This document shows positions 1 to 64,000 of a stretch of 64,000 nucleotides of DNA, piece after piece; position 1 is the first letter of the stretch, and each line of letters opens with the position of its first letter. Below the pieces are notes generated by a model that ran no database searches, was not told the origin of the DNA, and worked only from the letters and a program-made list of their open reading frames with translations. The position numbers and the translations under genes are program-made. Origin of the DNA: a phage. The DNA lies in assembly GCA_033580375.1 (NCBI GenBank), contig GCA_033580375.1_4527.1; one strand, written 5' to 3'.

Positions 1-173
1 ACCTTTAATGCATTGATAGATGGCATTGCATTATATTCGTTAACGTGGCTCTTTATAATTTTAAAGACATTTTTTGCCGGTCCACGCTCAAAATACTCAG
101 AATCCATATAAGGCCAGACCTTAGAAAAATAAGCCTGGTCGTATACGAGATGAGACAAAATAATTTCTACCAC
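1..173 (-). CDS. 41: Replicative DNA helicase gp41, N-terminal fragment (runs off window start)
   Basis: Minus-strand translation from GTG (171-173) gives VVEIILSHLVYDQAYFSKVWPYMDSEYFERGPAKN..., matching my recollection of the T4 gp41 N-terminus; AAGGAG SD at 178-183 (minus sense); synteny downstream of uvsX-40. Confidence 0.7.
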   Translation of the reverse strand, partial: MVEIILSHLVYDQAYFSKVWPYMDSEYFERGPAKNVFKIIKSHVNEYNAMPSINALK

Positions 174-182
174 GATAACTCC

Positions 183-524
183 TTAAAAGAATTTAAATTT
201 TTTCTTGGTTCGTTCATTAAAAGCTTGTTGTACCTGCATTGTAACACATTTTTCAACATGCGGCGCAAGTTCTGCTTTTCTGTCCTGGTCAAGAACTGCA
301 AAGTCCATTACGATTTTACCATCAACCCAGTCTAGTTTTGTAATATAGACTATATGATGAGAACCGTCTTCAAGTGTAATCAGAATCTCTTGAATGACGT
401 TTTCCATTGCTGAACGGATAATTTTAAGAGATTCATTAAACACTCGTTCTTTGCGAATGTCTTCCCCTTCCGAAGAAGGGGATTCATCAACGATTTCTAG
501 ATTTAAATCATCGAGATTATTCAT
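183..524 (-). CDS. 40: gp40-like head vertex assembly chaperone (113 aa)
   Basis: ORF track 183..545 begins with TTG; first ATG at 522-524 overlaps uvsX stop in an ATGAATAA arrangement; position between uvsX and 41 as in T4. Confidence 0.55.
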   Translation of the reverse strand: MNNLDDLNLEIVDESPSSEGEDIRKERVFNESLKIIRSAMENVIQEILITLEDGSHHIVYITKLDWVDGKIVMDFAVLDQDRKAELAPHVEKCVTMQVQQAFNERTKKKFKFF

Positions 525-1689
525 CGAAATCTTCCATTTCGTCAAGGTCGTTTTCTATATCTGCTGCAGATGGAGCATCAGAAGTTTTAACCGGAACTTT
601 AGTTGTTGCTTTGCAATTAATAAGGTCGTTAACTGCGTCATCAACTTCTTTAATAGAAGAGATAGCGCCTAGTTTATATTTAGTTTCAATTGCATCTCGG
701 AAAGGTTTGTGTTTAAACAACGGTCCCCAGAATTCTACGCAATCAGTAGCTTTAGCACGCCATGATTTCTCTTCACGAATCATTTCACCTGTTTCTTCGT
801 CAAGGAATTCACGAGCATACCAACCGGCTTTAGGTTTAACCACAAAACCAATTTCAGTTGCCATTTCTAACAAGCCACTGAATGGGTCAATACCGCCATC
901 AAAATTAACCGTGATCGGGAAAGTAGATTTCTCTTTAACAGTACGAGATTTTTCTGCTTTCAACGTGAAGTCATAACCGGTCAATTCTGTACCTTCTTTA
1001 ACCTGACGTTTAGAGATAAAGAATACAGTGTTAGCAGAGTAAAGAATACCTGTACCACCACCCATAATCTCTTTAGGATATAGTCCACCGATTTCCATTG
1101 CTGTATGGTTAATTGCAACACATGGAATATCTTTAATAGTCAGATACGGGGTCACAATACGGAACAGAGATTTAAGTGCCTTAGCACGAGACATATCACC
1201 TACGACTTTCTCGTTCAATGCATCTTCGGTTTCTTTCTTAGATGCAGTATTACCGATTGAATCGATAAAGATAATAACTTTATCACCGCGTTCAATAGCG
1301 TCAAGCTGATTAGTCATATCAACTTTAAGTTGTTCGACGGACTGAATTGGTGTGTGAACTACACGGTCTAAATCAACACCCATTGAACGAAAATAAGATT
1401 CTGAAGCACCGAATTCTGAATCATAGAACAAACAAATTGCATCTTTATATTTCTTCATATACGCTGCAACCATGGTCAGCCCAAACAATGTTTTAAAATG
1501 TTTAGAAGGTGCAGCAAAAATAGTCAAGCCTGATTGCAATCCTGCATTCAGAGCACCACCTAGTGCAATATTCAACATCGGAATACGAGTAGGGACTTCA
1601 TCGCGATTATTAAACAGCTTAGACTTAGTCAAGTCTGCAGTCATTTTAGAAGTAGAAGCTTTAATCAGACGAGATTTTAAATCAGACAT
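517..1689 (-). CDS. uvsX: UvsX recombinase (RecA-like), 390 aa
   Basis: MSDLKSRLIKASTSK... with RecA-fold motifs and strong resemblance to the T4 UvsX sequence as I recall it; ATG verified at 1687-1689. Confidence 0.95.
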   Translation of the reverse strand: MSDLKSRLIKASTSKMTADLTKSKLFNNRDEVPTRIPMLNIALGGALNAGLQSGLTIFAAPSKHFKTLFGLTMVAAYMKKYKDAICLFYDSEFGASESYFRSMGVDLDRVVHTPIQSVEQLKVDMTNQLDAIERGDKVIIFIDSIGNTASKKETEDALNEKVVGDMSRAKALKSLFRIVTPYLTIKDIPCVAINHTAMEIGGLYPKEIMGGGTGILYSANTVFFISKRQVKEGTELTGYDFTLKAEKSRTVKEKSTFPITVNFDGGIDPFSGLLEMATEIGFVVKPKAGWYAREFLDEETGEMIREEKSWRAKATDCVEFWGPLFKHKPFRDAIETKYKLGAISSIKEVDDAVNDLINCKATTKVPVKTSDAPSAADIENDLDEMEDFDE

Positions 1690-1757
1690 TGTATTTTTCC
1701 ATAGGCATCATTATATTTTACTCATGTTTAAAAGATAAGATGATTATATACTAATGA

Positions 1758-1766
1758 TTATACAGC
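1758..1766 (-). promoter_or_regulatory. Candidate extended -10 promoter (TGcTGTATAAT, minus sense) upstream of uvsX
   Basis: Minus strand reads ...AAATGCTGTATAATCAT... about 75 nt upstream of the uvsX ATG; no clear -35 seen. Confidence 0.35.
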
Positions 1767-1788
1767 ATTTAAAACTTTAAACAGGCTC

Positions 1789-2337
1789 TTAACGAGCCCA
1801 TTTGATGATTTCTGTAATCAAATCATTACGTTCGCTTGCATTAAATCCTATAACTTTGTTAGCACCATCATGATTAAGTAATTGATACGTTTGGATTTTG
1901 TTATGAATTGCAAACTCTTCAAAATGTGAAATGACTGTATTAAAACTGAGTGAAGACAAAGTAATAAGATCGTCTTCAAAACTTTCAGTCATTTCGTTAC
2001 GTGTTAAAATAATTGTGAACACGTCATGGTTTTGGCAAAGACGAACATAATCCTGCTCATAAACATCAAGAACCGAGTCCGCATCTTGTCGAATACGTCC
2101 ATAAACCCAGTTACTAATATATCCACGGTCTAACAGATAAATCTTAGTAGGGTCTAAATAATTCAACATCGTTTCGAAACAACCAACTTCATTTCGAGAC
2201 TTAACATCGAAACGTCCATCAACTGTTCGTTTAGGGAAATCAATCTTTACATATCTTTCACTAATTTCCATTATGACATTAATGAAAGTTGTTTTGCCGG
2301 CATTATCTGGGCCATCTACTAAAATAATTTTAGCCAT
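1789..2337 (-). CDS. P-loop nucleotide kinase-like protein (thymidylate-kinase-like), 182 aa
   Basis: Walker A GPDNAGKTT near N-terminus and LLDRGYISNWVYG (DRY-type motif of dNMP kinases); ATG at 2335-2337 with GAGGAA SD; occupies the locus where T4 has beta-gt. Confidence 0.6.
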   Translation of the reverse strand: MAKIILVDGPDNAGKTTFINVIMEISERYVKIDFPKRTVDGRFDVKSRNEVGCFETMLNYLDPTKIYLLDRGYISNWVYGRIRQDADSVLDVYEQDYVRLCQNHDVFTIILTRNEMTESFEDDLITLSSLSFNTVISHFEEFAIHNKIQTYQLLNHDGANKVIGFNASERNDLITEIIKWAR

Positions 2338-2338
2338 T

Positions 2339-3235
2339 TTATTCCTCGATTACGACATCTTCGTATTTAGGTATATTATACGGCGAAGAAATTAAAGCAT
2401 TAAAGTAGATGAACTCACCAAGACCTGGATGGAATACTTCTTCAGGATTTTCGAAATATTGAATCTTCGGACGTCCTTTAAGAATTTGATAGTACTCAGT
2501 TTTAGTTGGTTTAAAAATTCGAATCAGCGCTTCTTCAGGATACTTATTTCTGTCGAAGCTATTATTTGGATCGGTTATATAAAGTGGTTGTCCTAATTGA
2601 ATTGCACATTCAACCACTTGTTCAAAATGATAACACGGATCACTAATTCGAAATGGATGAAAAATACCATCTACATGAATAGGAGCCAAATCACCTACAA
2701 GACGCTGCATGATGGAAGGACGTATAACTTTCTGCGTTACGATAATCTTATTATCTGCGCCAGCGTTAACCAGCACTTCTTTTTGACGTTCATTCAACAC
2801 AGTAGTTTGAAGTGAACGATTAACCGACAACATGTCGGTTTTTAAGAATTCGTCAATATAAAAACGTGGTTTATTAGGGTCTGCAGTGATATTGAAATTG
2901 AATTCTACATCAAAAGCGCCGTCATATCCAGTGATATCTGTGATTAGAAAATCACAATCATAATAAGCAATTAATGAATCAACAACAAATTCATTTTCAG
3001 ACCAGAAATATTTACGAGTGTTATACGCGTTATCTTTATACCATAATGGAACAAACTTAAATTCTGGGAAAAGACGTTCACATTCTTTAATATCAGATGC
3101 ATTACGTGGATATGTAATCACATCACCCGGATTAGCACGGTGCAAATGAAGTTGGAAGTTGCCATCCTTAAGGATAGCATACTGTCCAGTTTCATAAGAC
3201 CGCATACTCAAGATTGGTACGCGGAAAATAGCCAT
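2339..3235 (-). CDS. Hypothetical protein, 298 aa (beta-gt locus; candidate DNA sugar transferase, unproven)
   Basis: Long intact ORF, ATG 3233-3235 overlaps gene 42 stop (TAATG); no family recognised by eye. Confidence 0.6.
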   Translation of the reverse strand: MAIFRVPILSMRSYETGQYAILKDGNFQLHLHRANPGDVITYPRNASDIKECERLFPEFKFVPLWYKDNAYNTRKYFWSENEFVVDSLIAYYDCDFLITDITGYDGAFDVEFNFNITADPNKPRFYIDEFLKTDMLSVNRSLQTTVLNERQKEVLVNAGADNKIIVTQKVIRPSIMQRLVGDLAPIHVDGIFHPFRISDPCYHFEQVVECAIQLGQPLYITDPNNSFDRNKYPEEALIRIFKPTKTEYYQILKGRPKIQYFENPEEVFHPGLGEFIYFNALISSPYNIPKYEDVVIEE

Positions 3236-3951
3236 TAGTCAAGGAATCCTTTAACATAATCAAAATCACGTTCAAACACATGGGCACTTACCATGGTATG
3301 AGTATAATCACCAACTTCTACACCGCATTCGTTAGCGATATAATGAAGTAATTTTCCTTGGAGATAAAAATCCAACTGCATAACAACAGCACAGTTCTGA
3401 GAACGCATATGACAGTGGGTATAAAGCTTACCATCACGAATATAATAAGTCACTGAGTCAGTACATGGATATTCAAGTGTTTCATCTGAATCAAGCAAAG
3501 CCTGATCAGAACTTTCTAGAATTTGGAACACAACTCTTCGAGAGTTAGGTTTTTCTTTAAGTTCTTTTAGAAGAGCTGGTAATTGAGCCGCAATGCGAGG
3601 ACCATAGAAAGTGTTGAAGTTTGCAGGCAAAGCATCTGATTTTGGTTTAGAAATAAATTTAGCGACATTAGGATATGCCTTAAACGCTTCTTCTGCATCA
3701 GTACCACCGGAAATCATAAACTTCCAGAAGTCTTCGGCATATTCATAAGATATGCGATTAATACGTGGGTCGGTCATTTTGAATGATGATGGAGTGTCAA
3801 CAACTACTGTCATAGACCCAATTTCATTACAACGTCCAATACGAGAATCAGTTACGAATTCTGGGTTTTCTAAAATTTCACGATTGACTGCTTTAAATGC
3901 GGTTTGAAAATCTGCGGCTTTGATATATTTCATTGTGTTATGTTTTCCCAT
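3235..3951 (-). CDS. 42: dCMP hydroxymethylase (thymidylate synthase family), 238 aa
   Basis: Catalytic-Cys region CTDSVTYYIRDGKLYTHCHMRSQN aligns with the ThyA/dCMP-hydroxymethylase active-site block (T4 gp42-like); ATG 3949-3951 with GAGGT SD; synteny. Confidence 0.8.
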   Translation of the reverse strand: MGKHNTMKYIKAADFQTAFKAVNREILENPEFVTDSRIGRCNEIGSMTVVVDTPSSFKMTDPRINRISYEYAEDFWKFMISGGTDAEEAFKAYPNVAKFISKPKSDALPANFNTFYGPRIAAQLPALLKELKEKPNSRRVVFQILESSDQALLDSDETLEYPCTDSVTYYIRDGKLYTHCHMRSQNCAVVMQLDFYLQGKLLHYIANECGVEVGDYTHTMVSAHVFERDFDYVKGFLD

Positions 3952-4132
3952 GTTTACCTCAATACAATTTATTATATACTCAATTCGTAAAGCTTATTTG
4001 AATTTCTTGGCAATGTTGATATAACGTAAAGCTTCAGCATCGATACTTCCAAGAACACTATGAAGAAATGCATCAGCTTAGTATTCTAATTGAACAGGTT
4101 CTTTAATCACTTTAGCCGCTTTGGTTTCAAAC

Positions 4133-4152
4133 AGGCCCATAAGGGCCTTTTT
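4133..4152. terminator. GC hairpin AGGCCC-ataa-GGGCCT followed by TTTT on the plus side
   Basis: Perfect 6-bp stem read directly; T-run only on the plus strand, so function for the minus-strand operon is uncertain. Confidence 0.35.
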
Positions 4153-4229
4153 AAGAATTTGTTCGTTAGTGTTCAGTTTCATAGTCAAAATCTCTTCATT
4201 AAGTTTATAATTAAAAGCTTTTCTAGAAA

Positions 4230-5390
4230 TCATTCCGGGTACCTCAAAGCGTCATCAGAGTTAGTTATATCAATAATAGATATGGAGTTTTCTGCTAACC
4301 CGTTTTTAGATAATTGACGTTTGTAATATCTTTCACAATATGTACACGTTGACCCACAGATTTCATTAGCACAATCGAAATCCGGATGTCTGAACCACCT
4401 TTTTTCTAAAAAGCCATCTAACAAAGAGGTTTCAATATTTACTGTATGTGAAAACTCAGTCTCATTTTCAAGAGTGAAAATAGTCTCTAAAGGCTTCCAC
4501 AGTTCTAACAAATTACCTTCAAACTTTTCAGAAGCGTATGCTTCAAGAACTTTCAAAATGTAGTCTGTGCTACCTGTACGTCCTGAAACTTTGAATTGAG
4601 TGATACCAATATCATTATAAAGTTTCAAATCTTGAGGACGAACAAAACGAGTTCTCAGCCAGTTAAATGGGTCTGTATCACGAGCTTTAATGCAGTGTTG
4701 CATTGGATATCCATTTAAGGATTTAGCATCATCAGCGGTAACATCAGTACTATGGAAAATATAGCAAGAGTCACGATAACTACAATGTGTTGTATACCCT
4801 TTACCAGCATTAGAACAGAACTCATTTACAAGAACTTCAAATATTATATTGTTCTTATTGCAAAACTCTGCTGCACGCTTCAGGAAAGAAACTGAACGGT
4901 TCTTATGAATTCCACAGCAGACCTTTTTGATATTATATTGGTCATGCAAGTATTTGATTTGAGTTACGGCATCAACATGTAGAATTGTTGAAACTTCAAT
5001 CTCAATATCTTTATTGACTTCACGAACAATTTCCATAACAACAGGGTTAGCGATAGTAATACGCCATACACCTATTGACCAAAGATACTGAACATAATCC
5101 TGAATAGCTTTCTTCTTCCACTCAACTAGTTCTCTTTTTGAACCAGGATTTATCGTGTTGAGTGTATAGTTAAAGCAAATACCTAATTCGTTACAACGTT
5201 TAACATAGTCTTCTAACATTTTTTTGTCAACGTCAGGAAGCCTAAAATCAGGTCTGGCTGCTACAAAAGCCATTTCTCTTGTAGAGCCATATACTTCGTT
5301 TATCAAGCTATTAGGATAAGTTTTATTGAGCTCTACGATTTTATCAAGAAGAGCTAAATCAAAATTCGTTCCGATTTTAAAAGTATTCAT
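4230..5390 (-). CDS. Hypothetical protein, 386 aa; possible TIM-barrel / peptidase-U32-like, Cys-rich C-terminus
   Basis: Intact ORF, ATG 5388-5390; N-terminal pattern EVYGS...ARPDF...CNELGICFNYTLNTIN and Cys cluster NEFCSNAGKGYTTHCSYRDSC weakly resemble U32-family proteins; C-terminal CANEICGSTCTYC; first gene of the inserted block. Confidence 0.55.
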   Translation of the reverse strand: MNTFKIGTNFDLALLDKIVELNKTYPNSLINEVYGSTREMAFVAARPDFRLPDVDKKMLEDYVKRCNELGICFNYTLNTINPGSKRELVEWKKKAIQDYVQYLWSIGVWRITIANPVVMEIVREVNKDIEIEVSTILHVDAVTQIKYLHDQYNIKKVCCGIHKNRSVSFLKRAAEFCNKNNIIFEVLVNEFCSNAGKGYTTHCSYRDSCYIFHSTDVTADDAKSLNGYPMQHCIKARDTDPFNWLRTRFVRPQDLKLYNDIGITQFKVSGRTGSTDYILKVLEAYASEKFEGNLLELWKPLETIFTLENETEFSHTVNIETSLLDGFLEKRWFRHPDFDCANEICGSTCTYCERYYKRQLSKNGLAENSISIIDITNSDDALRYPE

Positions 5391-5448
5391 TTTTTTGCAT
5401 CTCGCGTTAATTGATGCGATGGGTTTTTTGCAGGTCTTACTTAAATTA

Positions 5449-5835
5449 TTATAGATTCGGTTTATACGATTTAAATGTTTCGAATTCGCCTTTATTCATA
5501 AGAGCTTTGAATTCGTCAGGACGCATAGCTTTGTCGTCGATAATCCAATCATATACTGGTTTATGTGTTAGCAAATTATGGTACTTCAAACCAATGTTTT
5601 CCAAGTTCTGAATCAGACTTGGGAGAATGTCAATTGCTATACGACCAGGACCTACTGACTTCATACCACGAGCAGTGTAAAGCGTTATGGTATGCCCTGC
5701 ATCATACAGGGCATTAATGGCGGTCACCATTTCGACGTCTGGTTTGAAGTTCGCGTAATCACGATTGTTATTCCATTCCGTGATGCAATCATCGACATCA
5801 AAACAAAGATTAAGCATGTTTTCTACACGGCGCAT
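5449..5835 (-). CDS. HAD-superfamily phosphatase, about 128 aa
   Basis: HAD motif I LCFDVDDCIT near N-terminus; ATG at 5833-5835 overlaps upstream stop (TAATG); ORF track start 5850 is an alternative. Confidence 0.7.
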   Translation of the reverse strand: MRRVENMLNLCFDVDDCITEWNNNRDYANFKPDVEMVTAINALYDAGHTITLYTARGMKSVGPGRIAIDILPSLIQNLENIGLKYHNLLTHKPVYDWIIDDKAMRPDEFKALMNKGEFETFKSYKPNL

Positions 5836-7520
5836 TAGATTCGTTCCCATTGATGAGTGATATCGCCACCGATTGGACGATAGGAAACACCAGTTTCTTT
5901 ATCAGTTAGTACCCATTTACCAGGATTTTTTGTAATCAGAGTAGCCGTTACAGGTTCTGCTACGTCATAACTAATAGAGCCGTCTTGAAGTACACGACCC
6001 ATGTTACGTAATTGCTTAGTCAGAAGTTCCATACCTTTATAATATGCGGCTACCGCTTTAAGTGGATTATTCTTGAAATAACCACCTAATGCAATCCAGA
6101 TAATCGCCACTGCCAAATGATGATACTCGTTAAACGAACTCATCTTTCCATATTTGTAAACTAATGGATTGATGTTAATAGTCACATTACAAGTTGTTTC
6201 GTCAATAGTAAACTGTCCCCAGGTCGGATTAGCATTGAATTCATCATAACCTGAAACAGCATAAAGCACTTTAGCTTCATCGTACAATTTTGGCCCGTAA
6301 ATCTTGGTTTCACCAAAATATCCACGAGGGTCGATAAACTTGACTTCGCCGTTATCAGTAATCATAGTATTACTGAAGTTCGGGTCACCGTGAATAACAG
6401 AGTACTGTCCCTGAGAACGGTTATGATAACGAATAAGGTGTTCTAAAGCTTGTTTCAACATTGGCTTCAGACGTCCAATCTTAGTGTAGTTCACATGTGT
6501 GATTTTACCAAATGAATCAATCAATGGTTGAATGCTTTCACAACGATCAATAACTTTCGTATAGAATTCTTTAGTGAAATCACGACGAACAGTTTCAGGA
6601 CTTACAAAATAAATGTCTGTGCTGAATTTCAGTGCATCTAAAATTGCATCAACAATTTGTGGACGAGCAAGACTTGATTTGGATTTAATATATTCAAATG
6701 CTGGCTTACCTTTAATGCGTTCCATTTCAAAGTTATTTTCATTAACAGAAACTAACTGAGGAACTGAATCTGATTTTACTTTCAAATACCATGAAATCTC
6801 ATCTTTTTGAAGAGCTCGTCCCTGTTCTGTTAATGCGAATTTAGTTACAGTTTCTTCACCAATTTCAACTGCATTAAAACTACGATTAAGTTCACGAACT
6901 TCATGAGCCTTTTCAAGTTTAGGCATATCACCTAAATCAATTAGATTCATAAGCTCTGATTTATTGAATGCACTGCCGTAAAGGAATTCTACAAAATCAC
7001 GTCCTTTACAGTATTCGTGAATTTCCTCGTCAGTAGAACCCATGTAGAATTCCCAGTCTTTGAACTGATAAATTCCTACAACATTACCGCCTGTTGAACC
7101 TACGTTAGTGATATTTTCACCATCGAAATTATATCGACATTCATCACCCTTAACATAGATTGCGTTAACATTCCAAGACCATGAACCAAAATCTGGAATA
7201 ATATCACACCAGTTAACAACTACGTTATGGCCGTCTAAATCTTTATGTAATTTAGCAAGAGCATAAGCAGAACCATACGCTTCATCAACTGTACGAATAG
7301 TCACATTGAACCCTTCTTGCTCACAATAAGCTCGAACAGTTTCAGCAAATTTTGAATGAACTACTACAATAATTTCATCTGCACCAAGGTCAGAATAAAT
7401 TGTATACAAATTGCTCAGAATAGTGTCTTGTTTATAGTTCACAAGAACTTTTGGAATATGGTGAGTAATTGGATATAAACGAGTTGCCAGTCCAGCACCA
7501 AGAATAACAGCTTTTTTCAT
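5835..7520 (-). CDS. Bifunctional sugar-1-phosphate nucleotidyltransferase (N-term) / APH-like sugar kinase (C-term), 561 aa
   Basis: N-terminus MKKAVILGAGLATRLYPIT...PKVLV is a classic NDP-sugar pyrophosphorylase signature; C-terminal HGDPNFSNTMITDNGEVKFIDPRGYFG is an HxDxxxxN catalytic loop plus D-x-G of APH/choline-kinase-like kinases; ATG 7518-7520 with GAGGA SD. Confidence 0.8.
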   Translation of the reverse strand: MKKAVILGAGLATRLYPITHHIPKVLVNYKQDTILSNLYTIYSDLGADEIIVVVHSKFAETVRAYCEQEGFNVTIRTVDEAYGSAYALAKLHKDLDGHNVVVNWCDIIPDFGSWSWNVNAIYVKGDECRYNFDGENITNVGSTGGNVVGIYQFKDWEFYMGSTDEEIHEYCKGRDFVEFLYGSAFNKSELMNLIDLGDMPKLEKAHEVRELNRSFNAVEIGEETVTKFALTEQGRALQKDEISWYLKVKSDSVPQLVSVNENNFEMERIKGKPAFEYIKSKSSLARPQIVDAILDALKFSTDIYFVSPETVRRDFTKEFYTKVIDRCESIQPLIDSFGKITHVNYTKIGRLKPMLKQALEHLIRYHNRSQGQYSVIHGDPNFSNTMITDNGEVKFIDPRGYFGETKIYGPKLYDEAKVLYAVSGYDEFNANPTWGQFTIDETTCNVTININPLVYKYGKMSSFNEYHHLAVAIIWIALGGYFKNNPLKAVAAYYKGMELLTKQLRNMGRVLQDGSISYDVAEPVTATLITKNPGKWVLTDKETGVSYRPIGGDITHQWERI

Positions 7521-7548
7521 GTTGAAGTCCTCATTGGTAAGTAGGAGT

Positions 7549-7573
7549 ATTGTACACTATTCTAGTTAAAGCA
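7549..7573 (-). promoter_or_regulatory. Candidate MotA-dependent middle promoter (TGCTTTA box, 12 bp, TACAAT) upstream of the NTase/kinase gene
   Basis: Minus strand reads aTGCTTTAactagaatagtgTACAATactcc...; MotA-box consensus and spacing from established T4 knowledge. Confidence 0.4.
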
Positions 7574-7705
7574 TTCATACTTTGCTTGTAGTCCAATCAT
7601 AATCCATCCAATTACAAGTGTTGGAATCATTACTGGAGCCGTTAAGCTCCAGTAGATAGTCATGACAAGCATCAATAGTAAAAGTCCTATTGTTATTGCT
7701 TTCAT
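7562..7705 (-). CDS. Small membrane protein, 47 aa (not in ORF track)
   Basis: Hand translation MKAITIGLLLLMLVMTIYWSLTAPVMIPTLVIGWIMIGLQAKYECFN; ATG overlaps upstream stop as ATGA (translational coupling); single predicted TM helix. Confidence 0.45.
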   Translation of the reverse strand: MKAITIGLLLLMLVMTIYWSLTAPVMIPTLVIGWIMIGLQAKYECFN

Positions 7706-8337
7706 TGCTCGCCTCGTAACATGGCACCTAGAGCACCGCCAGGGTGGAACTTAAGGAAATCATTAGAGGTAAATCCACGTTCAGACGAAAGGTTGATAGC
7801 AAACGTATCGATAAGCGCTAACAACAATGTAGTGGACATGGTCGGAGCTAAAGAGTTCTCGTCAACTTCTACCGCGATACCGGTACAGAACGTATAATCA
7901 AAAAGAGCTTCGTATTCTTGCGGAATGTCAGGGTTACAATGTAACAGAATCTGTTTAACCTGAGGACGAATCATACGAAGATGTTTAGCAACACCTATCA
8001 TTTCTTCAGTCTTACCAGAACGACTGATGTGAACTAATACATCATTAGGTGCAATAAATCCTGCGTCGCCATGAGAATAATGCCCAGTGTTCAAATACAT
8101 GCTAGGAATACCGAGTGAAGCAAATGTCTCAGAAGCTTTAGTTGCAATATTAGCATTCTTACCAACACCTGTAATAATTACACGACTTTCATAATTACTC
8201 AGTCCAGGGCGTCGAAGAGTTTCAAGAATAGCATTATAACGAGCAGGGTTTTGACTAATTACTTTGGCCATAGCGGCCAAAGAAGAAGCTTGTTTTATGA
8301 TTGCGTCAATAGCGATAGTAATAGGAGTAGTTTTCAT
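7702..8337 (-). CDS. SIS-domain sugar-phosphate isomerase, arabinose-5-phosphate isomerase (KdsD/KpsF)-like, 211 aa
   Basis: GVGKNANIATKASETFASLGIPSMYL...HGDAGFIAPNDVLVHISRSGKTEE and FLKFHPGGALG closely resemble the KdsD/GutQ SIS domain; no CBS pair; ATG 8335-8337. Confidence 0.8.
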   Translation of the reverse strand: MKTTPITIAIDAIIKQASSLAAMAKVISQNPARYNAILETLRRPGLSNYESRVIITGVGKNANIATKASETFASLGIPSMYLNTGHYSHGDAGFIAPNDVLVHISRSGKTEEMIGVAKHLRMIRPQVKQILLHCNPDIPQEYEALFDYTFCTGIAVEVDENSLAPTMSTTLLLALIDTFAINLSSERGFTSNDFLKFHPGGALGAMLRGEQ

Positions 8338-8377
8338 ATTTCTCTCATTTAATTAGTTTACCGTCCTTGGCATTATA

Positions 8378-11089
8378 TCAAAAATCGAACATATCGAATA
8401 GAGATGCTTTCTTCTCGTAATCGAGTTTCGCTGCTGATGTGAATCCTTCAAGTGGTTTAATAAATGTCTTCTCAAGGAGAACAGTGTAGTCCATCCAATG
8501 AAGTACATCATCTTTGATTAAATCAGTGATTTCAGTACCAGAAGGCCATGCGATACATTTATCACCGAACGGGTTTCCTTCACGTAAAGGCAGAACATAT
8601 ACTTTTTCACCTTCTACAACTTGTGGTGCATCGATATTACCTTTGATAGCCCGGTTATACGTCAGAATTCCACGAATATGGAACGGACATTTAGGACCAG
8701 GGAATCCACCTACATCATATTTAGCAATGTTATTCGCAGAAGATACCGACGCGATGCTAATATAATTCAATTGACGGAATTCTTTTTCAAACTCTTTAAA
8801 ATATTCTTGTAATGATTCTTCACCTTCTTGAAGCATACGACGAATACATTCTTTAAGAGCTTTCTGTACCGCTTTAGGAGTTGAAGATTTCTGTGTTTCG
8901 AGACCCATGATTTTGAGTTTAGGCTCAGCGTAACGAGTACCTTCCATATCCCACACGTTTAATGCATAACGTTTCTTACCAGTCCAGAATCCGCCAATAC
9001 CTTTAGAACCGAGCGGAGGACCAGCGATAGCTTCTCGGTCCATGAACATTAAGTGTTGTTTATTGTTCATGTATTCACACATTTCACGGAAACCTCTATC
9101 AATAGCCGGTTCCATACGTTCACGAGCGAACTTATCTAAGAAGTCTACCCAATGGTTGGTATCACGGAATTTAGATTCACCAACCTTATCAATAATTTTA
9201 TCTGCAGATACATAAATGGAGTCTGTATCACCATAAAGAACGAAAGCTTCACCTTCTGTACCACAAACTTCGTTCAGATATTCATTAACTTTACGTTCAA
9301 TCCACTGTAAAGCCATTTGCCCGAATGTTGTGATTGCAGTAGCATTACGCAAATCGTAATAACGGAACCAAACGTTTCCAAGTGCACCATAAAGCGAGTT
9401 GATGAGTAATTTACGGTTAATCTGTGCAGTCATACCTGCAACTTCAGTACGTTGAGCTCTAAACAACATTTCATTAAGAGATTTAGCAGACAACTTTTTA
9501 ATCTTTTCTTTAATCTCGTCAGTGAAGTCGAAACGATAATCAACATCTAATGGTTCATCAACAGAAAGATTAGGATTATGCAATGCCTCTTTAATTATTT
9601 CACCATTACGTTGAGCTGCAAGCATGTAACCTTTATGTTCTTTACGCTGATTAAAGACCTTAGTGATTTCGGTTGGAACTACACCATCACGGTCTTTATA
9701 ATACATCATGCCATTAGGAGAGCAACTGTACACATCTGAAGGACGTTCAGCAACAGCGTTAATATAATCATGCAATGGAGCTACTTTAAACGTTCCTGCT
9801 ATTGTTTCTGGGCTAATATTCACTTGGCGAATAATACTTGGATACAGAGATGTAAGGTCGAAACTCATTACATATTTGTATCGATTTGGAATAGGTTCCT
9901 TAACAAAAGCGCCAGGATAAGGTTGAACCGGGTGAGAACGACCTTGTGGAATCACCTTGTTCTGCTCTTTAAGGCTATTAAAAATAATAGCATCCCATGT
10001 TTTAATTGGGCTAAACACAGATTGAATCTGTATCTTAGCATAATAACCCATGTCCAAACTCAAGTTGATGAACTGACGCTTAGCATCAATTTGCAATACA
10101 CGATACACGTCGATAATGTTATAAGAAATATATCGTTGGTGATTGCTTTCACGAAGCTTAGAAATAGGGCCTTCATATTTCAGTTTACCAACGTTCAATT
10201 CAAATTCTGAAATGTAATCCAGAGAATACGACGGTTGATTGGTAAAAGAGAATTTTTTGTAAAGGTCAATGTAATCAAGAACAGAGATACCGAACAATGT
10301 AATGATTTCACGAGAACCATACATGTTTTCGATAACTTTAACACGAGTTTTACGATGTGGTGATAAACGTTTCGCAGTAGATTCGCCAAAAATATTCTTG
10401 ATTCGGTTATACACATATGGAATATCAAATGACTCAACGTTCCATCCAGTCAAAATGACAGGAGTTTTCTGTTGCCAGAAGTTGAGATATTCCATCAACA
10501 ATTCTTTTTCGTTATCGAACGGCATATAAATGATTTTATCAATAATTTCGGATGGAACTTCATCACCACCTTGTTCTTGAAGCTTAGCCGCAATTTCGAT
10601 AGACCATTCTTCCACATTACCATATGGAGAATTCAATAGATCAAATACGTAGAACCTGTCGTCAATTGAGTCATAATGGGTGATAGCATCAATCGGATGT
10701 TTTGCTTGTGACGGCTCAGGGAACCCATCCGGAGATGTTACTTCGATGTCGAAGTTAGCCACACGAATTTTTGTATGGTCGTATTTGATTTCATAGTTAT
10801 AAGTGTCAGACAAATACGCTAATTTGAAATCGTCCATGCCAAGTGCTTCAAGTCCGATATCTTCCATGCGTTTAATCCATTGGGAGGCATCACGCATATT
10901 AGCGAACAACTTACGAGTACATGGCTTACCGTAGATATCGAAATATTTCGTAGCCTGACTTTCTGGACAATGAGCAAACAGTGATGGTTTATATTCTACT
11001 TCACGAGTACGTTCACGGCCGTTAGAATCGATGTAACGTTCAAAAATTGAATCACCGATCTGTTCAACCGTTAAGTAAAATTCTTTCAT
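8378..11089 (-). CDS. 43: DNA polymerase (family B), 903 aa
   Basis: MKEFYLTVEQIGDSIFERYIDSNGRERTREVEYKPSLFAHCPESQ... matches my recollection of RB69 gp43; exonuclease (FDIE) and polymerase (YGDTDS) motifs present. Confidence 0.98.
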   Translation of the reverse strand: MKEFYLTVEQIGDSIFERYIDSNGRERTREVEYKPSLFAHCPESQATKYFDIYGKPCTRKLFANMRDASQWIKRMEDIGLEALGMDDFKLAYLSDTYNYEIKYDHTKIRVANFDIEVTSPDGFPEPSQAKHPIDAITHYDSIDDRFYVFDLLNSPYGNVEEWSIEIAAKLQEQGGDEVPSEIIDKIIYMPFDNEKELLMEYLNFWQQKTPVILTGWNVESFDIPYVYNRIKNIFGESTAKRLSPHRKTRVKVIENMYGSREIITLFGISVLDYIDLYKKFSFTNQPSYSLDYISEFELNVGKLKYEGPISKLRESNHQRYISYNIIDVYRVLQIDAKRQFINLSLDMGYYAKIQIQSVFSPIKTWDAIIFNSLKEQNKVIPQGRSHPVQPYPGAFVKEPIPNRYKYVMSFDLTSLYPSIIRQVNISPETIAGTFKVAPLHDYINAVAERPSDVYSCSPNGMMYYKDRDGVVPTEITKVFNQRKEHKGYMLAAQRNGEIIKEALHNPNLSVDEPLDVDYRFDFTDEIKEKIKKLSAKSLNEMLFRAQRTEVAGMTAQINRKLLINSLYGALGNVWFRYYDLRNATAITTFGQMALQWIERKVNEYLNEVCGTEGEAFVLYGDTDSIYVSADKIIDKVGESKFRDTNHWVDFLDKFARERMEPAIDRGFREMCEYMNNKQHLMFMDREAIAGPPLGSKGIGGFWTGKKRYALNVWDMEGTRYAEPKLKIMGLETQKSSTPKAVQKALKECIRRMLQEGEESLQEYFKEFEKEFRQLNYISIASVSSANNIAKYDVGGFPGPKCPFHIRGILTYNRAIKGNIDAPQVVEGEKVYVLPLREGNPFGDKCIAWPSGTEITDLIKDDVLHWMDYTVLLEKTFIKPLEGFTSAAKLDYEKKASLFDMFDF

Positions 11090-11148
11090 TTAATTTCCTT
11101 TAGACGAGTTATTGTCTTTTGTTTGTTGATGAACTTATTATACTCCAA

Positions 11149-11166
11149 ATGGGACCGAAGTCCCAT
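11149..11166 (-). promoter_or_regulatory. Stable hairpin (GGGAC-UUCG-GUCCC on mRNA) in regA-43 intergenic region; candidate gp43 translational operator element or regA terminator
   Basis: Perfect 7-bp stem with UUCG tetraloop read from sequence; T4 gp43 autoregulates via an operator hairpin (established), but this hairpin is about 60 nt upstream of the ATG so the assignment is tentative. Confidence 0.3.
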
Positions 11167-11170
11167 TGCT

Positions 11171-11539
11171 TTAATTACCAATTGTATATTTTGCTTTCAA
11201 AGTCCAGTCATCTTTCTGTTTAAAAGAGATAACACGGAAGTTATTAGTCAGGCTAAATAGATCTTCACGAGCAGAGTCTTCAATAACAATTAATCCCCAG
11301 TCTTCAAGCAACTGAGCAATCGAATCACGTCGCTGATAGTCTTCACCATCAATATCAACCTGACGTCCGTCCATACGCAGCATTTCTTTAAAGTGGACGA
11401 TGTAATATTTACCTTGCTTTTGGAGGATATGACAGGACTGATAAAGGATTTTATCCTTGTTATTAGCGATGCCCATACGGGTCAAAGTCTCTTTGACTTT
11501 CAGAAAATCTTCAGGGTTCTTCAATTTAATTTCAATCAT
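11171..11539 (-). CDS. regA: RegA translational repressor, 122 aa
   Basis: MIEIKLKNPEDFLKVKETLTRMGIANNKDKILYQSCHILQK... resembles T4 RegA; start taken at MIEI (ORF track start 11548 adds 3 codons); synteny 62-regA-43. Confidence 0.85.
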   Translation of the reverse strand: MIEIKLKNPEDFLKVKETLTRMGIANNKDKILYQSCHILQKQGKYYIVHFKEMLRMDGRQVDIDGEDYQRRDSIAQLLEDWGLIVIEDSAREDLFSLTNNFRVISFKQKDDWTLKAKYTIGN

Positions 11540-11541
11540 TT

Positions 11542-12105
11542 TTACCATTCCAATGCTAATTTTTTAAATTGTTTTTGTTCTTTTACGTTTTTAGTAACTT
11601 CTTTGAGAAATTCATCAGTGACCATGGCCTTCAGTTCTTTAAGGACTATTGGCAGCTTGTTATTTTTTTCAAGGAGCCGCTTATACTCGGTAGCATCATT
11701 CATGTTGATTGTGTAATGTTTCATCAACAGTTTGATAACTAGTAACTCTGAAGTGTCTTCGACTAGTTTAGCCCATTTAGAGAATCGACGACCACGCGGA
11801 ATTGCCGCCATCATATAGTTGAAGTGCGCTTCATCACTTAATTCAGAACCGACTAAGTTCATCATGTAAACGGCTGGCATACATTCTGGGAACTGGGATA
11901 ATGAGTTCTCAATCATAAATTTTGAGTAGTCGACCTGAGCAATTGACATAGATTTCTTTTCATTAATGGCATTAATGATTTTAAAGAATTCATTCTCAGG
12001 TTTTTCTTTAAACATATCAGCACATTTTTGAATCGCATCAGCGTCATTAGACTTCCATGCAATTTGGTGCTCGTTAAGCTGGACGTCATCATCGAATAAG
12101 TTCAT
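11542..12105 (-). CDS. 62: Clamp-loader subunit gp62, 187 aa
   Basis: Sequence and length match T4 gp62 as recalled (...[20 protein letters not shown]); synteny. Confidence 0.9.
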
Positions 12106-12106
12106 A

Positions 12107-13069
12107 TTATTTCCAAGTCAGTTCACAGGTCAGTTGAAGAAGCATATACATAACATGTAATTCAATATTACTTGCTAGTCCATGAAACTTATTATTTTCG
12201 CCTGCAATTTCGTAAAGCGAAATAATACTTTTACCAGGTGCAACTTGGTCATAACATTCTGAAACTAATTTATCGATGAACCACGAATAATCTGCAGCAT
12301 ATTTTGGAGCTAATGCACGAAGCTGTTTGATATCTTTGTTCTTCATTGCTTCGATAACATCAGAGACTGTTCCACGGTCATTAGTTACGATAGACAGAAT
12401 ACCTGCATCAAGAACACCTTTAGACGAGTACTGGTCTAATTGGCCGATTGTGCGACGAAAGTCTGGGAAGTTCTTTTTAACCAGAGCTGCAACAACTTTC
12501 ATATCAGCGATTTCGATATTTTCATTCTTACAGATTTCAACCATACGATGAATCATTTTCTTCATCATCGAGATTTTATCTTCTTCGGTCGGACGACCGA
12601 ATTCGATAACTCGACAACGGCTACGTAATGGTTCAATAATTCCATCGATGTTGTTAGCAGTAATAATAATAGAACAGTTACTAGAGAATTCTTCCATGAA
12701 TGTACGAAGGTGACGTTGTGATTCGGCGAGGCCACTACGGTCAAATTCATCAATAACAATAACTTTAGGCTTGCCTTCCATTGAGACTGAACGAGCGAAT
12801 GCAGTTAACGGACCACGCACAAAATCAATTTTACAATCAGAACCGTTGACGAACATCATTTCGGCATTGATATCATTACATAATGCTTTTGCTACGGTTG
12901 TTTTACCTGTACCAGGAGATGGAGAGTGTAAAATAATATGAGGAAGTTTTCCTTTAGATACTAAAGACTTGAATGTTTCATGGTCATACGCAGGCAGAAT
13001 ACATTCGTCAATGGAAGAAGGACGATATTTCTGTTCTAGAATGTGTTCTTTGGAATTGATAGTAATCAT
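12107..13069 (-). CDS. 44: Clamp-loader ATPase gp44, 320 aa
   Basis: Walker [11 protein letters not shown], Walker [12 protein letters not shown] motif (LRSRC); synteny. Confidence 0.92.
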
Positions 13070-13095
13070 GTAATTTTCCTCATTATCATTAAACT

Positions 13096-13111
13096 GGAGG
13101 ATTTCTCCTCC
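13096..13111 (-). promoter_or_regulatory. Hairpin GGAGGA-gaaa-UCCUCC in the 45-44 intercistronic region
   Basis: Perfect 6-bp stem about 25 nt upstream of gene 44 ATG; possible attenuator or translational control element. Confidence 0.3.
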
Positions 13112-13144
13112 ATAATCGTACTACATTAAACGTAAAGCTTTAAC

Positions 13145-13831
13145 TTAGAAGTCGTGGGTAGAATCGGCTTCCATCGCAATAACATAACTTACTTGAGAGC
13201 TTTCAAACTTAGCTGCAACTTTATCACCAGCTCCCCACAACATTACTTTATAGTTACCTGGCTGGATTTTCATATTAGCCATATTGATTACGAAGTTAAA
13301 GTTATTAGAACCATCATAATCGGTAAGAGTCAAAGAATACTTAGGACGAGTTAGTCCAGAATCTTCAACTTTATTATAACCGTTGATAACAATTTTACCA
13401 TCTTTATTTGTAATAGCAATTGTATCAATCTGAAGACCACGTGAAACTCGAAGCAATTGTTGAAGGTCTTCAGCTTTAATTTCAGTAATCACCGAAGCCA
13501 CTGGGAATTGAATTGGCTTATTAGGAAAAACAATGGTGCTCTTGTCGGCAGCAGGCCAATAAACTGTGGAACGTGTATCTGCAATTTTAATATTGCCATC
13601 GGTGTGCATTGAAATTTCAGCATCATCAGACACTAGACTCAAAATGCTTAAGAAGCTATTCAAATCATAAAGTGCTACGTCAAAATCAATTTCATCAGAG
13701 ATATTTGCTTCCGCATAAGTGGTGCCATTAACTGCACGGGTCATAATAAATTTACCTTGACTCAGCAGAATGCCGGAGTTAATAGAGGCAAAGTTTTTCA
13801 GAATAGCGATAGTATCTTTAGACAGTTTCAT
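13145..13831 (-). CDS. 45: Sliding clamp gp45, 228 aa
   Basis: MKLSKDTIAILKNFASINSGI... matches T4 gp45 as recalled; ORF track start 13846 adds 5 codons. Confidence 0.9.
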   Translation of the reverse strand: MKLSKDTIAILKNFASINSGILLSQGKFIMTRAVNGTTYAEANISDEIDFDVALYDLNSFLSILSLVSDDAEISMHTDGNIKIADTRSTVYWPAADKSTIVFPNKPIQFPVASVITEIKAEDLQQLLRVSRGLQIDTIAITNKDGKIVINGYNKVEDSGLTRPKYSLTLTDYDGSNNFNFVINMANMKIQPGNYKVMLWGAGDKVAAKFESSQVSYVIAMEADSTHDF

Positions 13832-13873
13832 TTTATTTCCTTTCAAGACAATTCAAAGTTTAAAAAAAATTTA

Positions 13874-14290
13874 TTATGCAGCAACCATCTGCTTTTTAAT
13901 AGCTTCAGGCAGTGATTCAATATATTCTGGAATTTTAGAAGCAACAATTTCGCCGGCTGCAATTAATTGTTCGTCGGCATCAACACAGTAGAAATCTTCC
14001 AGACGCTCAGAACCATCTTTATCAAGAACGATTTTTCCACCAGCTTCAATAGAATCTTTATAGTGCTTACGCATCAGATGAATCCACATATCAGATACAT
14101 CGTTGTCGATAAAACCATAAATCATAAAACGAGTTTCTTGTGGCAAAGATTGAAGCTTTTTAGCACTTGCGTCATCACAATGCAGGACCCATGCTTTACG
14201 AACACGATTATGGTTATGTGGGTTAGCGTCAGTACGGATAGAAGTAACTTTCAGATCAGCAGCAGTAAAACCTTTAGCAGTAGTAAACAT
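13874..14290 (-). CDS. rpbA: RpbA-like RNA polymerase-binding protein, 138 aa
   Basis: Position between 45 and 46 as T4 rpbA; size similar; no sequence recall. Confidence 0.5.
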   Translation of the reverse strand: MFTTAKGFTAADLKVTSIRTDANPHNHNRVRKAWVLHCDDASAKKLQSLPQETRFMIYGFIDNDVSDMWIHLMRKHYKDSIEAGGKIVLDKDGSERLEDFYCVDADEQLIAAGEIVASKIPEYIESLPEAIKKQMVAA

Positions 14291-14302
14291 ATTATTTCTC
14301 TC

Positions 14303-14503
14303 TTATTCGTAGAAGTCGGTAACTGTCCATGCGGAATTGCGATTAGACATTATTTTATTATACTCATCTTTAAAAGCAGATTTGAGCATTTGTTCAGTAA
14401 CAATATGTTCTTCACCTGAAAACGTATTGGTCAAAACATATTTTTTAATTTCAGGGACAACAAGAAGATGTTGTCCGGTTGAATACTCCATGTTGTTCTC
14501 CAT
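14303..14503 (-). CDS. Hypothetical protein, 66 aa (45.2 position)
   Basis: ORF in operon context. Confidence 0.5.
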   Translation of the reverse strand: MENNMEYSTGQHLLVVPEIKKYVLTNTFSGEEHIVTEQMLKSAFKDEYNKIMSNRNSAWTVTDFYE

Positions 14504-14545
14504 TTAATTTGATGTGGTCATTATAACCACATCGTGTTAAAGCGT

Positions 14546-16234
14546 TTATGAAACAGTCATTACCGTAAATCGTCCAACTTTGCTCATCTGAAGATGTTGT
14601 CCATAAGCTTGTGGGTCATGGTCTCTGTGACTAATTATAAACACGTTTGCATCGGTTAGAGAGTTAAGAATTGTTGAAATAGCTTTAATACCTTCAGAAT
14701 CAGTCGCGGAATCCATGACTTCGTCCATAATTAATGTATTGATTCTAACACCAGAAACCTTTTCAGCAATATCTCGCCATGTAAACAACAATGCGATATC
14801 GATACGTGCTTTTTCACCTTGACTAAATGAAGCATAACTAAAATCTTCACGGCCGCGTGATTTTATAGATTCATTGAATTCTTCGTCAATAGAAAACACA
14901 TAATCAGCTTCCATGATTTTAAGATAATGGTTAATCTGCTTGTTGAACAGAGGCACATATTTTTTAATGATAGCACCTTTAATACCAGAATCTTTTAACA
15001 TATCTGTGATAATACCACGATGGTATTTTTCAAGAACGATATCCGATTTTGTTTTAATGATTTTATCAAGTTCTTTTTGAAGCAAAGCTATCTCATCGGC
15101 ATGGTCGATAAATTCCGCCGAGGCTTGTTCTATTGCAGCTTTAACTTTCTTAGCTTTATCAATAGTGGCAATCATTGCTTGTTTCTTGGTACGAATATCG
15201 GATGCAAGGTCCTGTTTAGTCTTAACATTAGCTCGATATTCGTCCACTAGGACACTCAGATTATCTCTGTGACAGGTAAGTTGCTCGAATGAGTGATTAC
15301 ATTCATGAAGCTTATCGGTAATCTTAGAGACAATAGGATCACCCTGGTGCAACTGCGATGCACAAGTAGGACATGTGCCACCATCGTGATACATCTTAAT
15401 AACTTTGTTATATGAGTCAATTTTAGATTTAATCAAGAATGCTTCTTGTCCGATCTTGTTGAACGCCTCAGTAGGGTCTTCATCAAGAACGATATTAAGT
15501 AGACGCTCATTAGCTTCTTCGATTTCTGCTTTTAATGAACGAGCTTCTTTGGCTAGGTCGTCATACATATTCTGTAGACGTGCTACATTATCGCCAGATA
15601 ATTTCTTTTGACGTTCGATATTCTCGTTATAAATCTTAATTTGTTGGATAATACCATCTTTCTTGGCATCGAGAACTTGTCCCTGGGAATTAAGTTCGCG
15701 AACTTGAGACTTATTGATTTTATCCATTTCAGCGAGTGTGCCGACTTCTAAAAGGTCTTCGACAAGTTTTCTACGAGCAGGGGTGCTAAGAGCCATGAAA
15801 GGGGTATACCCTGCCGTCCCAAGCACAACGATTTGTTTAAAAGACGCGTATGACATTCCGATGCTACGTTCAAATTCTTCTTGGAAGTCACGACTGCTGG
15901 CAGATTCATCGAGACGAACACCGTCAACGGAGATTTCGAAAATATTGGGCTTTTGGCCACGTTTAATGAAGTATTTTTTACCATCGAATTCCATCCAAAG
16001 CTCAACTAAGAGCTCTTTCTTGTTCGTGCTATTAATGATTTGTCCTTTCTTAACATCACGAAATGGTTTACCGAAAAGTCCGAAAGTAATGGCTTCTAAC
16101 ATCGTAGATTTACCACCGCCATTTTTACCAGTGATTAATGTCTTTTGGACTTTATCTAATTGGATATCGATAGGATTCCCACCTACCGACATGATGTTTT
16201 GATAACGAACACGATTTAATTTAAATGATTTCAT
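14546..16234 (-). CDS. 46: Recombination endonuclease subunit gp46 (Rad50/SbcC-like ATPase), 562 aa
   Basis: N-terminal Walker A GKNGGGKST, long coiled-coil middle with CPTC zinc hook, C-terminal signature/Walker B (LIMDEV); synteny. Confidence 0.92.
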   Translation of the reverse strand: MKSFKLNRVRYQNIMSVGGNPIDIQLDKVQKTLITGKNGGGKSTMLEAITFGLFGKPFRDVKKGQIINSTNKKELLVELWMEFDGKKYFIKRGQKPNIFEISVDGVRLDESASSRDFQEEFERSIGMSYASFKQIVVLGTAGYTPFMALSTPARRKLVEDLLEVGTLAEMDKINKSQVRELNSQGQVLDAKKDGIIQQIKIYNENIERQKKLSGDNVARLQNMYDDLAKEARSLKAEIEEANERLLNIVLDEDPTEAFNKIGQEAFLIKSKIDSYNKVIKMYHDGGTCPTCASQLHQGDPIVSKITDKLHECNHSFEQLTCHRDNLSVLVDEYRANVKTKQDLASDIRTKKQAMIATIDKAKKVKAAIEQASAEFIDHADEIALLQKELDKIIKTKSDIVLEKYHRGIITDMLKDSGIKGAIIKKYVPLFNKQINHYLKIMEADYVFSIDEEFNESIKSRGREDFSYASFSQGEKARIDIALLFTWRDIAEKVSGVRINTLIMDEVMDSATDSEGIKAISTILNSLTDANVFIISHRDHDPQAYGQHLQMSKVGRFTVMTVS

Positions 16235-16479
16235 ATGTATTCTCTTCGAATGAAGTCCTCTACATATTTTAACATGTCATCCCTATCAGCAAAATATTCA
16301 TCTAGTTCTGCATACATAACAACACCCGGTGCATACTCACAGGTAACATACATTGTTCCAAAGAAACGAGGAGATGATTCCTCGTAATTCTCAGTCCATT
16401 CAACGATACCAATATAACCGTCGCCAATACTAAATTCATGACGATGGATTTCATAGTCAGTCTTCGTCATTATACGCAT
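16231..16479 (-). CDS. Hypothetical protein, 82 aa (46.1 position)
   Basis: ORF overlapping neighbours by 4 nt in operon. Confidence 0.55.
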   Translation of the reverse strand: MRIMTKTDYEIHRHEFSIGDGYIGIVEWTENYEESSPRFFGTMYVTCEYAPGVVMYAELDEYFADRDDMLKYVEDFIRREYI

Positions 16480-16714
16480 CCTCGATACATGCTTCAGCCA
16501 TTTTAAGAATAGAGCCAGGAGTATCGTTGTCCATTATATTAAAGCTAAATTCAATAGCCCAGTCGGTACAGACATGAACGGCTTTAACTTCATTGCCTTC
16601 AACGCGTAATGGCTCAATCCAATACTTGATGGTGTTCTCGAATCCATCATCATCTTTAACGTCTATTTCAGCTTCAAGTCCGAGCCCAGCATTGTTAAAT
16701 TCATCTAAAGTCAT
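16457..16714 (-). CDS. Hypothetical acidic protein, 85 aa (46.2 position)
   Basis: ORF in operon. Confidence 0.55.
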   Translation of the reverse strand: MTLDEFNNAGLGLEAEIDVKDDDGFENTIKYWIEPLRVEGNEVKAVHVCTDWAIEFSFNIMDNDTPGSILKMAEACIEDAYNDED

Positions 16715-17730
16715 TGTGTTGCCTCAATATAAAGTTCGTTGGAATATTTGACCAGCGCTTCTCTGTCTTCGTCTGAGATATCTGGAATCGCGTCAATATA
16801 TTCTTTAATGATATCTTGAAGTGATTTAATCTCGATTTCCTGGTCGTCATCAGATTCAACACTGTTATCAACTTTAGAAACCATACGAAGAGAGTGAACT
16901 ACTTTTTCAAGTTCAGATTCAAACTTAGTCAACTCTGAATCAATTTCTGATACTATAACACGTACGGCTAGATTAGTATAATCAGAATAATTGATTTTGC
17001 CTTTAAACGGATAAGTGATTCGTCGATGCCATGTTGTTTCATTAGGAATAAATTCCATACGTTCAACATCAGTGTCAAATACCCAGAATCCGCGCGGGTC
17101 GTTCTCGTCACCTGCAGTAAGGGTCCATGGTGTCCCAATATATTTGACGTTAGCAGCTTCAGAGATTGTGTGGAAGTGGCCAGACCAGACTTGTTTATAG
17201 GTCTTTAAGAAATCAGGTTCAAGCCCATGAGACTTCATTCCTTTATAGAAATAAAAGCCATTCAGTTCCCAGTGCCCAACACAATATGCCGCAGAAGAAG
17301 TCTTGATGTGCTCTAAGATTTCACCTGTATTTTCTTCACACATCCACGGAACGATATCAATCAGACATCCGTCAAAATCTACAGTAGTTGGATGTTCGTA
17401 AATAGTAAAGTTTTCAAATTGAGTTAACAATTCAGAAACAGTGTTAGGTGTTATTGTATTCTTAAACGCCATGTCATGGTTTCCTATCGTGACATGAACG
17501 TGAATGCCTGCTTTAGAAATCATATCAACGATTTCACGATTGAATTCCATTGTACGATGTGTAATTGCTTTACGGACGTCAAACCAATCACCGTACTGAA
17601 TCCAAGTTTTAATCCCGTGTTTCTTAGAGTATTCAATTGCTTGACGAATACCATCACGTTGAATATCTTGAACCCATGGGTCATCTTGTTTGACTCCGAT
17701 ATGGAAGTCGCCTAAGTGCAAAATTTTCAT
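16711..17730 (-). CDS. 47: Recombination nuclease subunit gp47 (Mre11/SbcD-like phosphoesterase), 339 aa
   Basis: Calcineurin-like motifs (LHLGDFH, GDWFD, GNHD, GHWE, GHFH); synteny. Confidence 0.92.
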   Translation of the reverse strand: MKILHLGDFHIGVKQDDPWVQDIQRDGIRQAIEYSKKHGIKTWIQYGDWFDVRKAITHRTMEFNREIVDMISKAGIHVHVTIGNHDMAFKNTITPNTVSELLTQFENFTIYEHPTTVDFDGCLIDIVPWMCEENTGEILEHIKTSSAAYCVGHWELNGFYFYKGMKSHGLEPDFLKTYKQVWSGHFHTISEAANVKYIGTPWTLTAGDENDPRGFWVFDTDVERMEFIPNETTWHRRITYPFKGKINYSDYTNLAVRVIVSEIDSELTKFESELEKVVHSLRMVSKVDNSVESDDDQEIEIKSLQDIIKEYIDAIPDISDEDREALVKYSNELYIEATQ

Positions 17731-17753
17731 ATTATTTCCTCATTAGTTAATTC

Positions 17754-17777
17754 ATTCTATCATCCGTTTATAAAGCA
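17754..17777 (-). promoter_or_regulatory. Candidate MotA-dependent middle promoter for gene 47 (TGCTTTA, 11 bp, TAGAAT)
   Basis: Minus strand ...TGCTTTAtaaacggatgaTAGAATgaattaactaatgaggaaataatATG. Confidence 0.45.
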
Positions 17778-17802
17778 AAAAAAAAAGAACTCCGAAGAGT
17801 TC
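17778..17802 (-). terminator. Rho-independent terminator (GAACUC-uucg-GAGUUC followed by U9)
   Basis: Perfect 6-bp stem with UUCG loop and long T-run on minus strand. Confidence 0.75.
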
Positions 17803-17976
17803 CTATCCACATAGTACACCGTACAGAGGCTCATTTGAACTTTTAAATCGAATGGGCTTGTGCGTAATAGTTCCTTCGGCTTTAGCTTTATCATAAGACT
17901 CTTTAAAACGTCTCATTCTTTCTGCTTTGCCTTTACGGATTTTATCGAAATTTTCAGAGGTCAGGTCGTTCGTCAT
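17803..17976 (-). CDS. Hypothetical small basic protein, 57 aa (not in ORF track)
   Basis: Hand translation MTNDLTSENFDKIRKGKAERMRRFKESYDKAKAEG...; GAGGTG SD; sits where T4 has alpha-gt. Confidence 0.35.
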   Translation of the reverse strand: MTNDLTSENFDKIRKGKAERMRRFKESYDKAKAEGTITHKPIRFKSSNEPLYGVLCG

Positions 17977-18015
17977 GCATAAGCACCTCTCAGAAAATGC
18001 CTAAATCGATTTCTC

Positions 18016-18222
18016 TCATCGTTTCCACCATTTCTTAACTTGAAATGAATCGACCCACACGAGTTGTTTTGGGTCTGCCTTTACAATAGGCGGACAAATT
18101 TCTGTAATAGAACCGTCGTGATATTCCTTTTCAGAAATTTTAACACAAAGAGGACCACCCAATTTAATGGTGAACCCTGCGTTCAGCTTCAGACGTTTAA
18201 ATTTTGTTTGAACTAGCGCCAT
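18016..18222 (-). CDS. Hypothetical protein, about 68 aa
   Basis: ORF track 18016..18237 starts with TTG; first ATG at 18220-18222. Confidence 0.45.
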   Translation of the reverse strand: MALVQTKFKRLKLNAGFTIKLGGPLCVKISEKEYHDGSITEICPPIVKADPKQLVWVDSFQVKKWWKR

Positions 18223-18520
18223 TAATGATGTCCTCAATAGCCTGACGAGTAGTAATCCACTGGATTTTAATTAACTTGTCATTATATGGTTGTCGTAGAA
18301 TATCCCGAGATTTCTTAATAGCATATTCGTAAGCTTCGAAGTTGTTTTGAATTGCTGCTTCTTGAGCATGTGCATAAAGACGGTTTAGTTCAAAACGATT
18401 CTTTTTAAGAATCTTTTCAGATTTTTTACGTGCTTCAGCTTCATTTTTCTTTTGGATTTCTTGTAGCATTTTAGCCACTGCATCTTCTGCTTCTTTATTT
18501 TCAATAATCTCGGTAGTCAT
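18197..18520 (-). CDS. Hypothetical coiled-coil protein, 107 aa
   Basis: ATG verified 18518-18520. Confidence 0.55.
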   Translation of the reverse strand: MTTEIIENKEAEDAVAKMLQEIQKKNEAEARKKSEKILKKNRFELNRLYAHAQEAAIQNNFEAYEYAIKKSRDILRQPYNDKLIKIQWITTRQAIEDIINGASSNKI

Positions 18521-18521
18521 A

Positions 18522-18737
18522 TTATCTCATTAAATTAAAATAAAAACGTCCGTCCTCTTCAATACAGAACTCGTACTCAACTGGAGTCCCATTTATCGAA
18601 AATGACACGTCATGTGGGTTCAAAGGGTCGATGTCAAAATTAATTTTAAATTCTCGACCCAACAGTTTTACCAAATAAGGGATTGCTTCGTCAAAAGGTT
18701 CTTCTAAGTAGTTAGAGATATCAATTGTCATCCTCAT
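18522..18737 (-). CDS. Hypothetical protein, about 72 aa (start uncertain)
   Basis: ORF track start 18815 would overlap gp55 by 95 nt; internal ATGs at 18737 and 18731. Confidence 0.4.
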
Positions 18738-19278
18738 ATAAAAAATCCAAACTAGGTGAATCGCTAACAACTTCCTTCTTTTCAGCCCCAGGAGCTTTAT
18801 AAGCGGATTCTTCATAATGCGTCATTTTATCGTAGATGTCTTGAATAAACGTTTCATCTACCAACGCTACCATATCATCGTCATGACTGTCGTAGACGTT
18901 ATGAACGAAGTAACTATATTTCTTTGCAACTTCCTTACGTTCTTTTTTGATACGTTGGACAAAAGCATTAAAACAAGCTCGAGTTATGTATGCATGTGGG
19001 TTATTGTACTTAGTTTCGTCGAAATTATGAAGTCCCTTAATAGAGGCTTCAATCCCATCTGCAATCATCTCCTGCTTCCAAGACTGGGTATATCCTGAAA
19101 AGTTGAAACGTTTGGACAGGCCTTCGGCGATAAGCATAATTGCTAAACCGATGGTATCATTCTGACGAATAATTTTGTTTGGGTCTTTATTATTTAAGAG
19201 CTCCTTTTTCCACTCGATTATAGCGGCGAGAAGCTCTTTATTATTCACATAGTTATTTTTAGGTTTTTGTTCAGTCAT
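18721..19278 (-). CDS. 55: Late sigma factor gp55, 185 aa
   Basis: [25 protein letters not shown]...[39 protein letters not shown] matches T4 gp55 as recalled; ATG 19276-19278 with AGAGGT SD (ORF track start 19296 is TTG). Confidence 0.9.
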
Positions 19279-19433
19279 AAGTACCTCTTGGCTCAATTCA
19301 TAGGTCTATTATATCATAATATTTAGAGACCTATCTTAAAGCACGAGATACTATCAAAGATACGTAACTTTCATAAAGTTGACGACTTAAAATTCACCAA
19401 ACTTTTCTTCGGTTATAGCAATTCGAGATAGTT

Positions 19434-19661
19434 TCATTCTAATTCCTTCGCTGCAAATAAGGCAGCATCCAACGAATCAAATTGGTCAACGAAATCAATA
19501 TTCAACGCATCGTCAACCGTAGCATATAACCACCATTGTTTGAATTCGTATTCTAGAATAAATCCAGGACCTTCAATCTGAGGAAGACCTAGGCTATTTG
19601 TACCAACTTCGTAACCAGCTAGACGCAGGTCATTAATCAAAGTTTCTGTTAATACGCTCAT
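19434..19661 (-). CDS. Hypothetical protein, 75 aa
   Basis: ORF in operon. Confidence 0.5.
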   Translation of the reverse strand: MSVLTETLINDLRLAGYEVGTNSLGLPQIEGPGFILEYEFKQWWLYATVDDALNIDFVDQFDSLDAALFAAKELE

Positions 19662-19990
19662 TTTACCGCCTTAACAATTTTCAGGTCAACGAATTTTTTC
19701 TTACGTTGATTTTTCATACGACGGATAGTCTTTTCAGAGATTTCATGTTTCTGATAAGCTTTAGATTCAACACCAAATGCAGCAACGTCAAATTCAGAAA
19801 GAATATATTGTACTAGAATTTCGCGAATAGAATTACGTCCAATTTTCTGGTCGTGTTTTTGCATGATTTCATAAAGACGGAATTCCCACGCATCAAGAAC
19901 TTGAGGAGTAACAATATTGCCGGATTCCAGAAGAGCAACAACTTTATCGAAAGCGAAAGAATTAACTACGTTTTTGATTTTAGTAGACAT
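19658..19990 (-). CDS. Hypothetical protein, about 110 aa
   Basis: ATG 19988-19990 with GAGGAAAA SD; ORF track start 20038 lies inside the upstream promoter hairpin. Confidence 0.5.
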   Translation of the reverse strand: MSTKIKNVVNSFAFDKVVALLESGNIVTPQVLDAWEFRLYEIMQKHDQKIGRNSIREILVQYILSEFDVAAFGVESKAYQKHEISEKTIRRMKNQRKKKFVDLKIVKAVK

Positions 19991-20027
19991 ATTATTTTCC
20001 TCGGTTATTTTATTATCCAATGAGAGA

Positions 20028-20056
20028 ATTATACTCATCTCTCAAGAGTTTCTATA
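20028..20056 (-). promoter_or_regulatory. Early promoter in stem-loop (PeSL-like): -10 TATAAT inside GAGAGA...TCTCTC inverted repeat
   Basis: Near-copy of the element at 49798-49826. Confidence 0.45.
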
Positions 20057-20295
20057 CTATTTTTAAGCATGAAAAGTAAGTAATTTGTATCACGTGGAGT
20101 AATATCAACACCCATATCAAAGATGCCTTTATAGATTGGGTATTTGTTTTCGGTTGTATCGAAGCTGAAACTATTTCCATCACATCTAACAGTAATAGCA
20201 TCTGTTAAAATGTCATACTCAATCCTAACAATTGAATCCCCAATTTTAACGTCGAGGTGTTTTTTGAATTTGATAAAATCTAATTCTTCGGCCAC
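20035..20295 (-). CDS. Hypothetical protein, 86 aa
   Basis: ORF. Confidence 0.5.
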   Translation of the reverse strand: MAEELDFIKFKKHLDVKIGDSIVRIEYDILTDAITVRCDGNSFSFDTTENKYPIYKGIFDMGVDITPRDTNYLLFMLKNSIETLER

Positions 20296-20358
20296 GATAT
20301 TTTCCTCATTTTAAGACGATAGGAAGATAATAACATGTCTTCCTATCGTTGTACATTA

Positions 20359-20559
20359 TTAACCGAACTTTTTAGCGCCTTTCCAGCCTTCGTACATAAC
20401 TGCACAAGTCAGTAGTACAGCGTGCTGGCATTCTTTGTATTTGTAAATCCAGAACCAGCGTAAGAAGTCTTCGTCCTCAACACCATTGAGTTTCATATTG
20501 GCAAAGAATTCTGCACGTTCTTCACGAAGTTGCCATGACACAATATTTTCAGGATTCAT
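20359..20559 (-). CDS. Hypothetical protein, 66 aa
   Basis: ORF. Confidence 0.45.
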   Translation of the reverse strand: MNPENIVSWQLREERAEFFANMKLNGVEDEDFLRWFWIYKYKECQHAVLLTCAVMYEGWKGAKKFG

Positions 20560-20691
20560 TTAAATTTTCCAGTTACCGTTTTCATCAATAAATTTAATCC
20601 AGTCATTTACTGACCACTTAGTTGTATCGCCTTTTGGAGCAGAATTTAAAGTGTAGAACCCTTGCTTAAAAAGCCAGCGTTTGATATTCAT
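20560..20691 (-). CDS. Hypothetical protein, about 43 aa
   Basis: ATG 20689-20691 with GAGGAAA SD; ORF track N-terminal extension overlaps upstream gene. Confidence 0.4.
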   Translation of the reverse strand: MNIKRWLFKQGFYTLNSAPKGDTTKWSVNDWIKFIDENGNWKI

Positions 20692-20698
20692 AATTTCC

Positions 20699-20992
20699 TC
20701 AACTGTAACGATAACATTCGTTAGCTTTACGTTTGGCTTCAGTATGAGAAGTATTATAATCATACTCTTCTTTACTGTAAACATCTTTTTTCAACTTACG
20801 AACTTCTTTGCGGAGTTGTCGATTCATTTCATTCTTGACTTCAGAATCAACGCCTTTCATACGTTTCCATTTATCTGAGCGGAAGATGTTTTCAACCATG
20901 TCTTTGTGGCTAACACCGTCAGGAGCTTTACGCTTACCAAAATAGTCGTAATCGCGAACTTTCAAATCTTTACGACGATATGTTTTACCCAT
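20699..20992 (-). CDS. Hypothetical basic protein, about 97 aa
   Basis: ATG 20990-20992 with GAGGT SD. Confidence 0.5.
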   Translation of the reverse strand: MGKTYRRKDLKVRDYDYFGKRKAPDGVSHKDMVENIFRSDKWKRMKGVDSEVKNEMNRQLRKEVRKLKKDVYSKEEYDYNTSHTEAKRKANECYRYS

Positions 20993-20999
20993 AAGTACC

Positions 21000-21248
21000 T
21001 CAGAGGTTGATTGATACAATGCGTTTGATAAAATTCACTTCACTTACTGAAAGGTCTTTAAGACCGATTGATTCTAAACGCTGAGTAAGCGTCAACATTG
21101 GGATATAGTCCCAATGAGTTTTATTTGCTTGATAAGTACGAACGTCATTAGCAATTTCAACATGCAAATCGGAAATGGTAATGAATACCTGATGCTCGTC
21201 ATTAACTTTAAGGGTTAGAACAACCTTCTTTGAATCTAAACTAATCAT
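21000..21248 (-). CDS. Hypothetical protein, 82 aa
   Basis: ATG verified, ATGA overlap with upstream stop. Confidence 0.55.
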   Translation of the reverse strand: MISLDSKKVVLTLKVNDEHQVFITISDLHVEIANDVRTYQANKTHWDYIPMLTLTQRLESIGLKDLSVSEVNFIKRIVSINL

Positions 21249-21427
21249 GGCTTAATTTCCTTCGCAATTGAACAGAAGATACTACGGTCACAAAGCATTT
21301 CACCAATTTCTGGATATTTGATTGAACGGTACCAAACATCCAGGCTTGAAACTCTGGTTATCTGTACTGCGTTACCGTTGACAGAATAGTACTGCTCAAC
21401 CTTAATTTCTTTATCTTCAATTGTCAT
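21245..21427 (-). CDS. Hypothetical protein, about 60 aa
   Basis: ATG 21425-21427 with GAGGAAAA SD; ORF track N-terminal extension looks non-coding. Confidence 0.4.
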   Translation of the reverse strand: MTIEDKEIKVEQYYSVNGNAVQITRVSSLDVWYRSIKYPEIGEMLCDRSIFCSIAKEIKP

Positions 21428-21593
21428 TTTGTTTTCCTCTATAGCAGTTGGTTTAATCTTAACACATCTATCGAGGATGTAAACTGTTTTATGAAAAATA
21501 TTTTTGATTTGAGAGGGGCACAAGGAGATAGTGAAGTGAAGATTCCAATGGATTATATTAGAAATAGGATAAAGAAGACCAGGCGGCACCTGG

Positions 21594-21914
21594 TCAATCT
21601 TCTATGATATCAGAGTCGTATCCTAATGAAATCAAGGACTTTTTAAACTCTGCAATATTCTTTTGTTTCTTATCATTTAAAAATATGACAGGATAACGAA
21701 TATTAAGTGAAGTGAATCCTGCACGTTTAGCAAGAGATACGATTAAAGGACGGTCGTATTCAATCTTACCATTATTAGTGAGGACTTTATAAAATGTATA
21801 AGGAACATTGAGCTCCTTTAAAAGTTTTGTAACAGTATAACATCCTGGACAACGTCCAACTTCTTCAGGGATGCCATAAATTTCAATCTTGTTCTTTAAG
21901 TTCGAGTTTTGTTC
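21594..21914 (-). CDS. nrdH: Glutaredoxin-like protein (NrdH-like), about 106 aa
   Basis: CPGCY redox motif; candidate GTG start with AAGGA SD (no in-frame ATG near the conserved N-terminus); upstream of nrdG-nrdD. Confidence 0.6.
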   Translation of the reverse strand, partial: EQNSNLKNKIEIYGIPEEVGRCPGCYTVTKLLKELNVPYTFYKVLTNNGKIEYDRPLIVSLAKRAGFTSLNIRYPVIFLNDKKQKNIAEFKKSLISLGYDSDIIED

Positions 21915-22200
21915 CACGAGAAATAATTCCTTGGTAAGCCCAATAAGGAGGATTAACAGAATCCTCACCCGAGTTTTCTTCAGGAAAATAAACCTGGATA
22001 ACGAAGCCGGATTCATCAAATGTAAAATAAACTGTAGGCAGTTCACCTAACAATTCGGCGCGAGCATTAATTTCTTCGAGATCTCGTTCACGTCCAGCCC
22101 AAAAACTAGGATTTAGATTACATTCGTAAAAATAATAGTCATTACCGAACATATCAAACCCATTCCAACTCTCTACCACGTACCGCTCAAAACTAATCAT
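21883..22200 (-). CDS. Hypothetical protein, 105 aa
   Basis: ORF. Confidence 0.5.
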   Translation of the reverse strand: MISFERYVVESWNGFDMFGNDYYFYECNLNPSFWAGRERDLEEINARAELLGELPTVYFTFDESGFVIQVYFPEENSGEDSVNPPYWAYQGIISRGTKLELKEQD

Positions 22201-22202
22201 AA

Positions 22203-22418
22203 TTAAGCCTTTTTATCAAGAACAGAATTCAGTTTGTTAGTAATTTTATCCAGACGCTCATTGAACTCATTAGAAGATAAGCCCTTTTCTGGAGAAATTA
22301 AACTAATCACGAAAAATACACCAGTAAAAGGAATAAGAAAAATAGCTCCAACTGCCATAAACAAAAAGAACGTTACAGTTGTAAGAAAATCAGCTAAACC
22401 TTTACGAAATTTATACAT
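22203..22418 (-). CDS. Hypothetical membrane protein, 71 aa
   Basis: Hydrophobic segment LTTVTFFLFMAVGAIFLIPFTGVFFVISLI. Confidence 0.5.
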   Translation of the reverse strand: MYKFRKGLADFLTTVTFFLFMAVGAIFLIPFTGVFFVISLISPEKGLSSNEFNERLDKITNKLNSVLDKKA

Positions 22419-22532
22419 ATTTACCCTTAATTAATTAACCAAGCATTGATAAGCACTAAACTATATTGCGAATAAAATTCTGGACCAAAATGAAAAATCA
22501 TATCATTTATAGTATCCATAATGTAGTTCAAT

Positions 22533-23003
22533 TTAATCATGTTTCCACACCCCATCGGTATTTGACCAAAGTCGCTGATTATCTGATCCTCGCCATAGCT
22601 TTTTGGTCGGAAGATTTTTCTCATACTTCCCATCAATAATAACATCAACATATTTAAGCATTTCTAGCTGTTTAATATCTTCAAACTTATATCCTGTCCA
22701 CAACCAAATGCTTTTATTGGGATAAAGATTTTTAATAGTTTGAACCACAGAATGAATAACATCTCGGTTGTCAGGATAGAGAGGGTCTCCTCCAGATATA
22801 GTTAATCCTTCTATATAATCATTATTCAAACATTCAATTAATTGTTCTAGTGTCTCTCCGGTGAATGGAGCACCATTTCTAGCGTTCCATGTTGATTTAT
22901 TATAACACCCTTCACATTTATGCAAACACCCTGTAACGAAAAGAACGACCCTACAACCAGGGCCATTAACAAAATCGCAAGGATAAAATCTATCATAATT
23001 CAT
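22533..23003 (-). CDS. nrdG: Anaerobic ribonucleotide reductase activating enzyme NrdG (radical SAM), 156 aa
   Basis: CxxxCxxC cluster (GCLHKCEGC); ATGA overlap with nrdD stop. Confidence 0.9.
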   Translation of the reverse strand: MNYDRFYPCDFVNGPGCRVVLFVTGCLHKCEGCYNKSTWNARNGAPFTGETLEQLIECLNNDYIEGLTISGGDPLYPDNRDVIHSVVQTIKNLYPNKSIWLWTGYKFEDIKQLEMLKYVDVIIDGKYEKNLPTKKLWRGSDNQRLWSNTDGVWKHD

Positions 23004-24817
23004 TGGTGTTTAACCCTATGCATGATTTCTTTATTTTTACCGAGATTAAATCCGCGTTCGTTCGGATTTCCAAGATAACCGCATGTTCTTCTTATGGTGT
23101 TCATCTTTTTAGGATCAGTTTCTCCGCAAACTGAACAAACAAATCCATTTTCAGTAGGAGTCATTTCATGAGTACTTCCACATGTAAAACATTTATCTAC
23201 TGGCATATTAACACCAAAATAATCTAAATGTTGTGCAGCATAATCCCAGACAGCCTCAAGTCCCTTTAAATTGTTTTTCATATCAGGAAGTTCAACATAA
23301 GAAATGTGACCACCTGTCGCAATGAAATGATATGGCGCTTCACGAGAAATCTTTTCAAACGGAGTAATATTTTCTTCTACTGAAACGTGGAAACTATTAG
23401 TGTACCAGCCTTTATCGGTAACATCTTTTACACTTCCGTATTTTTCTGTATCAAGTTTACAGAAGCGATAACAAAGGTTTTCAGCAGGAGTCGAATATAA
23501 ACTAAAAGCAAATCCAGTTCTTTCAGTCCACTGTTTAAGATGAGCATTCATTTTAGTTAAAATTTCTTGCCCAATATCACGACCGACAAGAATATTCAAT
23601 TCGTGAATACCAATGTATCCCAAAGACACTGAACTTCTACCGTTTTTAAATAACTCAATTATGTCGTCATCTGGTTTAAGACGAACCCCGAATGCACCTT
23701 CTTGGTAAAGAATAGGAGCAACAGTCGCTTTAACTCCTTTTAAGGAACTAATTCTACACATCAAAGCTTCAAAACATAAATCCATTCGTTCATTGAATAA
23801 TTCAACAAATTTCTGTTCATTGAACTGTGTTCCAATATAAGAATCTAATGCGATACGAGGAAGATTCAGCGTTACAACACCGAGATTATTACGCCCATCA
23901 AGAATTTCATTACTGGTTGAATCTTTCCATACGCTCAAGAAACTACGGCAACCCATTGGAGAAACTGGAACTGAAGAACCGGTAATAACTTTGTTATTCT
24001 TAACCGAAATGATGTCAGGATACATTCTTTTGCTTGCACATTCTAACGCAAGCTGCTTAATATCATAGTTCGGGTCGTCTTTATAAAGATTAACACCTTC
24101 TTCAATGAACATAACAAGTTTAGGGAAAATAGGAGTTATTCCATCACGACCAAGACCTTTAATCCGATTTTTCAGAATTGCTTTCTGAATCATTCGTTCA
24201 GTCCAATCGGTTCCCGTACCAAATGTAATTGTTACAAAAGGCGTTTGTCCATTTGAACTAAAGAGAGTATTTACTTCATATTCATAAGCTTGGAATGCAT
24301 CGTATACGTCTTTTTCTGTTTTAGATTGAGCATAATTCAACGCATCAGCGATTTGCCATTTTTCTGCATCCTCAATATGTTTTGCATAGGTGCGTTTAAC
24401 ATAAGGAGAAAGTACTTTATCTACATTAGCAAAAGTCGTTCCGCCGTATTGATGTGAAGCAACTTGTGCAGTAATTTGTGCCATAATTGCAGTAGCAACA
24501 CCAATCGATTTAGGCGTTTCAATTTGAGCATTGCCTAATTTAAAACCATTCTCAAGCATCCCCTTTAAATCGACTAAACAGCAATTGGTAAACGGAAGAG
24601 CAGGAGAATAATCAATATCATGCATATGAATGATTCCGCTTTCATGCGCATTCATAATAAAAGACGGGACCATATTTTTGGCAATGTGCTTAGACACAAT
24701 ACCAGCCATAAGGTCCCGTTGAGTTGGAAAAACACGAGAATCTTTATTAGCATTCTCGTTCAAAAGATCTTTATTAGTTTTATAAATTAATCCTTCAATT
24801 TCTTTTTCAATTTTCAT
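23000..24817 (-). CDS. nrdD: Anaerobic ribonucleoside-triphosphate reductase NrdD, 605 aa
   Basis: C-terminal glycyl-radical motif RRTCGYLG and Zn-ribbon CxxC...CxxC; uninterrupted ORF (no intron). Confidence 0.95.
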   Translation of the reverse strand: MKIEKEIEGLIYKTNKDLLNENANKDSRVFPTQRDLMAGIVSKHIAKNMVPSFIMNAHESGIIHMHDIDYSPALPFTNCCLVDLKGMLENGFKLGNAQIETPKSIGVATAIMAQITAQVASHQYGGTTFANVDKVLSPYVKRTYAKHIEDAEKWQIADALNYAQSKTEKDVYDAFQAYEYEVNTLFSSNGQTPFVTITFGTGTDWTERMIQKAILKNRIKGLGRDGITPIFPKLVMFIEEGVNLYKDDPNYDIKQLALECASKRMYPDIISVKNNKVITGSSVPVSPMGCRSFLSVWKDSTSNEILDGRNNLGVVTLNLPRIALDSYIGTQFNEQKFVELFNERMDLCFEALMCRISSLKGVKATVAPILYQEGAFGVRLKPDDDIIELFKNGRSSVSLGYIGIHELNILVGRDIGQEILTKMNAHLKQWTERTGFAFSLYSTPAENLCYRFCKLDTEKYGSVKDVTDKGWYTNSFHVSVEENITPFEKISREAPYHFIATGGHISYVELPDMKNNLKGLEAVWDYAAQHLDYFGVNMPVDKCFTCGSTHEMTPTENGFVCSVCGETDPKKMNTIRRTCGYLGNPNERGFNLGKNKEIMHRVKHQ

Positions 24818-25287
24818 TTTAAACTCTTTCTAAGCTGCTTTTTGAATGAAGCTATTAATTGTGTTTTAGTATCAGATTCATTATATTCAAATCCTCTTTG
24901 AAGCATCTCAGCCATCATTTCCTCTTTACCTAGTCTTGAGAACTCTTTAGTTTTGTCTGGAACAAAATTAGGATGTATATTATTATCAGAATAATCTTGT
25001 TTCAAATAAGCAAGAAGAGCTTCAAGCCATTCGAGGTAGTCGACATCACGACCTTTAAGACCAGAACGGTTGAACTTATGCTTCATTTGGCCTTCTGCTG
25101 CGTTGCACAGAGAACAGAGTAACCCACGAACTCTACCGGCTTTTGGCCCGTTTAATTCATGGTCGTGGTCAAGATGGTTACCTTGAACATCAGAGTCTAA
25201 TTCACGGTGGCAAATAGGACACTTACCGTTCTGTGCATCATAAAATTTTTGTTTTTCTTCTTTATATTTTGCGCCTGATAATAACAT
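24814..25287 (-). CDS. 49: Endonuclease VII (Holliday junction resolvase) gp49, 157 aa
   Basis: MLLSGAKYKEEKQKFYDAQNGKCPICHRELD...HLDHDHELNGPKAGRVRGLLCSLCNAAEG matches T4 endo VII as recalled. Confidence 0.92.
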   Translation of the reverse strand: MLLSGAKYKEEKQKFYDAQNGKCPICHRELDSDVQGNHLDHDHELNGPKAGRVRGLLCSLCNAAEGQMKHKFNRSGLKGRDVDYLEWLEALLAYLKQDYSDNNIHPNFVPDKTKEFSRLGKEEMMAEMLQRGFEYNESDTKTQLIASFKKQLRKSLK

Positions 25288-25316
25288 GATAAACCCTTAC
25301 CTTAAATAGATAAGGG

Positions 25317-25324
25317 TATTTATA
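25317..25324 (-). promoter_or_regulatory. Late promoter TATAAATA upstream of gene 49
   Basis: Exact TATAAATA on minus strand about 30 nt upstream of the 49 ATG; T4 gene 49 is known to have a late promoter. Confidence 0.55.
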
Positions 25325-25326
25325 AT

Positions 25327-25524
25327 TTAGTAAACTTTATAAAAGTTACGATGAGAACGTTTAGCTTTGCGAAGCTGACGTTTAGTAGGACGAACTGTAA
25401 ATGGTTGTCCAGAGAAAAAATTCGGATCGGTTTTAATAAGCAAATACCAATCATGCTTGCCATTTTTTAATAAACGGTACAATAATTTAACTTGCATAAT
25501 AATCTCTTCCCATTTCCATATCAA
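25327..25524 (-). CDS. Hypothetical basic protein, 65 aa
   Basis: ORF. Confidence 0.45.
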   Translation of the reverse strand: MIWKWEEIIMQVKLLYRLLKNGKHDWYLLIKTDPNFFSGQPFTVRPTKRQLRKAKRSHRNFYKVY

Positions 25525-25625
25525 TTAATTCATTTATTGAAGGTTCATCATAACACGGTTCTTCGTCGTTGTAAACAGTTTCGACGTCTGGCTCGACAGT
25601 CTCCCATCGAGCAGAATACCACGGT

Positions 25626-25982
25626 TTAACCCCGGAGTTTATTGAGCTCTTCATAATCAATCCAGGATTCTAGTCCGGATGGCAGGTCACATTCAATGTT
25701 CCACAGAAGCTCTTCAATGGCTTGCAGGCGATTATATTCTTCAACGGTAATGGTAACCATTGGTGCAACCGGTTCTGCCTTTTTAACCATCATATCGTTC
25801 ATCAGGACGTAAAGGTCATCACGAACGACAGTGTCGTTCCAACCCCATGATTTGGCTTCGTAAGCTAATGATGAAGGGAGCACATTTAAAACTTCAATAA
25901 TAGTTGGAGCATCAGGACCAAGTTCATTGGCACAAACTTCGTATACATCTTGGAAATCTTTAAGATTTAATGAATATGTCAT
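25626..25982 (-). CDS. Hypothetical protein, 118 aa
   Basis: ORF, ATGA overlap with nrdC stop. Confidence 0.55.
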   Translation of the reverse strand: MTYSLNLKDFQDVYEVCANELGPDAPTIIEVLNVLPSSLAYEAKSWGWNDTVVRDDLYVLMNDMMVKKAEPVAPMVTITVEEYNRLQAIEELLWNIECDLPSGLESWIDYEELNKLRG

Positions 25983-26242
25983 TTAAAATATTCTCGTAGT
26001 TGGTCAAAGCCACCGATCGAAGTTCCATCAGGAGCAAACACCTGAGGCATAGTCAATCCAACTTGTGATTCACGTCCAAGCTTAACCAGAAGCTCAGCAA
26101 TTTTCTCATCATCGAACACACCTTTTTCTGGCATCACGTTAATGAATTCGAACGGCTGTTTCTTAACAGTCAGCAATCGTTTCGCATTATCACAATAAAT
26201 GCATTTATGAATAGTAGAGTCATACCCGTACACTTTAAACAT
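25979..26242 (-). CDS. nrdC: Thioredoxin/glutaredoxin NrdC, 87 aa
   Basis: MFKVYGYDSTIHKCIYCDNAKRLL... matches T4 NrdC as recalled (CxxC); ORF track start 26260 adds 6 codons. Confidence 0.85.
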   Translation of the reverse strand: MFKVYGYDSTIHKCIYCDNAKRLLTVKKQPFEFINVMPEKGVFDDEKIAELLVKLGRESQVGLTMPQVFAPDGTSIGGFDQLREYFK

Positions 26243-26648
26243 TATTTTTCCTTTCGTCAATTAAGCAATTAACACCCAATACAATACATGTAATAAAACC
26301 TGTGATACCGATAGAAAACATCAACACTGTACCAAAGAACCAAATGATGTTATCTCGAGTATTTTGCTGAATATCCATCTCACGAATTTCTATAGCTATA
26401 GTATCACCTTTATTCAGAAGCGTATAAAACGATGGTGATACATGCCTGTCAAAAACTCGTCCTTGCTCATCTTTATAGACTGCAATAAATTCTAATTTAG
26501 AATATTTTCCTGTAGATTGGCCTGAGATTAATTCCACTACCTCCACAGGAATTACTTTAGTTTCCATATAAGTATTCTGGCTGTTCCAAATGAATGGAAT
26601 AACAGCAAAAACTAAAGCTGCGATAAAACAACGAAGGCTATATCTCAT
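26235..26648 (-). CDS. Hypothetical membrane protein, 137 aa
   Basis: Two hydrophobic segments; TAATG overlap with upstream stop. Confidence 0.55.
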   Translation of the reverse strand: MRYSLRCFIAALVFAVIPFIWNSQNTYMETKVIPVEVVELISGQSTGKYSKLEFIAVYKDEQGRVFDRHVSPSFYTLLNKGDTIAIEIREMDIQQNTRDNIIWFFGTVLMFSIGITGFITCIVLGVNCLIDERKNNV

Positions 26649-26953
26649 TATAATGTTCTCTCAAATTTGTGGAAGCATTTACGGCATTTCAATTTCAAGT
26701 TATCAGTGGTCCAGTTAACCAATTGGACTTGGATAGTTCCACATTCCGGACATGGATGTTTTGCTGCCGATTTGGCAGCATTTTCACGTCGTTCAACCAT
26801 TTTCATTATTTCGTTCCATGCCGGAGGAACGAACTCTTCTTCACCATGGATTTTATCTCGCTGAACAAATTCAATCTTTGAACTATCATCAATAAACTTA
26901 ACTAAGCCATGATTAGTGTTCATATCAATATCCTCTAGAAGACGTAGGTTCAT
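26648..26953 (-). CDS. Hypothetical Zn-ribbon protein, 101 aa
   Basis: CPECG...CRKC C-terminal pair. Confidence 0.55.
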   Translation of the reverse strand: MNLRLLEDIDMNTNHGLVKFIDDSSKIEFVQRDKIHGEEEFVPPAWNEIMKMVERRENAAKSAAKHPCPECGTIQVQLVNWTTDNLKLKCRKCFHKFERTL

Positions 26954-27894
26954 TATAACACCTCAATGGCATTTCGTAAACCGTCCGCTTTCGCATTCAG
27001 AGCTTTTAACGATTTAGTCTGTTCTTTAATCTGAGCTTCGACTTCTTTCAGACGAGATTTGAGATATTCACGTTCTTCGCTCAGGTTATCAACCTTTTCA
27101 ACTTTAGGTTCTTTAGGCTTATACTCGTTAGGATTCTTCAGTTTAATTCGAATTCGAGAACTGAATAACATTGAACCGTTATCTTCGGTTTCGTCGAACA
27201 TTTCAACAACATCCATAGTCTGTAACATCACGCAGAGTTTATAAGACAACGAACGAATAGTTTTGTTGTGCTTATTAATTTCTTCGGCTTTCATGGTACC
27301 GAGATTACGTGAGTAGTAATAAGGAACCTGGATATCAATTGATAATGATGCGTTACCATTACCAGTTGGTTTGAATACTGCAGTAACCCAATCTTTAACA
27401 TGAACTTTATTTGTACGACCATCACCGCCTGTGAATAATTTACGAGAATGTTTAAAAAGCATATTCACTTGTTTATTGAATTCACAAGCAAATTTATCAG
27501 CAAATTTAGTTTCAGGAATGGTAGATAACCAATCAGCCAAATGAGTCTTTTTAACATCATTAACAATAGTGAATTCAACCAAATCGGTTTTAGATGTCAC
27601 AGATTTAATAAAGCTCGGTTTCATAAAGTTTTTAATGTTATCACGAGCTACAGTAGAAGATAATAAACGAGAACGTTTGAACCATTGAAGCAGCGTCCCT
27701 AATGAATGAGAATACGCATTCTGAGTATCTTTACAGATATGATTTTCTTGGCCTGTGTATGTACCAAAATCTCGAAGAATACCACTTACTACATCTCGGT
27801 GTGGAACATCAAATCCTAGTGCACCAGAAGCGCGCTGAGCATGAACGTTAGCGATAAGACCGGCAAAGTATTCAATGTAATGTGAACGCGTCAT
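26953..27894 (-). CDS. Hypothetical protein with C-terminal coiled coil, 313 aa
   Basis: Intact ORF; heptad-rich tail LKSRLKEVEAQIKEQTKSLKALNAKADGLRNAIEVL. Confidence 0.65.
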   Translation of the reverse strand: MTRSHYIEYFAGLIANVHAQRASGALGFDVPHRDVVSGILRDFGTYTGQENHICKDTQNAYSHSLGTLLQWFKRSRLLSSTVARDNIKNFMKPSFIKSVTSKTDLVEFTIVNDVKKTHLADWLSTIPETKFADKFACEFNKQVNMLFKHSRKLFTGGDGRTNKVHVKDWVTAVFKPTGNGNASLSIDIQVPYYYSRNLGTMKAEEINKHNKTIRSLSYKLCVMLQTMDVVEMFDETEDNGSMLFSSRIRIKLKNPNEYKPKEPKVEKVDNLSEEREYLKSRLKEVEAQIKEQTKSLKALNAKADGLRNAIEVL

Positions 27895-27922
27895 AATATT
27901 TTCCTCTCGTTAAGATAGAAAG

Positions 27923-27952
27923 ATTATACTCCAACCATCCTTGGTTGTAAAC
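27923..27952 (-). promoter_or_regulatory. Early promoter (TTTACA-17-TATAAT) containing CAACCA/TGGTTG hairpin
   Basis: Minus strand tcaGTTTACAaccaaggatggttggagTATAATctt; 27-bp core identical to 28944-28970. Confidence 0.6.
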
Positions 27953-27956
27953 TGAT

Positions 27957-28916
27957 TTATGATTTTAATGCATTCATTGCGTTAAAAAGTTTAGAGTACT
28001 GCAACTGGAGATTGGTCACCACCTGTTGAGCATCACGAAGCTTAGCTTGTGCTTTATCAAGTTCAACGGATAGTTGGTCTACAGTGGCCTTGATTTGATT
28101 ATAATGGTAGTCTTCGGCAGGAAGAAGGTCATTAGAAACATTTAGTTTTACTGCAGACAGTTTGCACACATTTGGCAAACCTTTAAACATACCAGATTGT
28201 GCTGGAGAATATGCACCTAGAACCTCTGCATTACCGACTGGTGTTGCTGTAATATTGCCTTCAAACAATGCATTTTCCTTTTTAAGATTTTGATAGTATT
28301 CAGAGTCTTTGTGCCACCATGGTGCAGGAACCTTTTTACCAATAGATACACGAGCTTGGATAGCGATATGGCCCTTATTCTTGATAAGGTCGACAATATT
28401 AAGCTCACGAGAATAAATTGCTTTAATCTGGTGGATATTATCACCTAAAACTTCCAACGCTTGGTGGAATACACGAGCAACGTTATCATTCTTAGGTTTA
28501 TACGTAAGAGTGAACTCATTCTCACTGATAACCATGATTTCCAACTTATCGTAAGTATATTTCAAATGTTTCATGTTAATTGCTTGAGGACGAATACGAG
28601 AAGCAATGGCCATCAGATTGTTAAGGTTATTCCGGAACTGCTTAGCGAAATATTGTCCTTCACCGTCAATACAAAAATTACGAAGTTTCTGTTTGGCTAA
28701 TAAACGGCTGAACTCACCATTTTTAATGAACTCTTTAACGGGTGTGTTAGTAACGCATTCAAATTGAGTAAACTTACGAGAAGTAATCCCATAATACGAA
28801 CAGACTTCCTCAATCTCTTCAGGAGTCTTTACAGGCATACGGATAGGATTAGGTCCTGGAGTATATGCGTTCGAGGTAAATTCTTTGATAAGTTCTCTAC
28901 GTGTAATAAAAGACAT
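27957..28916 (-). CDS. Hypothetical protein with C-terminal coiled coil, 319 aa
   Basis: Intact ORF with own promoter. Confidence 0.65.
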   Translation of the reverse strand: MSFITRRELIKEFTSNAYTPGPNPIRMPVKTPEEIEEVCSYYGITSRKFTQFECVTNTPVKEFIKNGEFSRLLAKQKLRNFCIDGEGQYFAKQFRNNLNNLMAIASRIRPQAINMKHLKYTYDKLEIMVISENEFTLTYKPKNDNVARVFHQALEVLGDNIHQIKAIYSRELNIVDLIKNKGHIAIQARVSIGKKVPAPWWHKDSEYYQNLKKENALFEGNITATPVGNAEVLGAYSPAQSGMFKGLPNVCKLSAVKLNVSNDLLPAEDYHYNQIKATVDQLSVELDKAQAKLRDAQQVVTNLQLQYSKLFNAMNALKS

Positions 28917-28942
28917 TTTATATTCCTCATGTTGAAAAAATT

Positions 28943-28971
28943 ATTATACTCCAACCATCCTTGGTTGTACA
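28943..28971 (-). promoter_or_regulatory. Early promoter (TGTACA-17-TATAAT) with the same 27-bp hairpin core
   Basis: ttatactccaaccatccttggttgta repeated exactly. Confidence 0.55.
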
Positions 28972-29967
28972 TCATTCCTTAAGAAGTTTTACTACTTGAA
29001 TAAGATTAGCTCGTTCTGTTTTATTTTTACCGTTTAAGCCTGCTAATCGTGAGATTTCATCGTCAGTCTGTTGAATAGTTACATTAAGTTCGTTAATCAA
29101 AGCTTCAAAGTATTTGATTTGCTCAGCATGTTTTGATTCAAATTTCTGAACCGGAATAACGTCTTGGTTCAGTTCATCAATAAGGTCTTTAAGAGCATCT
29201 TCTTGGTTGATATCGTATTCAACTTCTTTTATTTCTTCAACGAGCTCGTCTTTATATCTAACGTCTTTTAGTCCTGGTGCTGGTCCTGAAATCTCTTCTT
29301 TAAGAGTACAAACATACCCAATACGGTATCCAATGCCGTCTCGCTTGATATCAACTTCGTCGATAAATCCACAATGTTTAAGTCCAGAGCCGATTATGTC
29401 AAAATATCCTTGACGTCGTCCTTCAAACGTTACACGAACTACTAAGACAGTTTTGCCACCAACCTTTTGAAGCTCACATTTATAAAAGTCTGTTGAACCT
29501 GAATAACGTGGATGAGTTTTAAAGTTCATCTGACGATCTAGGCCCATTTGTAAACGTGCTGTTACAGCCATAAAACGTGTTTGGTTCTCGTTAAGATGAG
29601 CAACGATCCATTTCAAAGGCATTTTACACTGTTCACGACCGAACAAGTCGGTATGTCCTAGATTACGCAGGATGTTGTTAGAGTTAATCATCGACAGAAC
29701 GTTAAGTTTATTCAGCGCGCTGAAGATTCCATCAGCCATTGATTTTCCATAACCTTTACACGCTTTAATAAGTGCTCGCGGCAGATTAGTATAGATTTCG
29801 GACGGCATATGAAAATCAAATTTACTAGTCAGTAATTGATGAACCTGGATAGCAATTTGCTCATAATTAAGTGCTCTGCGATCGTTATGGTCTTTAAACC
29901 ACACTTTAATCTGTGAAGCACATAAACCGTTAATTTCATGTTTTACCGCATCAGATGTAATGCTCAT
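28972..29967 (-). CDS. Hypothetical protein with C-terminal coiled coil, 331 aa
   Basis: Intact ORF. Confidence 0.65.
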   Translation of the reverse strand: MSITSDAVKHEINGLCASQIKVWFKDHNDRRALNYEQIAIQVHQLLTSKFDFHMPSEIYTNLPRALIKACKGYGKSMADGIFSALNKLNVLSMINSNNILRNLGHTDLFGREQCKMPLKWIVAHLNENQTRFMAVTARLQMGLDRQMNFKTHPRYSGSTDFYKCELQKVGGKTVLVVRVTFEGRRQGYFDIIGSGLKHCGFIDEVDIKRDGIGYRIGYVCTLKEEISGPAPGLKDVRYKDELVEEIKEVEYDINQEDALKDLIDELNQDVIPVQKFESKHAEQIKYFEALINELNVTIQQTDDEISRLAGLNGKNKTERANLIQVVKLLKE

Positions 29968-30029
29968 AACTATTTCCTCAGATTGAATTGGAACTCAAAA
30001 CCATTATAACCCGTCCTTGGGTAAAGCGT

Positions 30030-30557
30030 TTATGCGTGAACCGTCTTTAAACGTTCTTCAAATTTCCGAAGAGTACTAATACGTTCTGCTTTCTGTTTTG
30101 TGTAGTTTGCAATACGTTCTGAAGTGAGAGCGTATCGTTCGTTTACTGTTTCTTTCATGAAGTCAGGGATTTCACGAGAAGCTTTAATTTCATCAAACTT
30201 ATCGAGTACTGCCTGGTCTTCAGCAATTAAATTTTCGTACATCTCGATATCTTTCTTAATGAACTCGATATCTTCCTGGGTTACTTTGGATAAACGAAAT
30301 GCTTTATCCTTTTTGTACTGCTCGTTGGTTTCACGAGACCAGAATAATGTACGTTTTTTATTAGTGTTTTTGTAGACTTCCACAATTCCAACTAAATCGA
30401 TGATAACAATCCAATTCCAGCGAGATTTGAAAATCTGACCTCCGTCCACGGTAATCTCGTTACCATAAGCAACGTCATTAAAGAACTTGCTTTGTGCTTC
30501 AGATTTAAATTTACCGTCGTTATAATTTACCAGGTTGAAAATATCTTTAGCGTTCAT
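30030..30557 (-). CDS. Hypothetical protein, 175 aa
   Basis: Intact ORF. Confidence 0.6.
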   Translation of the reverse strand: MNAKDIFNLVNYNDGKFKSEAQSKFFNDVAYGNEITVDGGQIFKSRWNWIVIIDLVGIVEVYKNTNKKRTLFWSRETNEQYKKDKAFRLSKVTQEDIEFIKKDIEMYENLIAEDQAVLDKFDEIKASREIPDFMKETVNERYALTSERIANYTKQKAERISTLRKFEERLKTVHA

Positions 30558-30583
30558 GTTTTACCTCCAGTAGTTGATAGGTC

Positions 30584-30613
30584 TATAATAACATAACCAT
30601 AGACCTTGTAAAC
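30584..30613 (-). promoter_or_regulatory. Early promoter (GTTTACA-17-TATTAT) with AGGTCTAT/ATAGACCT inverted repeat
   Basis: Read directly. Confidence 0.5.
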
Positions 30614-30615
30614 AA

Positions 30616-30891
30616 CTAAAAGAAACTTTTTTCGGTATTTTTTCCACTGAACCAAACAGACTTCGGGATTTTTTGTAATTTTTCAGATTTAAGTTTCTCT
30701 TCCTGTTCTTTCTTATACGCATCCTTGTCGTACTGGAGCATCTCTATGGCATTCTTTTGCAAACGATCTAAGGTAATTAAGGCTTTAGTTTTTCCTTTCA
30801 AGGAAGAGTCCTGGCGAACCTCCTCGCTATATTGTTCTGTTGCACTAATCATACGATGGGCATATAATTCACGACTGGCTTGGATATTCAT
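30616..30891 (-). CDS. Hypothetical protein, 91 aa
   Basis: ORF. Confidence 0.5.
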   Translation of the reverse strand: MNIQASRELYAHRMISATEQYSEEVRQDSSLKGKTKALITLDRLQKNAIEMLQYDKDAYKKEQEEKLKSEKLQKIPKSVWFSGKNTEKSFF

Positions 30892-30898
30892 AATTTCC

Positions 30899-31891
30899 TC
30901 ATTTCAGTAAAGTTACTTCGGAGATTTCCTCCCAACCATCTTTATCAGTTGAAATAAAATCTGCTACATAAAGAGCCGTACGTAATGATACATTGCGAAG
31001 ACGAGATATGTTAGCCTTCATCCAGGACAATGCTTTGTACGTTTCTGCATCCGTCAGGCCACGTTTCTGCATCATGTCAGTAGATAATATTACATCTTCA
31101 ACTCGGACCATAATCTCTTCATTAGAGTGTACTCCAAGGTCCAAATACACTGAACGAGATACTAAAGCTTGAAGGTGTGGAGCAAGTTTCGAACCGCGTT
31201 CTAACTCTTTATCGATATCAACGTTTGTAATGAAAACGATAGTACCTTCAAACTCAAATTCTTTATCTATACCCTTATCATCAAGATAAGATGATGCAGT
31301 GCTCCAGCAAACTTTGCGTTTATCGCCAGTATCTAATGCTGCTTTAAGAAGGTTCAAGATGTCCATATCAGAGAATACGTCAACGTCATCGATTAAGAGA
31401 ACGCTGTCTGCATCACGGTTGAGCCAAAGTTGTTCGTAAAGGCCAATACCAGAGATTTTGCCATTAATGCTTTTGTATTTGATGAAACCATTATCATTAG
31501 CATTATTAAGCGCTTTATCCAGAGAATATGTCTTACCAATACCGGCTGCACCTGAAATAATGAGTGAACGAATTTTGCCATCGATAATGCCATTCGTCAT
31601 CATGTTCATTACTTTAAAGCGTTTGTTGATACGAGTTTTCATATCTTCAGCGTTTTCAACAACTGCAACTGGTGATGTCTCAACTCCTTCCATTACGATG
31701 TCTGATTTGAAGACCCATACTCCACGTTCAGAACCATCAATCATAACGAAAATTTTACCGTCACCTAAGTGGGAACATTCAGGATTAAGCTTTGCCGGGA
31801 ACCATGTCTTTGTGGCAACATAAGAACCAGAGATTTCGTTATTACGATAGATACCTTTTTTGATTTGAACGTTGAACATTTTATTCTCCAA
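30899..31891 (-). CDS. P-loop ATPase (AAA-like), 330 aa
   Basis: Walker A GAAGIGKT and Walker B LLIDDVD. Confidence 0.7.
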   Translation of the reverse strand: MENKMFNVQIKKGIYRNNEISGSYVATKTWFPAKLNPECSHLGDGKIFVMIDGSERGVWVFKSDIVMEGVETSPVAVVENAEDMKTRINKRFKVMNMMTNGIIDGKIRSLIISGAAGIGKTYSLDKALNNANDNGFIKYKSINGKISGIGLYEQLWLNRDADSVLLIDDVDVFSDMDILNLLKAALDTGDKRKVCWSTASSYLDDKGIDKEFEFEGTIVFITNVDIDKELERGSKLAPHLQALVSRSVYLDLGVHSNEEIMVRVEDVILSTDMMQKRGLTDAETYKALSWMKANISRLRNVSLRTALYVADFISTDKDGWEEISEVTLLK

Positions 31892-31918
31892 ATTTACTCA
31901 TTTCGTTTCGATAGGTCT

Positions 31919-31947
31919 ATAATAACATGTTTAAAGCAAAAGTAAAC
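31919..31947 (-). promoter_or_regulatory. Early promoter (GTTTAC-17-TATTAT)
   Basis: gataggtctataataacat...gtaaac pattern. Confidence 0.5.
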
Positions 31948-31949
31948 AA

Positions 31950-32168
31950 TTATTTGCGACGAGATTTTTTGGTAAGAGGTTGAAAGAACACTGCTTTACC
32001 AGCAGGAGTCAAAGTGACTCGTAATGCATTACCGATTCCTAAGGATGCTTTAACTAGACCTTTAGCTTTCAGTTCACCGAATGCTTGACGTTGGTCTGCA
32101 TCACGAGTGTTAACCATAAGACCTTTATCACCAGCTTCACGAATCATTTCTAACATTTTGGTTTTCAT
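31950..32168 (-). CDS. Hypothetical small protein, 72 aa (possible winged-helix)
   Basis: ORF. Confidence 0.5.
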   Translation of the reverse strand: MKTKMLEMIREAGDKGLMVNTRDADQRQAFGELKAKGLVKASLGIGNALRVTLTPAGKAVFFQPLTKKSRRK

Positions 32169-32198
32169 TTTGTTTTCTCCTCTTGTTTTGATAGGTCT

Positions 32199-32226
32199 AT
32201 AATAACATATCCTAAAAGCATGTACA
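32199..32226 (-). promoter_or_regulatory. Early promoter (TGTACA-16-TATTAT)
   Basis: gataggtctataataacat...tgtaca. Confidence 0.45.
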
Positions 32227-32256
32227 CTACTTTTTAAAAATATTTTGACCCCCTAA

Positions 32257-32272
32257 AGGGCCCGAAGGCCCT
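32257..32272 (-). terminator. GC hairpin AGGGCC-uucg-GGCCCU immediately after the NTase-like gene stop (weak U-run)
   Basis: Perfect 6-bp stem with UUCG loop; may be a stability or processing element rather than a terminator. Confidence 0.3.
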
Positions 32273-32274
32273 TA

Positions 32275-33264
32275 TCATTTATAGTATGAATTGTGGTTTT
32301 CTAAGTAGACTTGCTCAAGGAAGTCATCCCAGAAACTCATATCTACTTTTTGCTGCATACCGTTCTTAGCAGCTTGTTCTGCCGCATGTTCAACTTGGTC
32401 AACGATATCTTCTAGGAATTCTTGTACGGTTTTAAACGTATGTTTACCAAGCTTAACATCGAGAATAAATGGAGCATCCTGAAGCGGGTAAACCAGGTCG
32501 CCGGTTTTGTAAATTTCTAAGAGCTGAAGTCCACCACGGCATGCGTGACTCAATGCTTTCCAATCAATACCTTCATTGGCTTCTGCCTTACGAGCACGTT
32601 CACCGTAGTTCTCTTCAAGTTTAACCAGGATGGCATTGAACTCTTTGTTAGTTAACGTATCTTGGAATTTACGGTCTAACAGATTATAGAATGTTTGCTT
32701 ACCTGTTTTCTCGTTTTCGGTTTCAACCCATGAAGCAAATTCACCTACAGGCAGAACATTCTTCATATGTGATAAACGAATTACTGCACCATTATCAAAG
32801 TATTGTCCCCATTCATTAGAACGTTTAAGGGCTTGACGAAGAACAGCCAGTCGAGAACCCTTGACACCGTATTTAGAAGCTTGCTTACGGACATACCCTA
32901 AATAAGATTTCATGTTAGTAGTATAGAAACGAGACCTGTTATCTTGAATATACTTCCATACATCAGGCAAATCAGATTTAACTACTAGACTTGGTGGAGT
33001 GTGAAGCATATCTAATGCGACAGTTTCACCATCTGCAGCTAGTTTAAAGAAATATTTGAGACTATATAACTCATGGTCCACGTCGTCTTTTGTGTTCTTA
33101 GAAGATGTGTTATTCGTGTTCTTGCTCATATGTTCTTTAACGTTACCGGTCAAAATATCACGAGCATGAGGGACATAAATTTCTTTAAAATCGACGTCAG
33201 ATTCAGGAGTAGACGTTCCATAAAGGTGGCTACCAAAGTAGCCTTTCATAATTGTTTTCATCAT
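32275..33264 (-). CDS. Pol-beta superfamily nucleotidyltransferase-like protein, 329 aa
   Basis: N-terminal FGSHLYGTSTPESDVDF fits the GSx(9-13)Dx[DE] minimal nucleotidyltransferase motif. Confidence 0.6.
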   Translation of the reverse strand: MMKTIMKGYFGSHLYGTSTPESDVDFKEIYVPHARDILTGNVKEHMSKNTNNTSSKNTKDDVDHELYSLKYFFKLAADGETVALDMLHTPPSLVVKSDLPDVWKYIQDNRSRFYTTNMKSYLGYVRKQASKYGVKGSRLAVLRQALKRSNEWGQYFDNGAVIRLSHMKNVLPVGEFASWVETENEKTGKQTFYNLLDRKFQDTLTNKEFNAILVKLEENYGERARKAEANEGIDWKALSHACRGGLQLLEIYKTGDLVYPLQDAPFILDVKLGKHTFKTVQEFLEDIVDQVEHAAEQAAKNGMQQKVDMSFWDDFLEQVYLENHNSYYK

Positions 33265-33734
33265 TTAGCCTTATATTCAAGAGTAGGACAGACTTTTTCT
33301 TTACGAGCTTTAAGGTATTCACCTATTAATGATTTCTTACGTTCAATAGGCTCAAGTCCATTTTTAATTCGTTCTTGGTTTTGTGCAATGAGCTCAACTT
33401 CTTTATAATACTTCCGCTCTCTGTATAAGTCGATTAGCCATGGTATGCCTAATACTAAAACTATAGAAATACCAACACATAATGCAATGAATAAAACACC
33501 TACACCAATTGAGGCCGGAACTAATGTCCATAAACTACTAAAGACAAAGAATTTAGTTAAAATTTCCTGGCCAATGATTGTGGCTGCTGCTAAAATCGCA
33601 AATCCAATAATCGAAACAAACAATACAGGGAGAAACGTTTTCCAAAAATAAGCACACAGCGTTTTCGGACGATTCCATGTACTATTGAACGCGGCATAAA
33701 TTTTAAAGTGCCAAGAGTTTTCATTGATAATCAT
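33261..33734 (-). CDS. Hypothetical polytopic membrane protein, 157 aa
   Basis: Three or four hydrophobic helices. Confidence 0.6.
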   Translation of the reverse strand: MIINENSWHFKIYAAFNSTWNRPKTLCAYFWKTFLPVLFVSIIGFAILAAATIIGQEILTKFFVFSSLWTLVPASIGVGVLFIALCVGISIVLVLGIPWLIDLYRERKYYKEVELIAQNQERIKNGLEPIERKKSLIGEYLKARKEKVCPTLEYKAK

Positions 33735-33743
33735 AATAATTCC

Positions 33744-34274
33744 TTATTTCAAAGTCGGGATAACAGAATCAAGATAAGCTTTAAGAGCAACAGCTTCGTC
33801 TTTGGTAAACGTAGTAATATGTGAACGTAAATCATCAATTTGGCGAATAACTACGACATCACCGTCTTCATAAGAAGGATTAACGCCCAAGACAGTTGTA
33901 GAGTCAGGGTTGGCCAGATTTGTAATAAAAGCATTACGGCATTTAGCCCATTGAAGTTTGGCCTTTTTGGCTGTTTCAGATTCAATGAATTCTTTCACCT
34001 TAGTGACGAATGTTTTCCAATTATTAATAGAAAAACATTCGTCTTCAGTTTCGATATTAACCCCACTATAAAGTCCGTGATAAAAACGAACTTGAAGGTC
34101 TTCATCAATGTTAATTACAGATGCATGGCCTGGTGGATTTAGTTTCAAAATCTTGTCCAGTTCCATAGGAAGAATAGTAACAGCATCATCTTCTTGTGTC
34201 AGAACGTAAGCGTAACCACGTTTTTCGATACATAAATCACCAAACAACTCAGTTGTTTCAATTACAGTTTTCAT
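33744..34274 (-). CDS. Hypothetical protein, about 176 aa
   Basis: ATG 34272-34274 (ORF track start 34286 is TTG). Confidence 0.6.
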   Translation of the reverse strand: MKTVIETTELFGDLCIEKRGYAYVLTQEDDAVTILPMELDKILKLNPPGHASVINIDEDLQVRFYHGLYSGVNIETEDECFSINNWKTFVTKVKEFIESETAKKAKLQWAKCRNAFITNLANPDSTTVLGVNPSYEDGDVVVIRQIDDLRSHITTFTKDEAVALKAYLDSVIPTLK

Positions 34275-34275
34275 A

Positions 34276-34455
34276 TTATTCACCAATTAAAGTTTCAACA
34301 AAATTCACCAAATCATTCAGACAAGCATCAACCTGATTTTCATAAAACTCTTCGTTATCATTTACCGCATGATAAGCTACATCATTCAAATCTGAATCGG
34401 CTTCACGTAAGTTACGGATAAGTTCCATCAATTTATTAGCTTGTTCACGGGTCAT
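34276..34455 (-). CDS. Hypothetical acidic protein, 59 aa (not in ORF track)
   Basis: Hand translation MTREQANKLMELIRNLREADSDLNDVAYHAVNDNEEFYENQVDACLNDLVNFVETLIGE. Confidence 0.4.
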   Translation of the reverse strand: MTREQANKLMELIRNLREADSDLNDVAYHAVNDNEEFYENQVDACLNDLVNFVETLIGE

Positions 34456-34562
34456 TTTACCATACTCGTTTCAATAAGATTCACTATGCCGTTTACCATG
34501 TTATAAGTAAACATCGGATAATTGTATTGTACTACAACATAAGCGATAAGCAAAAGTTTCAT
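34452..34562 (-). CDS. Hypothetical hydrophobic peptide, 36 aa (not in ORF track)
   Basis: MKLLLIAYVVVQYNYPMFTYNMVNGIVNLIETSMVK; GGAGAA SD, ATGA coupling to next ORF, directly downstream of promoter 34591-34620. Confidence 0.3.
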   Translation of the reverse strand: MKLLLIAYVVVQYNYPMFTYNMVNGIVNLIETSMVK

Positions 34563-34590
34563 TTTGTTCTCCATTCGTTTTAGTAGGACT

Positions 34591-34620
34591 ACTATAACAT
34601 AGTCCTACCAAGATGTAAAC
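34591..34620 (-). promoter_or_regulatory. Early promoter in stem-loop (GTTTAC-18-TATAGT inside TAGGACTA/TAGTCCTA inverted repeat)
   Basis: Member of repeated family (also 45692, 46984, 53910, 54239). Confidence 0.55.
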
Positions 34621-34856
34621 TACCGATTGTGTTTTAAATGTTGATAAAGTTCTTCAACTTGTTTAGGGTCCAAAACAATTAAGTCATTTTCTTGACGAAG
34701 ATAAATCCATCCCTTATCCCCAGGACCATTTTTACAAAACATCACCGTCGTCATATCATCATCTTCAGCGCTTTCAGGTAAAAGTTCAAGTACGCCGTCT
34801 TCAGATTTTCCAGTATAATCGTAAAGCATAATGTCCTCACATAATCTCGTTAACAT
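34620..34856 (-). CDS. Hypothetical protein, 78 aa
   Basis: ORF. Confidence 0.5.
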   Translation of the reverse strand: MLTRLCEDIMLYDYTGKSEDGVLELLPESAEDDDMTTVMFCKNGPGDKGWIYLRQENDLIVLDPKQVEELYQHLKHNR

Positions 34857-35016
34857 ACATTTGCAATTCAGTGTGCGTATCAGCCATCTTTTTCATTGCC
34901 TTATTGATATCGATATCACCGTCTTCACACCCATGGGCATTTTCCCAATCAGATACAGCATTAGCATACTCTTCAATCAAAAACATTAACTTAGAAATTT
35001 TTTCTTTACGTGACAT
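34837..35016 (-). CDS. Hypothetical protein, about 59 aa
   Basis: ATG 35014-35016 with GAGGAG SD. Confidence 0.45.
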   Translation of the reverse strand: MSRKEKISKLMFLIEEYANAVSDWENAHGCEDGDIDINKAMKKMADTHTELQMYVNEIM

Positions 35017-35043
35017 AACGTTCTCCTCTAGTAAGTAAGGTCT

Positions 35044-35072
35044 ACTATAACACAACCTGAGGAGAAGTAAAC
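35044..35072 (-). promoter_or_regulatory. Early promoter (GTTTAC-17-TATAGT)
   Basis: Read directly. Confidence 0.5.
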
Positions 35073-35081
35073 TGATAGATA

Positions 35082-35111
35082 CAAAAAAGCCCCAACCTTT
35101 CGGAAGGGGCT
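35082..35111 (-). terminator. Rho-independent terminator (AGCCCC...GGGGCU hairpin + U7); 24-bp hairpin identical to 51581-51604
   Basis: Hairpin plus T-run on minus strand. Confidence 0.7.
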
Positions 35112-35117
35112 AGTAAA

Positions 35118-35420
35118 TTAGATAGATGTAGGCTCTAATTTTATTTTCATGAACTCGGCAAATTGTCTGGCAGTTTTTATGCCTTGTTCCTGGCATTCAA
35201 ATGCATCATCACAGGGGCTATTTTTGTAATGCTTTGCCATATACTTATAAAATTTTTCAGAATTCTCAACATTTTGAATTTCGAACAAAGTATATACGTT
35301 TTTAATCCCTGATTCCATAAAGTTATCAAAGTACGGGTCAACATATGCAGTACCAACAATAGGAGTCGTTGCTGCAAAAAACCCCAGCATCGCCACAATG
35401 GCTATCGCTCTTAAGGCCAT
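35118..35420 (-). CDS. Hypothetical secreted/periplasmic protein, 100 aa
   Basis: N-terminal signal-peptide-like MALRAIAIVAMLGFFAATTPIVGTA. Confidence 0.55.
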   Translation of the reverse strand: MALRAIAIVAMLGFFAATTPIVGTAYVDPYFDNFMESGIKNVYTLFEIQNVENSEKFYKYMAKHYKNSPCDDAFECQEQGIKTARQFAEFMKIKLEPTSI

Positions 35421-35432
35421 ATAGGCCTCCTG

Positions 35433-35645
35433 TTAATTTTGGCCAGTATTTATTTTTCGCCTTTGAACGGCCTTAACATCTGCGAGGTATTTTTCCAGCT
35501 TGCGCTTGCGTGTATAATCAGCTTTAGAACCAGTTTGACGGATATCCTCGTTTAAATGAGAAATAGAATGTCCTAATTCTCTTCGGATTTCATCCAATTG
35601 GGTTACAGTAAGATTACGAAGTTGTCTTTCGTTTAATTGCTGCAT
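35433..35645 (-). CDS. Hypothetical protein, 70 aa
   Basis: ORF. Confidence 0.5.
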
Positions 35646-35672
35646 ATATACCTCTTGGTTAGATATTAGTAT

Positions 35673-36254
35673 TTATAACAACCCTGTCAAATCATTCCAA
35701 TGCTTCCGGCATAATGACACATATCTATCGGTATCACCAATTTCAATTTGTCCACCGTCTGTAATTGGAAGTCCATCTTCCGTGACTCTAGCTACCATAG
35801 TGGCCTTTTTACCACAATGACAGACACCTTTAAGTTCAACAAGCTTGTCGGCAATAGCCATTAATGCTTGAGAACCTTCAAATAGATTACCTTTAAAATC
35901 TGTTCGTAGTCCATATGCCATTACTGGCACATTGTATACGTCAACAATACGACTAAGTTGATACACCTTTTCAGTAGTTAAGAACTGAGCTTCGTCAACA
36001 AATACACAGTGAATATCCTTTTGTGCTGCAGCCCATTTATAGAATTCAAAGATATCCATGTCTTTTGTAATTATATTGGCATCCTGACGAATACCAATAC
36101 GAGAGACTATTTCACCTTTTGAATCACGAGTATCAATATCCGGTTTAAGAACTAATACACCCATGCCACGTTCTTTATAGTTATGTGCGGCAGTAAGTAA
36201 TGAAGCAGACTTACCAGCGTTCATTGCTGCATAAGTAAAAATTAAACTCGCCAT
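35673..36254 (-). CDS. tk: Thymidine kinase, 193 aa
   Basis: P-loop MNAGKSASLL, C-terminal Zn-binding CHCG...LCRKHW. Confidence 0.92.
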   Translation of the reverse strand: MASLIFTYAAMNAGKSASLLTAAHNYKERGMGVLVLKPDIDTRDSKGEIVSRIGIRQDANIITKDMDIFEFYKWAAAQKDIHCVFVDEAQFLTTEKVYQLSRIVDVYNVPVMAYGLRTDFKGNLFEGSQALMAIADKLVELKGVCHCGKKATMVARVTEDGLPITDGGQIEIGDTDRYVSLCRKHWNDLTGLL

Positions 36255-36263
36255 AAGAGTCCC

Positions 36264-36446
36264 TTATAATGAATTCACATAGTCAATGAGTTCTTGTTCT
36301 TTCCTGTCAAATGATTCCAACAACGCTTGATATTCTTCATCTGTTAAAGGAGCATATTCATCGTACGCATTGGTGGCTGCTTGCTCATCCAATAGGTCAT
36401 GGATAAGTTCGAACAGTTTAGCTTTCTCTTCTTTAGTCAATTTCAT
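36264..36446 (-). CDS. Hypothetical acidic protein, 60 aa
   Basis: ORF. Confidence 0.45.
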   Translation of the reverse strand: MKLTKEEKAKLFELIHDLLDEQAATNAYDEYAPLTDEEYQALLESFDRKEQELIDYVNSL

Positions 36447-36670
36447 TTAGGTTCACCTTCTTTAACGAAATCTGGGTAAGGGTAAAATCCTGAGTAAAAC
36501 CCTTCACCTTTGTGATTGCTACAACCTTTGTTCGAACAGTAGCACCAATAATCAAAATCACAAGCCATTTCATCATTGCATAAAGCAAAAACTACAGGCC
36601 ATTCACATCTTTCGCATTTAGCACCTGTAAGAATTTTTGTTTGACTCATAACCATTTGACCTGCATGCAA
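36443..36670 (-). CDS. Hypothetical Cys-rich protein, 75 aa
   Basis: Multiple Cys (CERCEW...CNDEMAC...CYCSNKGC). Confidence 0.5.
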   Translation of the reverse strand: MHAGQMVMSQTKILTGAKCERCEWPVVFALCNDEMACDFDYWCYCSNKGCSNHKGEGFYSGFYPYPDFVKEGEPK

Positions 36671-36858
36671 TATTCTTCGACATGCTTTTTACGACCTTTC
36701 TTATCAATAAAGGTGTATTCCATAAAGCGTCCATGATAACGACGTTCAACATCGTGAGGGGTGTTAATAGGACACTTAGTCTGACGAATTTCTTCCCATT
36801 CACGAATAATAACTGCTTTATTCTTTGGGTCATACGGGTGAGGATAATGCACATTCAT
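36646..36858 (-). CDS. Hypothetical protein, about 70 aa
   Basis: ATG 36856-36858 in ATGA overlap with macro gene stop. Confidence 0.45.
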   Translation of the reverse strand: MNVHYPHPYDPKNKAVIIREWEEIRQTKCPINTPHDVERRYHGRFMEYTFIDKKGRKKHVEEYCMQVKWL

Positions 36859-37352
36859 AATAATGGTTCCCAATCAACAATCACAATTTCTAGTTTAGTG
36901 GAATATGTATCAAGAATTTCTTCGATAACGTCCCAGTTTCCACCACCGATACCTGCACCAATTCTTGGCATATAAATTACAGGCTTTGTTATCTTATTCT
37001 TTCCGAATTCATTTAATTCTATTATACAATTCATTAAAGCAGAGTACTCAAAATTAGGTCCCGGCTCAAACTGTGTATAAAGATTAAAGCAATAAGCTTT
37101 ATGGGTCTTAAAATATTTTTCATAAACTGAATAAGACCCGAGTTTAGACTCGTCTCCGAATTCGGTTTGAAGTTTATCAGCTTCCAGAATTTTTGGATAA
37201 GCCTTTGCTAATTGTCCTGCCACACCAGCGCCCATTGTATGAAAACAATTACACCCATGAGCAATATTGTTACCTTTAGAAAACAGGGCGACAATATCGC
37301 CCTTGATATAGTTTTTAATCACTTGCTGCAAGTCCTCTAGTATAAGAGTCAA
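36855..37352 (-). CDS. Macro-domain protein (ADP-ribose binding/processing), 165 aa
   Basis: NIAHGCNCFHTMGAGVAGQL and MPRIGAGIGGGNW match macro-domain signature blocks. Confidence 0.75.
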   Translation of the reverse strand: MTLILEDLQQVIKNYIKGDIVALFSKGNNIAHGCNCFHTMGAGVAGQLAKAYPKILEADKLQTEFGDESKLGSYSVYEKYFKTHKAYCFNLYTQFEPGPNFEYSALMNCIIELNEFGKNKITKPVIYMPRIGAGIGGGNWDVIEEILDTYSTKLEIVIVDWEPLL

Positions 37353-37662
37353 CTAGACGGTCCACCATAGAATTGCATGCTGCCTTATCTTTAGGTTCCG
37401 CCACCGAGCATTCTAATATTTGCCATTTTTTATGATATCGTTTAATTAAGGTAGACGCCTTGAACCTACTAGACGCCCCATCTTTTTCTCCGTCTTTATA
37501 TGCGTATAACAATTTTTGTGAAAAATCTACTTTACACTCTTGACTTTTACCACAATAATCAGACGCCGTTCTGTTTGTATACTCCGTTACATCAGTATAT
37601 GTAGTATTAGCAAGAGCGTTAAATGAAACCAAGCCAACTATTAAAGCCAACATTTTGGTCAT
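37315..37662 (-). CDS. Hypothetical secreted protein, 115 aa
   Basis: Signal-peptide-like N-terminus MTKMLALIVGLVSFNALA. Confidence 0.55.
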   Translation of the reverse strand: MTKMLALIVGLVSFNALANTTYTDVTEYTNRTASDYCGKSQECKVDFSQKLLYAYKDGEKDGASSRFKASTLIKRYHKKWQILECSVAEPKDKAACNSMVDRLVDSYTRGLAASD

Positions 37663-38201
37663 TCTTTTACTTCCAGTAGTTTATTTGATTTAAGGTAATT
37701 AGCCTTTTCTAGGACTTCAGAAGCATATTTACTTCCAGCACTTGTCTTCCATCCCGCATTATATGAGGATATAGCTTTTCTTATATCCCCGTTATGTATA
37801 TTTAACCAATAAGAAAATTCGATATAAGCCCATCTGGCTGAATTAGACCGCTTAGATAGCATTTTCTTAATTTGGGCATCAGTCATATTATAACCAAGCT
37901 GGTTAATTCTTGCCCTCATTGTTGGTAGATAGTTTTGGAACATTCCATACGCATGGTGACCTTTCTTATCTTTAAGATTAACACCGGCAGATGATTCCTG
38001 CCATAGTATTGCGGCCATTATGTATCCAAGTCCTTTCTTATGCATATTTTCATGCGTTTTAAATTTTCCGTCCTTAGAAAACTGTTCCCCAAACTGATAA
38101 GCATAATTCAAGTTATCGAGTTGGACATTACTAAAAGTATGCTCGGAGCTATGTGCTGATAACGAAAGAGCAAATAGACCAGCGAGTAGTGCTTTTCTCA
38201 T
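37659..38201 (-). CDS. Periplasmic lytic-transglycosylase-like protein (SLT domain), 180 aa
   Basis: Signal peptide plus AILWQESSAG resembling the SLT catalytic E-S motif. Confidence 0.55.
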   Translation of the reverse strand: MRKALLAGLFALSLSAHSSEHTFSNVQLDNLNYAYQFGEQFSKDGKFKTHENMHKKGLGYIMAAILWQESSAGVNLKDKKGHHAYGMFQNYLPTMRARINQLGYNMTDAQIKKMLSKRSNSARWAYIEFSYWLNIHNGDIRKAISSYNAGWKTSAGSKYASEVLEKANYLKSNKLLEVKE

Positions 38202-38209
38202 GTTTACCT

Positions 38210-38668
38210 CTAGATTTTAATAACTGCTTTAGAAGCTTTTCCTGGTAGTCGTTTACTGTTAATAATAGCCATTCTACATTGAAGAGTCTTCATTTTGAAT
38301 GCCGGATTTTCGCGACAAACTGTAAGGCCTAGCCAAAGATTTCCATCAGTTATTTCTAAACGGCCTGGGCGGTATTCGACACCTTCGACAAAATCTTCAT
38401 CAACATCTGGACGTGCCGGCATTGATAAAAATTCTGCAACTTCTTTAACGTGATTTTTTACTTTACGAAATAATTCAAAAACGTAATTCTCATCTATTTC
38501 TCTCTGGATGGCACGATCTAAGAGATGTTGAGAATACTTGATATGAAAGCCTGGTAGTCCAAGAGACTTTGCAGCATCTTTTATACCGGCATTTATTTTG
38601 CGGAACTCCGTTTCAAAGATTCGACGGAGTTTATTACGGCGGATAAAAACTTCCGAATTGATAGTCAT
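38210..38668 (-). CDS. regB: RegB site-specific endoribonuclease, 152 aa
   Basis: MTINSEVFIRRNKLRR... resembles T4 RegB as recalled; preceded by early promoter. Confidence 0.7.
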   Translation of the reverse strand: MTINSEVFIRRNKLRRIFETEFRKINAGIKDAAKSLGLPGFHIKYSQHLLDRAIQREIDENYVFELFRKVKNHVKEVAEFLSMPARPDVDEDFVEGVEYRPGRLEITDGNLWLGLTVCRENPAFKMKTLQCRMAIINSKRLPGKASKAVIKI

Positions 38669-38694
38669 TTTGATTTCTCCTCTAGTTGACAGGT

Positions 38695-38725
38695 CTATAG
38701 TAACACAACTAGAGGAGAAGTAAAC
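38695..38725 (-). promoter_or_regulatory. Early promoter (GTTTAC-17/18-TAnnnT)
   Basis: gacaggtctatagtaacac...gtaaac. Confidence 0.45.
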
Positions 38726-38729
38726 TACT

Positions 38730-38945
38730 TTATTGATAAAATGGAGTTAAAGCCCAAGATTCTTTAGATACCATATCGGCGAAATGCCTCATCTCTTCGA
38801 TTTGGCGACGACGCTGGTCAGCATAGTCTTCTTCGCCTTCTTCTTTACAATCTTCAAGGTCTTCTTCAAGATACTTTAAGTATTCACTACAAATTTTGTT
38901 GATCTTTTCCTGGAAGTCCAATAACCCAGTAATAGTAGAAGCCAT
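38730..38945 (-). CDS. Hypothetical acidic protein, 71 aa
   Basis: ORF. Confidence 0.5.
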   Translation of the reverse strand: MASTITGLLDFQEKINKICSEYLKYLEEDLEDCKEEGEEDYADQRRRQIEEMRHFADMVSKESWALTPFYQ

Positions 38946-39210
38946 TAGTATTTTTCCTCAGGTCGAAATACTGCGCGGCATGCCCACATGCTGGCTTCTT
39001 TTAGATGTTGCTTAGCATACTTAAGAGCCTGCACTGCATCCATATCTTCTTTGGTTTGTTGCTCTGTTTCATTTTCTTTCAAGATATATGCTTCTTCAAT
39101 CAGAGCATCAAACAACAATCCAAGACGGACTTCAGCATCTTTAATAGCGTTCACTTTACCAATTTTATCATCGGTATGCGGCTTGTAGCCTTTGATGTCT
39201 TCAATCGACA
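38945..39210 (-). CDS. Hypothetical protein, about 88 aa
   Basis: ATG 39208-39210 with GAGGAAA SD (ORF track start 39379 is an extension). Confidence 0.5.
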
Positions 39211-39425
39211 TAAGGAATTTCCTCATCGGTGGCAAGGTCATATTCGACCAATTGGATAGGCTCATTAATACCATATCCACGTACAGTGATATCAGTTGTC
39301 GGATAGTTTCCAGTAATATCACCCATTCTAAATGCTTCAATGAATGATTGCTCGCCTGAGCAACTAAACCAGGCGGCAAAACATTTTAAAACATCTTCAG
39401 ACCCTTCTATAATCAATTTAGCCAT
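39201..39425 (-). CDS. Hypothetical protein, 74 aa
   Basis: ORF. Confidence 0.5.
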   Translation of the reverse strand: MAKLIIEGSEDVLKCFAAWFSCSGEQSFIEAFRMGDITGNYPTTDITVRGYGINEPIQLVEYDLATDEEIPYVD

Positions 39426-39787
39426 TATAGACTCTCAGTAAAGGTACGAGCGATAACGTCGCGCTGCTGTTCTGGAGTCAGAGAGTTAAAGCGAACTGCA
39501 TAACCGGATACACGAATGGTCAGCTGAGGATATTTTTCCGGATGCTTAACTGCATCTTCCAGAGTTTCACGACGCAGAACGTTAACGTTCAGATGTTGAC
39601 CACCTTCAATTTTAACTTTAGGTTGATGTTCAATTTCAATTTCACGGGCATTCAAACCGTAGAAAATTTCAGGGTCTACAATAGCGTCTTCTTTAAAAGT
39701 CTTAGAGACAATAATCCGGGCTTGAGTACCGTCTTCAAAATAAATAGTGCCTTTATGTGCACCTTCAAGAATTTGATATGCTTTCAT
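39425..39787 (-). CDS. Autonomous glycyl radical cofactor (GrcA/YfiD-like), 120 aa
   Basis: C-terminus [61 protein letters not shown] is the PFL glycyl-radical module (RVSGYAV). Confidence 0.88.
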
Positions 39788-39793
39788 ATAACC

Positions 39794-40102
39794 TCAATTA
39801 GAAAATAAATTTATCCAAGTTTTTTCTTTAATCAAAAATGGGTCGGAATTAAACGCCATTAAACTTTGAGTGATTAATCCCTTAAATGGCCCATCAATAA
39901 ATTCCATTTTGAAATGCGGAATACTAGTCATCAACCGTGCATTAGGAGCAGTACAAAGAACCTGCTGACCTGCGAATGGACCTTTAGTCAAACGATATCG
40001 TTTAGGTTTAAAATGGTAGATCTCGTAATTTTCTACAAGAGCCCTTTTATTGCATACTGGGCTATTATAACAATATTCAAAAACTTCAATAGTGGTCATC
40101 AT
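39794..40102 (-). CDS. Hypothetical protein, about 102 aa
   Basis: Internal ATG chosen to avoid 67-nt overlap; start uncertain. Confidence 0.4.
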   Translation of the reverse strand: MMTTIEVFEYCYNSPVCNKRALVENYEIYHFKPKRYRLTKGPFAGQQVLCTAPNARLMTSIPHFKMEFIDGPFKGLITQSLMAFNSDPFLIKEKTWINLFSN

Positions 40103-40638
40103 TGCATTCCAATCACAAAAAATTGAGGACGAGCAATACCGCCGATGCAATATTTGCTTTTGCAACAGTGTTGGACTGTTTTAATATGTATGTTATAAAT
40201 CTTATCCATATCAGGAGCTTTAATAGGCTCGTCAATTATATACAGAATACGAGAAAGCGTTAATCCACGGAATTTAGAACCTTCGTTGCCAATAAAACTA
40301 CGGACAGAATCAGTAAATAAACGGAATCGAATATCGTCGCTAGAATAACGAGAAAATTCTTTTTTAATGTTGCCAGCAGAAATTTTAGAATAAGCTGAAG
40401 TATTAGAAAGAATAATAACTGTTCCACCATCATACAGCCAATTAACAGCAAAATTAGTTACTGCGGTCGATTTACCTGATTGTCTGCCGCCGTCTAAACG
40501 AAGTGTACAGTACTGCTTGAGTACGTCTTCAAATGGTGGGGCATAACCGTTCTTACAAATTTCTTCTACTCTAGCATCAGAATGGTGTGTAAAAGCATTC
40601 ATCAGGGATAGATAAGGTCCAGTTAAAAATGTTCTCAT
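40099..40638 (-). CDS. P-loop NTPase, about 179 aa (start uncertain; ORF track extends to 40752)
   Basis: Walker A GGRQSGKST; ATG at 40636-40638 preceded by AAGAGAAA; the N-terminal extension from 40752 is basic and lacks an SD. Confidence 0.55.
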   Translation of the reverse strand: MRTFLTGPYLSLMNAFTHHSDARVEEICKNGYAPPFEDVLKQYCTLRLDGGRQSGKSTAVTNFAVNWLYDGGTVIILSNTSAYSKISAGNIKKEFSRYSSDDIRFRLFTDSVRSFIGNEGSKFRGLTLSRILYIIDEPIKAPDMDKIYNIHIKTVQHCCKSKYCIGGIARPQFFVIGMQ

Positions 40639-40818
40639 ATTATTTCTCTTAAGGTTGGGGGCCATTCCATGGCGCATGAATTGTCCATTTCTGTATTTAC
40701 CCATTACCGCACTTGGGCTCGACCTTATTACAGGTTGGCGGGAATCCCTCATAGAATCATGAGGTCCAGGTTGTTCCCATTTTATTTGAATGTAAATATT
40801 TTTGCCACGTGTTTACGA

Positions 40819-40846
40819 ATTATACCAAAAAAAAAACACGTGGCAA
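40819..40846 (-). promoter_or_regulatory. Sigma70-like promoter TTGCCA-16-TGgTATAAT embedded in a 12-bp palindrome (TTGCCACGTGTT / AACACGTGGCAA)
   Basis: Minus strand ttgccacgtgttttttttttggtataattcgtaaacacgtggcaa; read directly. Confidence 0.4.
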
Positions 40847-40915
40847 TTCACAGTATTCGGCGATTAAATGTTGATCAGCAAATTTAGATACTAAAGTCAA
40901 ATTAATATAAGTCAT
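40820..40915 (-). pseudogene. denV 5-prime remnant: 31-codon [31 protein letters not shown]... truncated after codon 28
   Basis: 22 of 28 residues identical to the N-terminus of the intact DenV at 42225-42638; upstream leader also resembles the denV leader; follows ipII as denV does in T4. Confidence 0.5.
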
Positions 40916-40940
40916 TTACCCATCCAAGTAATTATGAATA

Positions 40941-40969
40941 TACTATCACAATTCTAGGAGAAAGTAAAC
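40941..40969 (-). promoter_or_regulatory. Early promoter remnant (GTTTAC + weak -10) upstream of the denV fragment
   Basis: GTTTACtttctcctagaattgtgatagtat, parallel to the promoter at 42666-42695. Confidence 0.35.
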
Positions 40970-40971
40970 TG

Positions 40972-41274
40972 TTATTTACCTTTAATTACTTTAGCTGCTT
41001 CGATAGCCGCTTGCTGAAGGTCATCCATAGACATACCGAATTTAGAAGCAAAGTTATCAATTTTCTTTTCGACAGCATTCAAAGGCTTGGCCTGTTTACC
41101 TTCATTAGCGCCAGGAAGAGCGAGAATACGCTCTTTGTCAATATAAAGGCTTACAAGTTTCTTACGGTCTTTATCGGACAAATCATGAAATGAATGGGCC
41201 TTTTTATTTATAGCGGCTTCTAATTTACCTGCACTCACTCGAGCTTCAGTAATAAATTCTTGATATGTTTTCAT
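40972..41274 (-). CDS. ipII: Internal protein with capsid-targeting sequence (IPII-like), 100 aa
   Basis: N-terminal MKTYQEFITEA (T4 internal-protein CTS, cleaved by the prohead protease); overall resembles T4 IPII as recalled. Confidence 0.7.
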   Translation of the reverse strand: MKTYQEFITEARVSAGKLEAAINKKAHSFHDLSDKDRKKLVSLYIDKERILALPGANEGKQAKPLNAVEKKIDNFASKFGMSMDDLQQAAIEAAKVIKGK

Positions 41275-41315
41275 ATGTTTCCTTTAAATGTAAATAGGCC
41301 TATACTTAGACCTTA

Positions 41316-41894
41316 TTAATTACCACGGGCTGCATTAGCAACGGCGTAAGCGTACTGAACATTAGCGTCTTTAAACGTACCTTTAGATGTATCTATTTCT
41401 GCCTTAAAGCCACCTTTAGCCATAACATCGGCAAATTCTTTACGGAAAGCCATTGCATCAAGACCTTTCCATGATGATTTATGCTTGGCAAATTCAAGAC
41501 CAGCGTAGTTGACAGCTTTAGCTAATTTATTATCAATAACCCATTTACCGGCTTTAGGCACAAACTTCGGGCCTTTTTGTTTAGAGAACAGTTTTAAATT
41601 CCAGCGACGAAGGTCACTGTCGGCTTTAACAAAAGCTGCGTCTAAGTTACTAGCAACAACATCTTCAATATGAGCAAATTTAAGTCCGTCAACTTCAATA
41701 TTTAGATCGTTACGCCAGCGTAGTCCTTCCCAAGCGAAGGCTTTAAAATCAGAAGCCTTTGTAGCTAAGTACCGTTCAATAGGAGCTGTTTTAGGGTCAA
41801 AGCCGTTTCCGCCACGATAAGTCCACTCGTCCTTATTAATGCCTTGAGCTTTTCCTGCAAAGGCCTCGGCGATAAATTCTTTATACGTTTTCAT
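41316..41894 (-). CDS. ipIII: Internal protein with CTS (IPIII-like), 192 aa
   Basis: N-terminal MKTYKEFIAEA; size and position like T4 IPIII. Confidence 0.65.
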   Translation of the reverse strand: MKTYKEFIAEAFAGKAQGINKDEWTYRGGNGFDPKTAPIERYLATKASDFKAFAWEGLRWRNDLNIEVDGLKFAHIEDVVASNLDAAFVKADSDLRRWNLKLFSKQKGPKFVPKAGKWVIDNKLAKAVNYAGLEFAKHKSSWKGLDAMAFRKEFADVMAKGGFKAEIDTSKGTFKDANVQYAYAVANAARGN

Positions 41895-41957
41895 TTTTGT
41901 TTCCTTGTTTGTTTTGATAGAGTAATTATACCATATTAATACTTAAGCGTAAACAAT

Positions 41958-42218
41958 TTAAGCTTTACCGCCAGAAATAATTCCGAAGTTGTTAAAATCG
42001 TATCCAATATCGTCAGCATCTACTTTAGGACTTGCTACAACATAAGCAATTTCACTACGTTTTGCATAGGTGTTGATTTCTTTACCATCGCCACCTAAGA
42101 AAGAATACCCATTACGTTTTAATGAGCCAAAGTCTTCCGCATCACCAATGAAAGCTTTAACTTTAAATTTGGGGTCTTTGGCATCCGCTTCAGTGATAAA
42201 TTCTTGATACATTTTCAT
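41958..42218 (-). CDS. CTS-bearing internal protein, 86 aa
   Basis: N-terminal MKMYQEFITEA. Confidence 0.6.
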   Translation of the reverse strand: MKMYQEFITEADAKDPKFKVKAFIGDAEDFGSLKRNGYSFLGGDGKEINTYAKRSEIAYVVASPKVDADDIGYDFNNFGIISGGKA

Positions 42219-42224
42219 TTTTCC

Positions 42225-42638
42225 TTAGTAAATTGATTTACCATAGTATTTGTACCAAGTGGGACGTTGAGCAATTTTTTCATCTAAGCGTGCTTGACTT
42301 ATCGCAATGGACGCTTCGGACGGGACATAATTATTACGAAATTCTACAGGAATGTCGGAAATATCCTGGACTGTCGTGTCCTTGATTTTGAAACCACGTT
42401 TCAAACATTCAGCTATTAGCTCGATTTGACGTAAACGTAAAAATTCGAGTTTGTCGTAAAAGAATGTTACGTGGCCCGTGCCTAAAATAAATGTTGGAGA
42501 GATTTTAAAATCTTTTACACGTTTACCATTTTGAACATGTTTACGGACTGCACCGAATACACGAGGTAATTCACGATACTCAGCCATAAGATGTTGGTCG
42601 GTCAGTTCAGAAACAAGTGTTAAATTGATACGGGTCAT
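42225..42638 (-). CDS. denV: Endonuclease V (pyrimidine-dimer DNA glycosylase) DenV, 137 aa
   Basis: [35 protein letters not shown]... matches T4 endo V as recalled; ORF track start 42650 adds 4 codons. Confidence 0.92.
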
Positions 42639-42665
42639 AATTTCCTCCAAGTAGTTGATAGATGT

Positions 42666-42695
42666 ATAGTATCAAAACCCTTGGAGGAAGTAAAC
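42666..42695 (-). promoter_or_regulatory. Early promoter (GTTTAC-18-TACTAT) for denV
   Basis: Read directly. Confidence 0.45.
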
Positions 42696-42696
42696 A

Positions 42697-42978
42697 CTAT
42701 TTTTCTGAAGCGCCTGAAATATATTTTTCAAGACGTTGTTTCATCAGCGAGCCGTTCTTAGCGATTTCTTCGGGTTTATCGCACATACGCAACAGTGCTT
42801 CAAGCTTAACGATATCACTGGTGCGCTCAAATTTGCGAGTATCTATCTTACTGGCAAGTTCAGAAATACGTGCTAATAGACTTTCAGCTTCGACCAAAGC
42901 TGCACCTAGCTTAGTTGCAAATGTGTCAGTAGCTTCATTAAGAATAGATTCTGATAAAAATTCATTATATGTTTTCAT
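42697..42978 (-). CDS. CTS-bearing internal protein, about 93 aa
   Basis: [11 protein letters not shown] at second ATG (42976-42978); ATGA-type overlap with lysozyme stop. Confidence 0.6.
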
Positions 42979-43463
42979 ATATACGCTTTCCAAGTTCCTG
43001 TTTTAAATGTTGAGATTACGCGTTTCGCGCGATTAGGTGTCTGACGATACCATTTAGATTGGGCGAGATTTACTGCCGCTTCATCCCAACGTTTCTGTTG
43101 AAGCATACGAAGAGAATTAGTAAAACCAGCAACGCCTGCTACACCCATTTGGAAGACCATATTGACCAATGCACATCGACGAACTGCATCTAAAGAATCA
43201 TATACCGGTTTAAGTTTAGCATTACCCAAGATTCCGCGAACGGCTTTATCAACATCTTCATTAAATAGCTTTTCAGCCTCATCAAGGGTAATTGTACCGT
43301 TGCATTTACGACCGATCATTCTATCAAGTTCAGCTTTAGCTACGGCTAAAGACGGGTTCTTTGTTACCAAATGGCCTATGCCAATAGTCCAAAAGCCTTC
43401 GGTGTCTTTGTATAAAGACAGTCTAAGACCTTCGTCATTACGAAGCATTTCAAATATATTCAT
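42975..43463 (-). CDS. e: Lysozyme (endolysin, gene e), 162 aa
   Basis: [32 protein letters not shown]... matches T4 lysozyme as recalled; ORF track start 43475 adds 4 codons. Confidence 0.95.
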
Positions 43464-43497
43464 AATACCTCCCACGTTTATAGGAGGTATTTATTAC

Positions 43498-43956
43498 TTA
43501 TAGGAGTGTAGTGAGCACCTTATATAATGATTTGCCCATCACATATTCCCATTGAGAAGGTTTAATTAAAGCGAATGCATCAAATTCAGGAATCTGTCGT
43601 CCGTCTGGGAATGTATGATAGGAATTACAAACACTGTTTCTGAATTGCTCGTGCTCTACAGGGATGGTATATAGGAACAGATGAATATTCTTATTGTCTG
43701 AGTAATGATGTTCGCCTAGGTCTTTCAGGAAGGCAGGGTCATATTGTGTAAACCCAGTTTCTTCTTCGCATTCACGAATAGCGGCTTCGATAGGAGATTC
43801 GCCGGGTTCGACACGGCCTTTAGGAATATCCCACCGATGAGCTAAAGAACCTTTAGGACGAGAACCAGTTACACGGCCCATGAATAACTCTTTATCTTCG
43901 GTAAGGAAAATAATACCGGCTGATAGCTCTTTCACTTTATTTTTCTTACTCATCAT
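43498..43956 (-). CDS. nudE: Nudix hydrolase NudE, 152 aa
   Basis: Nudix box GRVEPGESPIEAAIRECEEETGF. Confidence 0.85.
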   Translation of the reverse strand: MMSKKNKVKELSAGIIFLTEDKELFMGRVTGSRPKGSLAHRWDIPKGRVEPGESPIEAAIRECEEETGFTQYDPAFLKDLGEHHYSDNKNIHLFLYTIPVEHEQFRNSVCNSYHTFPDGRQIPEFDAFALIKPSQWEYVMGKSLYKVLTTLL

Positions 43957-44197
43957 CTCGGTCCCATGATTTAGCCATTAATTCGGACATAAATTCTTCA
44001 ATGCGCGTTTCTTTAGATGGACTTTCACTATTAGAGACCGCAAGTTTGTAATCTGCAATAGGACGGAACAAATCAAGGTCCATATTAAGATCGTCTTTGA
44101 TTTTTTCTTCTGACACATCTTTATCATATGTGTACAGATAACTATCACATGATTCTGATTTAATGTAAATTGCTATACTCATCTCAAATTCCTGCAT
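43946..44197 (-). CDS. Hypothetical acidic protein, 83 aa
   Basis: ORF. Confidence 0.5.
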   Translation of the reverse strand: MQEFEMSIAIYIKSESCDSYLYTYDKDVSEEKIKDDLNMDLDLFRPIADYKLAVSNSESPSKETRIEEFMSELMAKSWDRDDE

Positions 44198-44670
44198 TCG
44201 GTAATAAAACGTTCAACTTCATTATTCTTGGCTTTTATCTTGTCTTTACGTTCCTGTAAACTACTTTTAACAAGATTAATAATGATGCCTATAGTACCTC
44301 CACCAATAATACCACCAATAATACTTACGATAGTAGATGCTAATAATATAGCGATAATATCTGGTATGGCAAAGGCACTTACTTTAGTACTAAAAAACCA
44401 TACCGACGGTGCAAATATAATCCATCCTGTTATCCATTGGCACTTATTGAAAAACTTTTCAAGCTCAGCTTGAGTTGTTCGTATTACTTCATCGATAGGT
44501 TGATATCCATTAATGTATCTGTTCACGATAATACCTGCTGGCTGGTCGATTTTAAATTCTTGGCAAATACGTTTCACTAAGTAGGATGGACATCCTGTCC
44601 AATCTACTGAGTAGTACGAAATACCTTCATTACCGTCGTCTATATTAGACCAATATGTTTTGTTAATCAT
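44179..44670 (-). CDS. Hypothetical membrane protein, 163 aa
   Basis: Two hydrophobic segments, Gly-rich TM (IIGGIIGGGTIGIIINL). Confidence 0.55.
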   Translation of the reverse strand: MINKTYWSNIDDGNEGISYYSVDWTGCPSYLVKRICQEFKIDQPAGIIVNRYINGYQPIDEVIRTTQAELEKFFNKCQWITGWIIFAPSVWFFSTKVSAFAIPDIIAILLASTIVSIIGGIIGGGTIGIIINLVKSSLQERKDKIKAKNNEVERFITECRNLR

Positions 44671-45356
44671 TACCAGCCTTCCATAGGGAATTCCAGATAA
44701 ACTTGGGCATTGACACGAATTTCATTGGTAATCTTTTTAACTCGGTCTGTATTACGAGATACACGTCCGAACCAACGCCATCCATTACTAATTGCACGAG
44801 AACCAGTGTGCCATGTTTGCCAATCAAACTGAAGAAGAGTACGGTCTGGAGCTTCCCATTTCTCTAGTTCACCTTTTTCAATTTTTTCGAGGACTTCTTT
44901 GTGCCATTGTCGATAGATAAGTTCGCCATCAGGAATCTGACTGAACTCTGCAGTTCCTGTTGCAAAATGAGTAGGACACACGTCAGCGTTAACAAGGCCA
45001 AGAATATGTTCAGACAAATAGCGAGGATTGTCATAATCAGGTTGTCCTGCAGTAATAAAATGTTGACCAACTGGAATATCCGGGCGTGGTACATCGTCAT
45101 GGTGATAACCTGGGATAGCAGGGTACCAACCAGGCATCAGCATGTGGACTCGTGAATCAAATACCACATCCGAGCCTTTCCAATCGTCAGGGAGATTTTG
45201 GATAAAGCTACGAGTAATTGGGCCGCCATTATCAAAAGCAAAATTCAAATCGCAGTTAAAGAACATAGGCTCGTTTTTAATCTGGTCATTTTTAATCGCA
45301 TGAGCAAAACCACCTACTGCACGAGCTTGACTATTAAACACTTTAGAACTATTCAT
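44670..45356 (-). CDS. Hypothetical protein, 228 aa
   Basis: Intact ORF. Confidence 0.6.
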   Translation of the reverse strand: MNSSKVFNSQARAVGGFAHAIKNDQIKNEPMFFNCDLNFAFDNGGPITRSFIQNLPDDWKGSDVVFDSRVHMLMPGWYPAIPGYHHDDVPRPDIPVGQHFITAGQPDYDNPRYLSEHILGLVNADVCPTHFATGTAEFSQIPDGELIYRQWHKEVLEKIEKGELEKWEAPDRTLLQFDWQTWHTGSRAISNGWRWFGRVSRNTDRVKKITNEIRVNAQVYLEFPMEGW

Positions 45357-45357
45357 A

Positions 45358-45663
45358 TTATTTTCCTCGACATTCTTTAATGAAATTTTCTAGATTGGTA
45401 GATTCAATAGCTTTTTTACGAGCTTCTGCATGTTCTTCTTCAGACAATTTACATTTATAATTAACCCAGACGTTATGGTCAAAACTAGTCGTGGCGTATA
45501 ATAACAAAGCCCCGACAAATAATAAAAATGGTGATAAGAATACAAAACCAGGAACACCATCCATATCGTAAGCCTTTTGTAATACTGCAACAGAAAGAGC
45601 TGCATAAAAAGGTGATGCAAATATTGTTAAAAGACCAATTCGGTTGGTTTCTGTTAATTTCAT
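45358..45663 (-). CDS. Hypothetical membrane protein, 101 aa
   Basis: Two TM segments. Confidence 0.55.
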   Translation of the reverse strand: MKLTETNRIGLLTIFASPFYAALSVAVLQKAYDMDGVPGFVFLSPFLLFVGALLLYATTSFDHNVWVNYKCKLSEEEHAEARKKAIESTNLENFIKECRGK

Positions 45664-45691
45664 AATATTCTCCTCATGTTTTAATAGGACT

Positions 45692-45721
45692 ACTATAACA
45701 TAGTCCTATAATTGTGTAAAC
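45692..45721 (-). promoter_or_regulatory. Early promoter in stem-loop (TAGGACTA/TAGTCCTA family)
   Basis: Repeat family member. Confidence 0.55.
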
Positions 45722-45733
45722 AGTTTTGCGAAA

Positions 45734-46690
45734 TTATTTGAAAGGTTTTACCATATGGAAATTTTGTTTGAAACGTTTGACGTAATCATCATGTCCTAAG
45801 CTTTGGTACATACTTACTACTTTGCTGTAGTTTTCCCAAGCGTATTCACGGAACCAACCGGAGGTGATGCTTGTGCAGACTTTTTCTAATGCCATCATAA
45901 AACTGGCTTCAGGGTTAATTTTAAAGTCATTAGGAATCTGAGAACGTTCTAATGCTAGTACACATGATTCTTCGTATACACCGGCCAATTTGACCATTTC
46001 TGGTAATGATTCGAACTTCTCGCGTGAGGTCATGACTTCAGAACCATCTTTCATGTAAAACGTATAAGCAGGGCGGTCTGTTAGTGCAATGGCTTCGTGA
46101 ATAGTATCATGGACATACGTATAGATGTCATCTTTAAAGAATGCGCTTTTAGAAGTGTCAAGAACTGGGTGAGCATAGTTCAAGGTTTCTTTCTGGCGTT
46201 TCAGCATAATTTCAGTAAGTTCATCGTTCAGTGTAACACCTTTACCACGAAGATACTGAATATGGTTCATAGTCTTTAAAAAGAATGGATTATTTTTCTT
46301 GAAACGATGAGACATCTTAATTGCAAGACACATCTCAGGAGTTGCCCAGTAAAACCCGTTCAAACGGTCTTTAGTCAAATTTTTCTTGGCGTATTTTAAA
46401 AGGTCATAAGAAGACGTGAAATCTTCAGGAGTGAGTTCACCGACTAATTCACGGACATTAGTGATTGCCGGAACAATATATGCTTCAAAATGAGTTTCGC
46501 GTCCATTATGGAAGCATTTGAAAACTTGGACATCAGGATTATCTTGGTGAACATATACACCCATCATTTGATTTTTGAATGCATTCCAAGAACCTTGGTC
46601 CGCAATAAAGTCCCAGTCACTATTTTTAATAGCGCTAGAATCAATAAGGCCGTGATAGTGAAGTGCACGAGAACCAATAACTAACATCAT
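45734..46690 (-). CDS. Hypothetical protein, 318 aa
   Basis: Intact ORF. Confidence 0.6.
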   Translation of the reverse strand: MMLVIGSRALHYHGLIDSSAIKNSDWDFIADQGSWNAFKNQMMGVYVHQDNPDVQVFKCFHNGRETHFEAYIVPAITNVRELVGELTPEDFTSSYDLLKYAKKNLTKDRLNGFYWATPEMCLAIKMSHRFKKNNPFFLKTMNHIQYLRGKGVTLNDELTEIMLKRQKETLNYAHPVLDTSKSAFFKDDIYTYVHDTIHEAIALTDRPAYTFYMKDGSEVMTSREKFESLPEMVKLAGVYEESCVLALERSQIPNDFKINPEASFMMALEKVCTSITSGWFREYAWENYSKVVSMYQSLGHDDYVKRFKQNFHMVKPFK

Positions 46691-46715
46691 AATAATTTCC
46701 TCGAATTTAGATTAC

Positions 46716-46967
46716 TTAAATTTCGCGACATGCGATATTATATTCATCCCAGAGGTCATCGTGTGAAGCCTCTACCAATGGAACGATTGTACCGTTTATG
46801 TCTTCATTATAAGGACAAATTGTACAGTGCGCATCTTCGAATCGTATGCCTTTGTGTTCAGATTTTTTATAACGCATATCGAATATCTTTGCAAACTTTT
46901 CACGAGTAATGGTTTTACCAACCACTTTGGTTCCGATACTTTCGTAATAAATCATTGTGGACTCCAT
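46716..46967 (-). CDS. Hypothetical protein, 83 aa
   Basis: ORF. Confidence 0.5.
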   Translation of the reverse strand: MESTMIYYESIGTKVVGKTITREKFAKIFDMRYKKSEHKGIRFEDAHCTICPYNEDINGTIVPLVEASHDDLWDEYNIACREI

Positions 46968-46983
46968 TTAATTTGATAGGACT

Positions 46984-47013
46984 ACTATAACATAGCCCTA
47001 TCTTGTTGTAAAC
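46984..47013 (-). promoter_or_regulatory. Early promoter in stem-loop (same family)
   Basis: Repeat family member. Confidence 0.5.
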
Positions 47014-47017
47014 TGTT

Positions 47018-47215
47018 TTAGCAAGAATAACTAGACGATACCCAGCCTTGAACAGTAATACTATTATTGGATAATGAGATTGCGTTCTGGAGATTCAGAC
47101 CTGCGTTATCTTCAATCCACAATGTAACTTCTTCGCGTTCTTCTGTTGCAATTTGGAACAGGTTTTCCAGAGCAGCTACTGCCGTACGTACAGCACAATC
47201 TAATTCACGAGACAT
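47018..47215 (-). CDS. Small protein, 65 aa, C-terminus ...QGWVSSSYSC (paralog 3 of 3)
   Basis: Shared C-terminal motif with the two upstream ORFs. Confidence 0.55.
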   Translation of the reverse strand: MSRELDCAVRTAVAALENLFQIATEEREEVTLWIEDNAGLNLQNAISLSNNSITVQGWVSSSYSC

Positions 47216-47224
47216 ATGGTTTCC

Positions 47225-47497
47225 TTAGCAAGTGTGAGAAGATGCAACCCAACCGCCGTCTTCAAGGCTCAGGTTGTAGTCGTATTGGTAAACGTCAGCC
47301 CATTCAGCATAACCGTTTTTTGTACAACGTTCAAGATCGGCTTTAAGATGTCCAGGTGAATGATAGGTTCCACCCATACCATAAGCTGGATACAAGTCGA
47401 ATGTTGTGTTTTGTTTATTAGCAATTTCTTTGGCTGCCTCAATAGCTGCATAGATTTTTGCTACGGCTTCAGCCAGTTCGGTTTGTTCTTTAGACAT
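47225..47497 (-). CDS. Small protein, 90 aa, C-terminus ...GGWVASSHTC (paralog 2 of 3)
   Basis: Shared C-terminal motif. Confidence 0.55.
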   Translation of the reverse strand: MSKEQTELAEAVAKIYAAIEAAKEIANKQNTTFDLYPAYGMGGTYHSPGHLKADLERCTKNGYAEWADVYQYDYNLSLEDGGWVASSHTC

Positions 47498-47506
47498 AAT
47501 GATTCC

Positions 47507-47812
47507 TTAGCACAATGCAGAAGAGGAAACCCAAGCACCTTCAGTAATAACGTAACCATTACCTTCACGCTTAACATCGCCACCATTATTTTCAATTTCA
47601 TCTTTCATCCACTGGGATACAATTTCACCCTTAGGATAATAAGTACGACCGCTACCATAATCACCTACAGAAAACGATACGGCGTATTGGTCTGCGATCT
47701 TTGTTGCTTCTTCTTCGATACGTTCAGCTTGATTCAGAAGTTTATAAATTGCATCTGAAGCGGATTTGGCATCATTAAACTCTGGTACTTTAATTTCGAT
47801 AATCTTACTCAT
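47507..47812 (-). CDS. Small protein, 101 aa, C-terminus ...GAWVSSSALC (paralog 1 of 3)
   Basis: Shared C-terminal motif. Confidence 0.55.
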   Translation of the reverse strand: MSKIIEIKVPEFNDAKSASDAIYKLLNQAERIEEEATKIADQYAVSFSVGDYGSGRTYYPKGEIVSQWMKDEIENNGGDVKREGNGYVITEGAWVSSSALC

Positions 47813-48168
47813 TTTCTACATTCCTTAATAAAGTTTTCGATTGTTTCATTTTCACGTTTAGCTAGGAGTTCATTATAACTAATCATTTGAGAAGCGTAAA
47901 CCTTTTTATTTTTCTTGTTATGGTTTATAAAATCGTAGTAAAAATAGACTACAGTACAAAATGATGCGATGGATGCAAAGGCTTGGGTATACCGTAAGTC
48001 CTGCCATTGGTCTGTGAATCCACCAGTGTTCCCTATAAATCCTAACACAACGCCGTCAATAATAAATCCAACTAATCCAAAGGCAAATCCCATGCCAATA
48101 CTCATAATAAAAATTAGAATGTTCTCGCCAAGAGAAGGCCATACGGTTAAGAGTTGAGGCTTTTGCAT
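47809..48168 (-). CDS. Hypothetical membrane protein, 119 aa
   Basis: Hydrophobic segments. Confidence 0.55.
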   Translation of the reverse strand: MQKPQLLTVWPSLGENILIFIMSIGMGFAFGLVGFIIDGVVLGFIGNTGGFTDQWQDLRYTQAFASIASFCTVVYFYYDFINHNKKNKKVYASQMISYNELLAKRENETIENFIKECRK

Positions 48169-48542
48169 CTTATTTCCTTAACGAATTCCATAGCTTCTTC
48201 ATATTCATACTTTTTAACAGCTTCATCATACTGAGCTTGGGCTTTTGCGCACTGAACTTTCCATTCTCTTAATCGGGCTCTGTGATGACGGCCTTGGTGC
48301 CAATATCCGGCCCAATTAATAGGCATTAATAAAAACGGTACAATAAGTGGTGCGACGAACATTAATGAAAACGCTGCATCAGACGATATAACTTTATTGG
48401 AATCTAAAATAGCTCCTATAATCATAAAGATTAAAAATGCTAAAGCTAAAATAGGACCAAACAACACTTCATTTGGGATTAATTTACGCTTGTATTCATA
48501 CGCCCAGGGCTTACTTGGCATGTATAGGGTTGGCTTTGACAT
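48147..48542 (-). CDS. Hypothetical membrane protein, about 131 aa (start uncertain)
   Basis: ORF track start 48572 is TTG; ATG at 48540-48542. Confidence 0.45.
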   Translation of the reverse strand: MSKPTLYMPSKPWAYEYKRKLIPNEVLFGPILALAFLIFMIIGAILDSNKVISSDAAFSLMFVAPLIVPFLLMPINWAGYWHQGRHHRARLREWKVQCAKAQAQYDEAVKKYEYEEAMEFVKEIRCKSLNS

Positions 48543-49113
48543 ATTCTCTACATTCCATAATAAATTGCTCAAGGATTAAATTGTTAGTGAAATTAGGACT
48601 AACAACCATAGTTTCATAAAGCGCATCAATAGCACTTAAAGCATCAACTCTTTTAAGCAAAGGCTTGCCTTCATACATAGTTTCAGAATCTACGATTAAC
48701 GTAAAGTAATATTTTTTATTATCGACTAGAACTTCAGTATCGATATAAAACATGTTAGACCTTAAAAGCTTATCTCTAAAACCATAATAATCTTCAGAGC
48801 GTTCGCTGATATATTCCCATTCGGTGTTTAAACAACAAACAGACCACGTAGGAGCAACGAAATCAGTGAATCTAATATCATGGTCTGCAACTAGTTTAGC
48901 AATAGCTCCGATATCATTAATCATAATACCTGGGGCTAATAAAGATTTTCTGCTATGGCTAGCCGTTTTCTCAGTAGTCTCATAAGAAGACGACCAGTAC
49001 CATTTACGTCCAGTTGCAACATATCGTAATGAATCAACTAAAGACGTAGGTGGATTTACCTTATCTCGGAACTCTTCGAACATTGAGTCAATATCATTAT
49101 TTTGGTTTCGCAT
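48511..49113 (-). CDS. Hypothetical protein, about 200 aa
   Basis: ATG 49111-49113 with AAGGAG SD (ORF track start 49134 is TTG). Confidence 0.6.
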   Translation of the reverse strand: MRNQNNDIDSMFEEFRDKVNPPTSLVDSLRYVATGRKWYWSSSYETTEKTASHSRKSLLAPGIMINDIGAIAKLVADHDIRFTDFVAPTWSVCCLNTEWEYISERSEDYYGFRDKLLRSNMFYIDTEVLVDNKKYYFTLIVDSETMYEGKPLLKRVDALSAIDALYETMVVSPNFTNNLILEQFIMECREYVKANPIHAK

Positions 49114-49162
49114 GTTAACTCCTTTATTATCCAAAAGGAGGACCGGAGTCCTCCGTATTATT

Positions 49163-49771
49163 TTATTTCAAAGAGTTAATATATTCTTGTACATCAGCAG
49201 AAGTGGTTTCGACACCAGCTGGAGCGCCATTGAACGTTTCAACACGAGTCAGAGTGTCTTCGATATCAACCTTAGTCAGTGCAGCGATTTCAATTACATC
49301 ATCAGCCGTAGAGATACCAAGGGCATTGGCTGCTCGAGTTTCACGAATGTATTCGAGTTTGATTGCCAGGTTCTGACGAGCATCGTCAAGTTCAACCACC
49401 TTACGAGCAATTTCAATTCGCATAGCGGCATACCCGTCAGCTTTTGTATTAAGTTGTTCGGCAGTTCGACGATACAGAAGACCAAGCTTAGCATGCATGG
49501 TAACATCTTGTCCTTCAGCCAGGAGCTTACGAATTTCACGTTCTTTAGAAGCGGCTTGCTTGTTCTTTTCATTAACAAGTTCTCGAATACGTTTTTCTTC
49601 GTTAATAGATTTAACAGAAGCAGTTTTTAGTTCTTTGATTTGGGTAATCAACTTATCTGCGGCTGCGTTATACTGTTCTTCGACAGTCAGATTTTTAGCC
49701 ATAGCAGTACCCAGTTTAGTGCGGATGAATTCAACAAGTTTCTTCAGTGTGTTCATATTATTACCTTTCAA
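49163..49771 (-). CDS. Hypothetical coiled-coil protein, 202 aa (composition reminiscent of PspA/IM30, unverified)
   Basis: Long heptad-rich helical sequence. Confidence 0.55.
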
Positions 49772-49797
49772 TTGGTGGTTTATTATCCAACGAGAGC

Positions 49798-49826
49798 ATT
49801 ATACTCTGCTCTCAAGAGTTTGTACA
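49798..49826 (-). promoter_or_regulatory. Early promoter in stem-loop (TGTACA-17-TATAAT inside GAGAGC/GCTCTC inverted repeat)
   Basis: Near-copy at 20028-20056. Confidence 0.5.
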
Positions 49827-50054
49827 TTATTTTTTAATCAAATTGACATAAAACTCTGCGTCTTCCGGGTGCATGCCTTCGCAGTATTCTTCAACCATGA
49901 ACTTCTTAACAGCTTCATAAGGACCACTCAGATTAAGCTCAGTTGTCCAAAACTTGGAATCTTGGGCTGAATCGATACGAACTTCAGGGTGACGGTTGCG
50001 AATAACTTCTTCGGTGTATTCATAATCAACGACATCAATACTAACTTTAGCCAT
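49827..50054 (-). CDS. Hypothetical protein, 75 aa
   Basis: ORF. Confidence 0.5.
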   Translation of the reverse strand: MAKVSIDVVDYEYTEEVIRNRHPEVRIDSAQDSKFWTTELNLSGPYEAVKKFMVEEYCEGMHPEDAEFYVNLIKK

Positions 50055-50083
50055 TTTGTTTCTCCTCTGTAGTTGATAAGTTT

Positions 50084-50111
50084 ATAGTATCACCATCATT
50101 GGTGCTTGTAC
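50084..50111 (-). promoter_or_regulatory. Early promoter (TGTACA + TAnnnT)
   Basis: Read directly. Confidence 0.4.
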
Positions 50112-50121
50112 ATCATTATTT

Positions 50122-50427
50122 TTAATTTTTCCAACTTAACAACTTGTAGTGTCCTTCATTCGTACGAGGTTTATCCCAAGAAATACTAATATATGATTCG
50201 CTGTCAATAGAAGTCGCCGGGTTTTTCTCTACAGTAAGACCTTCGCTTTCCAGCCATTCAATAGTGTTTGCGCATAAATCAGAAGAACACCTCATTGGAA
50301 ACTGACAAGATTTTTCACCTTTAGCTGCAGTGTTATACATCTTTTCTAAAATACGCTTTTGCACGTTTTTAAAAATAGTTTCAGCAGATTCTTCAGATTT
50401 TTTATTCAGTTCAGTATAAAGACTCAT
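50122..50427 (-). CDS. Hypothetical protein, about 101 aa
   Basis: ATG 50425-50427; ORF track start 50454 lies inside the promoter hairpin. Confidence 0.45.
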   Translation of the reverse strand: MSLYTELNKKSEESAETIFKNVQKRILEKMYNTAAKGEKSCQFPMRCSSDLCANTIEWLESEGLTVEKNPATSIDSESYISISWDKPRTNEGHYKLLSWKN

Positions 50428-50452
50428 AACATTCTTCTCGTTAATAGGGCTC

Positions 50453-50482
50453 ATAATATCTTAATCATGAGCCCATGTAAAC
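50453..50482 (-). promoter_or_regulatory. Early promoter in stem-loop (GTTTAC-18-TATTAT inside GGGCTCAT/ATGAGCCC inverted repeat)
   Basis: Read directly. Confidence 0.45.
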
Positions 50483-50484
50483 AA

Positions 50485-50760
50485 TTATTTCATATTATTG
50501 AAATAATCTTCCGCATCAAAATCGTTATCATGATAAACTTTGGTAGACGATTTGGCGTAGCCTTCAGCTGAGAACATATTAATCACAACTTTAATTGTAT
50601 ACCACTGCCCGTCTTCATTACCCATTACTGCGTAGGTTTCATACACTGGGTGTTCAGGTCCAATAACTTTAATATCATTCACCGTACGTCCGAAATCTTC
50701 TGGAACGCATTTCATAAAGAAGTTGAACAGTTCACCGTAATTATCCATTTCATTCTCCAA
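50485..50760 (-). CDS. Hypothetical protein, 91 aa
   Basis: ORF. Confidence 0.5.
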   Translation of the reverse strand: MENEMDNYGELFNFFMKCVPEDFGRTVNDIKVIGPEHPVYETYAVMGNEDGQWYTIKVVINMFSAEGYAKSSTKVYHDNDFDAEDYFNNMK

Positions 50761-50790
50761 GGTTTTTCTGTATCGGTAGTTGATAGTTGT

Positions 50791-50820
50791 ATAGTACCAC
50801 GGAAGAACAGGGATGTAAAC
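50791..50820 (-). promoter_or_regulatory. Early promoter (GTTTACA-18-TACTAT)
   Basis: Read directly. Confidence 0.45.
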
Positions 50821-50888
50821 AGTTTTGTGAAAAAAATTTTTAAAAAGTTTTGGGGAATTCTAGGACAGGGAGAGGAAAGGCCTAGATA

Positions 50889-50917
50889 CCAAAAAGCCCT
50901 ATCTAAATGATAGGGCT
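50889..50917 (-). terminator. Rho-independent terminator (AGCCCUAUC-auuua-GAUAGGGCU + U5)
   Basis: 9-bp stem plus T-run immediately after the stop of 50923-51486. Confidence 0.7.
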
Positions 50918-50922
50918 TAAAA

Positions 50923-51486
50923 TTATTTACCTAGTTTAGTTATTATAGCTTCGGCAGCAGCTTTTAGCTTAGATGCAGTGTTAATACGATTTTTAATTTC
51001 AGTATACGCATCGCCAAGAACATCAAGGCTATCAGAATAAACACTTACACTATTGCGTTCGCTATTTGAAATAGAACCTTTAGTTTTACGATCAAAATCA
51101 GTGTACACGTCTTGAAGATCACGGGCTGCCTTCTTTGCATCATCCAATGCATCAAGAGCTTTATTCAAAGCATTGACATATTTTTTAGTGTCAAACATAT
51201 TCTTAGAAATTTTAACAGGTGCACGTTCAGGAGTAGCTAAGGCGGATTTAGGAACCTGCGTGCCAGATGCCAGTTTCTTAGAAATTTTGAAAAACGCTTT
51301 ATTGAAACTATTTTCTTGACTCATCGTAAAAGAACTAGTATCGATGTTATACATTTCAATAGCTTTAGCTTTCCACTTAAGAAAATCGCCACGGTCTTTT
51401 GGATCCAAGTTGAAGAATACTTTAGTAAGATCTGCTTCAGATGGTAATTTTGCTGCTTCGGTTAAAAATTCGGCGTAGGTTTTCAT
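50923..51486 (-). CDS. CTS-bearing internal protein, 187 aa
   Basis: N-terminal MKTYAEFLTEA. Confidence 0.6.
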   Translation of the reverse strand: MKTYAEFLTEAAKLPSEADLTKVFFNLDPKDRGDFLKWKAKAIEMYNIDTSSFTMSQENSFNKAFFKISKKLASGTQVPKSALATPERAPVKISKNMFDTKKYVNALNKALDALDDAKKAARDLQDVYTDFDRKTKGSISNSERNSVSVYSDSLDVLGDAYTEIKNRINTASKLKAAAEAIITKLGK

Positions 51487-51573
51487 TTAAAATCCTTGAA
51501 ATAATTTATCGGTTGGTTATTAATTATTTATTACTTTGGTATTATCAGTAACAGCATTCTCTGAGAGATTCAA

Positions 51574-51604
51574 ACTAAAAAGCCCCAACCTTTCGGAAGG
51601 GGCT
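51574..51604 (-). terminator. Rho-independent terminator; 24-bp hairpin identical to 35088-35111
   Basis: AGCCCC...GGGGCU hairpin plus U-run on minus strand, downstream of the tRNA/stable-RNA region. Confidence 0.65.
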
Positions 51605-51900
51605 AAGCCTTGCGGCGACCTTGTCGGGGTTCCACCTGCTAAGGCAAGTGTTTGTACGAAACGCCGGGATTCGAACCCGGTTATTAAGCAGTTGACGCTA
51701 CTCAATATTTTTAAAAGGCCATATCTCGACCATATCCGAACGTTCCGTCAAAAACGCTACTCGGCTTACGGCAAAGATATTTCCTCGAATCGATAATTCT
51801 GTGCGCCGTTTCTGCTGTGATGTAAGGGGATATTAACGAATCATAAAGATTTATTAAGACCAGTCCTTACTCAGGGAACATCAGTCCGACGACTTGCCGG
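51605..51900 (-). other. ORF-free region with a perfect tRNA-type T-arm (CCGGG-UUCGAAU-CCCGG); possible small stable RNA(s) or degenerate tRNA
   Basis: T-arm consensus read on minus strand at about 51665-51681; I could not complete a canonical cloverleaf by hand. Confidence 0.3.
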
Positions 51901-51917
51901 TAGCGACCCGGCTTCTC

Positions 51918-52262
51918 TTATTTTGGCATATCATCAATTTGCTCTCTACGCCGACGCCATAGATTAATCGCTTCATAGGCACATTCTGCGTTTGGTATAT
52001 GACGGCAATAATATAATGATTCACGTTTCTGAAACCGATGTTGCAATGGGATTTCGTTTAAAAGGTCTTTACGATCAAAGTATTCAAAACTAGTTAACCC
52101 TGAACGGTTTTTAATGAACTTCCAATGACCGAATTCATTTTGAACATAGATGTAATCAGCGTGTTGATAAAGTGAATTAATCAATCGGTCTGAAATAACT
52201 GTATCATGTTCGTTAAAATAAAACGTTAAATCATGAACTACTAAATAGACATTACCTTTCAT
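51918..52262 (-). CDS. Hypothetical protein, about 114 aa, embedded in the tRNA region
   Basis: ATG 52260-52262 with GAGGAAA SD; ORF track start 52310 would overlap tRNA-Arg. Confidence 0.5.
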   Translation of the reverse strand: MKGNVYLVVHDLTFYFNEHDTVISDRLINSLYQHADYIYVQNEFGHWKFIKNRSGLTSFEYFDRKDLLNEIPLQHRFQKRESLYYCRHIPNAECAYEAINLWRRRREQIDDMPK

Positions 52263-52280
52263 ATTTTCCTCACTTATAAT

Positions 52281-52357
<77 letters not shown>

Positions 52358-52363
52358 AATATA

Positions 52364-52437
52364 TGACCCAGACCAGATTCGAACTGGTAACCTTTCCCTT
52401 ATGAGGGGACTGCTACTAACCGTTGAGCTACAGGGCC
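52364..52437 (-). tRNA. tRNA with CAU anticodon (Met, or Ile if lysidine-modified), 74 nt, no encoded CCA
   Basis: Hand-folded: acceptor GGCCCUG/CUGGGUC (one U-U mismatch), anticodon loop CUCAUAA, T-arm ACCAG-UUCGAAU-CUGGU. Confidence 0.7.
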
Positions 52438-52516
52438 TAAATAACTTTCTATTATGAAAGGCACTTTAGAGCACCTTTGGTAATAGAGGGTATGAGTTAA
52501 TAATAACACATAATTC

Positions 52517-53032
52517 TTAAAGCAAATCAATCATTTTAACAGTCGGCAAAACGATTTCTTCTTCAATATAAGCAAATTCAACACATTCAACTACACGCAA
52601 GAAATCATAATCATAATATTCAGAAGCATAGCCAAGAATATCAATGAGACCTTCTGATACTAAATATCCATTCTCACGGAACAGGTCAAATACACGTGAT
52701 TCATCTTCTTCAGATTTATTACCGAGGTCGACTTCAATATCAAAGACCTTTTTAATGAATTCTGGATAAAGCTGGTCTGAGAACAATCCTTCAACCAAGT
52801 ATTCATAGATTAAAAGCGAGCAATCACTGAATGGTGTATTACCACAGTAACGTTCAGCTTTAGTGCTAGAATGACGACTCTTAAATTTCTTCAAAAGATA
52901 TTTAAACTGTTGGAGCTCATGCTCTTCCACTTCAAACAATGTTTTGGTTTTATAGTTGTCACCATCATTTTCATAGGTAGTGACATCAATTACATAACCC
53001 TTAGGAATTGTACTGCCTAAACAAATATTCAT
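52517..53032 (-). CDS. Hypothetical protein, 171 aa
   Basis: Intact ORF. Confidence 0.6.
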   Translation of the reverse strand: MNICLGSTIPKGYVIDVTTYENDGDNYKTKTLFEVEEHELQQFKYLLKKFKSRHSSTKAERYCGNTPFSDCSLLIYEYLVEGLFSDQLYPEFIKKVFDIEVDLGNKSEEDESRVFDLFRENGYLVSEGLIDILGYASEYYDYDFLRVVECVEFAYIEEEIVLPTVKMIDLL

Positions 53033-53036
53033 TTAC

Positions 53037-53327
53037 TCACCGTACCATATTAATGTAATTATATTCAATGCAACGTAATTTCAAAGGATTCTTGAAAATA
53101 TCATATTCAAGAGGACCTTTTTCTGTTTCAATAAAGAAATCAAAGTTAACTGTATTAAATTTATCATCTTCACAGAGTAATTTAACTTGCGAAGATGAAC
53201 GGTCGATATAAACCTTTTCAACCTCAAAGTTAGTCAGAATACCGTAGTCATCAACTAGTGCTTTAGCTGCACGTTGGTCGCTTTCGTATCCGTTCTCAAT
53301 AGATGACACTTTAGCATAAAGAATCAT
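53037..53327 (-). CDS. Hypothetical protein, 96 aa
   Basis: ORF, ATGA overlap with upstream gene. Confidence 0.5.
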   Translation of the reverse strand: MILYAKVSSIENGYESDQRAAKALVDDYGILTNFEVEKVYIDRSSSQVKLLCEDDKFNTVNFDFFIETEKGPLEYDIFKNPLKLRCIEYNYINMVR

Positions 53328-53686
53328 GAATGTTCCACCACTTCAAAGCTATGAGCATCAACAATATGATACCAGTCAAAATTTTCTTCTGCGTTTTTAT
53401 AAATTTCGCGAAGAGCTTCAACAGTTTTTCCTGTAGCAACAAGATCATCAATACCACCAAGAGGATAACAGTCATAACCAGCAAACAGAAGGAAATTAAT
53501 AGTTTCTGTAGGTTCTGGATGCAGAACACCGTTATCATCTACCACTTCAAAGAAAGTGTAAGAAGGAGTACAAGTTTTAATCCAAGCCCATGCTTGAGAT
53601 GCCGAATCAAATGGTCTACGTATCAAACGACAATCAGGGTCTTTAGAAGGATTTGCTTCAAAATCTGCATATACATGATATTTCAT
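53324..53686 (-). CDS. Hypothetical protein, 120 aa
   Basis: ORF. Confidence 0.55.
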   Translation of the reverse strand: MKYHVYADFEANPSKDPDCRLIRRPFDSASQAWAWIKTCTPSYTFFEVVDDNGVLHPEPTETINFLLFAGYDCYPLGGIDDLVATGKTVEALREIYKNAEENFDWYHIVDAHSFEVVEHS

Positions 53687-53893
53687 TTACTCACCTTTTG
53701 CAATTTTATCCATAACAATAGCGATTAAACCGATTAGAAATGCTACTACCAATGAGATAGAATTTTCGGTTGTTGTCAGTAGTCCGCAAATGAATCCTAC
53801 AAACATCGAAAAACTAAAAGCCATTGAAGCAATTACTACAGCAACATTACGAATCAGTTCAGCGCGTTTCATTTTATTTCTCCATTTACTCAT
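53687..53893 (-). CDS. Hypothetical membrane protein, 68 aa
   Basis: Two hydrophobic helices. Confidence 0.5.
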   Translation of the reverse strand: MSKWRNKMKRAELIRNVAVVIASMAFSFSMFVGFICGLLTTTENSISLVVAFLIGLIAIVMDKIAKGE

Positions 53894-53909
53894 TTTGTTT
53901 TGATAGGAC

Positions 53910-53938
53910 TACTATAACATATCCATATAGGCTTGTAT
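53910..53938 (-). promoter_or_regulatory. Early promoter in stem-loop (TAGGACTA family)
   Basis: Repeat family member. Confidence 0.5.
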
Positions 53939-53942
53939 ACCT

Positions 53943-54206
53943 TTATTTCAAATATATTGCGTATTTTTTATAGCCACCAGGCTCATGTCGAAGACCTTTA
54001 TCATTCGCAAAACGTTGAATGTTATTGAACTGATTTTCGTCAAGTTCGGATGTGTCAAATATGAAAAAGTTTCGTTTGTTACCAAGCGTGATATGCGGAG
54101 TTAAGTCAATGTTATACAAATTAAGAATATCAGCAATAACCTGATTGACCGCTTTGTTAATTTTCACACCAGACGATTCTGAGATGAATTCGTTGAAAGT
54201 TTTCAT
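53943..54206 (-). CDS. CTS-bearing internal protein, about 87 aa
   Basis: MKTFNEFISES at second ATG. Confidence 0.55.
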   Translation of the reverse strand: MKTFNEFISESSGVKINKAVNQVIADILNLYNIDLTPHITLGNKRNFFIFDTSELDENQFNNIQRFANDKGLRHEPGGYKKYAIYLK

Positions 54207-54238
54207 TTTAGGTTCCATTTGGTTGTTTTGTTAGGACT

Positions 54239-54268
54239 ACTATAACATAGTCCTACAAAGATGTAAAC
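54239..54268 (-). promoter_or_regulatory. Early promoter in stem-loop (TAGGACTA/TAGTCCTA family)
   Basis: Repeat family member. Confidence 0.55.
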
Positions 54269-54579
54269 TATTTTATGCCTTTAGATGAAATAGTGTTCTG
54301 GCGTTTAACCCCAGTTTGTGAAAAATCATGGTTATCAATTTGGTCAACTCGCATAACACCAAACGCAGATTTAATTTTGGCCTTTGAACCTTTTTTGATA
54401 CTAATTACCATATAAGTGTCATTTTTCTTATATTCGTAATTTGATACTTCAACGCCTTGATTAGAAATTGACTTAATAATAGCATTAGCGTATTCATCAT
54501 CTAACGGGCCGTTAGTGTTAATAACAAAATTTTTATCCGCTTTAGTAGCTTCCGCGATGAATTCTTGATAGGTTTTCAT
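54268..54579 (-). CDS. CTS-bearing internal protein (IPI position), 103 aa
   Basis: N-terminal MKTYQEFIAEA; adjacent to 57B as ipI is in T4. Confidence 0.6.
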   Translation of the reverse strand: MKTYQEFIAEATKADKNFVINTNGPLDDEYANAIIKSISNQGVEVSNYEYKKNDTYMVISIKKGSKAKIKSAFGVMRVDQIDNHDFSQTGVKRQNTISSKGIK

Positions 54580-54613
54580 TTTATTTCCTTGAGGTTGTTT
54601 ATTTGATAGGATG

Positions 54614-54653
54614 ATAGTAACACACCGTCATCCTTATGTAAACTGTTTTGTGA
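54614..54653 (-). promoter_or_regulatory. Early promoter with GGATGA/TCATCC inverted repeat
   Basis: gtaaac at 54648-54653 plus TAnnnT. Confidence 0.45.
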
Positions 54654-54656
54654 AAA

Positions 54657-55342
<686 letters not shown>

Positions 55343-55346
55343 TTTA

Positions 55347-56081
55347 TTACCTTAAGATTTTTTCAATTTTAGAATAAAGCTCTTCTAACGAGCCGTCGTT
55401 TGTAATAACTAAGTCGCCTTCTTCAATAGGCAACCCAGCTTCTGTAATATGTTTATCAGTGGATTCCGTACCAGAGCGAACCACATGAATAACTGTAGCA
55501 CCCATCGCTCTAGCGGTTTCCATTTCATGGACTTGGCGTGTATCGGTCACAACGTAGTAATCGAAATCACTTCCAATATAATCCATATAGTTTAATGCAA
55601 AAAGCTTAACCCAATACATACGGTCAAATAAATTAACGACAACATCCGTACCGAGGGCTTGCATAAGACGGCGGATCGACCATGTGTCGTTGATATTATT
55701 TATAGCTTCACGCAGGGCTTCGTACGGTTTAATATCTAGATATGAATATCCACCTTCTAGTGATGATAATACGTTAACACCATTAATTGGCAGGTATTGT
55801 CGTTGTAAATAAATTAGTGTTTCTTCCATTAATTCAATAACATCCAATTTATTGAGATTTAATGGTGTTTCACGGTCGTATCCAATGCCTTCAAAGTATT
55901 CATATTTCAACTCGGTGAATACATCAGGGTTTTCGGCATGTTTACGCTCCCAAGCTATTGCTAGAGCGTCTTTAATTGGATATGCTAATTGATATTTTAT
56001 GGATTTAAAGTTTGAATTGATGTAATCAGCAGTAGTGTCTTTACCACTACGTTTGATGCCGCTTAAAAAGATTAGCTCCAT
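55347..56081 (-). CDS. 1: Deoxynucleoside monophosphate kinase gp1, 244 aa
   Basis: MELIFLSGIKRSGKDTTADYI...ARAMGATVIHVVRSGTESTDKHITEAGLPI matches T4 gp1 as recalled. Confidence 0.9.
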   Translation of the reverse strand: MELIFLSGIKRSGKDTTADYINSNFKSIKYQLAYPIKDALAIAWERKHAENPDVFTELKYEYFEGIGYDRETPLNLNKLDVIELMEETLIYLQRQYLPINGVNVLSSLEGGYSYLDIKPYEALREAINNINDTWSIRRLMQALGTDVVVNLFDRMYWVKLFALNYMDYIGSDFDYYVVTDTRQVHEMETARAMGATVIHVVRSGTESTDKHITEAGLPIEEGDLVITNDGSLEELYSKIEKILR

Positions 56082-56134
56082 AGGTTTTCCTCATATAATT
56101 TATGAACGATTATAACATATGGAGCTAGAAGCGA

Positions 56135-56719
56135 TTAACGCAAGGAAGGGTGTCTAGAAATGGATTTAGATTCGGCTGCTTGACGAGGCTGTTGAGATAC
56201 AATGACTTCACCGTCTTTTTCTATCGTCATATACGCGTAGTGAATAGTTGCTACGCACGTAACGGCAGGATCAGAATCTTCAGTGTAACTAAATTCAATT
56301 TCGCTCAAATCAGAAATCCATGGTTTATAGAAATTTGCCGTCAAAACTACTTCCGTCTTATTGTTGTTTAAAATGTGCAAAGTAACAAACTCAGGACCAT
56401 CGGCATGGGCTGTATTATGACCGGTTATATAGTTATTAGTGCTGAGCATCCATTTATACATGTTCATCCAGGACGTCATGTCTTCATCAACTATAAATCG
56501 TACAATAAAAGGGTCATATTCAAATGTAGTGCCTGCACGCATTGCACGCCCTAGCCCCATTGTGCCTGTCACAGTTTCAACAACAGGAATTCTCACACCT
56601 GGCAATGGTGCTGTTTGGGCGTTGAGCACAAAACCTGAAGTTCGTGTACTATCCGGGATATCCACAACAAAGTTTGTTATATTTGTTTGGTTAAAAATCT
56701 GTCTCGCTGGACGAGTCAT
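56135..56719 (-). CDS. 3: Tail completion / sheath stabiliser gp3, about 194 aa
   Basis: Synteny 1-3-2-4; ATG 56717-56719 (ORF track start 56725 is GTG). Confidence 0.65.
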   Translation of the reverse strand: MTRPARQIFNQTNITNFVVDIPDSTRTSGFVLNAQTAPLPGVRIPVVETVTGTMGLGRAMRAGTTFEYDPFIVRFIVDEDMTSWMNMYKWMLSTNNYITGHNTAHADGPEFVTLHILNNNKTEVVLTANFYKPWISDLSEIEFSYTEDSDPAVTCVATIHYAYMTIEKDGEVIVSQQPRQAAESKSISRHPSLR

Positions 56720-56821
56720 AAGCACCTCAAAAACGCTTTAATAAAAATGCAGTATAATGGTTTTAGGTCTCTTCCATTAATCCGGTTCAACAGAATATCA
56801 GAAGAACGGAAGAGAATAGAA

Positions 56822-57643
56822 TTAAGATTTCCAAACAGTATTCGCAGAGAAACGTTTTCCTTTTGACATAAACTGCTGAGTAGGTAACATGATTATGTTA
56901 GCCCAGTCTTTAGGAGCGATTTCTGTTATTGTTCCTCTAATGTGTCCTGGCAGGTATGCTTTAATCATTTTGTCAGCACCTTGAAATCCTTTCACTTTGC
57001 TCCAGTCTATCTTCAACTTTGTGTTATTAGTAATAGTAGTTGTGCTAGCATATTGCTTCAGCAATTCTTCAAGAAACTGTTGACGTGCTTTAGGTGGGAT
57101 ATAGTGCAAGTTTAGCCCATACATCAAATTATGTTTACCTAATCCTAAATAAATAATCAAAGGATATCTGTCCCAGTATGGCAGAGTATCTTTATGTTTA
57201 GCATCATACACATAAGTATAAATTTTACCTGGCGTAGGCTTGACTACTTTATGACCTTTTACACTTTTCTTAATTGTTTCAACAAACCACTTGGATGATT
57301 TGTTGTTTACTGCTGCGCCTTCATTTCTAATCTTTTCTCGTATTGAACTGCGAAACGAGTTTATCATCAGAAGTTGACGTTCTTGCTTATTGAGTTTATT
57401 TTTAGGTTTAGATTCAAGCGTTTCAATTTTCTGTGCAGTCTTAATAGATGATGCATATCTAGACATTGCAGATGTAAACGACGAGTATTTTATTCCTTTT
57501 GATTCAGCAAATGCTTTTGCGGTGATTCCTTTCTCTTTAGCTTTCTTGTATTCTAATCCTATCTCAATCCATTTTCTTTCATTCATAGACTGAGCAATCT
57601 TAGGGGCTTGTACGCCTTCAGATATAATTTGGAATATGCTCAT
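56822..57643 (-). CDS. 2: DNA end-protector protein gp2, 273 aa
   Basis: Synteny and size as T4 gp2. Confidence 0.7.
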
Positions 57644-57645
57644 AA

Positions 57646-58095
57646 TTACCCCTTGTATCCGAGTTTCCTAAGTCCGTCTTCAGTTAGAACTCGAAATTTT
57701 ATATTTCTCTTTTCTGCGACAGCAGAAGCAGCTTTCCATTTGTCACAATTCACAGACCAGGTGTATATTTCATTCATATAACGTTTCTTTGCTGCGGTCG
57801 TAAGATTTGCAGGCTTAATAGGTGGCTGAGTTTCTTTCTTTGGTTTTATTTCTACAAAGAACTCTTGACCTGATGCATCTTTCATCCATATATCCATAAA
57901 GTATCGACGTTTTTTACCTTCTGCGTTACAGAAATATGGAATTACTGCTGTTTCGCTGCCCCATGCAATAATTTCTGGATTTTTATCCAACCATTCGAAA
58001 AAGAATTTTTCCCAGTTTGAACGATACGTTATTTTGGTATGGTCTCCACGGTATTTTTTTAAATTTTTTGGGACCCATTTACCAGAGTAGGCCAT
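57646..58095 (-). CDS. 4: Head completion protein gp4, 149 aa
   Basis: Synteny and size as T4 gp4; late promoter immediately upstream. Confidence 0.7.
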
Positions 58096-58106
58096 GTTGT
58101 CCTCCT

Positions 58107-58114
58107 TATAAATA
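58107..58114 (+). promoter_or_regulatory. Late promoter TATAAATA for gene 53
   Basis: Exact TATAAATA about 43 nt upstream of the gene 53 start. Confidence 0.6.
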
Positions 58115-58122
58115 GTATTATT

Positions 58123-58130
58123 ATTTATAC
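58123..58130 (-). promoter_or_regulatory. Late promoter TATAAATA (minus strand) for gene 4
   Basis: Exact TATAAATA about 28 nt upstream of the gene 4 ATG; divergent with the gene 53 promoter. Confidence 0.6.
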
Positions 58131-58156
58131 CAATTTAATATTGGAAGGAGACTATC

Positions 58157-58732
58157 TTGTTATTTACATTCTTCGACCCAATAGGATATAGTGCTAAAAC
58201 CATTAATAAGAACGCACCTACTATTCCTATGACAGACATATTTCGTAATTATAAAGAGTACTTTAAACGTGTTGCGACCAACTATAGATTACAAACTTAT
58301 TATATTAAAGGTTCTCCGCGCCCAGAAGAACTAGCAAATATCATTTATGGTAATCCACAATTATACTGGGTGCTTTTGATGTGTAATGATAACTATGATC
58401 CGTATTATGGATGGATTACATCTCAGGAAGCTGCGTATCAGGCATCTATTCAGAAGTATGCAAATGCAGGTGGAGACCAAATTCTTTATCATATTAACGA
58501 AAAACGCGAGAAATTTTATAACTTAGTTTCATATCCAGATGAGCCATTAGTATGGTATGATAAAGGCGATAAAGCTCGTAAGTATCCACAATATAAAGGA
58601 CCTTTAGCTGCAGTAGATACTTATGAAGCTGCTGTACTAGATAATGAAAAACTTCGTAAAATAAAAATTGTTGCAAAAGAAGATATAAACTCGTTTATTA
58701 CTGATTTGATTCGTGAGATGGAGATTGCATAA
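58157..58732 (+). CDS. 53: Baseplate wedge protein gp53, 191 aa (TTG start)
   Basis: LFTFFDPIGYSAKT... as T4 gp53; AAGGAG SD 5 nt upstream of TTG. Confidence 0.8.
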   Translation: MLFTFFDPIGYSAKTINKNAPTIPMTDIFRNYKEYFKRVATNYRLQTYYIKGSPRPEELANIIYGNPQLYWVLLMCNDNYDPYYGWITSQEAAYQASIQKYANAGGDQILYHINEKREKFYNLVSYPDEPLVWYDKGDKARKYPQYKGPLAAVDTYEAAVLDNEKLRKIKIVAKEDINSFITDLIREMEIA

Positions 58733-60465
58733 TGGAAATGATTAGCAGTAGCCTTAATTGGTTCGTGGGTGTTGTCGAGGACAGAATGGACCCATTGAAA
58801 CAAGGGCGTGTTCGAGTACGAGTCGTAGGACTTCATCCTGCGCAGAGAGCACAAGGTGACGTACAAGGTATTCCTACCGAAAAACTTCCATGGATGACTG
58901 TTATTCAACCTATTACATCTGCATCAATGTCGGGTATTGGTGGTTCTGTTACAGGCCCTGTTGAAGGAACTCGAGTATATGGTCATTTCTTAGACAAATG
59001 GAAAACAAACGGTATTGTACTCGGTACATATGGTGGAATTGTACGCGAAAAGCCTAATAGACTCGAAGGTTTTTCCGACCCGACAGGCCAATATCCACGA
59101 CGTTTAGGTAATGATACGAACGTATTAAACCAAGGTGGTGAAGCTGGTTATTATTCGAACTCTAACGTAATTCAAGATAACAACTTAGATTATGGTATAA
59201 ACCCAGATGATACAGATTTAGCAAATATTCCAGAAGATGATGACCCTAATTTTACAATAACAGAAATGTTACGTCGTGATGAAGGTCTTCGTGATAAAGT
59301 GTATTGGGACCATCTAGGGTATCCTACAGTAGGTATTGGACACCTTATCGTAATGGAAAAGACCCGAGACATGACTCGAATTAATAAATTGTTATCCGAT
59401 CAAGTAGGGCGTGAAGTAACAGGAAATCCAGGAACTATTACATTAGAAGAAGCAACAGCTCTATTTGAGAAGGACCTTGCTAAGATGCAGAAAGACATTC
59501 GTTCTAATTCTAAAGTAGGTCCTGTTTATGCTAAAATGAACAGGTCTCGCCAAATGGCATTAGAAAACATGTGTTTCCAAATGGGCGTTGGCGGTGTAGC
59601 AAAATTCAATACTATGCTTAAAGCAATGGCCACAGGCGATTGGAAAACTGCATACAAATCTGGGCGTGATTCATTATGGTTCCAACAGACTAAAGGGCGT
59701 GCTTCACGTGTAACAACAATTATTTTAACTGGTAACATGGAATCATACGGTGTTCCTGTTAAAACATCACCTTCACCAGGAGTCGGTGCCGATTTAGTTA
59801 CTAGAAATACCGATCCAGAAGACCCGGCTGGTCCTCCTGTTCCATTAGATTCGCGTATCCTTTTTAAAGAACCTGAATCAAGTTATCGTGGTGAATACCC
59901 GTATGTTCATGCTATGGAAACAGAAAGCGGTCATATCCAAGAATTTGATGACACTCCAGGTAACGAACGTTATCGCTTAGTTCATCCAACAGGGTCATAT
60001 GAGGAAGTTTCTCCATCCGGGCGTCGTACTCGTAAAACTGTAGAAGACCTTTTTGACATCACTAATGGTGATGGGAATTTCCTGGTTTCTGGTGATAAAC
60101 TTGTTAACGTTGGTGCTAACGAAATATATTATAACATGGCGGACCGCCTCCATCAAATAGACGGCAACGACACAATCTTTATTCGCGGTAACCAAACTAA
60201 AACTGTTGAAGGTGATGGAACTCTTTACGTTAAGGGTAATATCAAAATAGTTGTTGACGGAAATGCAGATATTCTTGTTAAAGGTGATGCTAAAACTCAG
60301 GTCGAAGGGAATCATGACTATACTGTCAATGGTAATGTTAAATGGACTGTCAATGGTAATGTTGATATGACTGTTGCCGGGGATTGGGCAGAAACAATGT
60401 CTACAATGAGCTCAATAGCTTCAGGACAATATACTGTTGACGGGTCTCGTATTGATATTGGGTAA
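58732..60465 (+). CDS. 5: Baseplate hub / tail-associated lysozyme gp5, 577 aa
   Basis: MEMISSSLNWFVGVVED..., internal lysozyme domain (TEMLRRDEGLRDKVYWDHLGYPTVGIGHL) and C-terminal VxGxxxxx beta-helix repeats. Confidence 0.93.
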   Translation: MEMISSSLNWFVGVVEDRMDPLKQGRVRVRVVGLHPAQRAQGDVQGIPTEKLPWMTVIQPITSASMSGIGGSVTGPVEGTRVYGHFLDKWKTNGIVLGTYGGIVREKPNRLEGFSDPTGQYPRRLGNDTNVLNQGGEAGYYSNSNVIQDNNLDYGINPDDTDLANIPEDDDPNFTITEMLRRDEGLRDKVYWDHLGYPTVGIGHLIVMEKTRDMTRINKLLSDQVGREVTGNPGTITLEEATALFEKDLAKMQKDIRSNSKVGPVYAKMNRSRQMALENMCFQMGVGGVAKFNTMLKAMATGDWKTAYKSGRDSLWFQQTKGRASRVTTIILTGNMESYGVPVKTSPSPGVGADLVTRNTDPEDPAGPPVPLDSRILFKEPESSYRGEYPYVHAMETESGHIQEFDDTPGNERYRLVHPTGSYEEVSPSGRRTRKTVEDLFDITNGDGNFLVSGDKLVNVGANEIYYNMADRLHQIDGNDTIFIRGNQTKTVEGDGTLYVKGNIKIVVDGNADILVKGDAKTQVEGNHDYTVNGNVKWTVNGNVDMTVAGDWAETMSTMSSIASGQYTVDGSRIDIG

Positions 60466-60468
60466 TAT

Positions 60469-60984
60469 ATGGCACAAATACTTCCTTTAAATACCGACTT
60501 AGGAGAAGACATGGAAGGGGCGTCTATTGACGTCCTTTTTACTCCGCAGTTAGAAACTACCGAAACTTTGGTGTCAATAAATATAATAGATTATGAACCA
60601 ACACAAGGCATTACAGTTGACGGTAATCACTTATATGGAACATACGAAAGCGTATTTAGCTTTTCTTCAGATGCATTGAAATATCGATTAAACGATGATT
60701 TTAAAACTGCATCTTCATGGGAAGATTTACCAAAAGACCAAAGCACTCAACTATATTTGTGGAGAGCTCCTCAGAACCTCCGTAAAGTATTTAGTTATAC
60801 GGTTGAAATGATTTATAACTACCAAGAAGAAGGTTCATCAGGCGGCTCAAGAAGTGACTCTAGTATAGAACCTCCGCCAGCTCCGGTGCAAAAAACTCTT
60901 ACTAAGGTTTATACAAAAACTATAGTAGGGAATTGGAGCAAATGGGCTCAACAATTACGAAATTATGTTTATGCGAGGCCATAA
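60469..60984 (+). CDS. gp5.1-like protein, 171 aa
   Basis: Position between 5 and 5.4. Confidence 0.55.
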
Positions 60985-60986
60985 AA

Positions 60987-61280
60987 ATGTCTGGATTAAG
61001 TTACGACCAGTGCGTTACAACAGGTCATGAAGCATGGCCTCCTACAGTAATTAATGCTTCTCAATCTAAAGTATTCACCGGCGGTATTCCTGTTCTTGTA
61101 GCAGGAGACCAAATAACACCTCATACAGAAATTAAAAAACCGTACGAGACTCATGGTGGTGTTACTGAACCTCGTACATCTAAAGTATATGTCACCGGTA
61201 AAAAGGCCGTTCAAATGGCTGACCCAATTTCATGCGGGGACACTGTTTCTCAGGCCTCGTCAAAAGTCTTTATAAAATAG
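60987..61280 (+). CDS. 5.4: PAAR-like spike tip protein gp5.4, 97 aa
   Basis: Size and position as T4 gp5.4; start taken at MSGLSYDQ. Confidence 0.7.
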
Positions 61281-61288
61281 GAATTAAA

Positions 61289-63259
61289 ATGGCAAACACT
61301 CCTGTAAATTATCAGTTAGTCAGAACGGCGAATGCTATTCCCGAAATTTTTATCGGGGGCACATTTGCCGAAATTAAAACAAATATAATCGAATGGCTCA
61401 ATGGACAGAACGAATTTCTTGATTATGATTTTGAAGGTTCGCGTTTAAACGTATTGTGTGACCTTTTAGCATATAATACTCTTTATATCCAACAGTTCAG
61501 TAATAGCGCAGTGTATGAAAGCTTTATGCGTACTGCTAACTTGCGCAGTTCCGTTGTACAAGCGGCTCAGGATAATGGATATCTGCCTGCATCTAAATCG
61601 GCAGCACAAACAGAAATTATGCTCACATGTACGGATGCATTAAATAGAAACTATATCACTATTCCACGTGGTACTCGTTTCCTGGCGTATGCTAAAGGTA
61701 CTTCTGTAAATCCATATAACTTTGTTTCCACTGAAGACGTCATTGTAGTTAAAGATAAAAATAATCAATATTTCCCACGTCTTAGGTTAGCTCAGGGACG
61801 TATTGTTCGTACTGAATTAACATTTGATAAATTAAAACCTATCATTATTCGTGATAAGAACATTGACCGTAATTTGGTTAAATTGTATGTTGACGGAGCA
61901 GAATGGATTAACTGGACTCGCAAATCGATGGTTCATGCTGGTTCTACTTCAACCATTTATTATATGCGAGAAACTGTTGACGGGAACACTGAATTTTATT
62001 TTGGTGAAGGTGAAATCTCTATTAACACGTCAGAAGGTGCTTTAACATCTAACTACATTGGCGGCCTTAAACCTGTCCAGGGTTCTAAAATCGTAATTGA
62101 ATATATTTCTACTAACGGTGCTGAAGCAAATGGTGCAGTAGGATTCTCTTATGCTGATACATTAGCTAATATCACAGTTATTGGAATTAATGAAAACCCG
62201 AGTAATAACCCTGATTTCGTTGGTGCGGATGGCGGTGGCGACCCTGAAGATATTGAACGTATCCGTGAATTAGGTACAATTAAACGTGAAACTCAACAAC
62301 GATGTGTGACTGCGACCGATTACGACACATTCGTCTCCGAACGATTTGGTTCTATTATTCAAGCGGTTCAGACATTTACGGATTCATCTAAGCCTGGGTA
62401 CGCATTTATTGCTGCTAAACCTAAGTCTGGGTTATATTTGACTTCCGTCCAACGAGATGATATTAAAAATTATCTTAATGAGTATAACTTAGGGACGATA
62501 ACTCCTGTTGTTATTTCTCCTGATTATTTGTTTATTAAAATGAATATTCGCGTTACGTATGCATTGAACAAATTACAGGAATCTGAACAATGGTTAGAAG
62601 GCCAAATTATTAATAAAATCGACCGGTATTATATTGAAGACGTGGAAATTTTTAACTCGTCATTCGCAAAATCTAAAATGCTAACGTATGTCGATGACGC
62701 AGATATTTCTATCATTGGTTCGTCTGCGACTATTCAAATGGTTCGCGAGGTACAGAACTTCTACAAAACACCTGAAACAGGTATTAAATACAATAACCAG
62801 ATTAAAGATAGAACATTAGAATCTAACGTGTTTTCATTTGATAGTTTACGCGTTGACCCTGAAACGGAAGCTACCATTAAATACGATGTTCGCATTGTAG
62901 GTTCAGATAGAAATGACCGTGGCATTGGACAAGTTATCATTGGCCCGTTTGCAGATGGCGACGTTATGGAAAATGCTTATATTCAACCATATACTGGTGA
63001 CGATTTTAATAAACTTCATGTTACGGACGGAAGAAACAAATATTACTCTATAGGTGAAGTAAATTATCCGGCTGATTCAATTTATTGGAATATAGCTAAA
63101 ATTGATTTAACATCTGATAGGTTTGAAGTTCAAACTATTGAACTCTATTCAGACCCAGCTGATGATGTTATCTTTACTAAAGACGGGTCATTAATTGTAT
63201 TTGAAAATGACTTACGTCCACAATATTTAACCATAGATTTGGAGCCTATTTCACAATGA
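61289..63259 (+). CDS. 6: Baseplate wedge protein gp6, 656 aa
   Basis: MANTPVNYQLVRTANAIPEIFIGGTFAEIK... as T4 gp6; ORF track start 61232 is an extension. Confidence 0.9.
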   Translation: MANTPVNYQLVRTANAIPEIFIGGTFAEIKTNIIEWLNGQNEFLDYDFEGSRLNVLCDLLAYNTLYIQQFSNSAVYESFMRTANLRSSVVQAAQDNGYLPASKSAAQTEIMLTCTDALNRNYITIPRGTRFLAYAKGTSVNPYNFVSTEDVIVVKDKNNQYFPRLRLAQGRIVRTELTFDKLKPIIIRDKNIDRNLVKLYVDGAEWINWTRKSMVHAGSTSTIYYMRETVDGNTEFYFGEGEISINTSEGALTSNYIGGLKPVQGSKIVIEYISTNGAEANGAVGFSYADTLANITVIGINENPSNNPDFVGADGGGDPEDIERIRELGTIKRETQQRCVTATDYDTFVSERFGSIIQAVQTFTDSSKPGYAFIAAKPKSGLYLTSVQRDDIKNYLNEYNLGTITPVVISPDYLFIKMNIRVTYALNKLQESEQWLEGQIINKIDRYYIEDVEIFNSSFAKSKMLTYVDDADISIIGSSATIQMVREVQNFYKTPETGIKYNNQIKDRTLESNVFSFDSLRVDPETEATIKYDVRIVGSDRNDRGIGQVIIGPFADGDVMENAYIQPYTGDDFNKLHVTDGRNKYYSIGEVNYPADSIYWNIAKIDLTSDRFEVQTIELYSDPADDVIFTKDGSLIVFENDLRPQYLTIDLEPISQ

Positions 63260-64000
63260 CAGTAAAAGCGCCAGCAGTCACGAGTCTCAGATTATCTAAA
63301 TTGTCCGCAAACCAAGTTCAAATTCGCTGGGACGAGGTTGGCGCTAATTTCTACTATTTTGTAGAAATAGCTGAGACCAAAACAGCTAATGGGGAAGCAA
63401 TTCCCCGTAATAGCTATAGATGGACTAATTTAGGATATACCGCTGATAACAATTTCTTTGAGTCTGGTTTAAATTCATTAACAACATATATGATGCGTGT
63501 GGCTACAGCAGCGGAGGGATTTGAGCAGTCTGATTGGAGATACACCGAAGAGTTTGAAACATTTGAAATAAACGCTTACACATTCCAACATATGATTGAA
63601 ATGCAATTAGCTAACGAGTTTATTTCTGAAAAATTTACAAAAAATAATACAAACTACGTTGATTTTAATAATGACACGATCATGGCAGCACTGATGAGCG
63701 AGTCGTTCCAATTTAGTCCTGCATACACCGATGTGTCATCGATTAGAAATTTTATAATTGGTGAAAATCAGTATCATGAAATCCAGGGGCATATCCAGGA
63801 TGTATGTAAAGATATAAATCGAGTATATCTAATGGAATCTGAAGGAATTCTTTACCTTTTTGAAAGATTCCAACCTATTGTAAAAGTGTCTAATGATAAA
63901 GGCCAAACATGGAAAGCGGTTAAATTGCTTAATGACCGTGTAGGATATCCACTTTCACGAACCGTATATTACCAATCAGAATATACGACGTATTTGCTCG
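63256..64000 (+). CDS. 7: Baseplate wedge protein gp7, N-terminal part (runs off window end)
   Basis: MTVKAPAVTSLRLSKLSANQVQIRWDEVGANFYYFVEIA...; ATGA overlap with gp6 stop. Confidence 0.8.
   Translation, partial: MTVKAPAVTSLRLSKLSANQVQIRWDEVGANFYYFVEIAETKTANGEAIPRNSYRWTNLGYTADNNFFESGLNSLTTYMMRVATAAEGFEQSDWRYTEEFETFEINAYTFQHMIEMQLANEFISEKFTKNNTNYVDFNNDTIMAALMSESFQFSPAYTDVSSIRNFIIGENQYHEIQGHIQDVCKDINRVYLMESEGILYLFERFQPIVKVSNDKGQTWKAVKLLNDRVGYPLSRTVYYQSEYTTYLL

Follow-up and report, generated by a model that had tools for sequence, protein, structure and literature searches.

Repeated T4-type early-promoter cassettes with predicted RNA hairpins in an RB69-like phage

Promoter-early stem-loop (PeSL) cassettes have been described in the phages RB49/phi1 (Arbiol et al., 2010; PMC2839356) and in PST/T4 and nt-1/KVP40 (Comeau et al., 2014; PMC4122927). 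A second related arrangement is found in T4 e, soc, 49 and I-TevI, where the translation start is sequestered by a hairpin holding the proximal promoter (Uzan & Miller, 2010; PMC3014915). For RB69, early promoters were predicted by Nolan et al. (2006; PMC1524935, Additional file 3); that paper treats promoters only, with hairpins, palindromes and inverted repeats unmentioned, and reports C residues at -3 to -1, in agreement with the CCTAT motif found here. The window (the whole stretch of 64,000 nucleotides that was analysed) comes from an RB69-like T-even phage of the genus Mosigvirus, a group analysed in neither PeSL paper. Its cassettes are the RB69-group version of the published PeSLs, as the initial annotation had suspected: they share the composite unit (an AT-rich region with an upstream stop codon, a sigma-70-type -35/-10, a stem-loop between -35 and -10 or overlapping -10, a Shine-Dalgarno sequence (SD) and a start codon), the many repeats in hyperplastic early regions adjoining genes that vary between close relatives, and crossovers inside the cassette. 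They differ in that, where the published stems read GGGG...CCCC, those in the window vary and are rich in A/T (TAGGACTA, GAGAGC, GGGCTCAT and others). The curated set consists of the following 27 sites.

54577..54643, minus strand: cassette before an internal-protein gene (RB69p156-like), RB69 Pe:77187; -35 at 54637-54642, -10 at 54614-54619, ATG at 54579; class I hairpin AGGATGA/TCATCCT with -10 in the loop; T4 ortholog GATGAGGTA/TACCTCATC
54204..54268, minus strand: cassette before an internal-protein gene, replaced relative to RB69 ipI, RB69 Pe:76812; subfamily A, class I hairpin, z -2.9
53870..53940, minus strand: tRNA.4 cassette, RB69 Pe:76459; subfamily A, no stable hairpin owing to left-arm decay
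50746..50820, minus strand: e.8 cassette, RB69 Pe:73274; weak long-range pairing of spacer and SD; terminator-like hairpin upstream at 50894-50918
50425..50482, minus strand: cassette before an RB69ORF146c-like gene, RB69 Pe:72936; class I hairpin GGGCTCATGAT/ATTATGAGCCC, dG -17.8, z -5.3
50052..50113, minus strand: frd.3 cassette, RB69 Pe:72567; class II hairpin CACCA-atga-TGGTG, entirely within the spacer
49754..49827, minus strand: e.6 cassette, RB69 Pe:72069; subfamily C, class I hairpin
47810..47901, minus strand: cassette before an RB69ORF139c-like gene, RB69 Pe:70143; no hairpin
46953..47013, minus strand: cassette before an RB69ORF135c-like gene, RB69 Pe:69254; subfamily A, class I hairpin with one G.U pair
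45661..45721, minus strand: cassette before an RB69ORF133c-like gene, RB69 Pe:67959; subfamily A, class I, z -3.6
42636..42695, minus strand: denV cassette, RB69 Pe:64934; class III hairpin of spacer arm TTCCTCCAAG with SD-containing CTTGGAGGAA, dG -19.2, z -4.8
41892..41954, minus strand: ipIII cassette, RB69 Pe:64193; no hairpin (z +0.4)
40913..40969, minus strand: remnant cassette before a 31-codon ORF, with homology to the T4 denV promoter and denV 5' end
38666..38725, minus strand: regB cassette, RB69 Pe:61376; SD predicted to be sequestered by class III hairpin TTCTCCTCTAGTTG/CAACTAGAGGAGAA, dG -21.6, z -5.1
35014..35072, minus strand: mobD.2a cassette, RB69 Pe:58138; class III, TTCTCCTC with GAGGAGAA, weak z -0.9
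34560..34620, minus strand: cassette before a 36-codon mobD.2-like ORF, RB69 Pe:57689; subfamily A, class I, 13-bp stem, dG -18.3, z -4.1
32166..32227, minus strand: cassette before an RB69ORF102c-like gene, RB69 Pe:55296; weak hairpin; terminator-like hairpin just upstream at 32247-32262
31877..31947, minus strand: nrdC.10 cassette, RB69 Pe:55018; no hairpin
30555..30613, minus strand: nrdC.8 cassette, RB69 Pe:53683; class I hairpin AGGTCTATGG/(CT)ATAGACCT; in longer RNA, outer helix of UP region with SD
28914..28972, minus strand: nrdC.5 cassette, RB69 Pe:52042; subfamily B, class II spacer hairpin CAACCA-agga-TGGTTG
27892..27952, minus strand: nrdC.3 cassette, RB69 Pe:51019; subfamily B, class II spacer hairpin
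26945..26981, minus strand: doubtful site across the nrdC.3/nrdC.2 junction, absent from the RB69 predictions; -10 overlaps the nrdC.2 start codon
25540..25576, minus strand: site within a 49.1-like ORF, RB69 Pe:48639; no hairpin
21425..21484, minus strand: 55.6 cassette, RB69 Pe:43945; class III hairpin TCCTCGATAG/CTATAGAGGA, 9/10 paired, SD covered, z -2.0
20746..20782, minus strand: perfect-consensus site within 55.5, upstream of 55.4, RB69 Pe:43242; imperfect hairpin around -10
20293..20356, minus strand: cassette before an RB69ORF075c-like gene, RB69 Pe:42816; class I, 12-bp stem CGATAGGAAGAC/(A)TCTTCCTATCG, dG -18.2, z -3.5
19988..20057, minus strand: 55.2 cassette, RB69 Pe:42515; subfamily C, class I hairpin

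The sites show the anatomy of T4 early promoters, with an UP region, GTTTACA, a 16-17 nt spacer, TGn and -10. A profile built from the cassettes and run over the window gave ~26 matches (E<0.01), all on the minus strand and within 19.3-54.7 kb, whereas the plus strand and the core-gene blocks on either side had none; the same profile recovered the T4 counterparts. A generic sigma-70 consensus scan gave about what shuffles gave (69 versus 68.4; 63 versus 57.3). The promoter signal is an extended T4-type profile and not two hexamers. At orthologous positions, 25 of the 27 sites coincide with the promoters predicted for RB69. Some 22 sites fall clearly between genes, another three (26980, 25575 and 20781) are inside coding sequence or overlap it, and a further two are weak (40968, and 20056, whose -35 is poor). 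The minus-strand early promoters proposed in the initial annotation are supported, with the family beginning at ~20.0 kb and not at 27.9 kb; its statement that they flank genes absent from T4 holds for only about one third of the downstream genes, whereas most cassettes precede genes common to T4.

All of the repeats cited in that annotation are present and chance explains none of them. Subfamily A, with the core TAGGACTATGTTATAGTAGTCCTA, occurs as exact 24-nt copies at 34584-34607, 45685-45708 and 54232-54255, with one mismatch at 46977-47000 (a G that preserves a G.U pair) and with three mismatches and a decayed left arm at 53904-53927; its chance expectation is 0. The subfamily B 27-mer TACAACCAAGGATGGTTGGAGTATAAT is repeated exactly at 27923-27949 and 28943-28969, one base away from where it had been placed. 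The GAGAG...CTCTC version, subfamily C, extends to a 42-nt match between 20009-20050 and 49779-49820, in which GAGAGA/TCTCTC (the 55.2 cassette) and GAGAGC/GCTCTC (the e.6 cassette) differ by a compensatory change. A compensatory change also distinguishes the 50425..50482 cassette from T4 e.7.

We consider it reasonably probable that the repeats are sigma-70-type early promoters of an RB69-like T-even phage, about half of them lying within an RNA hairpin. Each promoter would head a 60-100-nt regulatory cassette, in the order A/T-rich UP region, GTTTACA, 16-17-nt spacer, TGn and -10, conserved CCTATCAA start region, GGAG-type SD and ATG. In about half of the cassettes, a spacer segment complementary to the cassette's own downstream part may form a hairpin with -10 in the loop. 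Subfamily B is an exception to the proposed enclosure of -10 in an inverted repeat, its hairpin being confined to the spacer.

The complementarity is cassette-specific. Spacer/downstream pairing averages -9.6 kcal/mol for own partners versus -6.4 for swapped ones (0/20,000 permutations as low), 14 of the 27 cassettes reach -9 kcal/mol or lower compared with 19% of swapped pairs, and hairpin z-scores against dinucleotide shuffles go down to -5.3. Across 187 unique cassettes from 120 IMG/VR T4-like stretches, the own mean is -8.59 versus -5.97 +/- 0.11 when swapped, with 51 cassettes in class I, 27 in class III, three other and 106 with no or weak pairing; own-cassette complementarity is also present in T4 itself. 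Stem sequences vary while pairing is preserved: in 38 of the 95 cassettes sharing CCTAT, the spacer contains an exact complement to the variable triplet of the same cassette, compared with 5.9 +/- 2.2 (maximum 15) in 5,000 triplet-swap trials. Interior transition mismatches are G.T rather than A.C (32 versus 10, p=9e-4; class I 28 versus 5, p=7e-5; swapped controls 13.4 versus 10.6), in counts that take in related sequences and are not fully independent. The class I bias points to selection on the sense-strand RNA. Transcription is predicted to start downstream of the 5' arm, so the hairpin could fold only in read-through RNA: the promoter's own mRNA would lack it, and it would form solely in RNA arriving from an upstream promoter. 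Five to 10 cassettes have no hairpin at all, which makes it dispensable for promoter function.

Two alternative readings fit these data poorly. The inverted repeats might act as DNA, either as the site of a dimeric phage protein or as a cruciform or hairpin cut by a nuclease to start recombination. With stems of 6-14 bp and loops of 6-33 nt the repeats are poorly suited to cruciform formation, stem sequences that differ across cassettes with pairing kept argue against a sequence-specific protein, and the G.T over A.C asymmetry is unexpected of duplex DNA. A stem-loop-targeting DNA-binding protein was speculated on by Arbiol et al. (PMC2839356), such a protein could be a recombinase or the early-promoter shut-off factor, the T4 shut-off mechanism being unknown (PMC3014915, PMC2988021), and breakpoints do cluster at the cassettes (see below); we nevertheless regard this reading as improbable. 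Marginally less credible still is that the complementarity is functionless, a by-product of templated quasi-palindrome correction or of gene conversion among cassettes. The near-identical subfamilies A, B and C do show intragenomic copying or conversion, and some copies have decayed (53904-53927), but the denV, regB and nrdC.8 orthologs keep the SD-covering helix even where protein identity between the phages falls to 56-65%, with stems unrelated in sequence and arms in either of two positions, and DNA-templated correction is not expected to produce a strand-specific G.T bias.

A more serious alternative, possible although we rate it well below the explanation above, is the published PeSL reading, in which the stem-loop is a terminator or attenuator against upstream polymerase, leaving each gene to depend mainly on its own promoter for transcription. 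One stem-loop from RB49, inserted downstream of a strong promoter and ahead of lacZ, is reported to have reduced expression to an extent similar to that of rrnB T1 (Arbiol et al., 2010; PMC2839356). Like intrinsic (Rho-independent) terminators, the present hairpins are G+C-containing, intergenic and on the sense strand, and the G.T bias is compatible with any RNA-level role. However, class I, II and III hairpins have no T-run (U-tract) after the stem, where the conserved CCTATCAAAAC comes next. A further contrast with intrinsic terminators is that a whole -10 box or more sits in the loop. A terminator scan of the region found no intrinsic-terminator features in the cassette hairpins and flagged none of them, yet it flagged four other minus-strand terminator-like sites. 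The cassettes differ in this from the PeSLs, their activity being predicted here from sequence. The class III loops of 17-33 nt, SD included, fit translation control better than termination.

Translation control by SD occlusion is predicted for a subset, a further difference from the PeSLs, as PMC2839356 makes no mention of translation or ribosomes. The 3' arm is modelled as the SD in a minority of cassettes (~15% overall; denV, regB, 55.6 and mobD.2a in the window, with nrdC.8 via its outer helix) and not in the TAGGACTA family. The predicted probability of an unpaired SD is 0.00 in read-through RNA versus 0.49 in the own transcript for denV, 0.00 versus 0.69 for regB, 0.19 versus 0.82 for 55.6 and 0.02 versus 0.66 for e.8; for nrdC.8 the value is 0.04 versus 0.33 with shuffled upstream sequence. 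The SD helix is kept in the regB, denV and nrdC.8 orthologs, while stem sequences and even geometries differ. Values below 0.1 in read-through RNA occur in 16% of the 187 cassettes and in 0% of per-cassette means over 10 shuffled-upstream controls. Mean SD accessibility in read-through RNA is 0.40 versus 0.44 with a shuffled upstream half in the window (0.42 versus 0.43 for the 187 cassettes); as the average is not lowered, translational gating explains the minority only. For class I, the type highlighted in the initial annotation, the analysis demonstrated no effect of the hairpin.

Class III alone resembles the T4 e, soc, 49 and I-TevI hairpins, in that the 5' strand of the SD-covering helix lies upstream of the proximal promoter start, so that a long read-through RNA would be closed and the short transcript open. 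The parallel extends to a minority of cassettes, the TAGGACTA family excluded. The T4 genes use late promoters (TATAAATA), confining translation to late times, whereas the embedded promoter here is an early sigma-70 promoter and translation would be confined to the early transcript.

The initial annotation also pointed to proposals that cassettes of this kind mediate modular gene shuffling. Compared with seven relatives, 12 of 56 unique indel breakpoints lie <=10 nt from a promoter core (2.4 expected; 5-fold), and 27 of 45 events start or stop inside a cassette, in a region of which cassettes make up 6.8%. There is a deletion endpoint at 47901, the edge of the 47810..47901 cassette, a replacement endpoint at 31938 inside the nrdC.10 cassette, and several indels within 50048-50170 around the frd.3 cassette; the 45661..45721 cassette is a chimera relative to two tandem promoters of JK45. 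In a clean case against JK45, a promoter and a 201-nt ORF were gained or lost with the crossover in the -35 box. The clustering is real, but the excess vanishes against other intergenic gaps of >=25 nt (14/23 promoter junctions versus 6/15 gaps) and is inseparable from a general intergenic preference. Repeats flanking the clean indels are only 7-31 nt.

The cassette finding is real and largely known already. With their repeated short homologies on both sides of single genes, the cassettes may be preferred crossover points, probably as a by-product. Where the SD forms the 3' arm, that gene could not be translated from read-through RNA, and its expression would depend entirely on its own early promoter. 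Most cassettes, the TAGGACTA family among them, would have a 3' arm ending at about +1 to +6 and a free SD; there the hairpin most likely marks a cistron boundary on read-through RNA, where it may act in pausing or attenuation, or as a processing or stability barrier.

The window was placed among the RB69-like T-even phages by megablast, with PHB12, mogra, phiE142 and p000v as the top matches (95–97% identity), and is assigned to Mosigvirus (Straboviridae; Tevenvirinae). In the GenBank filing, phiE142 stands under Carettavirus and JK45 under Tequatrovirus, and both are ~96% identical to the Mosigvirus window across 25 kb. All genes at about 18–58 kb lie on the minus strand in the order (RB69 names) gene 55, nrdD, nrdC.x, tk, regB, internal-protein genes, denV, e, tRNAs and genes 1, 3, 2 and 4; this stretch represents the classical hyperplastic early regions of T4-type genomes. 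Counts from a scan for the generic sigma-70 hexamers (TTGACA/TATAAT) equalled those in shuffled sequence, and a profile HMM trained on clear cassettes was therefore used in its place with a threshold of E<0.01. The profile gave ~26 matches, all on the minus strand between 19.3 and 54.7 kb, with none in the core blocks at 0–19 and 55–64 kb and none credible on the plus strand (top match E=1.4), in agreement with the repeated minus-strand early promoters described in the initial annotation. The signal resides in the extended T4-type pattern of UP region, GTTTACA, TGn, -10 and CCTATCAA.

Twenty-seven sites were curated and are named here by a window coordinate near the -35. About 22 are clearly intergenic, with a Shine–Dalgarno sequence (SD) and ATG 24–42 nt downstream of the -10; three overlap or lie in coding sequence (26980, 25575 and 20781); sites 40968 and 20056, the latter with a poor -35, are weak. 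The layout is sigma-70-like (-35, ~17 nt, -10, with A/T-rich DNA upstream), the embedded promoters have the early-promoter consensus GTTTACA...TATAAT, and the cassettes extend from the upstream stop codon on the 5′ side to the SD and start codon of the gene that follows on the 3′ side. By alignment mapping, 25 of the 27 coincide with positions at which Nolan et al. (2006; PMC1524935, Additional file 3) predicted RB69 early promoters; inverted repeats, palindromes and hairpins are not mentioned in that paper. Applied to the equivalent 42 kb of T4, the profile detects 12 sites. The proposed association with genes absent from T4 holds for about eight cassettes, which precede genes without a T4 counterpart, and not for the remainder. 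A start-region motif, CCTATCAA(A/C)(A/T)AC or CTATCAACTAC, is conserved at -3 to +9 in most cassettes at 19–55 kb, such that the early mRNAs are predicted to have near-identical 5′ ends. The SDs are GGAG-type sequences; GGAG is the motif cleaved by RegB. Our literature search found no start-site or 3′-end sequencing study of T4.

The repeats that had been noted by eye were recovered at the following minus-strand positions, where the expected number of chance copies of the subfamily A core is 0.

Repeated cassette elements in the window.
34584–34607, 45685–45708 and 54232–54255, minus strand: subfamily A (the TAGGACTA family), exact copies of the 24-nt palindromic core TAGGACTATGTTATAGTAGTCCTA
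46977–47000, minus strand: subfamily A, one change
53904–53927, minus strand: subfamily A, three changes
27923–27949 and 28943–28969, minus strand: subfamily B, exact copies of the 27-mer TACAACCAAGGATGGTTGGAGTATAAT
20009–20050 and 49779–49820, minus strand: subfamily C, the GAGAG...CTCTC pair, a 42-nt match

The stem difference between the two members of subfamily C, A:T to C:G, is compensatory. Each cassette was folded from the -35 to the ATG, and the hairpins fall into three classes.

Hairpin classes of the curated cassettes.
54642, 54267, 50481, 49826, 47012, 45720, 34619, 30612, 20355 and 20056, minus strand: class I, 5′ arm in the spacer, -10 in the loop, 3′ arm at about -6 to +6
27951, 28971 and 50112, minus strand: class II, small hairpin confined to the spacer
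42694 (denV, 10 bp), 38724 (regB, 14 bp), 35071 and 21483, minus strand: class III, arm directly after the -35 paired with the SD of the downstream gene

The class I examples have ΔG values of -11 to -18 kcal/mol with z down to -5.3. An own-arm duplex of -9 kcal/mol or lower is present in 14 of the 27 cassettes and a spacer hairpin in three more, while five gave no hairpin on folding. The placement of the -10 within an inverted repeat, claimed for many of these promoters, is correct for class I, where it occupies the loop, and fails for class II, where the hairpin is wholly within the spacer, and for the five cassettes without a hairpin. Rfam contains no family for any of the hairpins; two tRNAs were the sole matches. 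At 19297–19324, upstream of gene 55, an 8-bp hairpin (ATAGGTCT/AGACCTAT) carries TATAAT in a 17-nt loop and lacks a recognisable -35; at 19355, p000v carries a 184-bp insertion and RB69 (RB69ORF072c there) diverges from the window.

The predicted transcription start (~7 nt after the -10) is downstream of the 5′ arm in classes I and III, so that the hairpin is impossible in the cassette's own transcript and can form only in read-through RNA arriving from an upstream promoter. The complementarity between spacer and downstream segment is under selection, as indicated by several independent tests. In the window, the pairing of each spacer with its own downstream segment averages -9.6 kcal/mol versus -6.4 kcal/mol for swapped partners, a value reached by none of 20 000 permutations (p<5e-5), and the result persists once subfamily duplicates are removed. 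A pattern scan of IMG/VR provided a wider sample of 187 unique cassettes from 120 stretches (1.0 Mb) of T4-like phages, for which own pairing is -8.59 versus -5.97 ± 0.11 kcal/mol swapped; 51 of these are class I, 27 class III and three of other types, with no or only weak pairing in 106, and composites occur in which a class I stem is stacked beneath an SD helix. Among 95 cassettes sharing CCTAT at -3 to +2, 38 have a spacer segment exactly complementary to the variable upstream triplet of the same cassette, compared with 5.9 ± 2.2 when triplets are swapped. Furthermore, T4 orthologs have different stems at the same promoters.

Stems at orthologous promoters.
57B/ipI promoter: T4 GATGAGGTA/TACCTCATC; window AGGATGA/TCATCCT
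e.7 promoter: T4 ATAGGCTcAT/ATGAGCCTAT; window GGGCTCAT/ATGAGCCC

These register-free tests replaced an analysis of class I in one fixed pairing register, in which covariation was diluted because the stem slides relative to the -10. Mismatches were compared in stems found by scoring G·T and A·C equally. Interior transition mismatches number 32 G·T and 10 A·C (p=9e-4; swapped controls 13.4 and 10.6), and 28 and 5 in class I alone (p=7e-5), p-values that are optimistic because the counts include related sequences. This asymmetry is not expected of duplex DNA or of the antisense strand and points to selection on the sense-strand RNA.

A terminator function, the published label for PeSLs (promoter-early stem-loop cassettes), has no support in the sequence of these stems. 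No cassette hairpin is followed by a T-run, CCTATCAAAAC or CTATCAACTAC coming next instead, and the stems do not have the form of intrinsic terminators (a G+C-rich hairpin with an immediate U-tract). A terminator scan of the region called no cassette stem and reported four other minus-strand sites (37303–37285, 49154–49137, 50918–50894 and 32262–32247). These four are terminator-like hairpins with T-runs, two of them directly upstream of promoters 50819 and 32226, and they match the PST/T4 type of PeSL, in which the stem-loop is upstream of the promoter. Terminator activity is thus a matter of sequence features here, and the window stems may still attenuate upstream transcription by a route that needs no U-tract. 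One RB49 stem tested with lacZ by the PeSL authors (Arbiol 2010; PMC2839356) offers a precedent for attenuation or pausing, and the class I hairpins may act in this way or as a barrier in RNA processing or stability.

A helix that covers the SD and has its 5′ strand upstream of the start of the proximal promoter is present in 42694 (denV), 38724 (regB), 35071, 21483 and the outer helix of 30612; apart from the last, class I and class II cassettes lack this arrangement. Among regB orthologs, with proteins down to 56% identical, the SD-burying helix is kept in all, while the inner stems are unrelated.

Inner stems of regB orthologs.
CTAGTTG/CAACTAG
T4: CTTGACTG/CAGTTAAG
CTTTATG/CATAAAG
TGTAAG/CTTACA
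composite: GGGCCAT/ATGGCCC with TTTCCTT/AAGGAGA

These stems were read directly, as MAFFT and RNAalifold recovered only the outer 7-bp SD helix of the regB cassettes: sequence alignment cannot hold the divergent stems in register. For denV, with ~30 distinct upstream regions, an SD-burying helix is almost always found where a T4-type early promoter is present. It has two geometries, with the 5′ arm either in the spacer (TTCCTCCAAG, TCTCCTGTAG, CTCCGTTTG, TCTCCTGTG) or in the -10 and discriminator (ATGATGTCTTCC...GGAGGACATCAT), in both cases upstream of the predicted start. In several T4-like phages (L155, L163, L165, L166, L177 and others) the helix of the second geometry covers both SD and AUG (ATGATGTCTTCC...GGAGGACATCATG), with the same predicted outcome. 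The nrdC.8 orthologs likewise show stem turnover with the SD helix kept. In folding predictions for denV and regB, the SD has a probability of being unpaired of 0.00 on read-through RNA against 0.49–0.69 on the own transcript, and none of 30 shuffled-upstream controls reached the real closure value. SD occlusion as a trait of all cassettes was rejected, since on average they are no more closed than these controls (mean accessibility in read-through RNA and in controls: window, 0.40 and 0.44; the 187 cassettes, 0.42 and 0.43). Strong and specific occlusion is found in only about 15–16% of cassettes, and the SD remains free in the TAGGACTA family and in the other members of class I. The denV and regB helices follow the same logic as the hairpins of T4 e, soc, 49 and I-TevI (PMC3014915), but in the latter a late promoter (TATAAATA) is embedded and translation is late-only, whereas the promoter embedded in the window cassettes is early.

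The window was aligned to seven relatives (mogra, phiE142, p000v, JK45, TH58, phiEC1 and RB69) and the alignment breakpoints were compared with cassette positions. Of 56 unique breakpoints at 19–55 kb, 12 fall no more than 10 nt from a promoter core, where 2.4 would be expected, and at a limit of 30 nt the number is 18 (4.1 expected); 27 of 45 indel or replacement events have one or both ends in a cassette, and cassettes make up 6.8% of the region. In the clearest case, JK45 has an additional promoter and a 201-nt ORF, and the window promoter 45720 is a chimera of the UP region and -35 of the JK45 upstream promoter with the spacer, hairpin and -10 of the downstream one, the crossover being within GT(T/G)TACA. 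Internal-protein genes at 53.9–54.6 kb are replaced between conserved cassettes. A breakpoint is present at 14 of 23 promoter junctions, a significant excess over all junctions (p=0.004) but not over cassette-free intergenic gaps of 25 nt or more (6 of 15). A search for long direct repeats flanking clean indels found only repeats of 7–31 nt, and homing-endonuclease insertions with no relation to cassettes account for several events. The breakpoints fit the modular shuffling proposed for PeSLs and also a simple tolerance of breaks in intergenic DNA; indel endpoints do cluster at cassettes, and this enrichment is not separable from a general intergenic preference.

Other differences between the genomes were also seen. 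Insertions of 0.7–1.0 kb in the relatives at 24279–24282, 23003–23064 and 57643–57674 are all missing from the window; JK45 and TH58 have an I-TevII-like element in nrdD, TH58 has another insertion and p000v has a homing endonuclease between genes 2 and 4. The ipIII–ipII module at 40820–41894 is T4-like (ipIII is 92% identical to T4); after it come what is left of a T4-type denV promoter and about 30 initial codons of denV (87% to T4). Module and remnant are downstream of the phage's own denV and absent from RB69. The arrangement suggests horizontal acquisition of an internal-protein module bounded by promoter 41953 on one side and 40738–40798 on the other.

The initial observation is confirmed and its interpretation supported: the cassettes are the PeSLs of the RB69 group, a further case of a known cassette type. 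They agree with the structural definition in composition, in having a stem-loop between the -35 and -10 or overlapping the -10, in their repetition within the hyperplastic regions (all at 19–55 kb) beside variable genes, and in the indel endpoints in or next to cassettes between close relatives. RB69-like phages were outside those analyzed by the PeSL authors (Arbiol 2010; Comeau 2014, PMC4122927), and no description of PeSLs in this group was found elsewhere in the literature searched. As a refinement, we offer a model in which the stems would act at the RNA level, specifically in read-through RNA, and a conserved minority would gate translation. With the 5′ arm concealed in the promoter spacer or -10, folding would occur in read-through RNA only. 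In the conserved subset (denV, regB, nrdC.8 and others; ~15%) folding would close the SD and restrict translation to RNA from the gene's own early promoter, an early-promoter mirror image of the T4 late-promoter hairpins, while in the larger class I the hairpin could mark cistron boundaries on polycistronic early RNA. That the hairpins are RNA devices general to T-even early promoters, signalling transcript origin with these two outcomes, is a tentative proposal to which we give somewhat less than even chances. The 2010 PeSL paper (Arbiol et al.) did not consider translation, and neither the PeSL papers (Arbiol 2010; Comeau 2014) nor the T4 reviews consulted describe a transcript-origin reading.

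These results extend the PeSL concept to the RB69 group and add quantitative support beyond the published descriptions, in the form of stem covariation, an RNA-type mismatch bias on the sense strand and generality that includes T4. They also suggest that termination, the published role, probably accounts for only part of what PeSL stems do, since a subset is predicted to hide the SD in read-through RNA alone. If confirmed, the cassette would be a natural insulating promoter for phage engineers. With its SD hidden in this way, each small early gene would become a self-contained unit of expression, which, if confirmed, would help to explain how single genes are swapped in T-even hyperplastic regions without disturbing their neighbours.

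Follow-up and report, generated by a model that had tools for sequence, protein, structure and literature searches.

What the Pol-beta-type nucleotidyltransferase (NTase) of this locus does, and whether it works together with the small basic protein and the P-loop ATPase encoded beside it, is the question raised by the window, that is, the whole 64,000-nucleotide stretch of phage DNA analysed here. The window belongs to an RB69-like Mosigvirus and also encodes phage tRNAs at 52281-52437. As argued below, the NTase is probably an RlaP-type RNA 3'-end repair enzyme with an accessory counter-defence role, a reading made by analogy with bacterial enzymes, and its neighbours would be separate early genes.

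The three open reading frames (ORFs) reported by a sequence-only reading of this DNA were recovered on the minus strand. The NTase gene (32275-33264; taken from the ORF list) encodes 329 aa, or 328 aa from the second ATG. It is followed by orf72 (31950-32168; 72 aa), a homolog of RB69ORF102c matching phrog_6001 at 1e-42, and then by the AAA+ ATPase gene (30899..31879; phrog_1250 at 1e-161). The ATPase frame had been given as 330 aa from a TTG codon (30899-31891). The start is almost certainly ATG 31879, since the resulting 326 aa matches the homologs and TTG 31891 falls inside the GGAG ribosome-binding site. Homologs were found in 1543 phage records for the NTase, 1312 for the ATPase and 138 for orf72, and all three are therefore considered real genes. 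Directly upstream lies an ORF for a 157-aa protein (33261..33734, minus strand; phrog_944) that RB69 likewise annotates as a membrane protein. Its stop codon and the start codon of the NTase gene share bases (ATGATG), so that these two genes are probably co-transcribed and translationally coupled.

The region had been described as having no T4 counterpart, and this holds for the 72-aa ORF only. In T4, nrdC.10 (54343-55320) adjoins nrdC.11 (55435-56445) in the same order as in the window, and the window proteins share 78% identity (NTase versus NrdC.11, NP_049709) and 77% identity (ATPase versus NrdC.10, NP_049708) with these adjacent orthologs. RB69 uses the names nrdC.11 and nrdC.10 for the same genes. 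Orientation and the site between mobD.1 and nrdC.9 are common to both phages, as are the hairpin, promoter and ribosome-binding site 3' of nrdC.11. The two phages differ upstream of nrdC.11, where T4 has the homing endonuclease gene mobD and the window phage has the membrane-protein ORF, and between nrdC.11 and nrdC.10, where T4 has neither the 72-aa ORF nor a second promoter copy. In many phage records of GenBank, nrdC.10 and nrdC.11 carry the label 'thioredoxin'. A T4 deletion spanning nrdC.11 to mobD.3 is tolerated on a laboratory host, which fits an accessory gene.

The Pol-beta-type call for the NTase was correct, and the minimal-NTase motif FGSHLYGTSTPESDVDF is present. A first homolog search returned only sequences of at least 98% identity; the alignment used here was taken from a second search seeded with the Aeh1 ortholog. 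Its 68 NTase homologs show no variation at G11, S12, D23, D25 or D85, the third acidic residue, and the same five residues are kept in homologs that adjoin RNA-repair genes. The NTase thus carries the Pol-beta signature expected of RlaP (G[GS], DxD and a third acidic residue). It was matched to the Pfam RlaP family (PF10127) at E=1e-12, its 48.7 bits exceeding the gathering score of 23; this match joins NTase residues 7-137 to profile positions 23-144 of 249 and leaves the C-terminal half unaligned. PF10127 was found in 120 of 120 close NTase homologs among the matches listed. On these sequence comparisons, the window NTase is classed as the T4 NrdC.11 ortholog within the RlaP family.

In the NTase, the catalytic domain at the N-terminus precedes a HEPN-like helical domain at the C-terminus, and a beta-meander is inserted around residues 177-201; no HEPN Rx4-6H motif was found in it. 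Comparison of its model with the PDB using Foldseek gave nothing at E<=1e-3. The matches obtained had E values of 1.6e-3 or worse, TM scores of 0.3 or lower and 8-16% identity, and these weak matches are explained by the shared minimal NTase fold. When the PDB was searched by sequence, neither the NTase by itself nor the 68-sequence profile gave a relevant match, so the RlaP crystal structure has apparently not yet been released. PADLOC and NCBIfam scans of the NTase, orf72 and the ATPase returned nothing meaningful.

The RlaP name dates from 2016 (Burroughs and Aravind 2016, as cited by PMC12776372 and PMC7824862) and rests on genes adjoining RNA ligase or RNA-repair genes. The biochemistry was published in 2025 as a preprint that characterised two Pseudomonas enzymes, PfRlaP and PaRlaP (PMC12776372). 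Both add one or two NMPs onto an RNA 3'-OH, depend on Mn2+ and are inactive on DNA and protein; in vitro, a mimic of cleaved tRNA is preferred, with the 3' end of the 5' tRNA half favoured over the natural 3' end (PMC12776372). Many RNA species of total E. coli RNA are labelled and all four NTPs are used, and the preprint itself raises the low base specificity as a problem for faithful repair (PMC12776372). [quoted passage not shown] The window NTase shares with this family the above-threshold Pfam match and the Asp triad, and may also share the combination of NTase and C-terminal helical domains. Within the PF10127 network of the preprint, T4 NrdC.11 is placed in cluster 5, whereas the characterised enzymes are in cluster 1a (PMC12776372).

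The gene neighbourhoods of full-length cellular homologs (33-52% identity) were consistent with the family name. By Pfam, RtcB was found at 7 loci, Pnkp at 7, Hen1 at 5 and Ro60 at 4, with RtcB and Pnkp genes directly abutting the NTase homolog. An RNA-repair neighbour is present at 15 of 80 cellular loci as a raw count, and at 10 of the 48 whose flanks extend 3 kb or more on each side. No RNA ligase or kinase gene adjoins the window NTase, and in RB69 pseT and rnlA are encoded about 80 kb away. A distant phage homolog, which also matches RlaP, is embedded in an array of tRNA genes.

By analogy with the two characterised bacterial enzymes, the window NTase is predicted to extend RNA 3' ends, and its activity and in vivo target are proposed on that basis. 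With its two-metal Asp triad (D23, D25, D85) the enzyme would extend the 3'-OH of broken RNA by one or two nucleotides, any NTP serving as donor, and its C-terminal helical domain would line the active-site cleft on the side that binds RNA. Where RloC-type host anticodon nucleases have trimmed a tRNA anticodon loop, the lost nucleotides could in this way be put back, after which PseT (polynucleotide kinase/phosphatase) and RnlA (RNA ligase 1) would reseal a functional tRNA. Counted against a repair role are the partial Pfam match, the separation of cluster 5 from cluster 1a, the lack of an adjoining ligase or kinase gene, the presence of RNA-repair neighbours at only 15 of 80 cellular loci and the low base specificity. 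With respect to the roles suggested from sequence, counter-defence is retained, RlaP being thought to undo anticodon-nuclease damage, and nucleotide signalling is not.

The signalling idea belongs to a wider reading in which the NTase produces a nucleotide signal or an oligonucleotide, or transfers a nucleotide onto a small molecule or protein, as CD-NTases, HalB, aminoglycoside NTases and MNT antitoxins do. This is very unlikely. A cGAS/DncV-like CD-NTase was considered and rejected: Pfam, PADLOC and fold searches with the NTase gave no CD-NTase or cGAS match, and the combination expected of this group, CD-NTase sequence or fold together with CBASS-type effector linkage, was not seen. Kanamycin nucleotidyltransferase ANT(4') and the MNT-HEPN pairs do resemble the NTase in layout, with a HEPN-like helical bundle behind a minimal NTase domain. 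Identity to them is only 8-12% with TM scores of 0.3 or lower, their targets are antibiotics or toxins and not RNA ends, and the window protein differs in its beta-meander insert and in lacking the Rx4-6H motif. The oligodeoxyadenylate-synthesising defence NTase of the Hailong system, HalB, aligns over the NTase core alone at 15% identity; it generates a host defence signal with another partner and in another context, and the window NTase has no PADLOC match. The weakness of all fold matches also argues against this reading, as do the RlaP sequence family, whose characterised members act on RNA and not on DNA or protein, and the cellular homologs, which lie in RNA-repair operons and not in defence or toxin-antitoxin loci.

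A reading closer to the family biochemistry is RNA 3' extension for another end, either mending of the 3' CCA of host or phage tRNAs or tailing of transcripts of the host or the phage, and we consider it unlikely, though somewhat less so than signalling. The labelling of many E. coli RNAs and the use of all four NTPs (PMC12776372) would suit it, as would the distant phage homolog within a tRNA array and the tRNAs of the window (52281-52437). The in vitro preference of RlaP for the broken end of the 5' half in a cleaved-tRNA mimic, over the natural tRNA terminus (PMC12776372), argues against it, and the gene neighbours that define the family are RNA ligases and end-healing enzymes. A class II CCA-adding enzyme or poly(A) polymerase was also tried and set aside, since the NTase has no Pfam match to a PolyA_pol head with RNA-binding neck, body and tail domains, and neither its Pfam nor its fold matches include a CCA-adding enzyme. 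Confident assignment to a housekeeping family, for example a CCA-adding enzyme, had been named beforehand as the outcome that would speak against the sequence-only reading; in spirit that outcome was reached with the known family RlaP, and not with a CCA-adding enzyme.

The ATPase was correctly recognised as a P-loop ATPase, with Walker A GAAGIGKT and Walker B LLIDDVD in a protein of 326 and not 330 aa. It also has a sensor-1 motif (FITN) and conserved arginines, and the AAA+ motifs are invariant in 36 homologs. Pfam matches to AAA_22/AAA_16 were weak and below thresholds. The AF2 model (pLDDT 88.8) has an alpha/beta core and a helical lid, and Foldseek against the PDB gave 134 matches at E<=1e-3, all of them AAA+ among the matches listed. 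Motifs and architecture together thus place the 326-aa protein in AAA+. This Foldseek comparison yielded generic similarity alone and no assignable AAA+ clade. RuvB, RFC, NtrC1, MoxR/NorQ and NSF D-domains share the Walker A/B motifs, sensor-1, arginines, core and lid with NrdC.10, at TM scores of about 0.4 and 10-17% identity, and none of them stands out; NrdC.10 differs from other AAA+ proteins in a family-specific N-terminal beta-rich domain of about 65 aa. With 364 relatives found, the family appears to be phage-restricted. Distant phages retain NrdC.10 without the NTase, often beside a UvsW-like helicase, and by these comparisons NrdC.10 is best described as a generic, widely conserved AAA+ ATPase whose evolution is independent of the NTase. 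A small wHTH-like protein encoded repeatedly near the ATPase gene at marine loci was found to be unrelated to orf72.

The product of orf72 is basic, as had been noted (pI 10.8; 16 K+R versus 6 D+E), and has no Pfam family. A MarR-family chain (E=0.48) and DUF7227 (E=0.16) were its non-significant matches (Pfam at E<=10; PDB sequence search), and it is possibly a winged helix. Upstream of orf72, an early-promoter-like site (32190..32226, minus strand) consisting of TGTACA, a 16-nt spacer and TATTAT with an extended TG contains the first copy of ATGTTATTATAGACCTATC. The second copy lies in a similar site (31910..31946, minus strand; TTTACT, 16-nt spacer, TATTAT with extended TG); the GGAG ribosome-binding site for the ATPase comes next. 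This 19-nt block occurs in the window as 3 exact and 5 near copies, with 0.02 expected by chance. Sigma-70-like sites in the region numbered 13 versus 12.7 in shuffled sequences, and the promoter argument rests on the repeated block because the generic scan shows no such excess. The claim that each gene has its own early promoter accordingly stands for orf72 and the ATPase, each 3' of a ATGTTATTATAGACCTATC block, and fails for the NTase, whose start overlaps the upstream stop and which has no intergenic promoter.

A terminator scan identified a hairpin, GGGCC-UUCG-GGCCC followed by a T-rich run, directly 3' of the NTase stop (32256..32273, minus strand). Its predicted RNA fold of -13.4 kcal/mol is not exceptional (z=-1.1 versus shuffles), and it was given weight because its position is conserved with T4 and not for its folding energy. 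It is interpreted as the terminator-like half of a promoter/stem-loop unit. In the PeSL cassettes of T4-type phages, a stem-loop and an early promoter (TTTACW, N17, TAYWAT) flank a variable small ORF in a hyperplastic region (PMC2839356, PMC4122927). The window is similar in that a repeated promoter block, with the stem-loop, flanks orf72 and in that the ORF is found at another locus in JS98; T4 has a single promoter copy at the same position. Unlike PeSL cassettes, the hairpin is present at the upstream copy only, and the published analyses (PMC2839356, PMC4122927) concern phages other than RB69. From this evidence orf72 is read as a clade-restricted, promoter-flanked insertion relative to T4, and its resemblance to PeSL suggests that the cassette may have recombined or been mobile.

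The sequence-only reading had implied a three-gene unit, and the NTase, small basic protein and ATPase could in principle form one module of sensor, regulator and motor acting in counter-defence or signalling. In the window, as in other Mosigviruses, the genes lie side by side in one orientation, and at about 40 enterobacterial and Acinetobacter T4-like loci the NTase gene lies 0.1-2.3 kb upstream of the ATPase gene. Elsewhere the association breaks down. No NTase was found within 10 kb of the ATPase at 3 close loci or at any of the 41 loci where ATPase identity is 56% or less (41/41), and NTase-free ATPase loci include Aeromonas, KVP40-like, marine, Rhodobacter and Pseudomonas phages. Aeh1 and PVA23 carry the NTase with no adjoining ATPase, and the 80 cellular NTase loci contain no ATPase homolog (0/80). 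In VR20 the NTase is accompanied by the small ORF and the ATPase is missing, and in JS98 the small ORF is about 13 kb away. The small ORF is also known from just 138 records, versus more than 1300 for the NTase and the ATPase each, and the genes have separate promoter-like sites with a hairpin 3' of the NTase. A functional module is therefore the least probable of the readings weighed here, and the adjacency of orf72 and the ATPase gene to the NTase gene is taken as local synteny.

The NrdC.11 family is already known, T4 NrdC.11 having been placed in the PF10127 network (PMC12776372), and its identification here has little discovery value in itself. A more specific version of the repair reading, predicted from comparative genomics and the biochemistry of bacterial RlaP, is held more tentatively than the general one, at somewhat less than even chances. 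RloC excises the wobble nucleotide and has been proposed to defeat repair by T4 Pnk/Rnl1. NrdC.11 might be the missing third enzyme of T-even tRNA repair, restoring the RloC-excised wobble nucleotide before PseT and RnlA act. If this is true, T-even phages would resist RloC-type 'smart' nucleases, a defence that has been thought repair-proof.

Three co-oriented ORFs were recovered on the minus strand as the sequence-only reading had described them, encoding a 329-aa nucleotidyltransferase (NTase; 32275-33264), a 72-aa protein (orf72; 31950-32168) and an ATPase (30899-31891; 330 aa when read from TTG). The phage belongs with the RB69-like Mosigviruses; over the 3.3-kb region, identity was 98% to phage phiC120 and 96.7% to RB69, in whose record the genes are called nrdC.11 (nucleotidyltransferase), RB69ORF102c and nrdC.10. 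The region had been thought to have no T4 counterpart, which was true of the 72-aa ORF only, since in T4 the genes nrdC.10 and nrdC.11 are adjacent and ordered as in the window (protein identities of 77% and 78%, respectively).

Many GenBank phage genomes call nrdC.10, nrdC.11 and their neighbors "thioredoxin," an annotation error that probably spread from the nrdC.x gene names. Nearby, the MobD.1 ortholog (33744-34286, minus strand) matched Pfam T4_y05I_N (5e-41) and T4_y05I_C (8e-17; "y05I-like putative transcription factor"), while NrdC.9 (30616-30891) and NrdC.5 (27957-28916) matched DUF7203 and DUF7235. Rfam and ARAGORN searches of the window returned two minus-strand tRNA genes, tRNA-Arg(tct) and tRNA-Met(cat) at 52281-52357 and 52364-52437, and nothing further.

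The NTase scored 48.7 bits against the Pfam family RlaP (PF10127, "RNA repair pathway DNA polymerase beta family"; gathering score 23) and 1e-126 against PHROG 388 ("nucleotidyltransferase"), and PF10127 was present in 120/120 close homologs among the matches listed. The Pfam profile aligned only with the N-terminal 131 residues. An exhaustive homolog search recovered 3216 representatives (50% clustering), most of them aligned nearly full-length, and the C-terminal half therefore belongs to the conserved architecture. Across a 68-sequence alignment, G11, S12, D23, D25 and D85 were invariant, as were R223, D234, W235, K236, H240 and R243 in the C-terminal half. The AlphaFold model was confident (pLDDT 90.8): a Pol-beta NTase domain at the N terminus is followed by a helical C-terminal half into which a small beta element is inserted, and the chain ends in a long helix. 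When this model was compared to the PDB using Foldseek, only weak matches to two-domain NTases were obtained (ANT(4')/kanamycin NTase, 3c18, Hailong HalB and LinB), and the HEPN Rx4-6H motif was absent. The Pol-beta-type call was correct, and the protein has an intact catalytic triad and a two-domain fold. Confident assignment to a housekeeping family such as a CCA-adding enzyme had been named as what would count against the sequence-only reading; neither a CCA-adding enzyme nor cGAS/CD-NTase was among the matches in any search (Pfam, PADLOC, NCBIfam or fold). Judged from sequence, the protein is a member of RlaP and the ortholog of T4 NrdC.11. That NrdC.11 is an RNA-repair nucleotidyltransferase of the RlaP family has already been published, and some database entries say so too (one label among the homolog records reads "RNA repair pathway DNA polymerase beta family protein").

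According to two sources (PMC7824862, PMC12776372), RlaP was named for the linkage of its genes to RNA ligase genes and was predicted to put back nucleotides lost from damaged RNA ahead of ligation. Two Pseudomonas RlaP enzymes were characterized in a December 2025 preprint, which places T4 NrdC.11 explicitly within the PF10127 network (cluster 5). These enzymes prefer Mn2+, extend RNA 3'-OH ends by one or two NMPs taken from any NTP, act preferentially on the 5' half when given a cleaved-tRNA mimic, and modify neither DNA nor proteins; when a tRNA lacking one anticodon-loop nucleotide was repaired, aminoacylation was better with RlaP. RlaP lacks base specificity, which poses a problem for faithful repair (PMC12776372).

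In order to examine gene context, bacterial and archaeal genomes were scanned with a NrdC.11 alignment, yielding 161 loci, of which 80 were kept (33-52% identity over the whole protein). Neighboring genes were clustered and cluster representatives were scanned against Pfam. RtcB and the kinase-phosphatase-ligase Pnkp recurred directly abutting the homolog (7/80 loci each), Hen1 was nearby in five loci and Ro60/TROVE in four. Combined, these genes occurred in 15 of the 80 loci, and in 10 of the 48 flanked by 3 kb or more on each side, showing that cellular NrdC.11 homologs have an RNA-repair gene context. Phaeobacter phage MD18 encodes a distant RlaP homolog (L170 5001-5990; 28% identity to the window NTase, Pfam RlaP 47.9 bits) amid a phage tRNA gene array, where it is flanked on each side by tRNA genes. 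RB69-type genomes encode PseT and RnlA, which together make up the classical pathway of tRNA repair known from T4; in RB69 itself pseT and rnlA lie ~80 kb from nrdC.11. The position in MD18 and the presence of these enzymes are both consistent with a tRNA-directed repair role for NrdC.11.

The P-loop ATPase call was also upheld, and NrdC.10 is a genuine member of the AAA+ ATPases. Walker A (GAAGIGKT), Walker B (LLIDDVD), sensor-1 (FITN) and arginine residues were invariant in the homolog alignment, and a conserved, beta-rich N-terminal domain of ~65 aa is joined to the remainder by a variable linker. The model (pLDDT 88.8) matched many AAA+ proteins about equally, dynein, NSF/Sec18, ClpA, NtrC1, RFC, RuvB, NorQ and ORC among them (TM ~0.4, identity 10-17%), so that no clade or function could be assigned from fold. 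Annotated starts are inconsistent: TTG in the mechanical ORF call (330 aa), ATG 31879 in most homologs (326 aa), and a 312-aa product in RB69 RefSeq (NC_004928, 53998-54936). ATG 31879 is most likely the start, because nearly all homologs are 326 aa and the TTG falls within the ribosome-binding site, GGAG.

The orf72 protein is strongly basic (pI 10.8), as had been proposed, and belongs to PHROG 6001 (unknown function); its homologs were confined to 138 phage records. Neither Pfam nor the PDB yielded a significant relative, and because the best matches (MarR-type winged helix, E=0.48; DUF7227, E=0.16) were non-significant, the proposed DNA-binding label remains a guess. A 118-aa wHTH-like protein ~1.9 kb upstream of NrdC.10-type ATPases in 14 marine loci (L075 950-1306 and 13 others) was rejected as a relative (BLASTP E=0.13).

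The T4 nrdC.11-nrdC.10 gap contains a single unit of hairpin, early promoter and ribosome-binding site (RBS), whereas the window has a hairpin and one promoter copy upstream of orf72, then a second copy of the promoter block and a T4-like RBS upstream of the ATPase. The 19-nt block ATGTTATTATAGACCTATC, spanning the extended -10 and start regions of T4-type early promoters, occurred in three exact copies upstream of nrdC.8, nrdC.10 and orf72 (30576-30594, 31910-31928 and 32190-32208) and in five with three mismatches (19299, 20318, 38688, 46975 and 53902); all eight copies lay on the minus strand, where chance alone would give 0.02 copies in total. Early promoters had been proposed for all three genes. 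This stood for orf72 and the ATPase, but the NTase ATG overlaps the stop codon of an upstream membrane-protein ORF and no promoter of the ATGTTATTATAGACCTATC type was found for it. The sequence-only reading was largely right about the proteins and wrong about their context. Promoter-early stem-loop (PeSL) cassettes shuffle small ORFs in hyperplastic regions of T4-type genomes (PMC2839356, PMC4122927), and the orf72 flanks match the pattern described for them. The duplicated block, compared to the single T4 unit, would explain the arrival of orf72, and recombination between the repeats could shuffle ORFs. In JS98, the orf72 homolog is flanked by RB69ORF134c-like and RB69ORF132c-like genes in the vicinity of e and nudE, ~13 kb from nrdC.10.

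Among 80 viral loci fetched via the ATPase, the NTase was just upstream in ~40 enterobacterial and Acinetobacter T4-like loci and was absent within 10 kb in three close loci. No locus with an ATPase of 56% identity or less had an NTase within 10 kb (Aeromonas 44RR-type, KVP40 and ~30 environmental loci at 33%), and none adjoined the ATPase in a Rhodobacter siphophage, a Pseudomonas jumbo phage or ValKK3. The reverse was seen in Aeh1 and PVA23, which have the NTase but no ATPase next to it, and an ATPase homolog was found in 0/80 cellular NTase loci. VR20 (Gaprivervirus; L169 1389-3028) retains nrdC.11, the orf72 homolog and nrdC.9 with nrdC.10 missing between them, a natural case in which the ATPase gene was lost or has moved. 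In distant T4-like loci the ATPase has its own conserved neighbors, a UvsW-like DEAD/DEAH helicase immediately downstream (28/41; for example L076 7385-8932, among environmental viral contigs L056-L085 with ATPase identity ~33%) and nrdB upstream (18/41), which hints at a DNA-metabolism role for the widely conserved NrdC.10-type ATPases. Because the ATPase and NTase occur apart across viral and cellular loci, VR20 lacks nrdC.10 at this position and the distant ATPase keeps separate neighbors, the three genes do not form a unit.

We infer that NrdC.11 most likely acts after PseT and before RnlA. A host RloC-type anticodon nuclease would trim a nucleotide from tRNA, and PseT would remove the cyclic phosphate; NrdC.11 would then extend the 5' tRNA half at its 3'-OH by one or two nucleotides, replacing the trimmed nucleotide, and RnlA, which requires 3'-OH and 5'-P ends, would seal the loop. 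RloC excises the wobble nucleotide, a step suggested in 2008 to overcome T4 repair, and RlaP activity would answer it. T4 nrdC.11 through mobD.3 can be deleted as one block, and nrdC.11 is dispensable on laboratory hosts, as expected of an accessory counter-defence gene. The NTase is probably a counter-defence enzyme, and only in that broad sense was the first suggestion right; the nucleotide-signaling part of it found no cGAS/CD-NTase support.

Follow-up and report, generated by a model that had tools for sequence, protein, structure and literature searches.

A T4 tk.4 ortholog with an SCO6735-like active site as a probable phage countermeasure against DarTG2

Between tk and regB of a T4-like phage lies a small gene that, from the letters of the DNA alone, had been taken to encode a macrodomain protein, a candidate for removing ADP-ribose marks or degrading ADP-ribose-derived signals. 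The question raised by this locus is what such a protein would do for the phage, and whether its active site is equipped for it. The stretch of DNA analyzed here (the window, 64,000 nucleotides) belongs to a T4-like (Straboviridae) myovirus. The gene is already known, since its macro/A1pp domain had been recognized by 2006 and its role against DarTG2 reported in 2025. At the level of sequence, the present comparison adds that the active site has a Gln84 configuration like that of SCO6735, and that the protein is not an ortholog of the PhiKZ protein bearing the same name, AdfM.

Gene boundaries and genomic context

The minus-strand open reading frame 36855..37352 described in the sequence-only reading exists, and its translation holds both blocks quoted there, GCNCFHTMGAGVAG and RIGAGIGGGNW. 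The start at 37352 did not hold, since it is simply the first TTG in the longest frame called mechanically; a GTG located 30 nt downstream (37322..37320) is favored. The extension from the TTG lies inside vs and is annotated in no relative, while the GTG aligns with the ATG of T4, and the TTG was rejected. At the homologous position, T4 shows an ATGA overlap with the vs stop codon and GAGGA upstream. A 468-nt coding sequence is annotated in T4, phiE142 and the O157 typing phages, and the starts annotated in KP869101 and NC_055709 agree with GTG 37322, which is most likely the true start of a protein of 155 residues. The overlap of this GTG with the vs stop codon suggests that translation of tk.4 is coupled to that of vs, and the three overlapping genes vs, tk.4 and tk.3 probably form a translationally coupled chain. 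Coordinates of all features are collected in Table 1.

Table 1. Positions of genes, active-site segments and signals around tk.4 in the window.
Feature	Position	Strand	Remark
tk.4/adfM coding sequence	36855..37322	-	155 aa + TGA stop, single macrodomain
GTG start codon (probable)	37320..37322	-	Overlaps vs stop codon (GTGATTAA)
Shine-Dalgarno-like AGAGGA (putative)	37333..37338	-	10 nt upstream of the GTG
Extra 30 nt of the longest frame (10 codons, from TTG)	37323..37352	-	3' end of vs, other frame
ATG of tk.3	36856..36858	-	Overlaps tk.4 TGA stop (ATGA)
Residues 22-36, HGCNCFHTMGAGVAG	37215..37259	-	His22, Cys24, Asn25 and first glycine-rich (phosphate-binding) loop
Gln84 codon CAG	37071..37073	-	Position of TARG1 K84, DarG K80, SCO6735 Gln85
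Residues 119-130, PRIGAGIGGGNW	36933..36968	-	Second glycine-rich (substrate/diphosphate-binding) loop
Hairpin AGGGCGAUAUUGUCGCCCU followed by GUUUUCU	37285..37303, U-rich tail to ~37276	-	Codons 7-13 of tk.4
regB	38210..38668	-	
vs.1	37659..38201	-	Two genes upstream of tk.4
vs	37315..37662	-	Annotated as valyl-tRNA synthetase modifier; PHROG 1256, E=1.8e-35
tk.3	36646..36858	-	Downstream neighbor of tk.4; DUF7202, E=1.6e-37
tk	35673..36254	-	

Comparison of the window reading frames with the T4 annotation confirmed the placement in the tk-regB interval. The minus-strand order regB, vs.1, vs, tk.4, tk.3, tk.2, tk.1, tk is exactly that of T4, and the vs/tk.4/tk.3 synteny is the same in T4, KP869101, phiE142, ESh25 and fPS-65. 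The 1.9 kb around tk.4 shares 97.8% DNA identity with Escherichia phage phiE142 and about 96% with Mosigvirus records, and 657 phage records match this region.

The description of the flanking genes also required correction. The supposed secreted neighbor is actually vs, although a signal-peptide-like N-terminus is indeed present in its product (MTKMLALIVGLVSFNALA followed by N), together with four conserved cysteines, in the window and in T4 alike. Such an N-terminus would not be expected in a protein whose supposed target is a cytoplasmic enzyme. In T4, vs was the most depleted gene in minimal medium (HIDEN-SEQ preprint, bioRxiv 10.1101/2025.11.20.689424). The supposed lytic-transglycosylase-like flank is vs.1, which is not adjacent to tk.4; its SLT match falls below the Pfam cut-off (19.2 vs. 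21.3 bits), it has no NCBIfam match, and its PHROG is of unknown function. The weak SLT match had already been published in 2006 (PMC1524935). With a signal-peptide-like N-terminus (MRKALLAGLFALSLSAHS), Vs.1 is a conserved and probably periplasmic protein.

A scan of positions 35400-39400 for sigma-70 promoters gave 10 sites against a mean of 13.7 in shuffled sequence, that is, fewer than expected by chance, and therefore no promoter is claimed. Apart from two tRNA genes, tRNA-Arg(TCT) and tRNA-Met(CAT), Rfam and ARAGORN searches over the 64 kb found no Rfam family at gathering score. These are the only tRNA genes in the window and lie side by side at 52281..52437 on the minus strand, far from tk.4.

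Within the 5' end of tk.4, a consensus scan and folding revealed a terminator-like hairpin of -13 kcal/mol (z = -2.83). T4 and Shigella phage ESh25 carry the identical hairpin, Salmonella phage S16 and one Klebsiella phage lack it, and the record of Yersinia phage fPS-65 labels it 'terminator'. It could serve as a vs/tk.4 attenuator or affect RNA stability, or it could simply result from conservation of the codons for KGDIVALF. The Tk.4 protein of ESh25 is only 58.7% identical overall to the window protein, yet the first ~45 nt of its gene and the 3' end of vs before it hardly differ from T4 (ESh25 section 560..680). This pattern suggests a recombination junction in the 5' end of the ESh25 gene, near the hairpin.

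Fold, family and active site

The assignment as a macrodomain was borne out by Pfam, PHROG, AlphaFold2 and Foldseek, all in agreement. The protein matches Pfam Macro (PF01661) over profile positions 2-117 of 118 with E=3.6e-6 and 27.4 bits, above the gathering score of 22, and PHROG 335 with E=1.4e-66. The AlphaFold2 model, computed from an alignment of 54 relatives, has a mean pLDDT of 95.3 and a pTM of 0.90, and presents the three-layer alpha/beta macro fold with two glycine-rich ADP-ribose-binding loops. Foldseek gave a probability of 1.00 to TARG1, Poa1p, Bt_1257 and DarG. The nearest structural neighbors are those of the ALC1-like class (TARG1, DarG, SCO6735 and Bt_1257), clearly ahead of MacroD-type and viral macrodomains. 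By sequence, the top PDB match is Bt_1257 (E=5e-11), and SCO6735, DarG and TARG1 are significant too. The window protein is thus a single-domain macrodomain of 155 residues and of the ALC1-like class.

Alignment with T4 Tk.4 (NP_049723) showed 132 identical residues out of 155 (85%) over the full length and without gaps (E=2e-105). The window gene is the ortholog of T4 tk.4, renamed adfM for anti-DarT factor, macrodomain. Both share the same neighbors, the same start position over the vs stop codon and all conserved active-site residues; they differ by 23 substitutions and in the start codon, which is ATG in T4 and GTG in the window. One of the differences falls in the second glycine-rich loop, where position 127 is Gly in the window and Lys in T4, Gly being the majority residue (109 of 120 relatives).

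The window protein shares 99.4% identity with an 'ADP-ribose binding module' protein of phage vB_EcoM_EP32a, and GenBank proteins 97-99% identical to it are labeled 'macro domain protein', 'ADP-ribose binding module' or 'phosphatase'. The note on tk.4 in the T4 record reads 'contains A1pp phosphatase motif', and the A1pp/macro domain match of tk.4 orthologs was published in 2006 (PMC1524935). By tblastn, the Tk.4 family is present in 2,845 of 50,697 phage records, mostly Straboviridae that infect Escherichia, Klebsiella, Salmonella, Acinetobacter, Aeromonas and Vibrio. Genomes of Felixounavirus, Vequintavirus, Ackermannviridae and Pakpunavirus size and jumbo phages carry it as well. Members of the family are variously labeled 'phosphatase', 'macro domain protein' or 'hypothetical protein'. 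No DarT neighbor was found beside two relatives labeled as bacterial or metagenomic; both contigs are phage-like and are uninformative on the origin of the family. A contig of a MAG labeled Cetobacterium sp. carries a phage-like block (69..3159) with DUF4326, T4-type RNA ligase 1, an unknown gene, Macro and a helicase. Such RNA-repair gene neighbors may hint at extra substrates in some Tk.4 lineages.

Since missing catalytic residues had been named as the finding that would count against ADP-ribose hydrolysis, the family profile was aligned by hhalign and MAFFT to reference sequences from PDB alignments (the TARG1 reference being identical to PDB 2LGR), and conservation was evaluated over 120 relatives (identity down to ~40%). 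His22 is conserved in 116, Asn25 in 118 and Gly33 in all 120 of them, and Pro119, Gly122 and Gly124 are nearly invariant. Asn25 aligns with Asn22 of DarG and Asn27 of SCO6735; the substitution N22A impairs DarG, and N23A lowers the activity of PhiKZ AdfM (PMC13309987). The block of residues 119-130 aligns with PRIGCGLAGGxW of SCO6735/Bt_1257. The catalytic Lys84/Asp125 dyad of human TARG1 (OARD1) is replaced by Gln84/Gly126 in the window protein. Position 84 is Gln in 119 of the 120 relatives and pairs with Gln85 of SCO6735 in both hhalign (E=5e-15) and MAFFT. In DarG, K80A inactivates the enzyme; in SCO6735, the Q85A mutant is inactive (PMC9411070). The result of this check is therefore two-sided: the lysine of DarG and TARG1 is absent, whereas the residue that is essential in SCO6735 is present and invariant. 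The active site of the tk.4 product looks intact, because the lost lysine is replaced by the glutamine essential in SCO6735, a proven thymidine-ADP-ribose hydrolase. In addition, the Tk.4 family has invariant residues of its own, namely Gly23, Cys26, Asp49 and Tyr82.

SCO6735 (Streptomyces coelicolor) and Bt_1257 (Bacteroides thetaiotaomicron) have in common with the window protein the Gln, the His-x-Cys-Asn motif and the PRIGxGxxGGxW loop, but their identity to it is only 23-32%. Their 'mobile loop' is five residues longer, and the Tk.4 family shows a gap of 5-6 residues directly after Gln84, so that its loop has the length of those of TARG1 and DarG. The longer loop is a hallmark of the subclass, linked by the SCO6735 authors to high activity on DNA (PMC9411070). 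SCO6735 outpaces both DarG and TARG1 in clearing the ADP-ribose that DarT places on thymidine, leaves guanine adducts untouched and, in competition, prefers DNA over protein substrates (PMC9411070). It is encoded by a chromosomal stress-response gene and is strongly basic, whereas the window protein is phage-borne and mildly acidic, with a pI of 5.6. DarG and TARG1 are basic like SCO6735, and PhiKZ gp104 is acidic (pI 5.05). Net charge was considered as an indicator of DNA binding and discarded as not discriminating, since gp104, a proven DNA enzyme, is acidic too.

DarG, the antitoxin of DarTG2 (PDB 5M3E, 5M3I and 7OMU), has its catalytic Lys80 in an FPTK motif where the window protein has Gln84, carries a C-terminal DarT-binding domain that has no counterpart in the 155 residues of the single-domain window protein, and is encoded in an operon with darT, whereas tk.4 is flanked by vs and tk.3. 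The sole NCBIfam match of the window protein is antitoxin_DarG (NF048014), at 32 bits vs. a cut-off of 250 and over positions 4-146 of 338, which cover the macro part only. Lacking the lysine, the DarT-binding domain and a darT neighbor, the protein is not a DarG, and the reading as an orphan DarG antitoxin was rejected on the lysine, the second domain and the NCBIfam score.

PhiKZ gp104 resembles the window protein in being an acidic, phage-borne single macrodomain of similar size directed against DarTG2. It removes DarT2-made ADP-ribose from DNA in vitro and was named AdfM (Cell Rep 2026, PMC13309987). However, gp104 is a genuine DarG-type protein, with the lysine of FPTK retained and E=9e-25 against DarG of M. 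tuberculosis, while the Tk.4 profile has Gln and matches gp104 by hhalign at E=4e-10 only. Because gp104 is DarG-like with the FPTK lysine, Tk.4 carries Gln and their mutual match is weaker, the two AdfM proteins are not orthologs and sit on separate branches within the ALC1-like class.

Proposed function and alternative explanations

Replication is blocked by DarT2, which places ADP-ribose on thymidine in single-stranded DNA, and the mark is removed by the cognate antitoxin DarG2, a macrodomain. When T4 transposon insertions were screened on E. coli expressing DarTG2, depletion reached significance for one gene only, tk.4 (bioRxiv 10.1101/2025.11.20.689424). A clean deletion sensitized T4 to DarTG2 and the gene was renamed adfM in the same preprint, dated 20 November 2025 (bioRxiv 10.1101/2025.11.20.689424). 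The knockout challenge on a host with an ADP-ribosylating defense, which the sequence-only reading had proposed, had thus already been performed on the T4 ortholog. Removal of ADP-ribose marks, the first of the two activities considered there, gains support from an ortholog that is 85% identical and needed against DarTG2; for the second, degradation of ADP-ribose-derived signals, no support was found. The functional evidence comes from one preprint and concerns T4, not the window phage, and the authors of that preprint, which contains no enzymology, consider that enzymatic removal of ADP-ribose from DNA 'seems likely' (bioRxiv 10.1101/2025.11.20.689424). AdfN, the product of T4 gene 30.3, is the functional counterpart of AdfM but has an unrelated NADAR fold; this orphan antitoxin-like ADP-ribosylglycohydrolase of T-even phages neutralizes a DarTG system, acts on DarT1 guanine adducts and gives no protection against DarTG2 (bioRxiv 10.1101/2025.11.20.689424).

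With fold, family placement, orthology and active-site configuration established for the window protein, it is considered quite probable, by analogy with SCO6735, that the tk.4 product hydrolyzes DarT2-made ADP-ribosyl-thymidine on phage DNA by a lysine-independent route. Upon infection, host DarT2 would place ADP-ribose on thymidines of single-stranded phage DNA and block its replication. The ADP-ribose moiety would then be bound in the cleft between the two glycine-rich loops of the tk.4 product, and hydrolysis of the ribose-thymine bond would free ADP-ribose and restore the DNA. PhiKZ gp104, which clears DarT2 marks from DNA in vitro, sets a precedent for such an activity in a phage macrodomain. 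In this proposed mechanism, Gln84 would position the distal ribose and a water molecule held by the backbone would act, as in SCO6735 and not by the lysine route of DarG/TARG1. The window phage would be expected to show the same phenotype as T4, with enzymatic protection and ADP-ribosyl-thymidine in DNA as the substrate. Counted against this proposal are the absence of the DarG/TARG1 catalytic lysine and of the longer mobile loop, and the acidic pI.

The activity of the yeast Poa1p type implied by the 'phosphatase' labels would make the protein a small-molecule enzyme, an ADP-ribose-1''-phosphate phosphatase or O-acetyl-ADP-ribose deacetylase clearing by-products of RNA repair or sirtuins. The legacy label rests on the domain name alone, and fold similarity and a shared histidine are the only points that back this activity. 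His22 aligns with His23 of Poa1p and Thr29 with Ser30 (the roles of both Poa1p residues being taken from the titles of PDB mutant entries), with Thr29 conserved in only 69 of the 120 relatives. The histidine does not discriminate between families, having counterparts also in SCO6735, Bt_1257 and TARG1. In the alignment, Poa1p has neither Gln nor Lys at position 84, whereas the invariant Gln84 of the Tk.4 family matches a DNA-ADP-ribose hydrolase. To our knowledge, tRNA repair by T4 Pnk/Rnl1 leaves no 2'-phosphate, and for this reason no Appr-1''-p would be expected. Since the T4 knockout phenotype is in addition specific to DarTG2, a DNA-modifying system, a small-molecule role is judged improbable. 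An enzyme that acts mainly on proteins (or RNA), erasing Glu/Asp marks left by host toxins or tuning the modifications made by the phage's own Alt, ModA and ModB, with protection from DarT2 as a side activity, is likewise unlikely. T4-type phages encode three ADP-ribosyltransferases, which counts in its favor, but Alt, ModA and ModB modify arginine, and we know of no macrodomain of the ALC1-like class that cleaves this linkage. TARG1 and SCO6735 both cleave Glu/Asp-linked protein ADP-ribose besides DNA adducts, yet SCO6735 favors DNA over protein when both compete (PMC9411070). Loss of tk.4 insertions was specific to the host with DarTG2, and the gene is thus dispensable on plain K-12. By analogy with these relatives, erasure of protein ADP-ribose is possible as a side activity of the tk.4 product.

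Protection could also be achieved with no hydrolysis at all, by binding DarT2 or shielding ADP-ribosylated DNA. The absence of the canonical catalytic lysine is in line with such an inhibitor, and SCO6735 mutants can block DarT without catalysis; among the dead variants SCO6735 Q85A, DarG K80A and TARG1 K84A, the strongest inhibition through interaction with DarT was that of SCO6735 (PMC9411070). Against it, active-site residues are almost perfectly conserved over 120 diverse phage relatives, the pattern expected of an enzyme, the protein has one domain in 155 residues with nothing equivalent to the DarT-binding part of DarG, and the isolated DarG macrodomain carrying K80A did not inhibit DarT. 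A purely non-catalytic inhibitor is accordingly very improbable, although a non-enzymatic contribution to protection is possible after the example of the SCO6735 mutants. The least probable of the alternatives, and one hardly to be expected, is that the protein degrades or sequesters immune signals derived from ADP-ribose, for example the cyclic ADP-ribose isomers of Thoeris.

Naming and evolutionary meaning

The name AdfM was given independently to two non-orthologous proteins. This collision could mislead the transfer of annotations, and it conceals that evolution arrived at two separate solutions. In thousands of phage records the T4-type gene is still labeled 'phosphatase' or 'hypothetical protein'; anti-DarT2 macrodomain (AdfM) is at present the most fitting label.

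With Gln in place of Lys, a short mobile loop and invariant residues of its own, T4-type AdfM may stem from a separate macrodomain lineage that was recruited against DarT2 independently, a proposal made tentatively and which may well prove wrong. If true, there would be a third active-site configuration by which thymidine ADP-ribosylation is reversed, and it would be convergent with that of the DarG-type 'AdfM' of PhiKZ. A wider substrate range that, as in SCO6735 and TARG1, includes Glu/Asp-linked protein ADP-ribose might explain why the family is found in some 2,800 genomes of phages with many different hosts.
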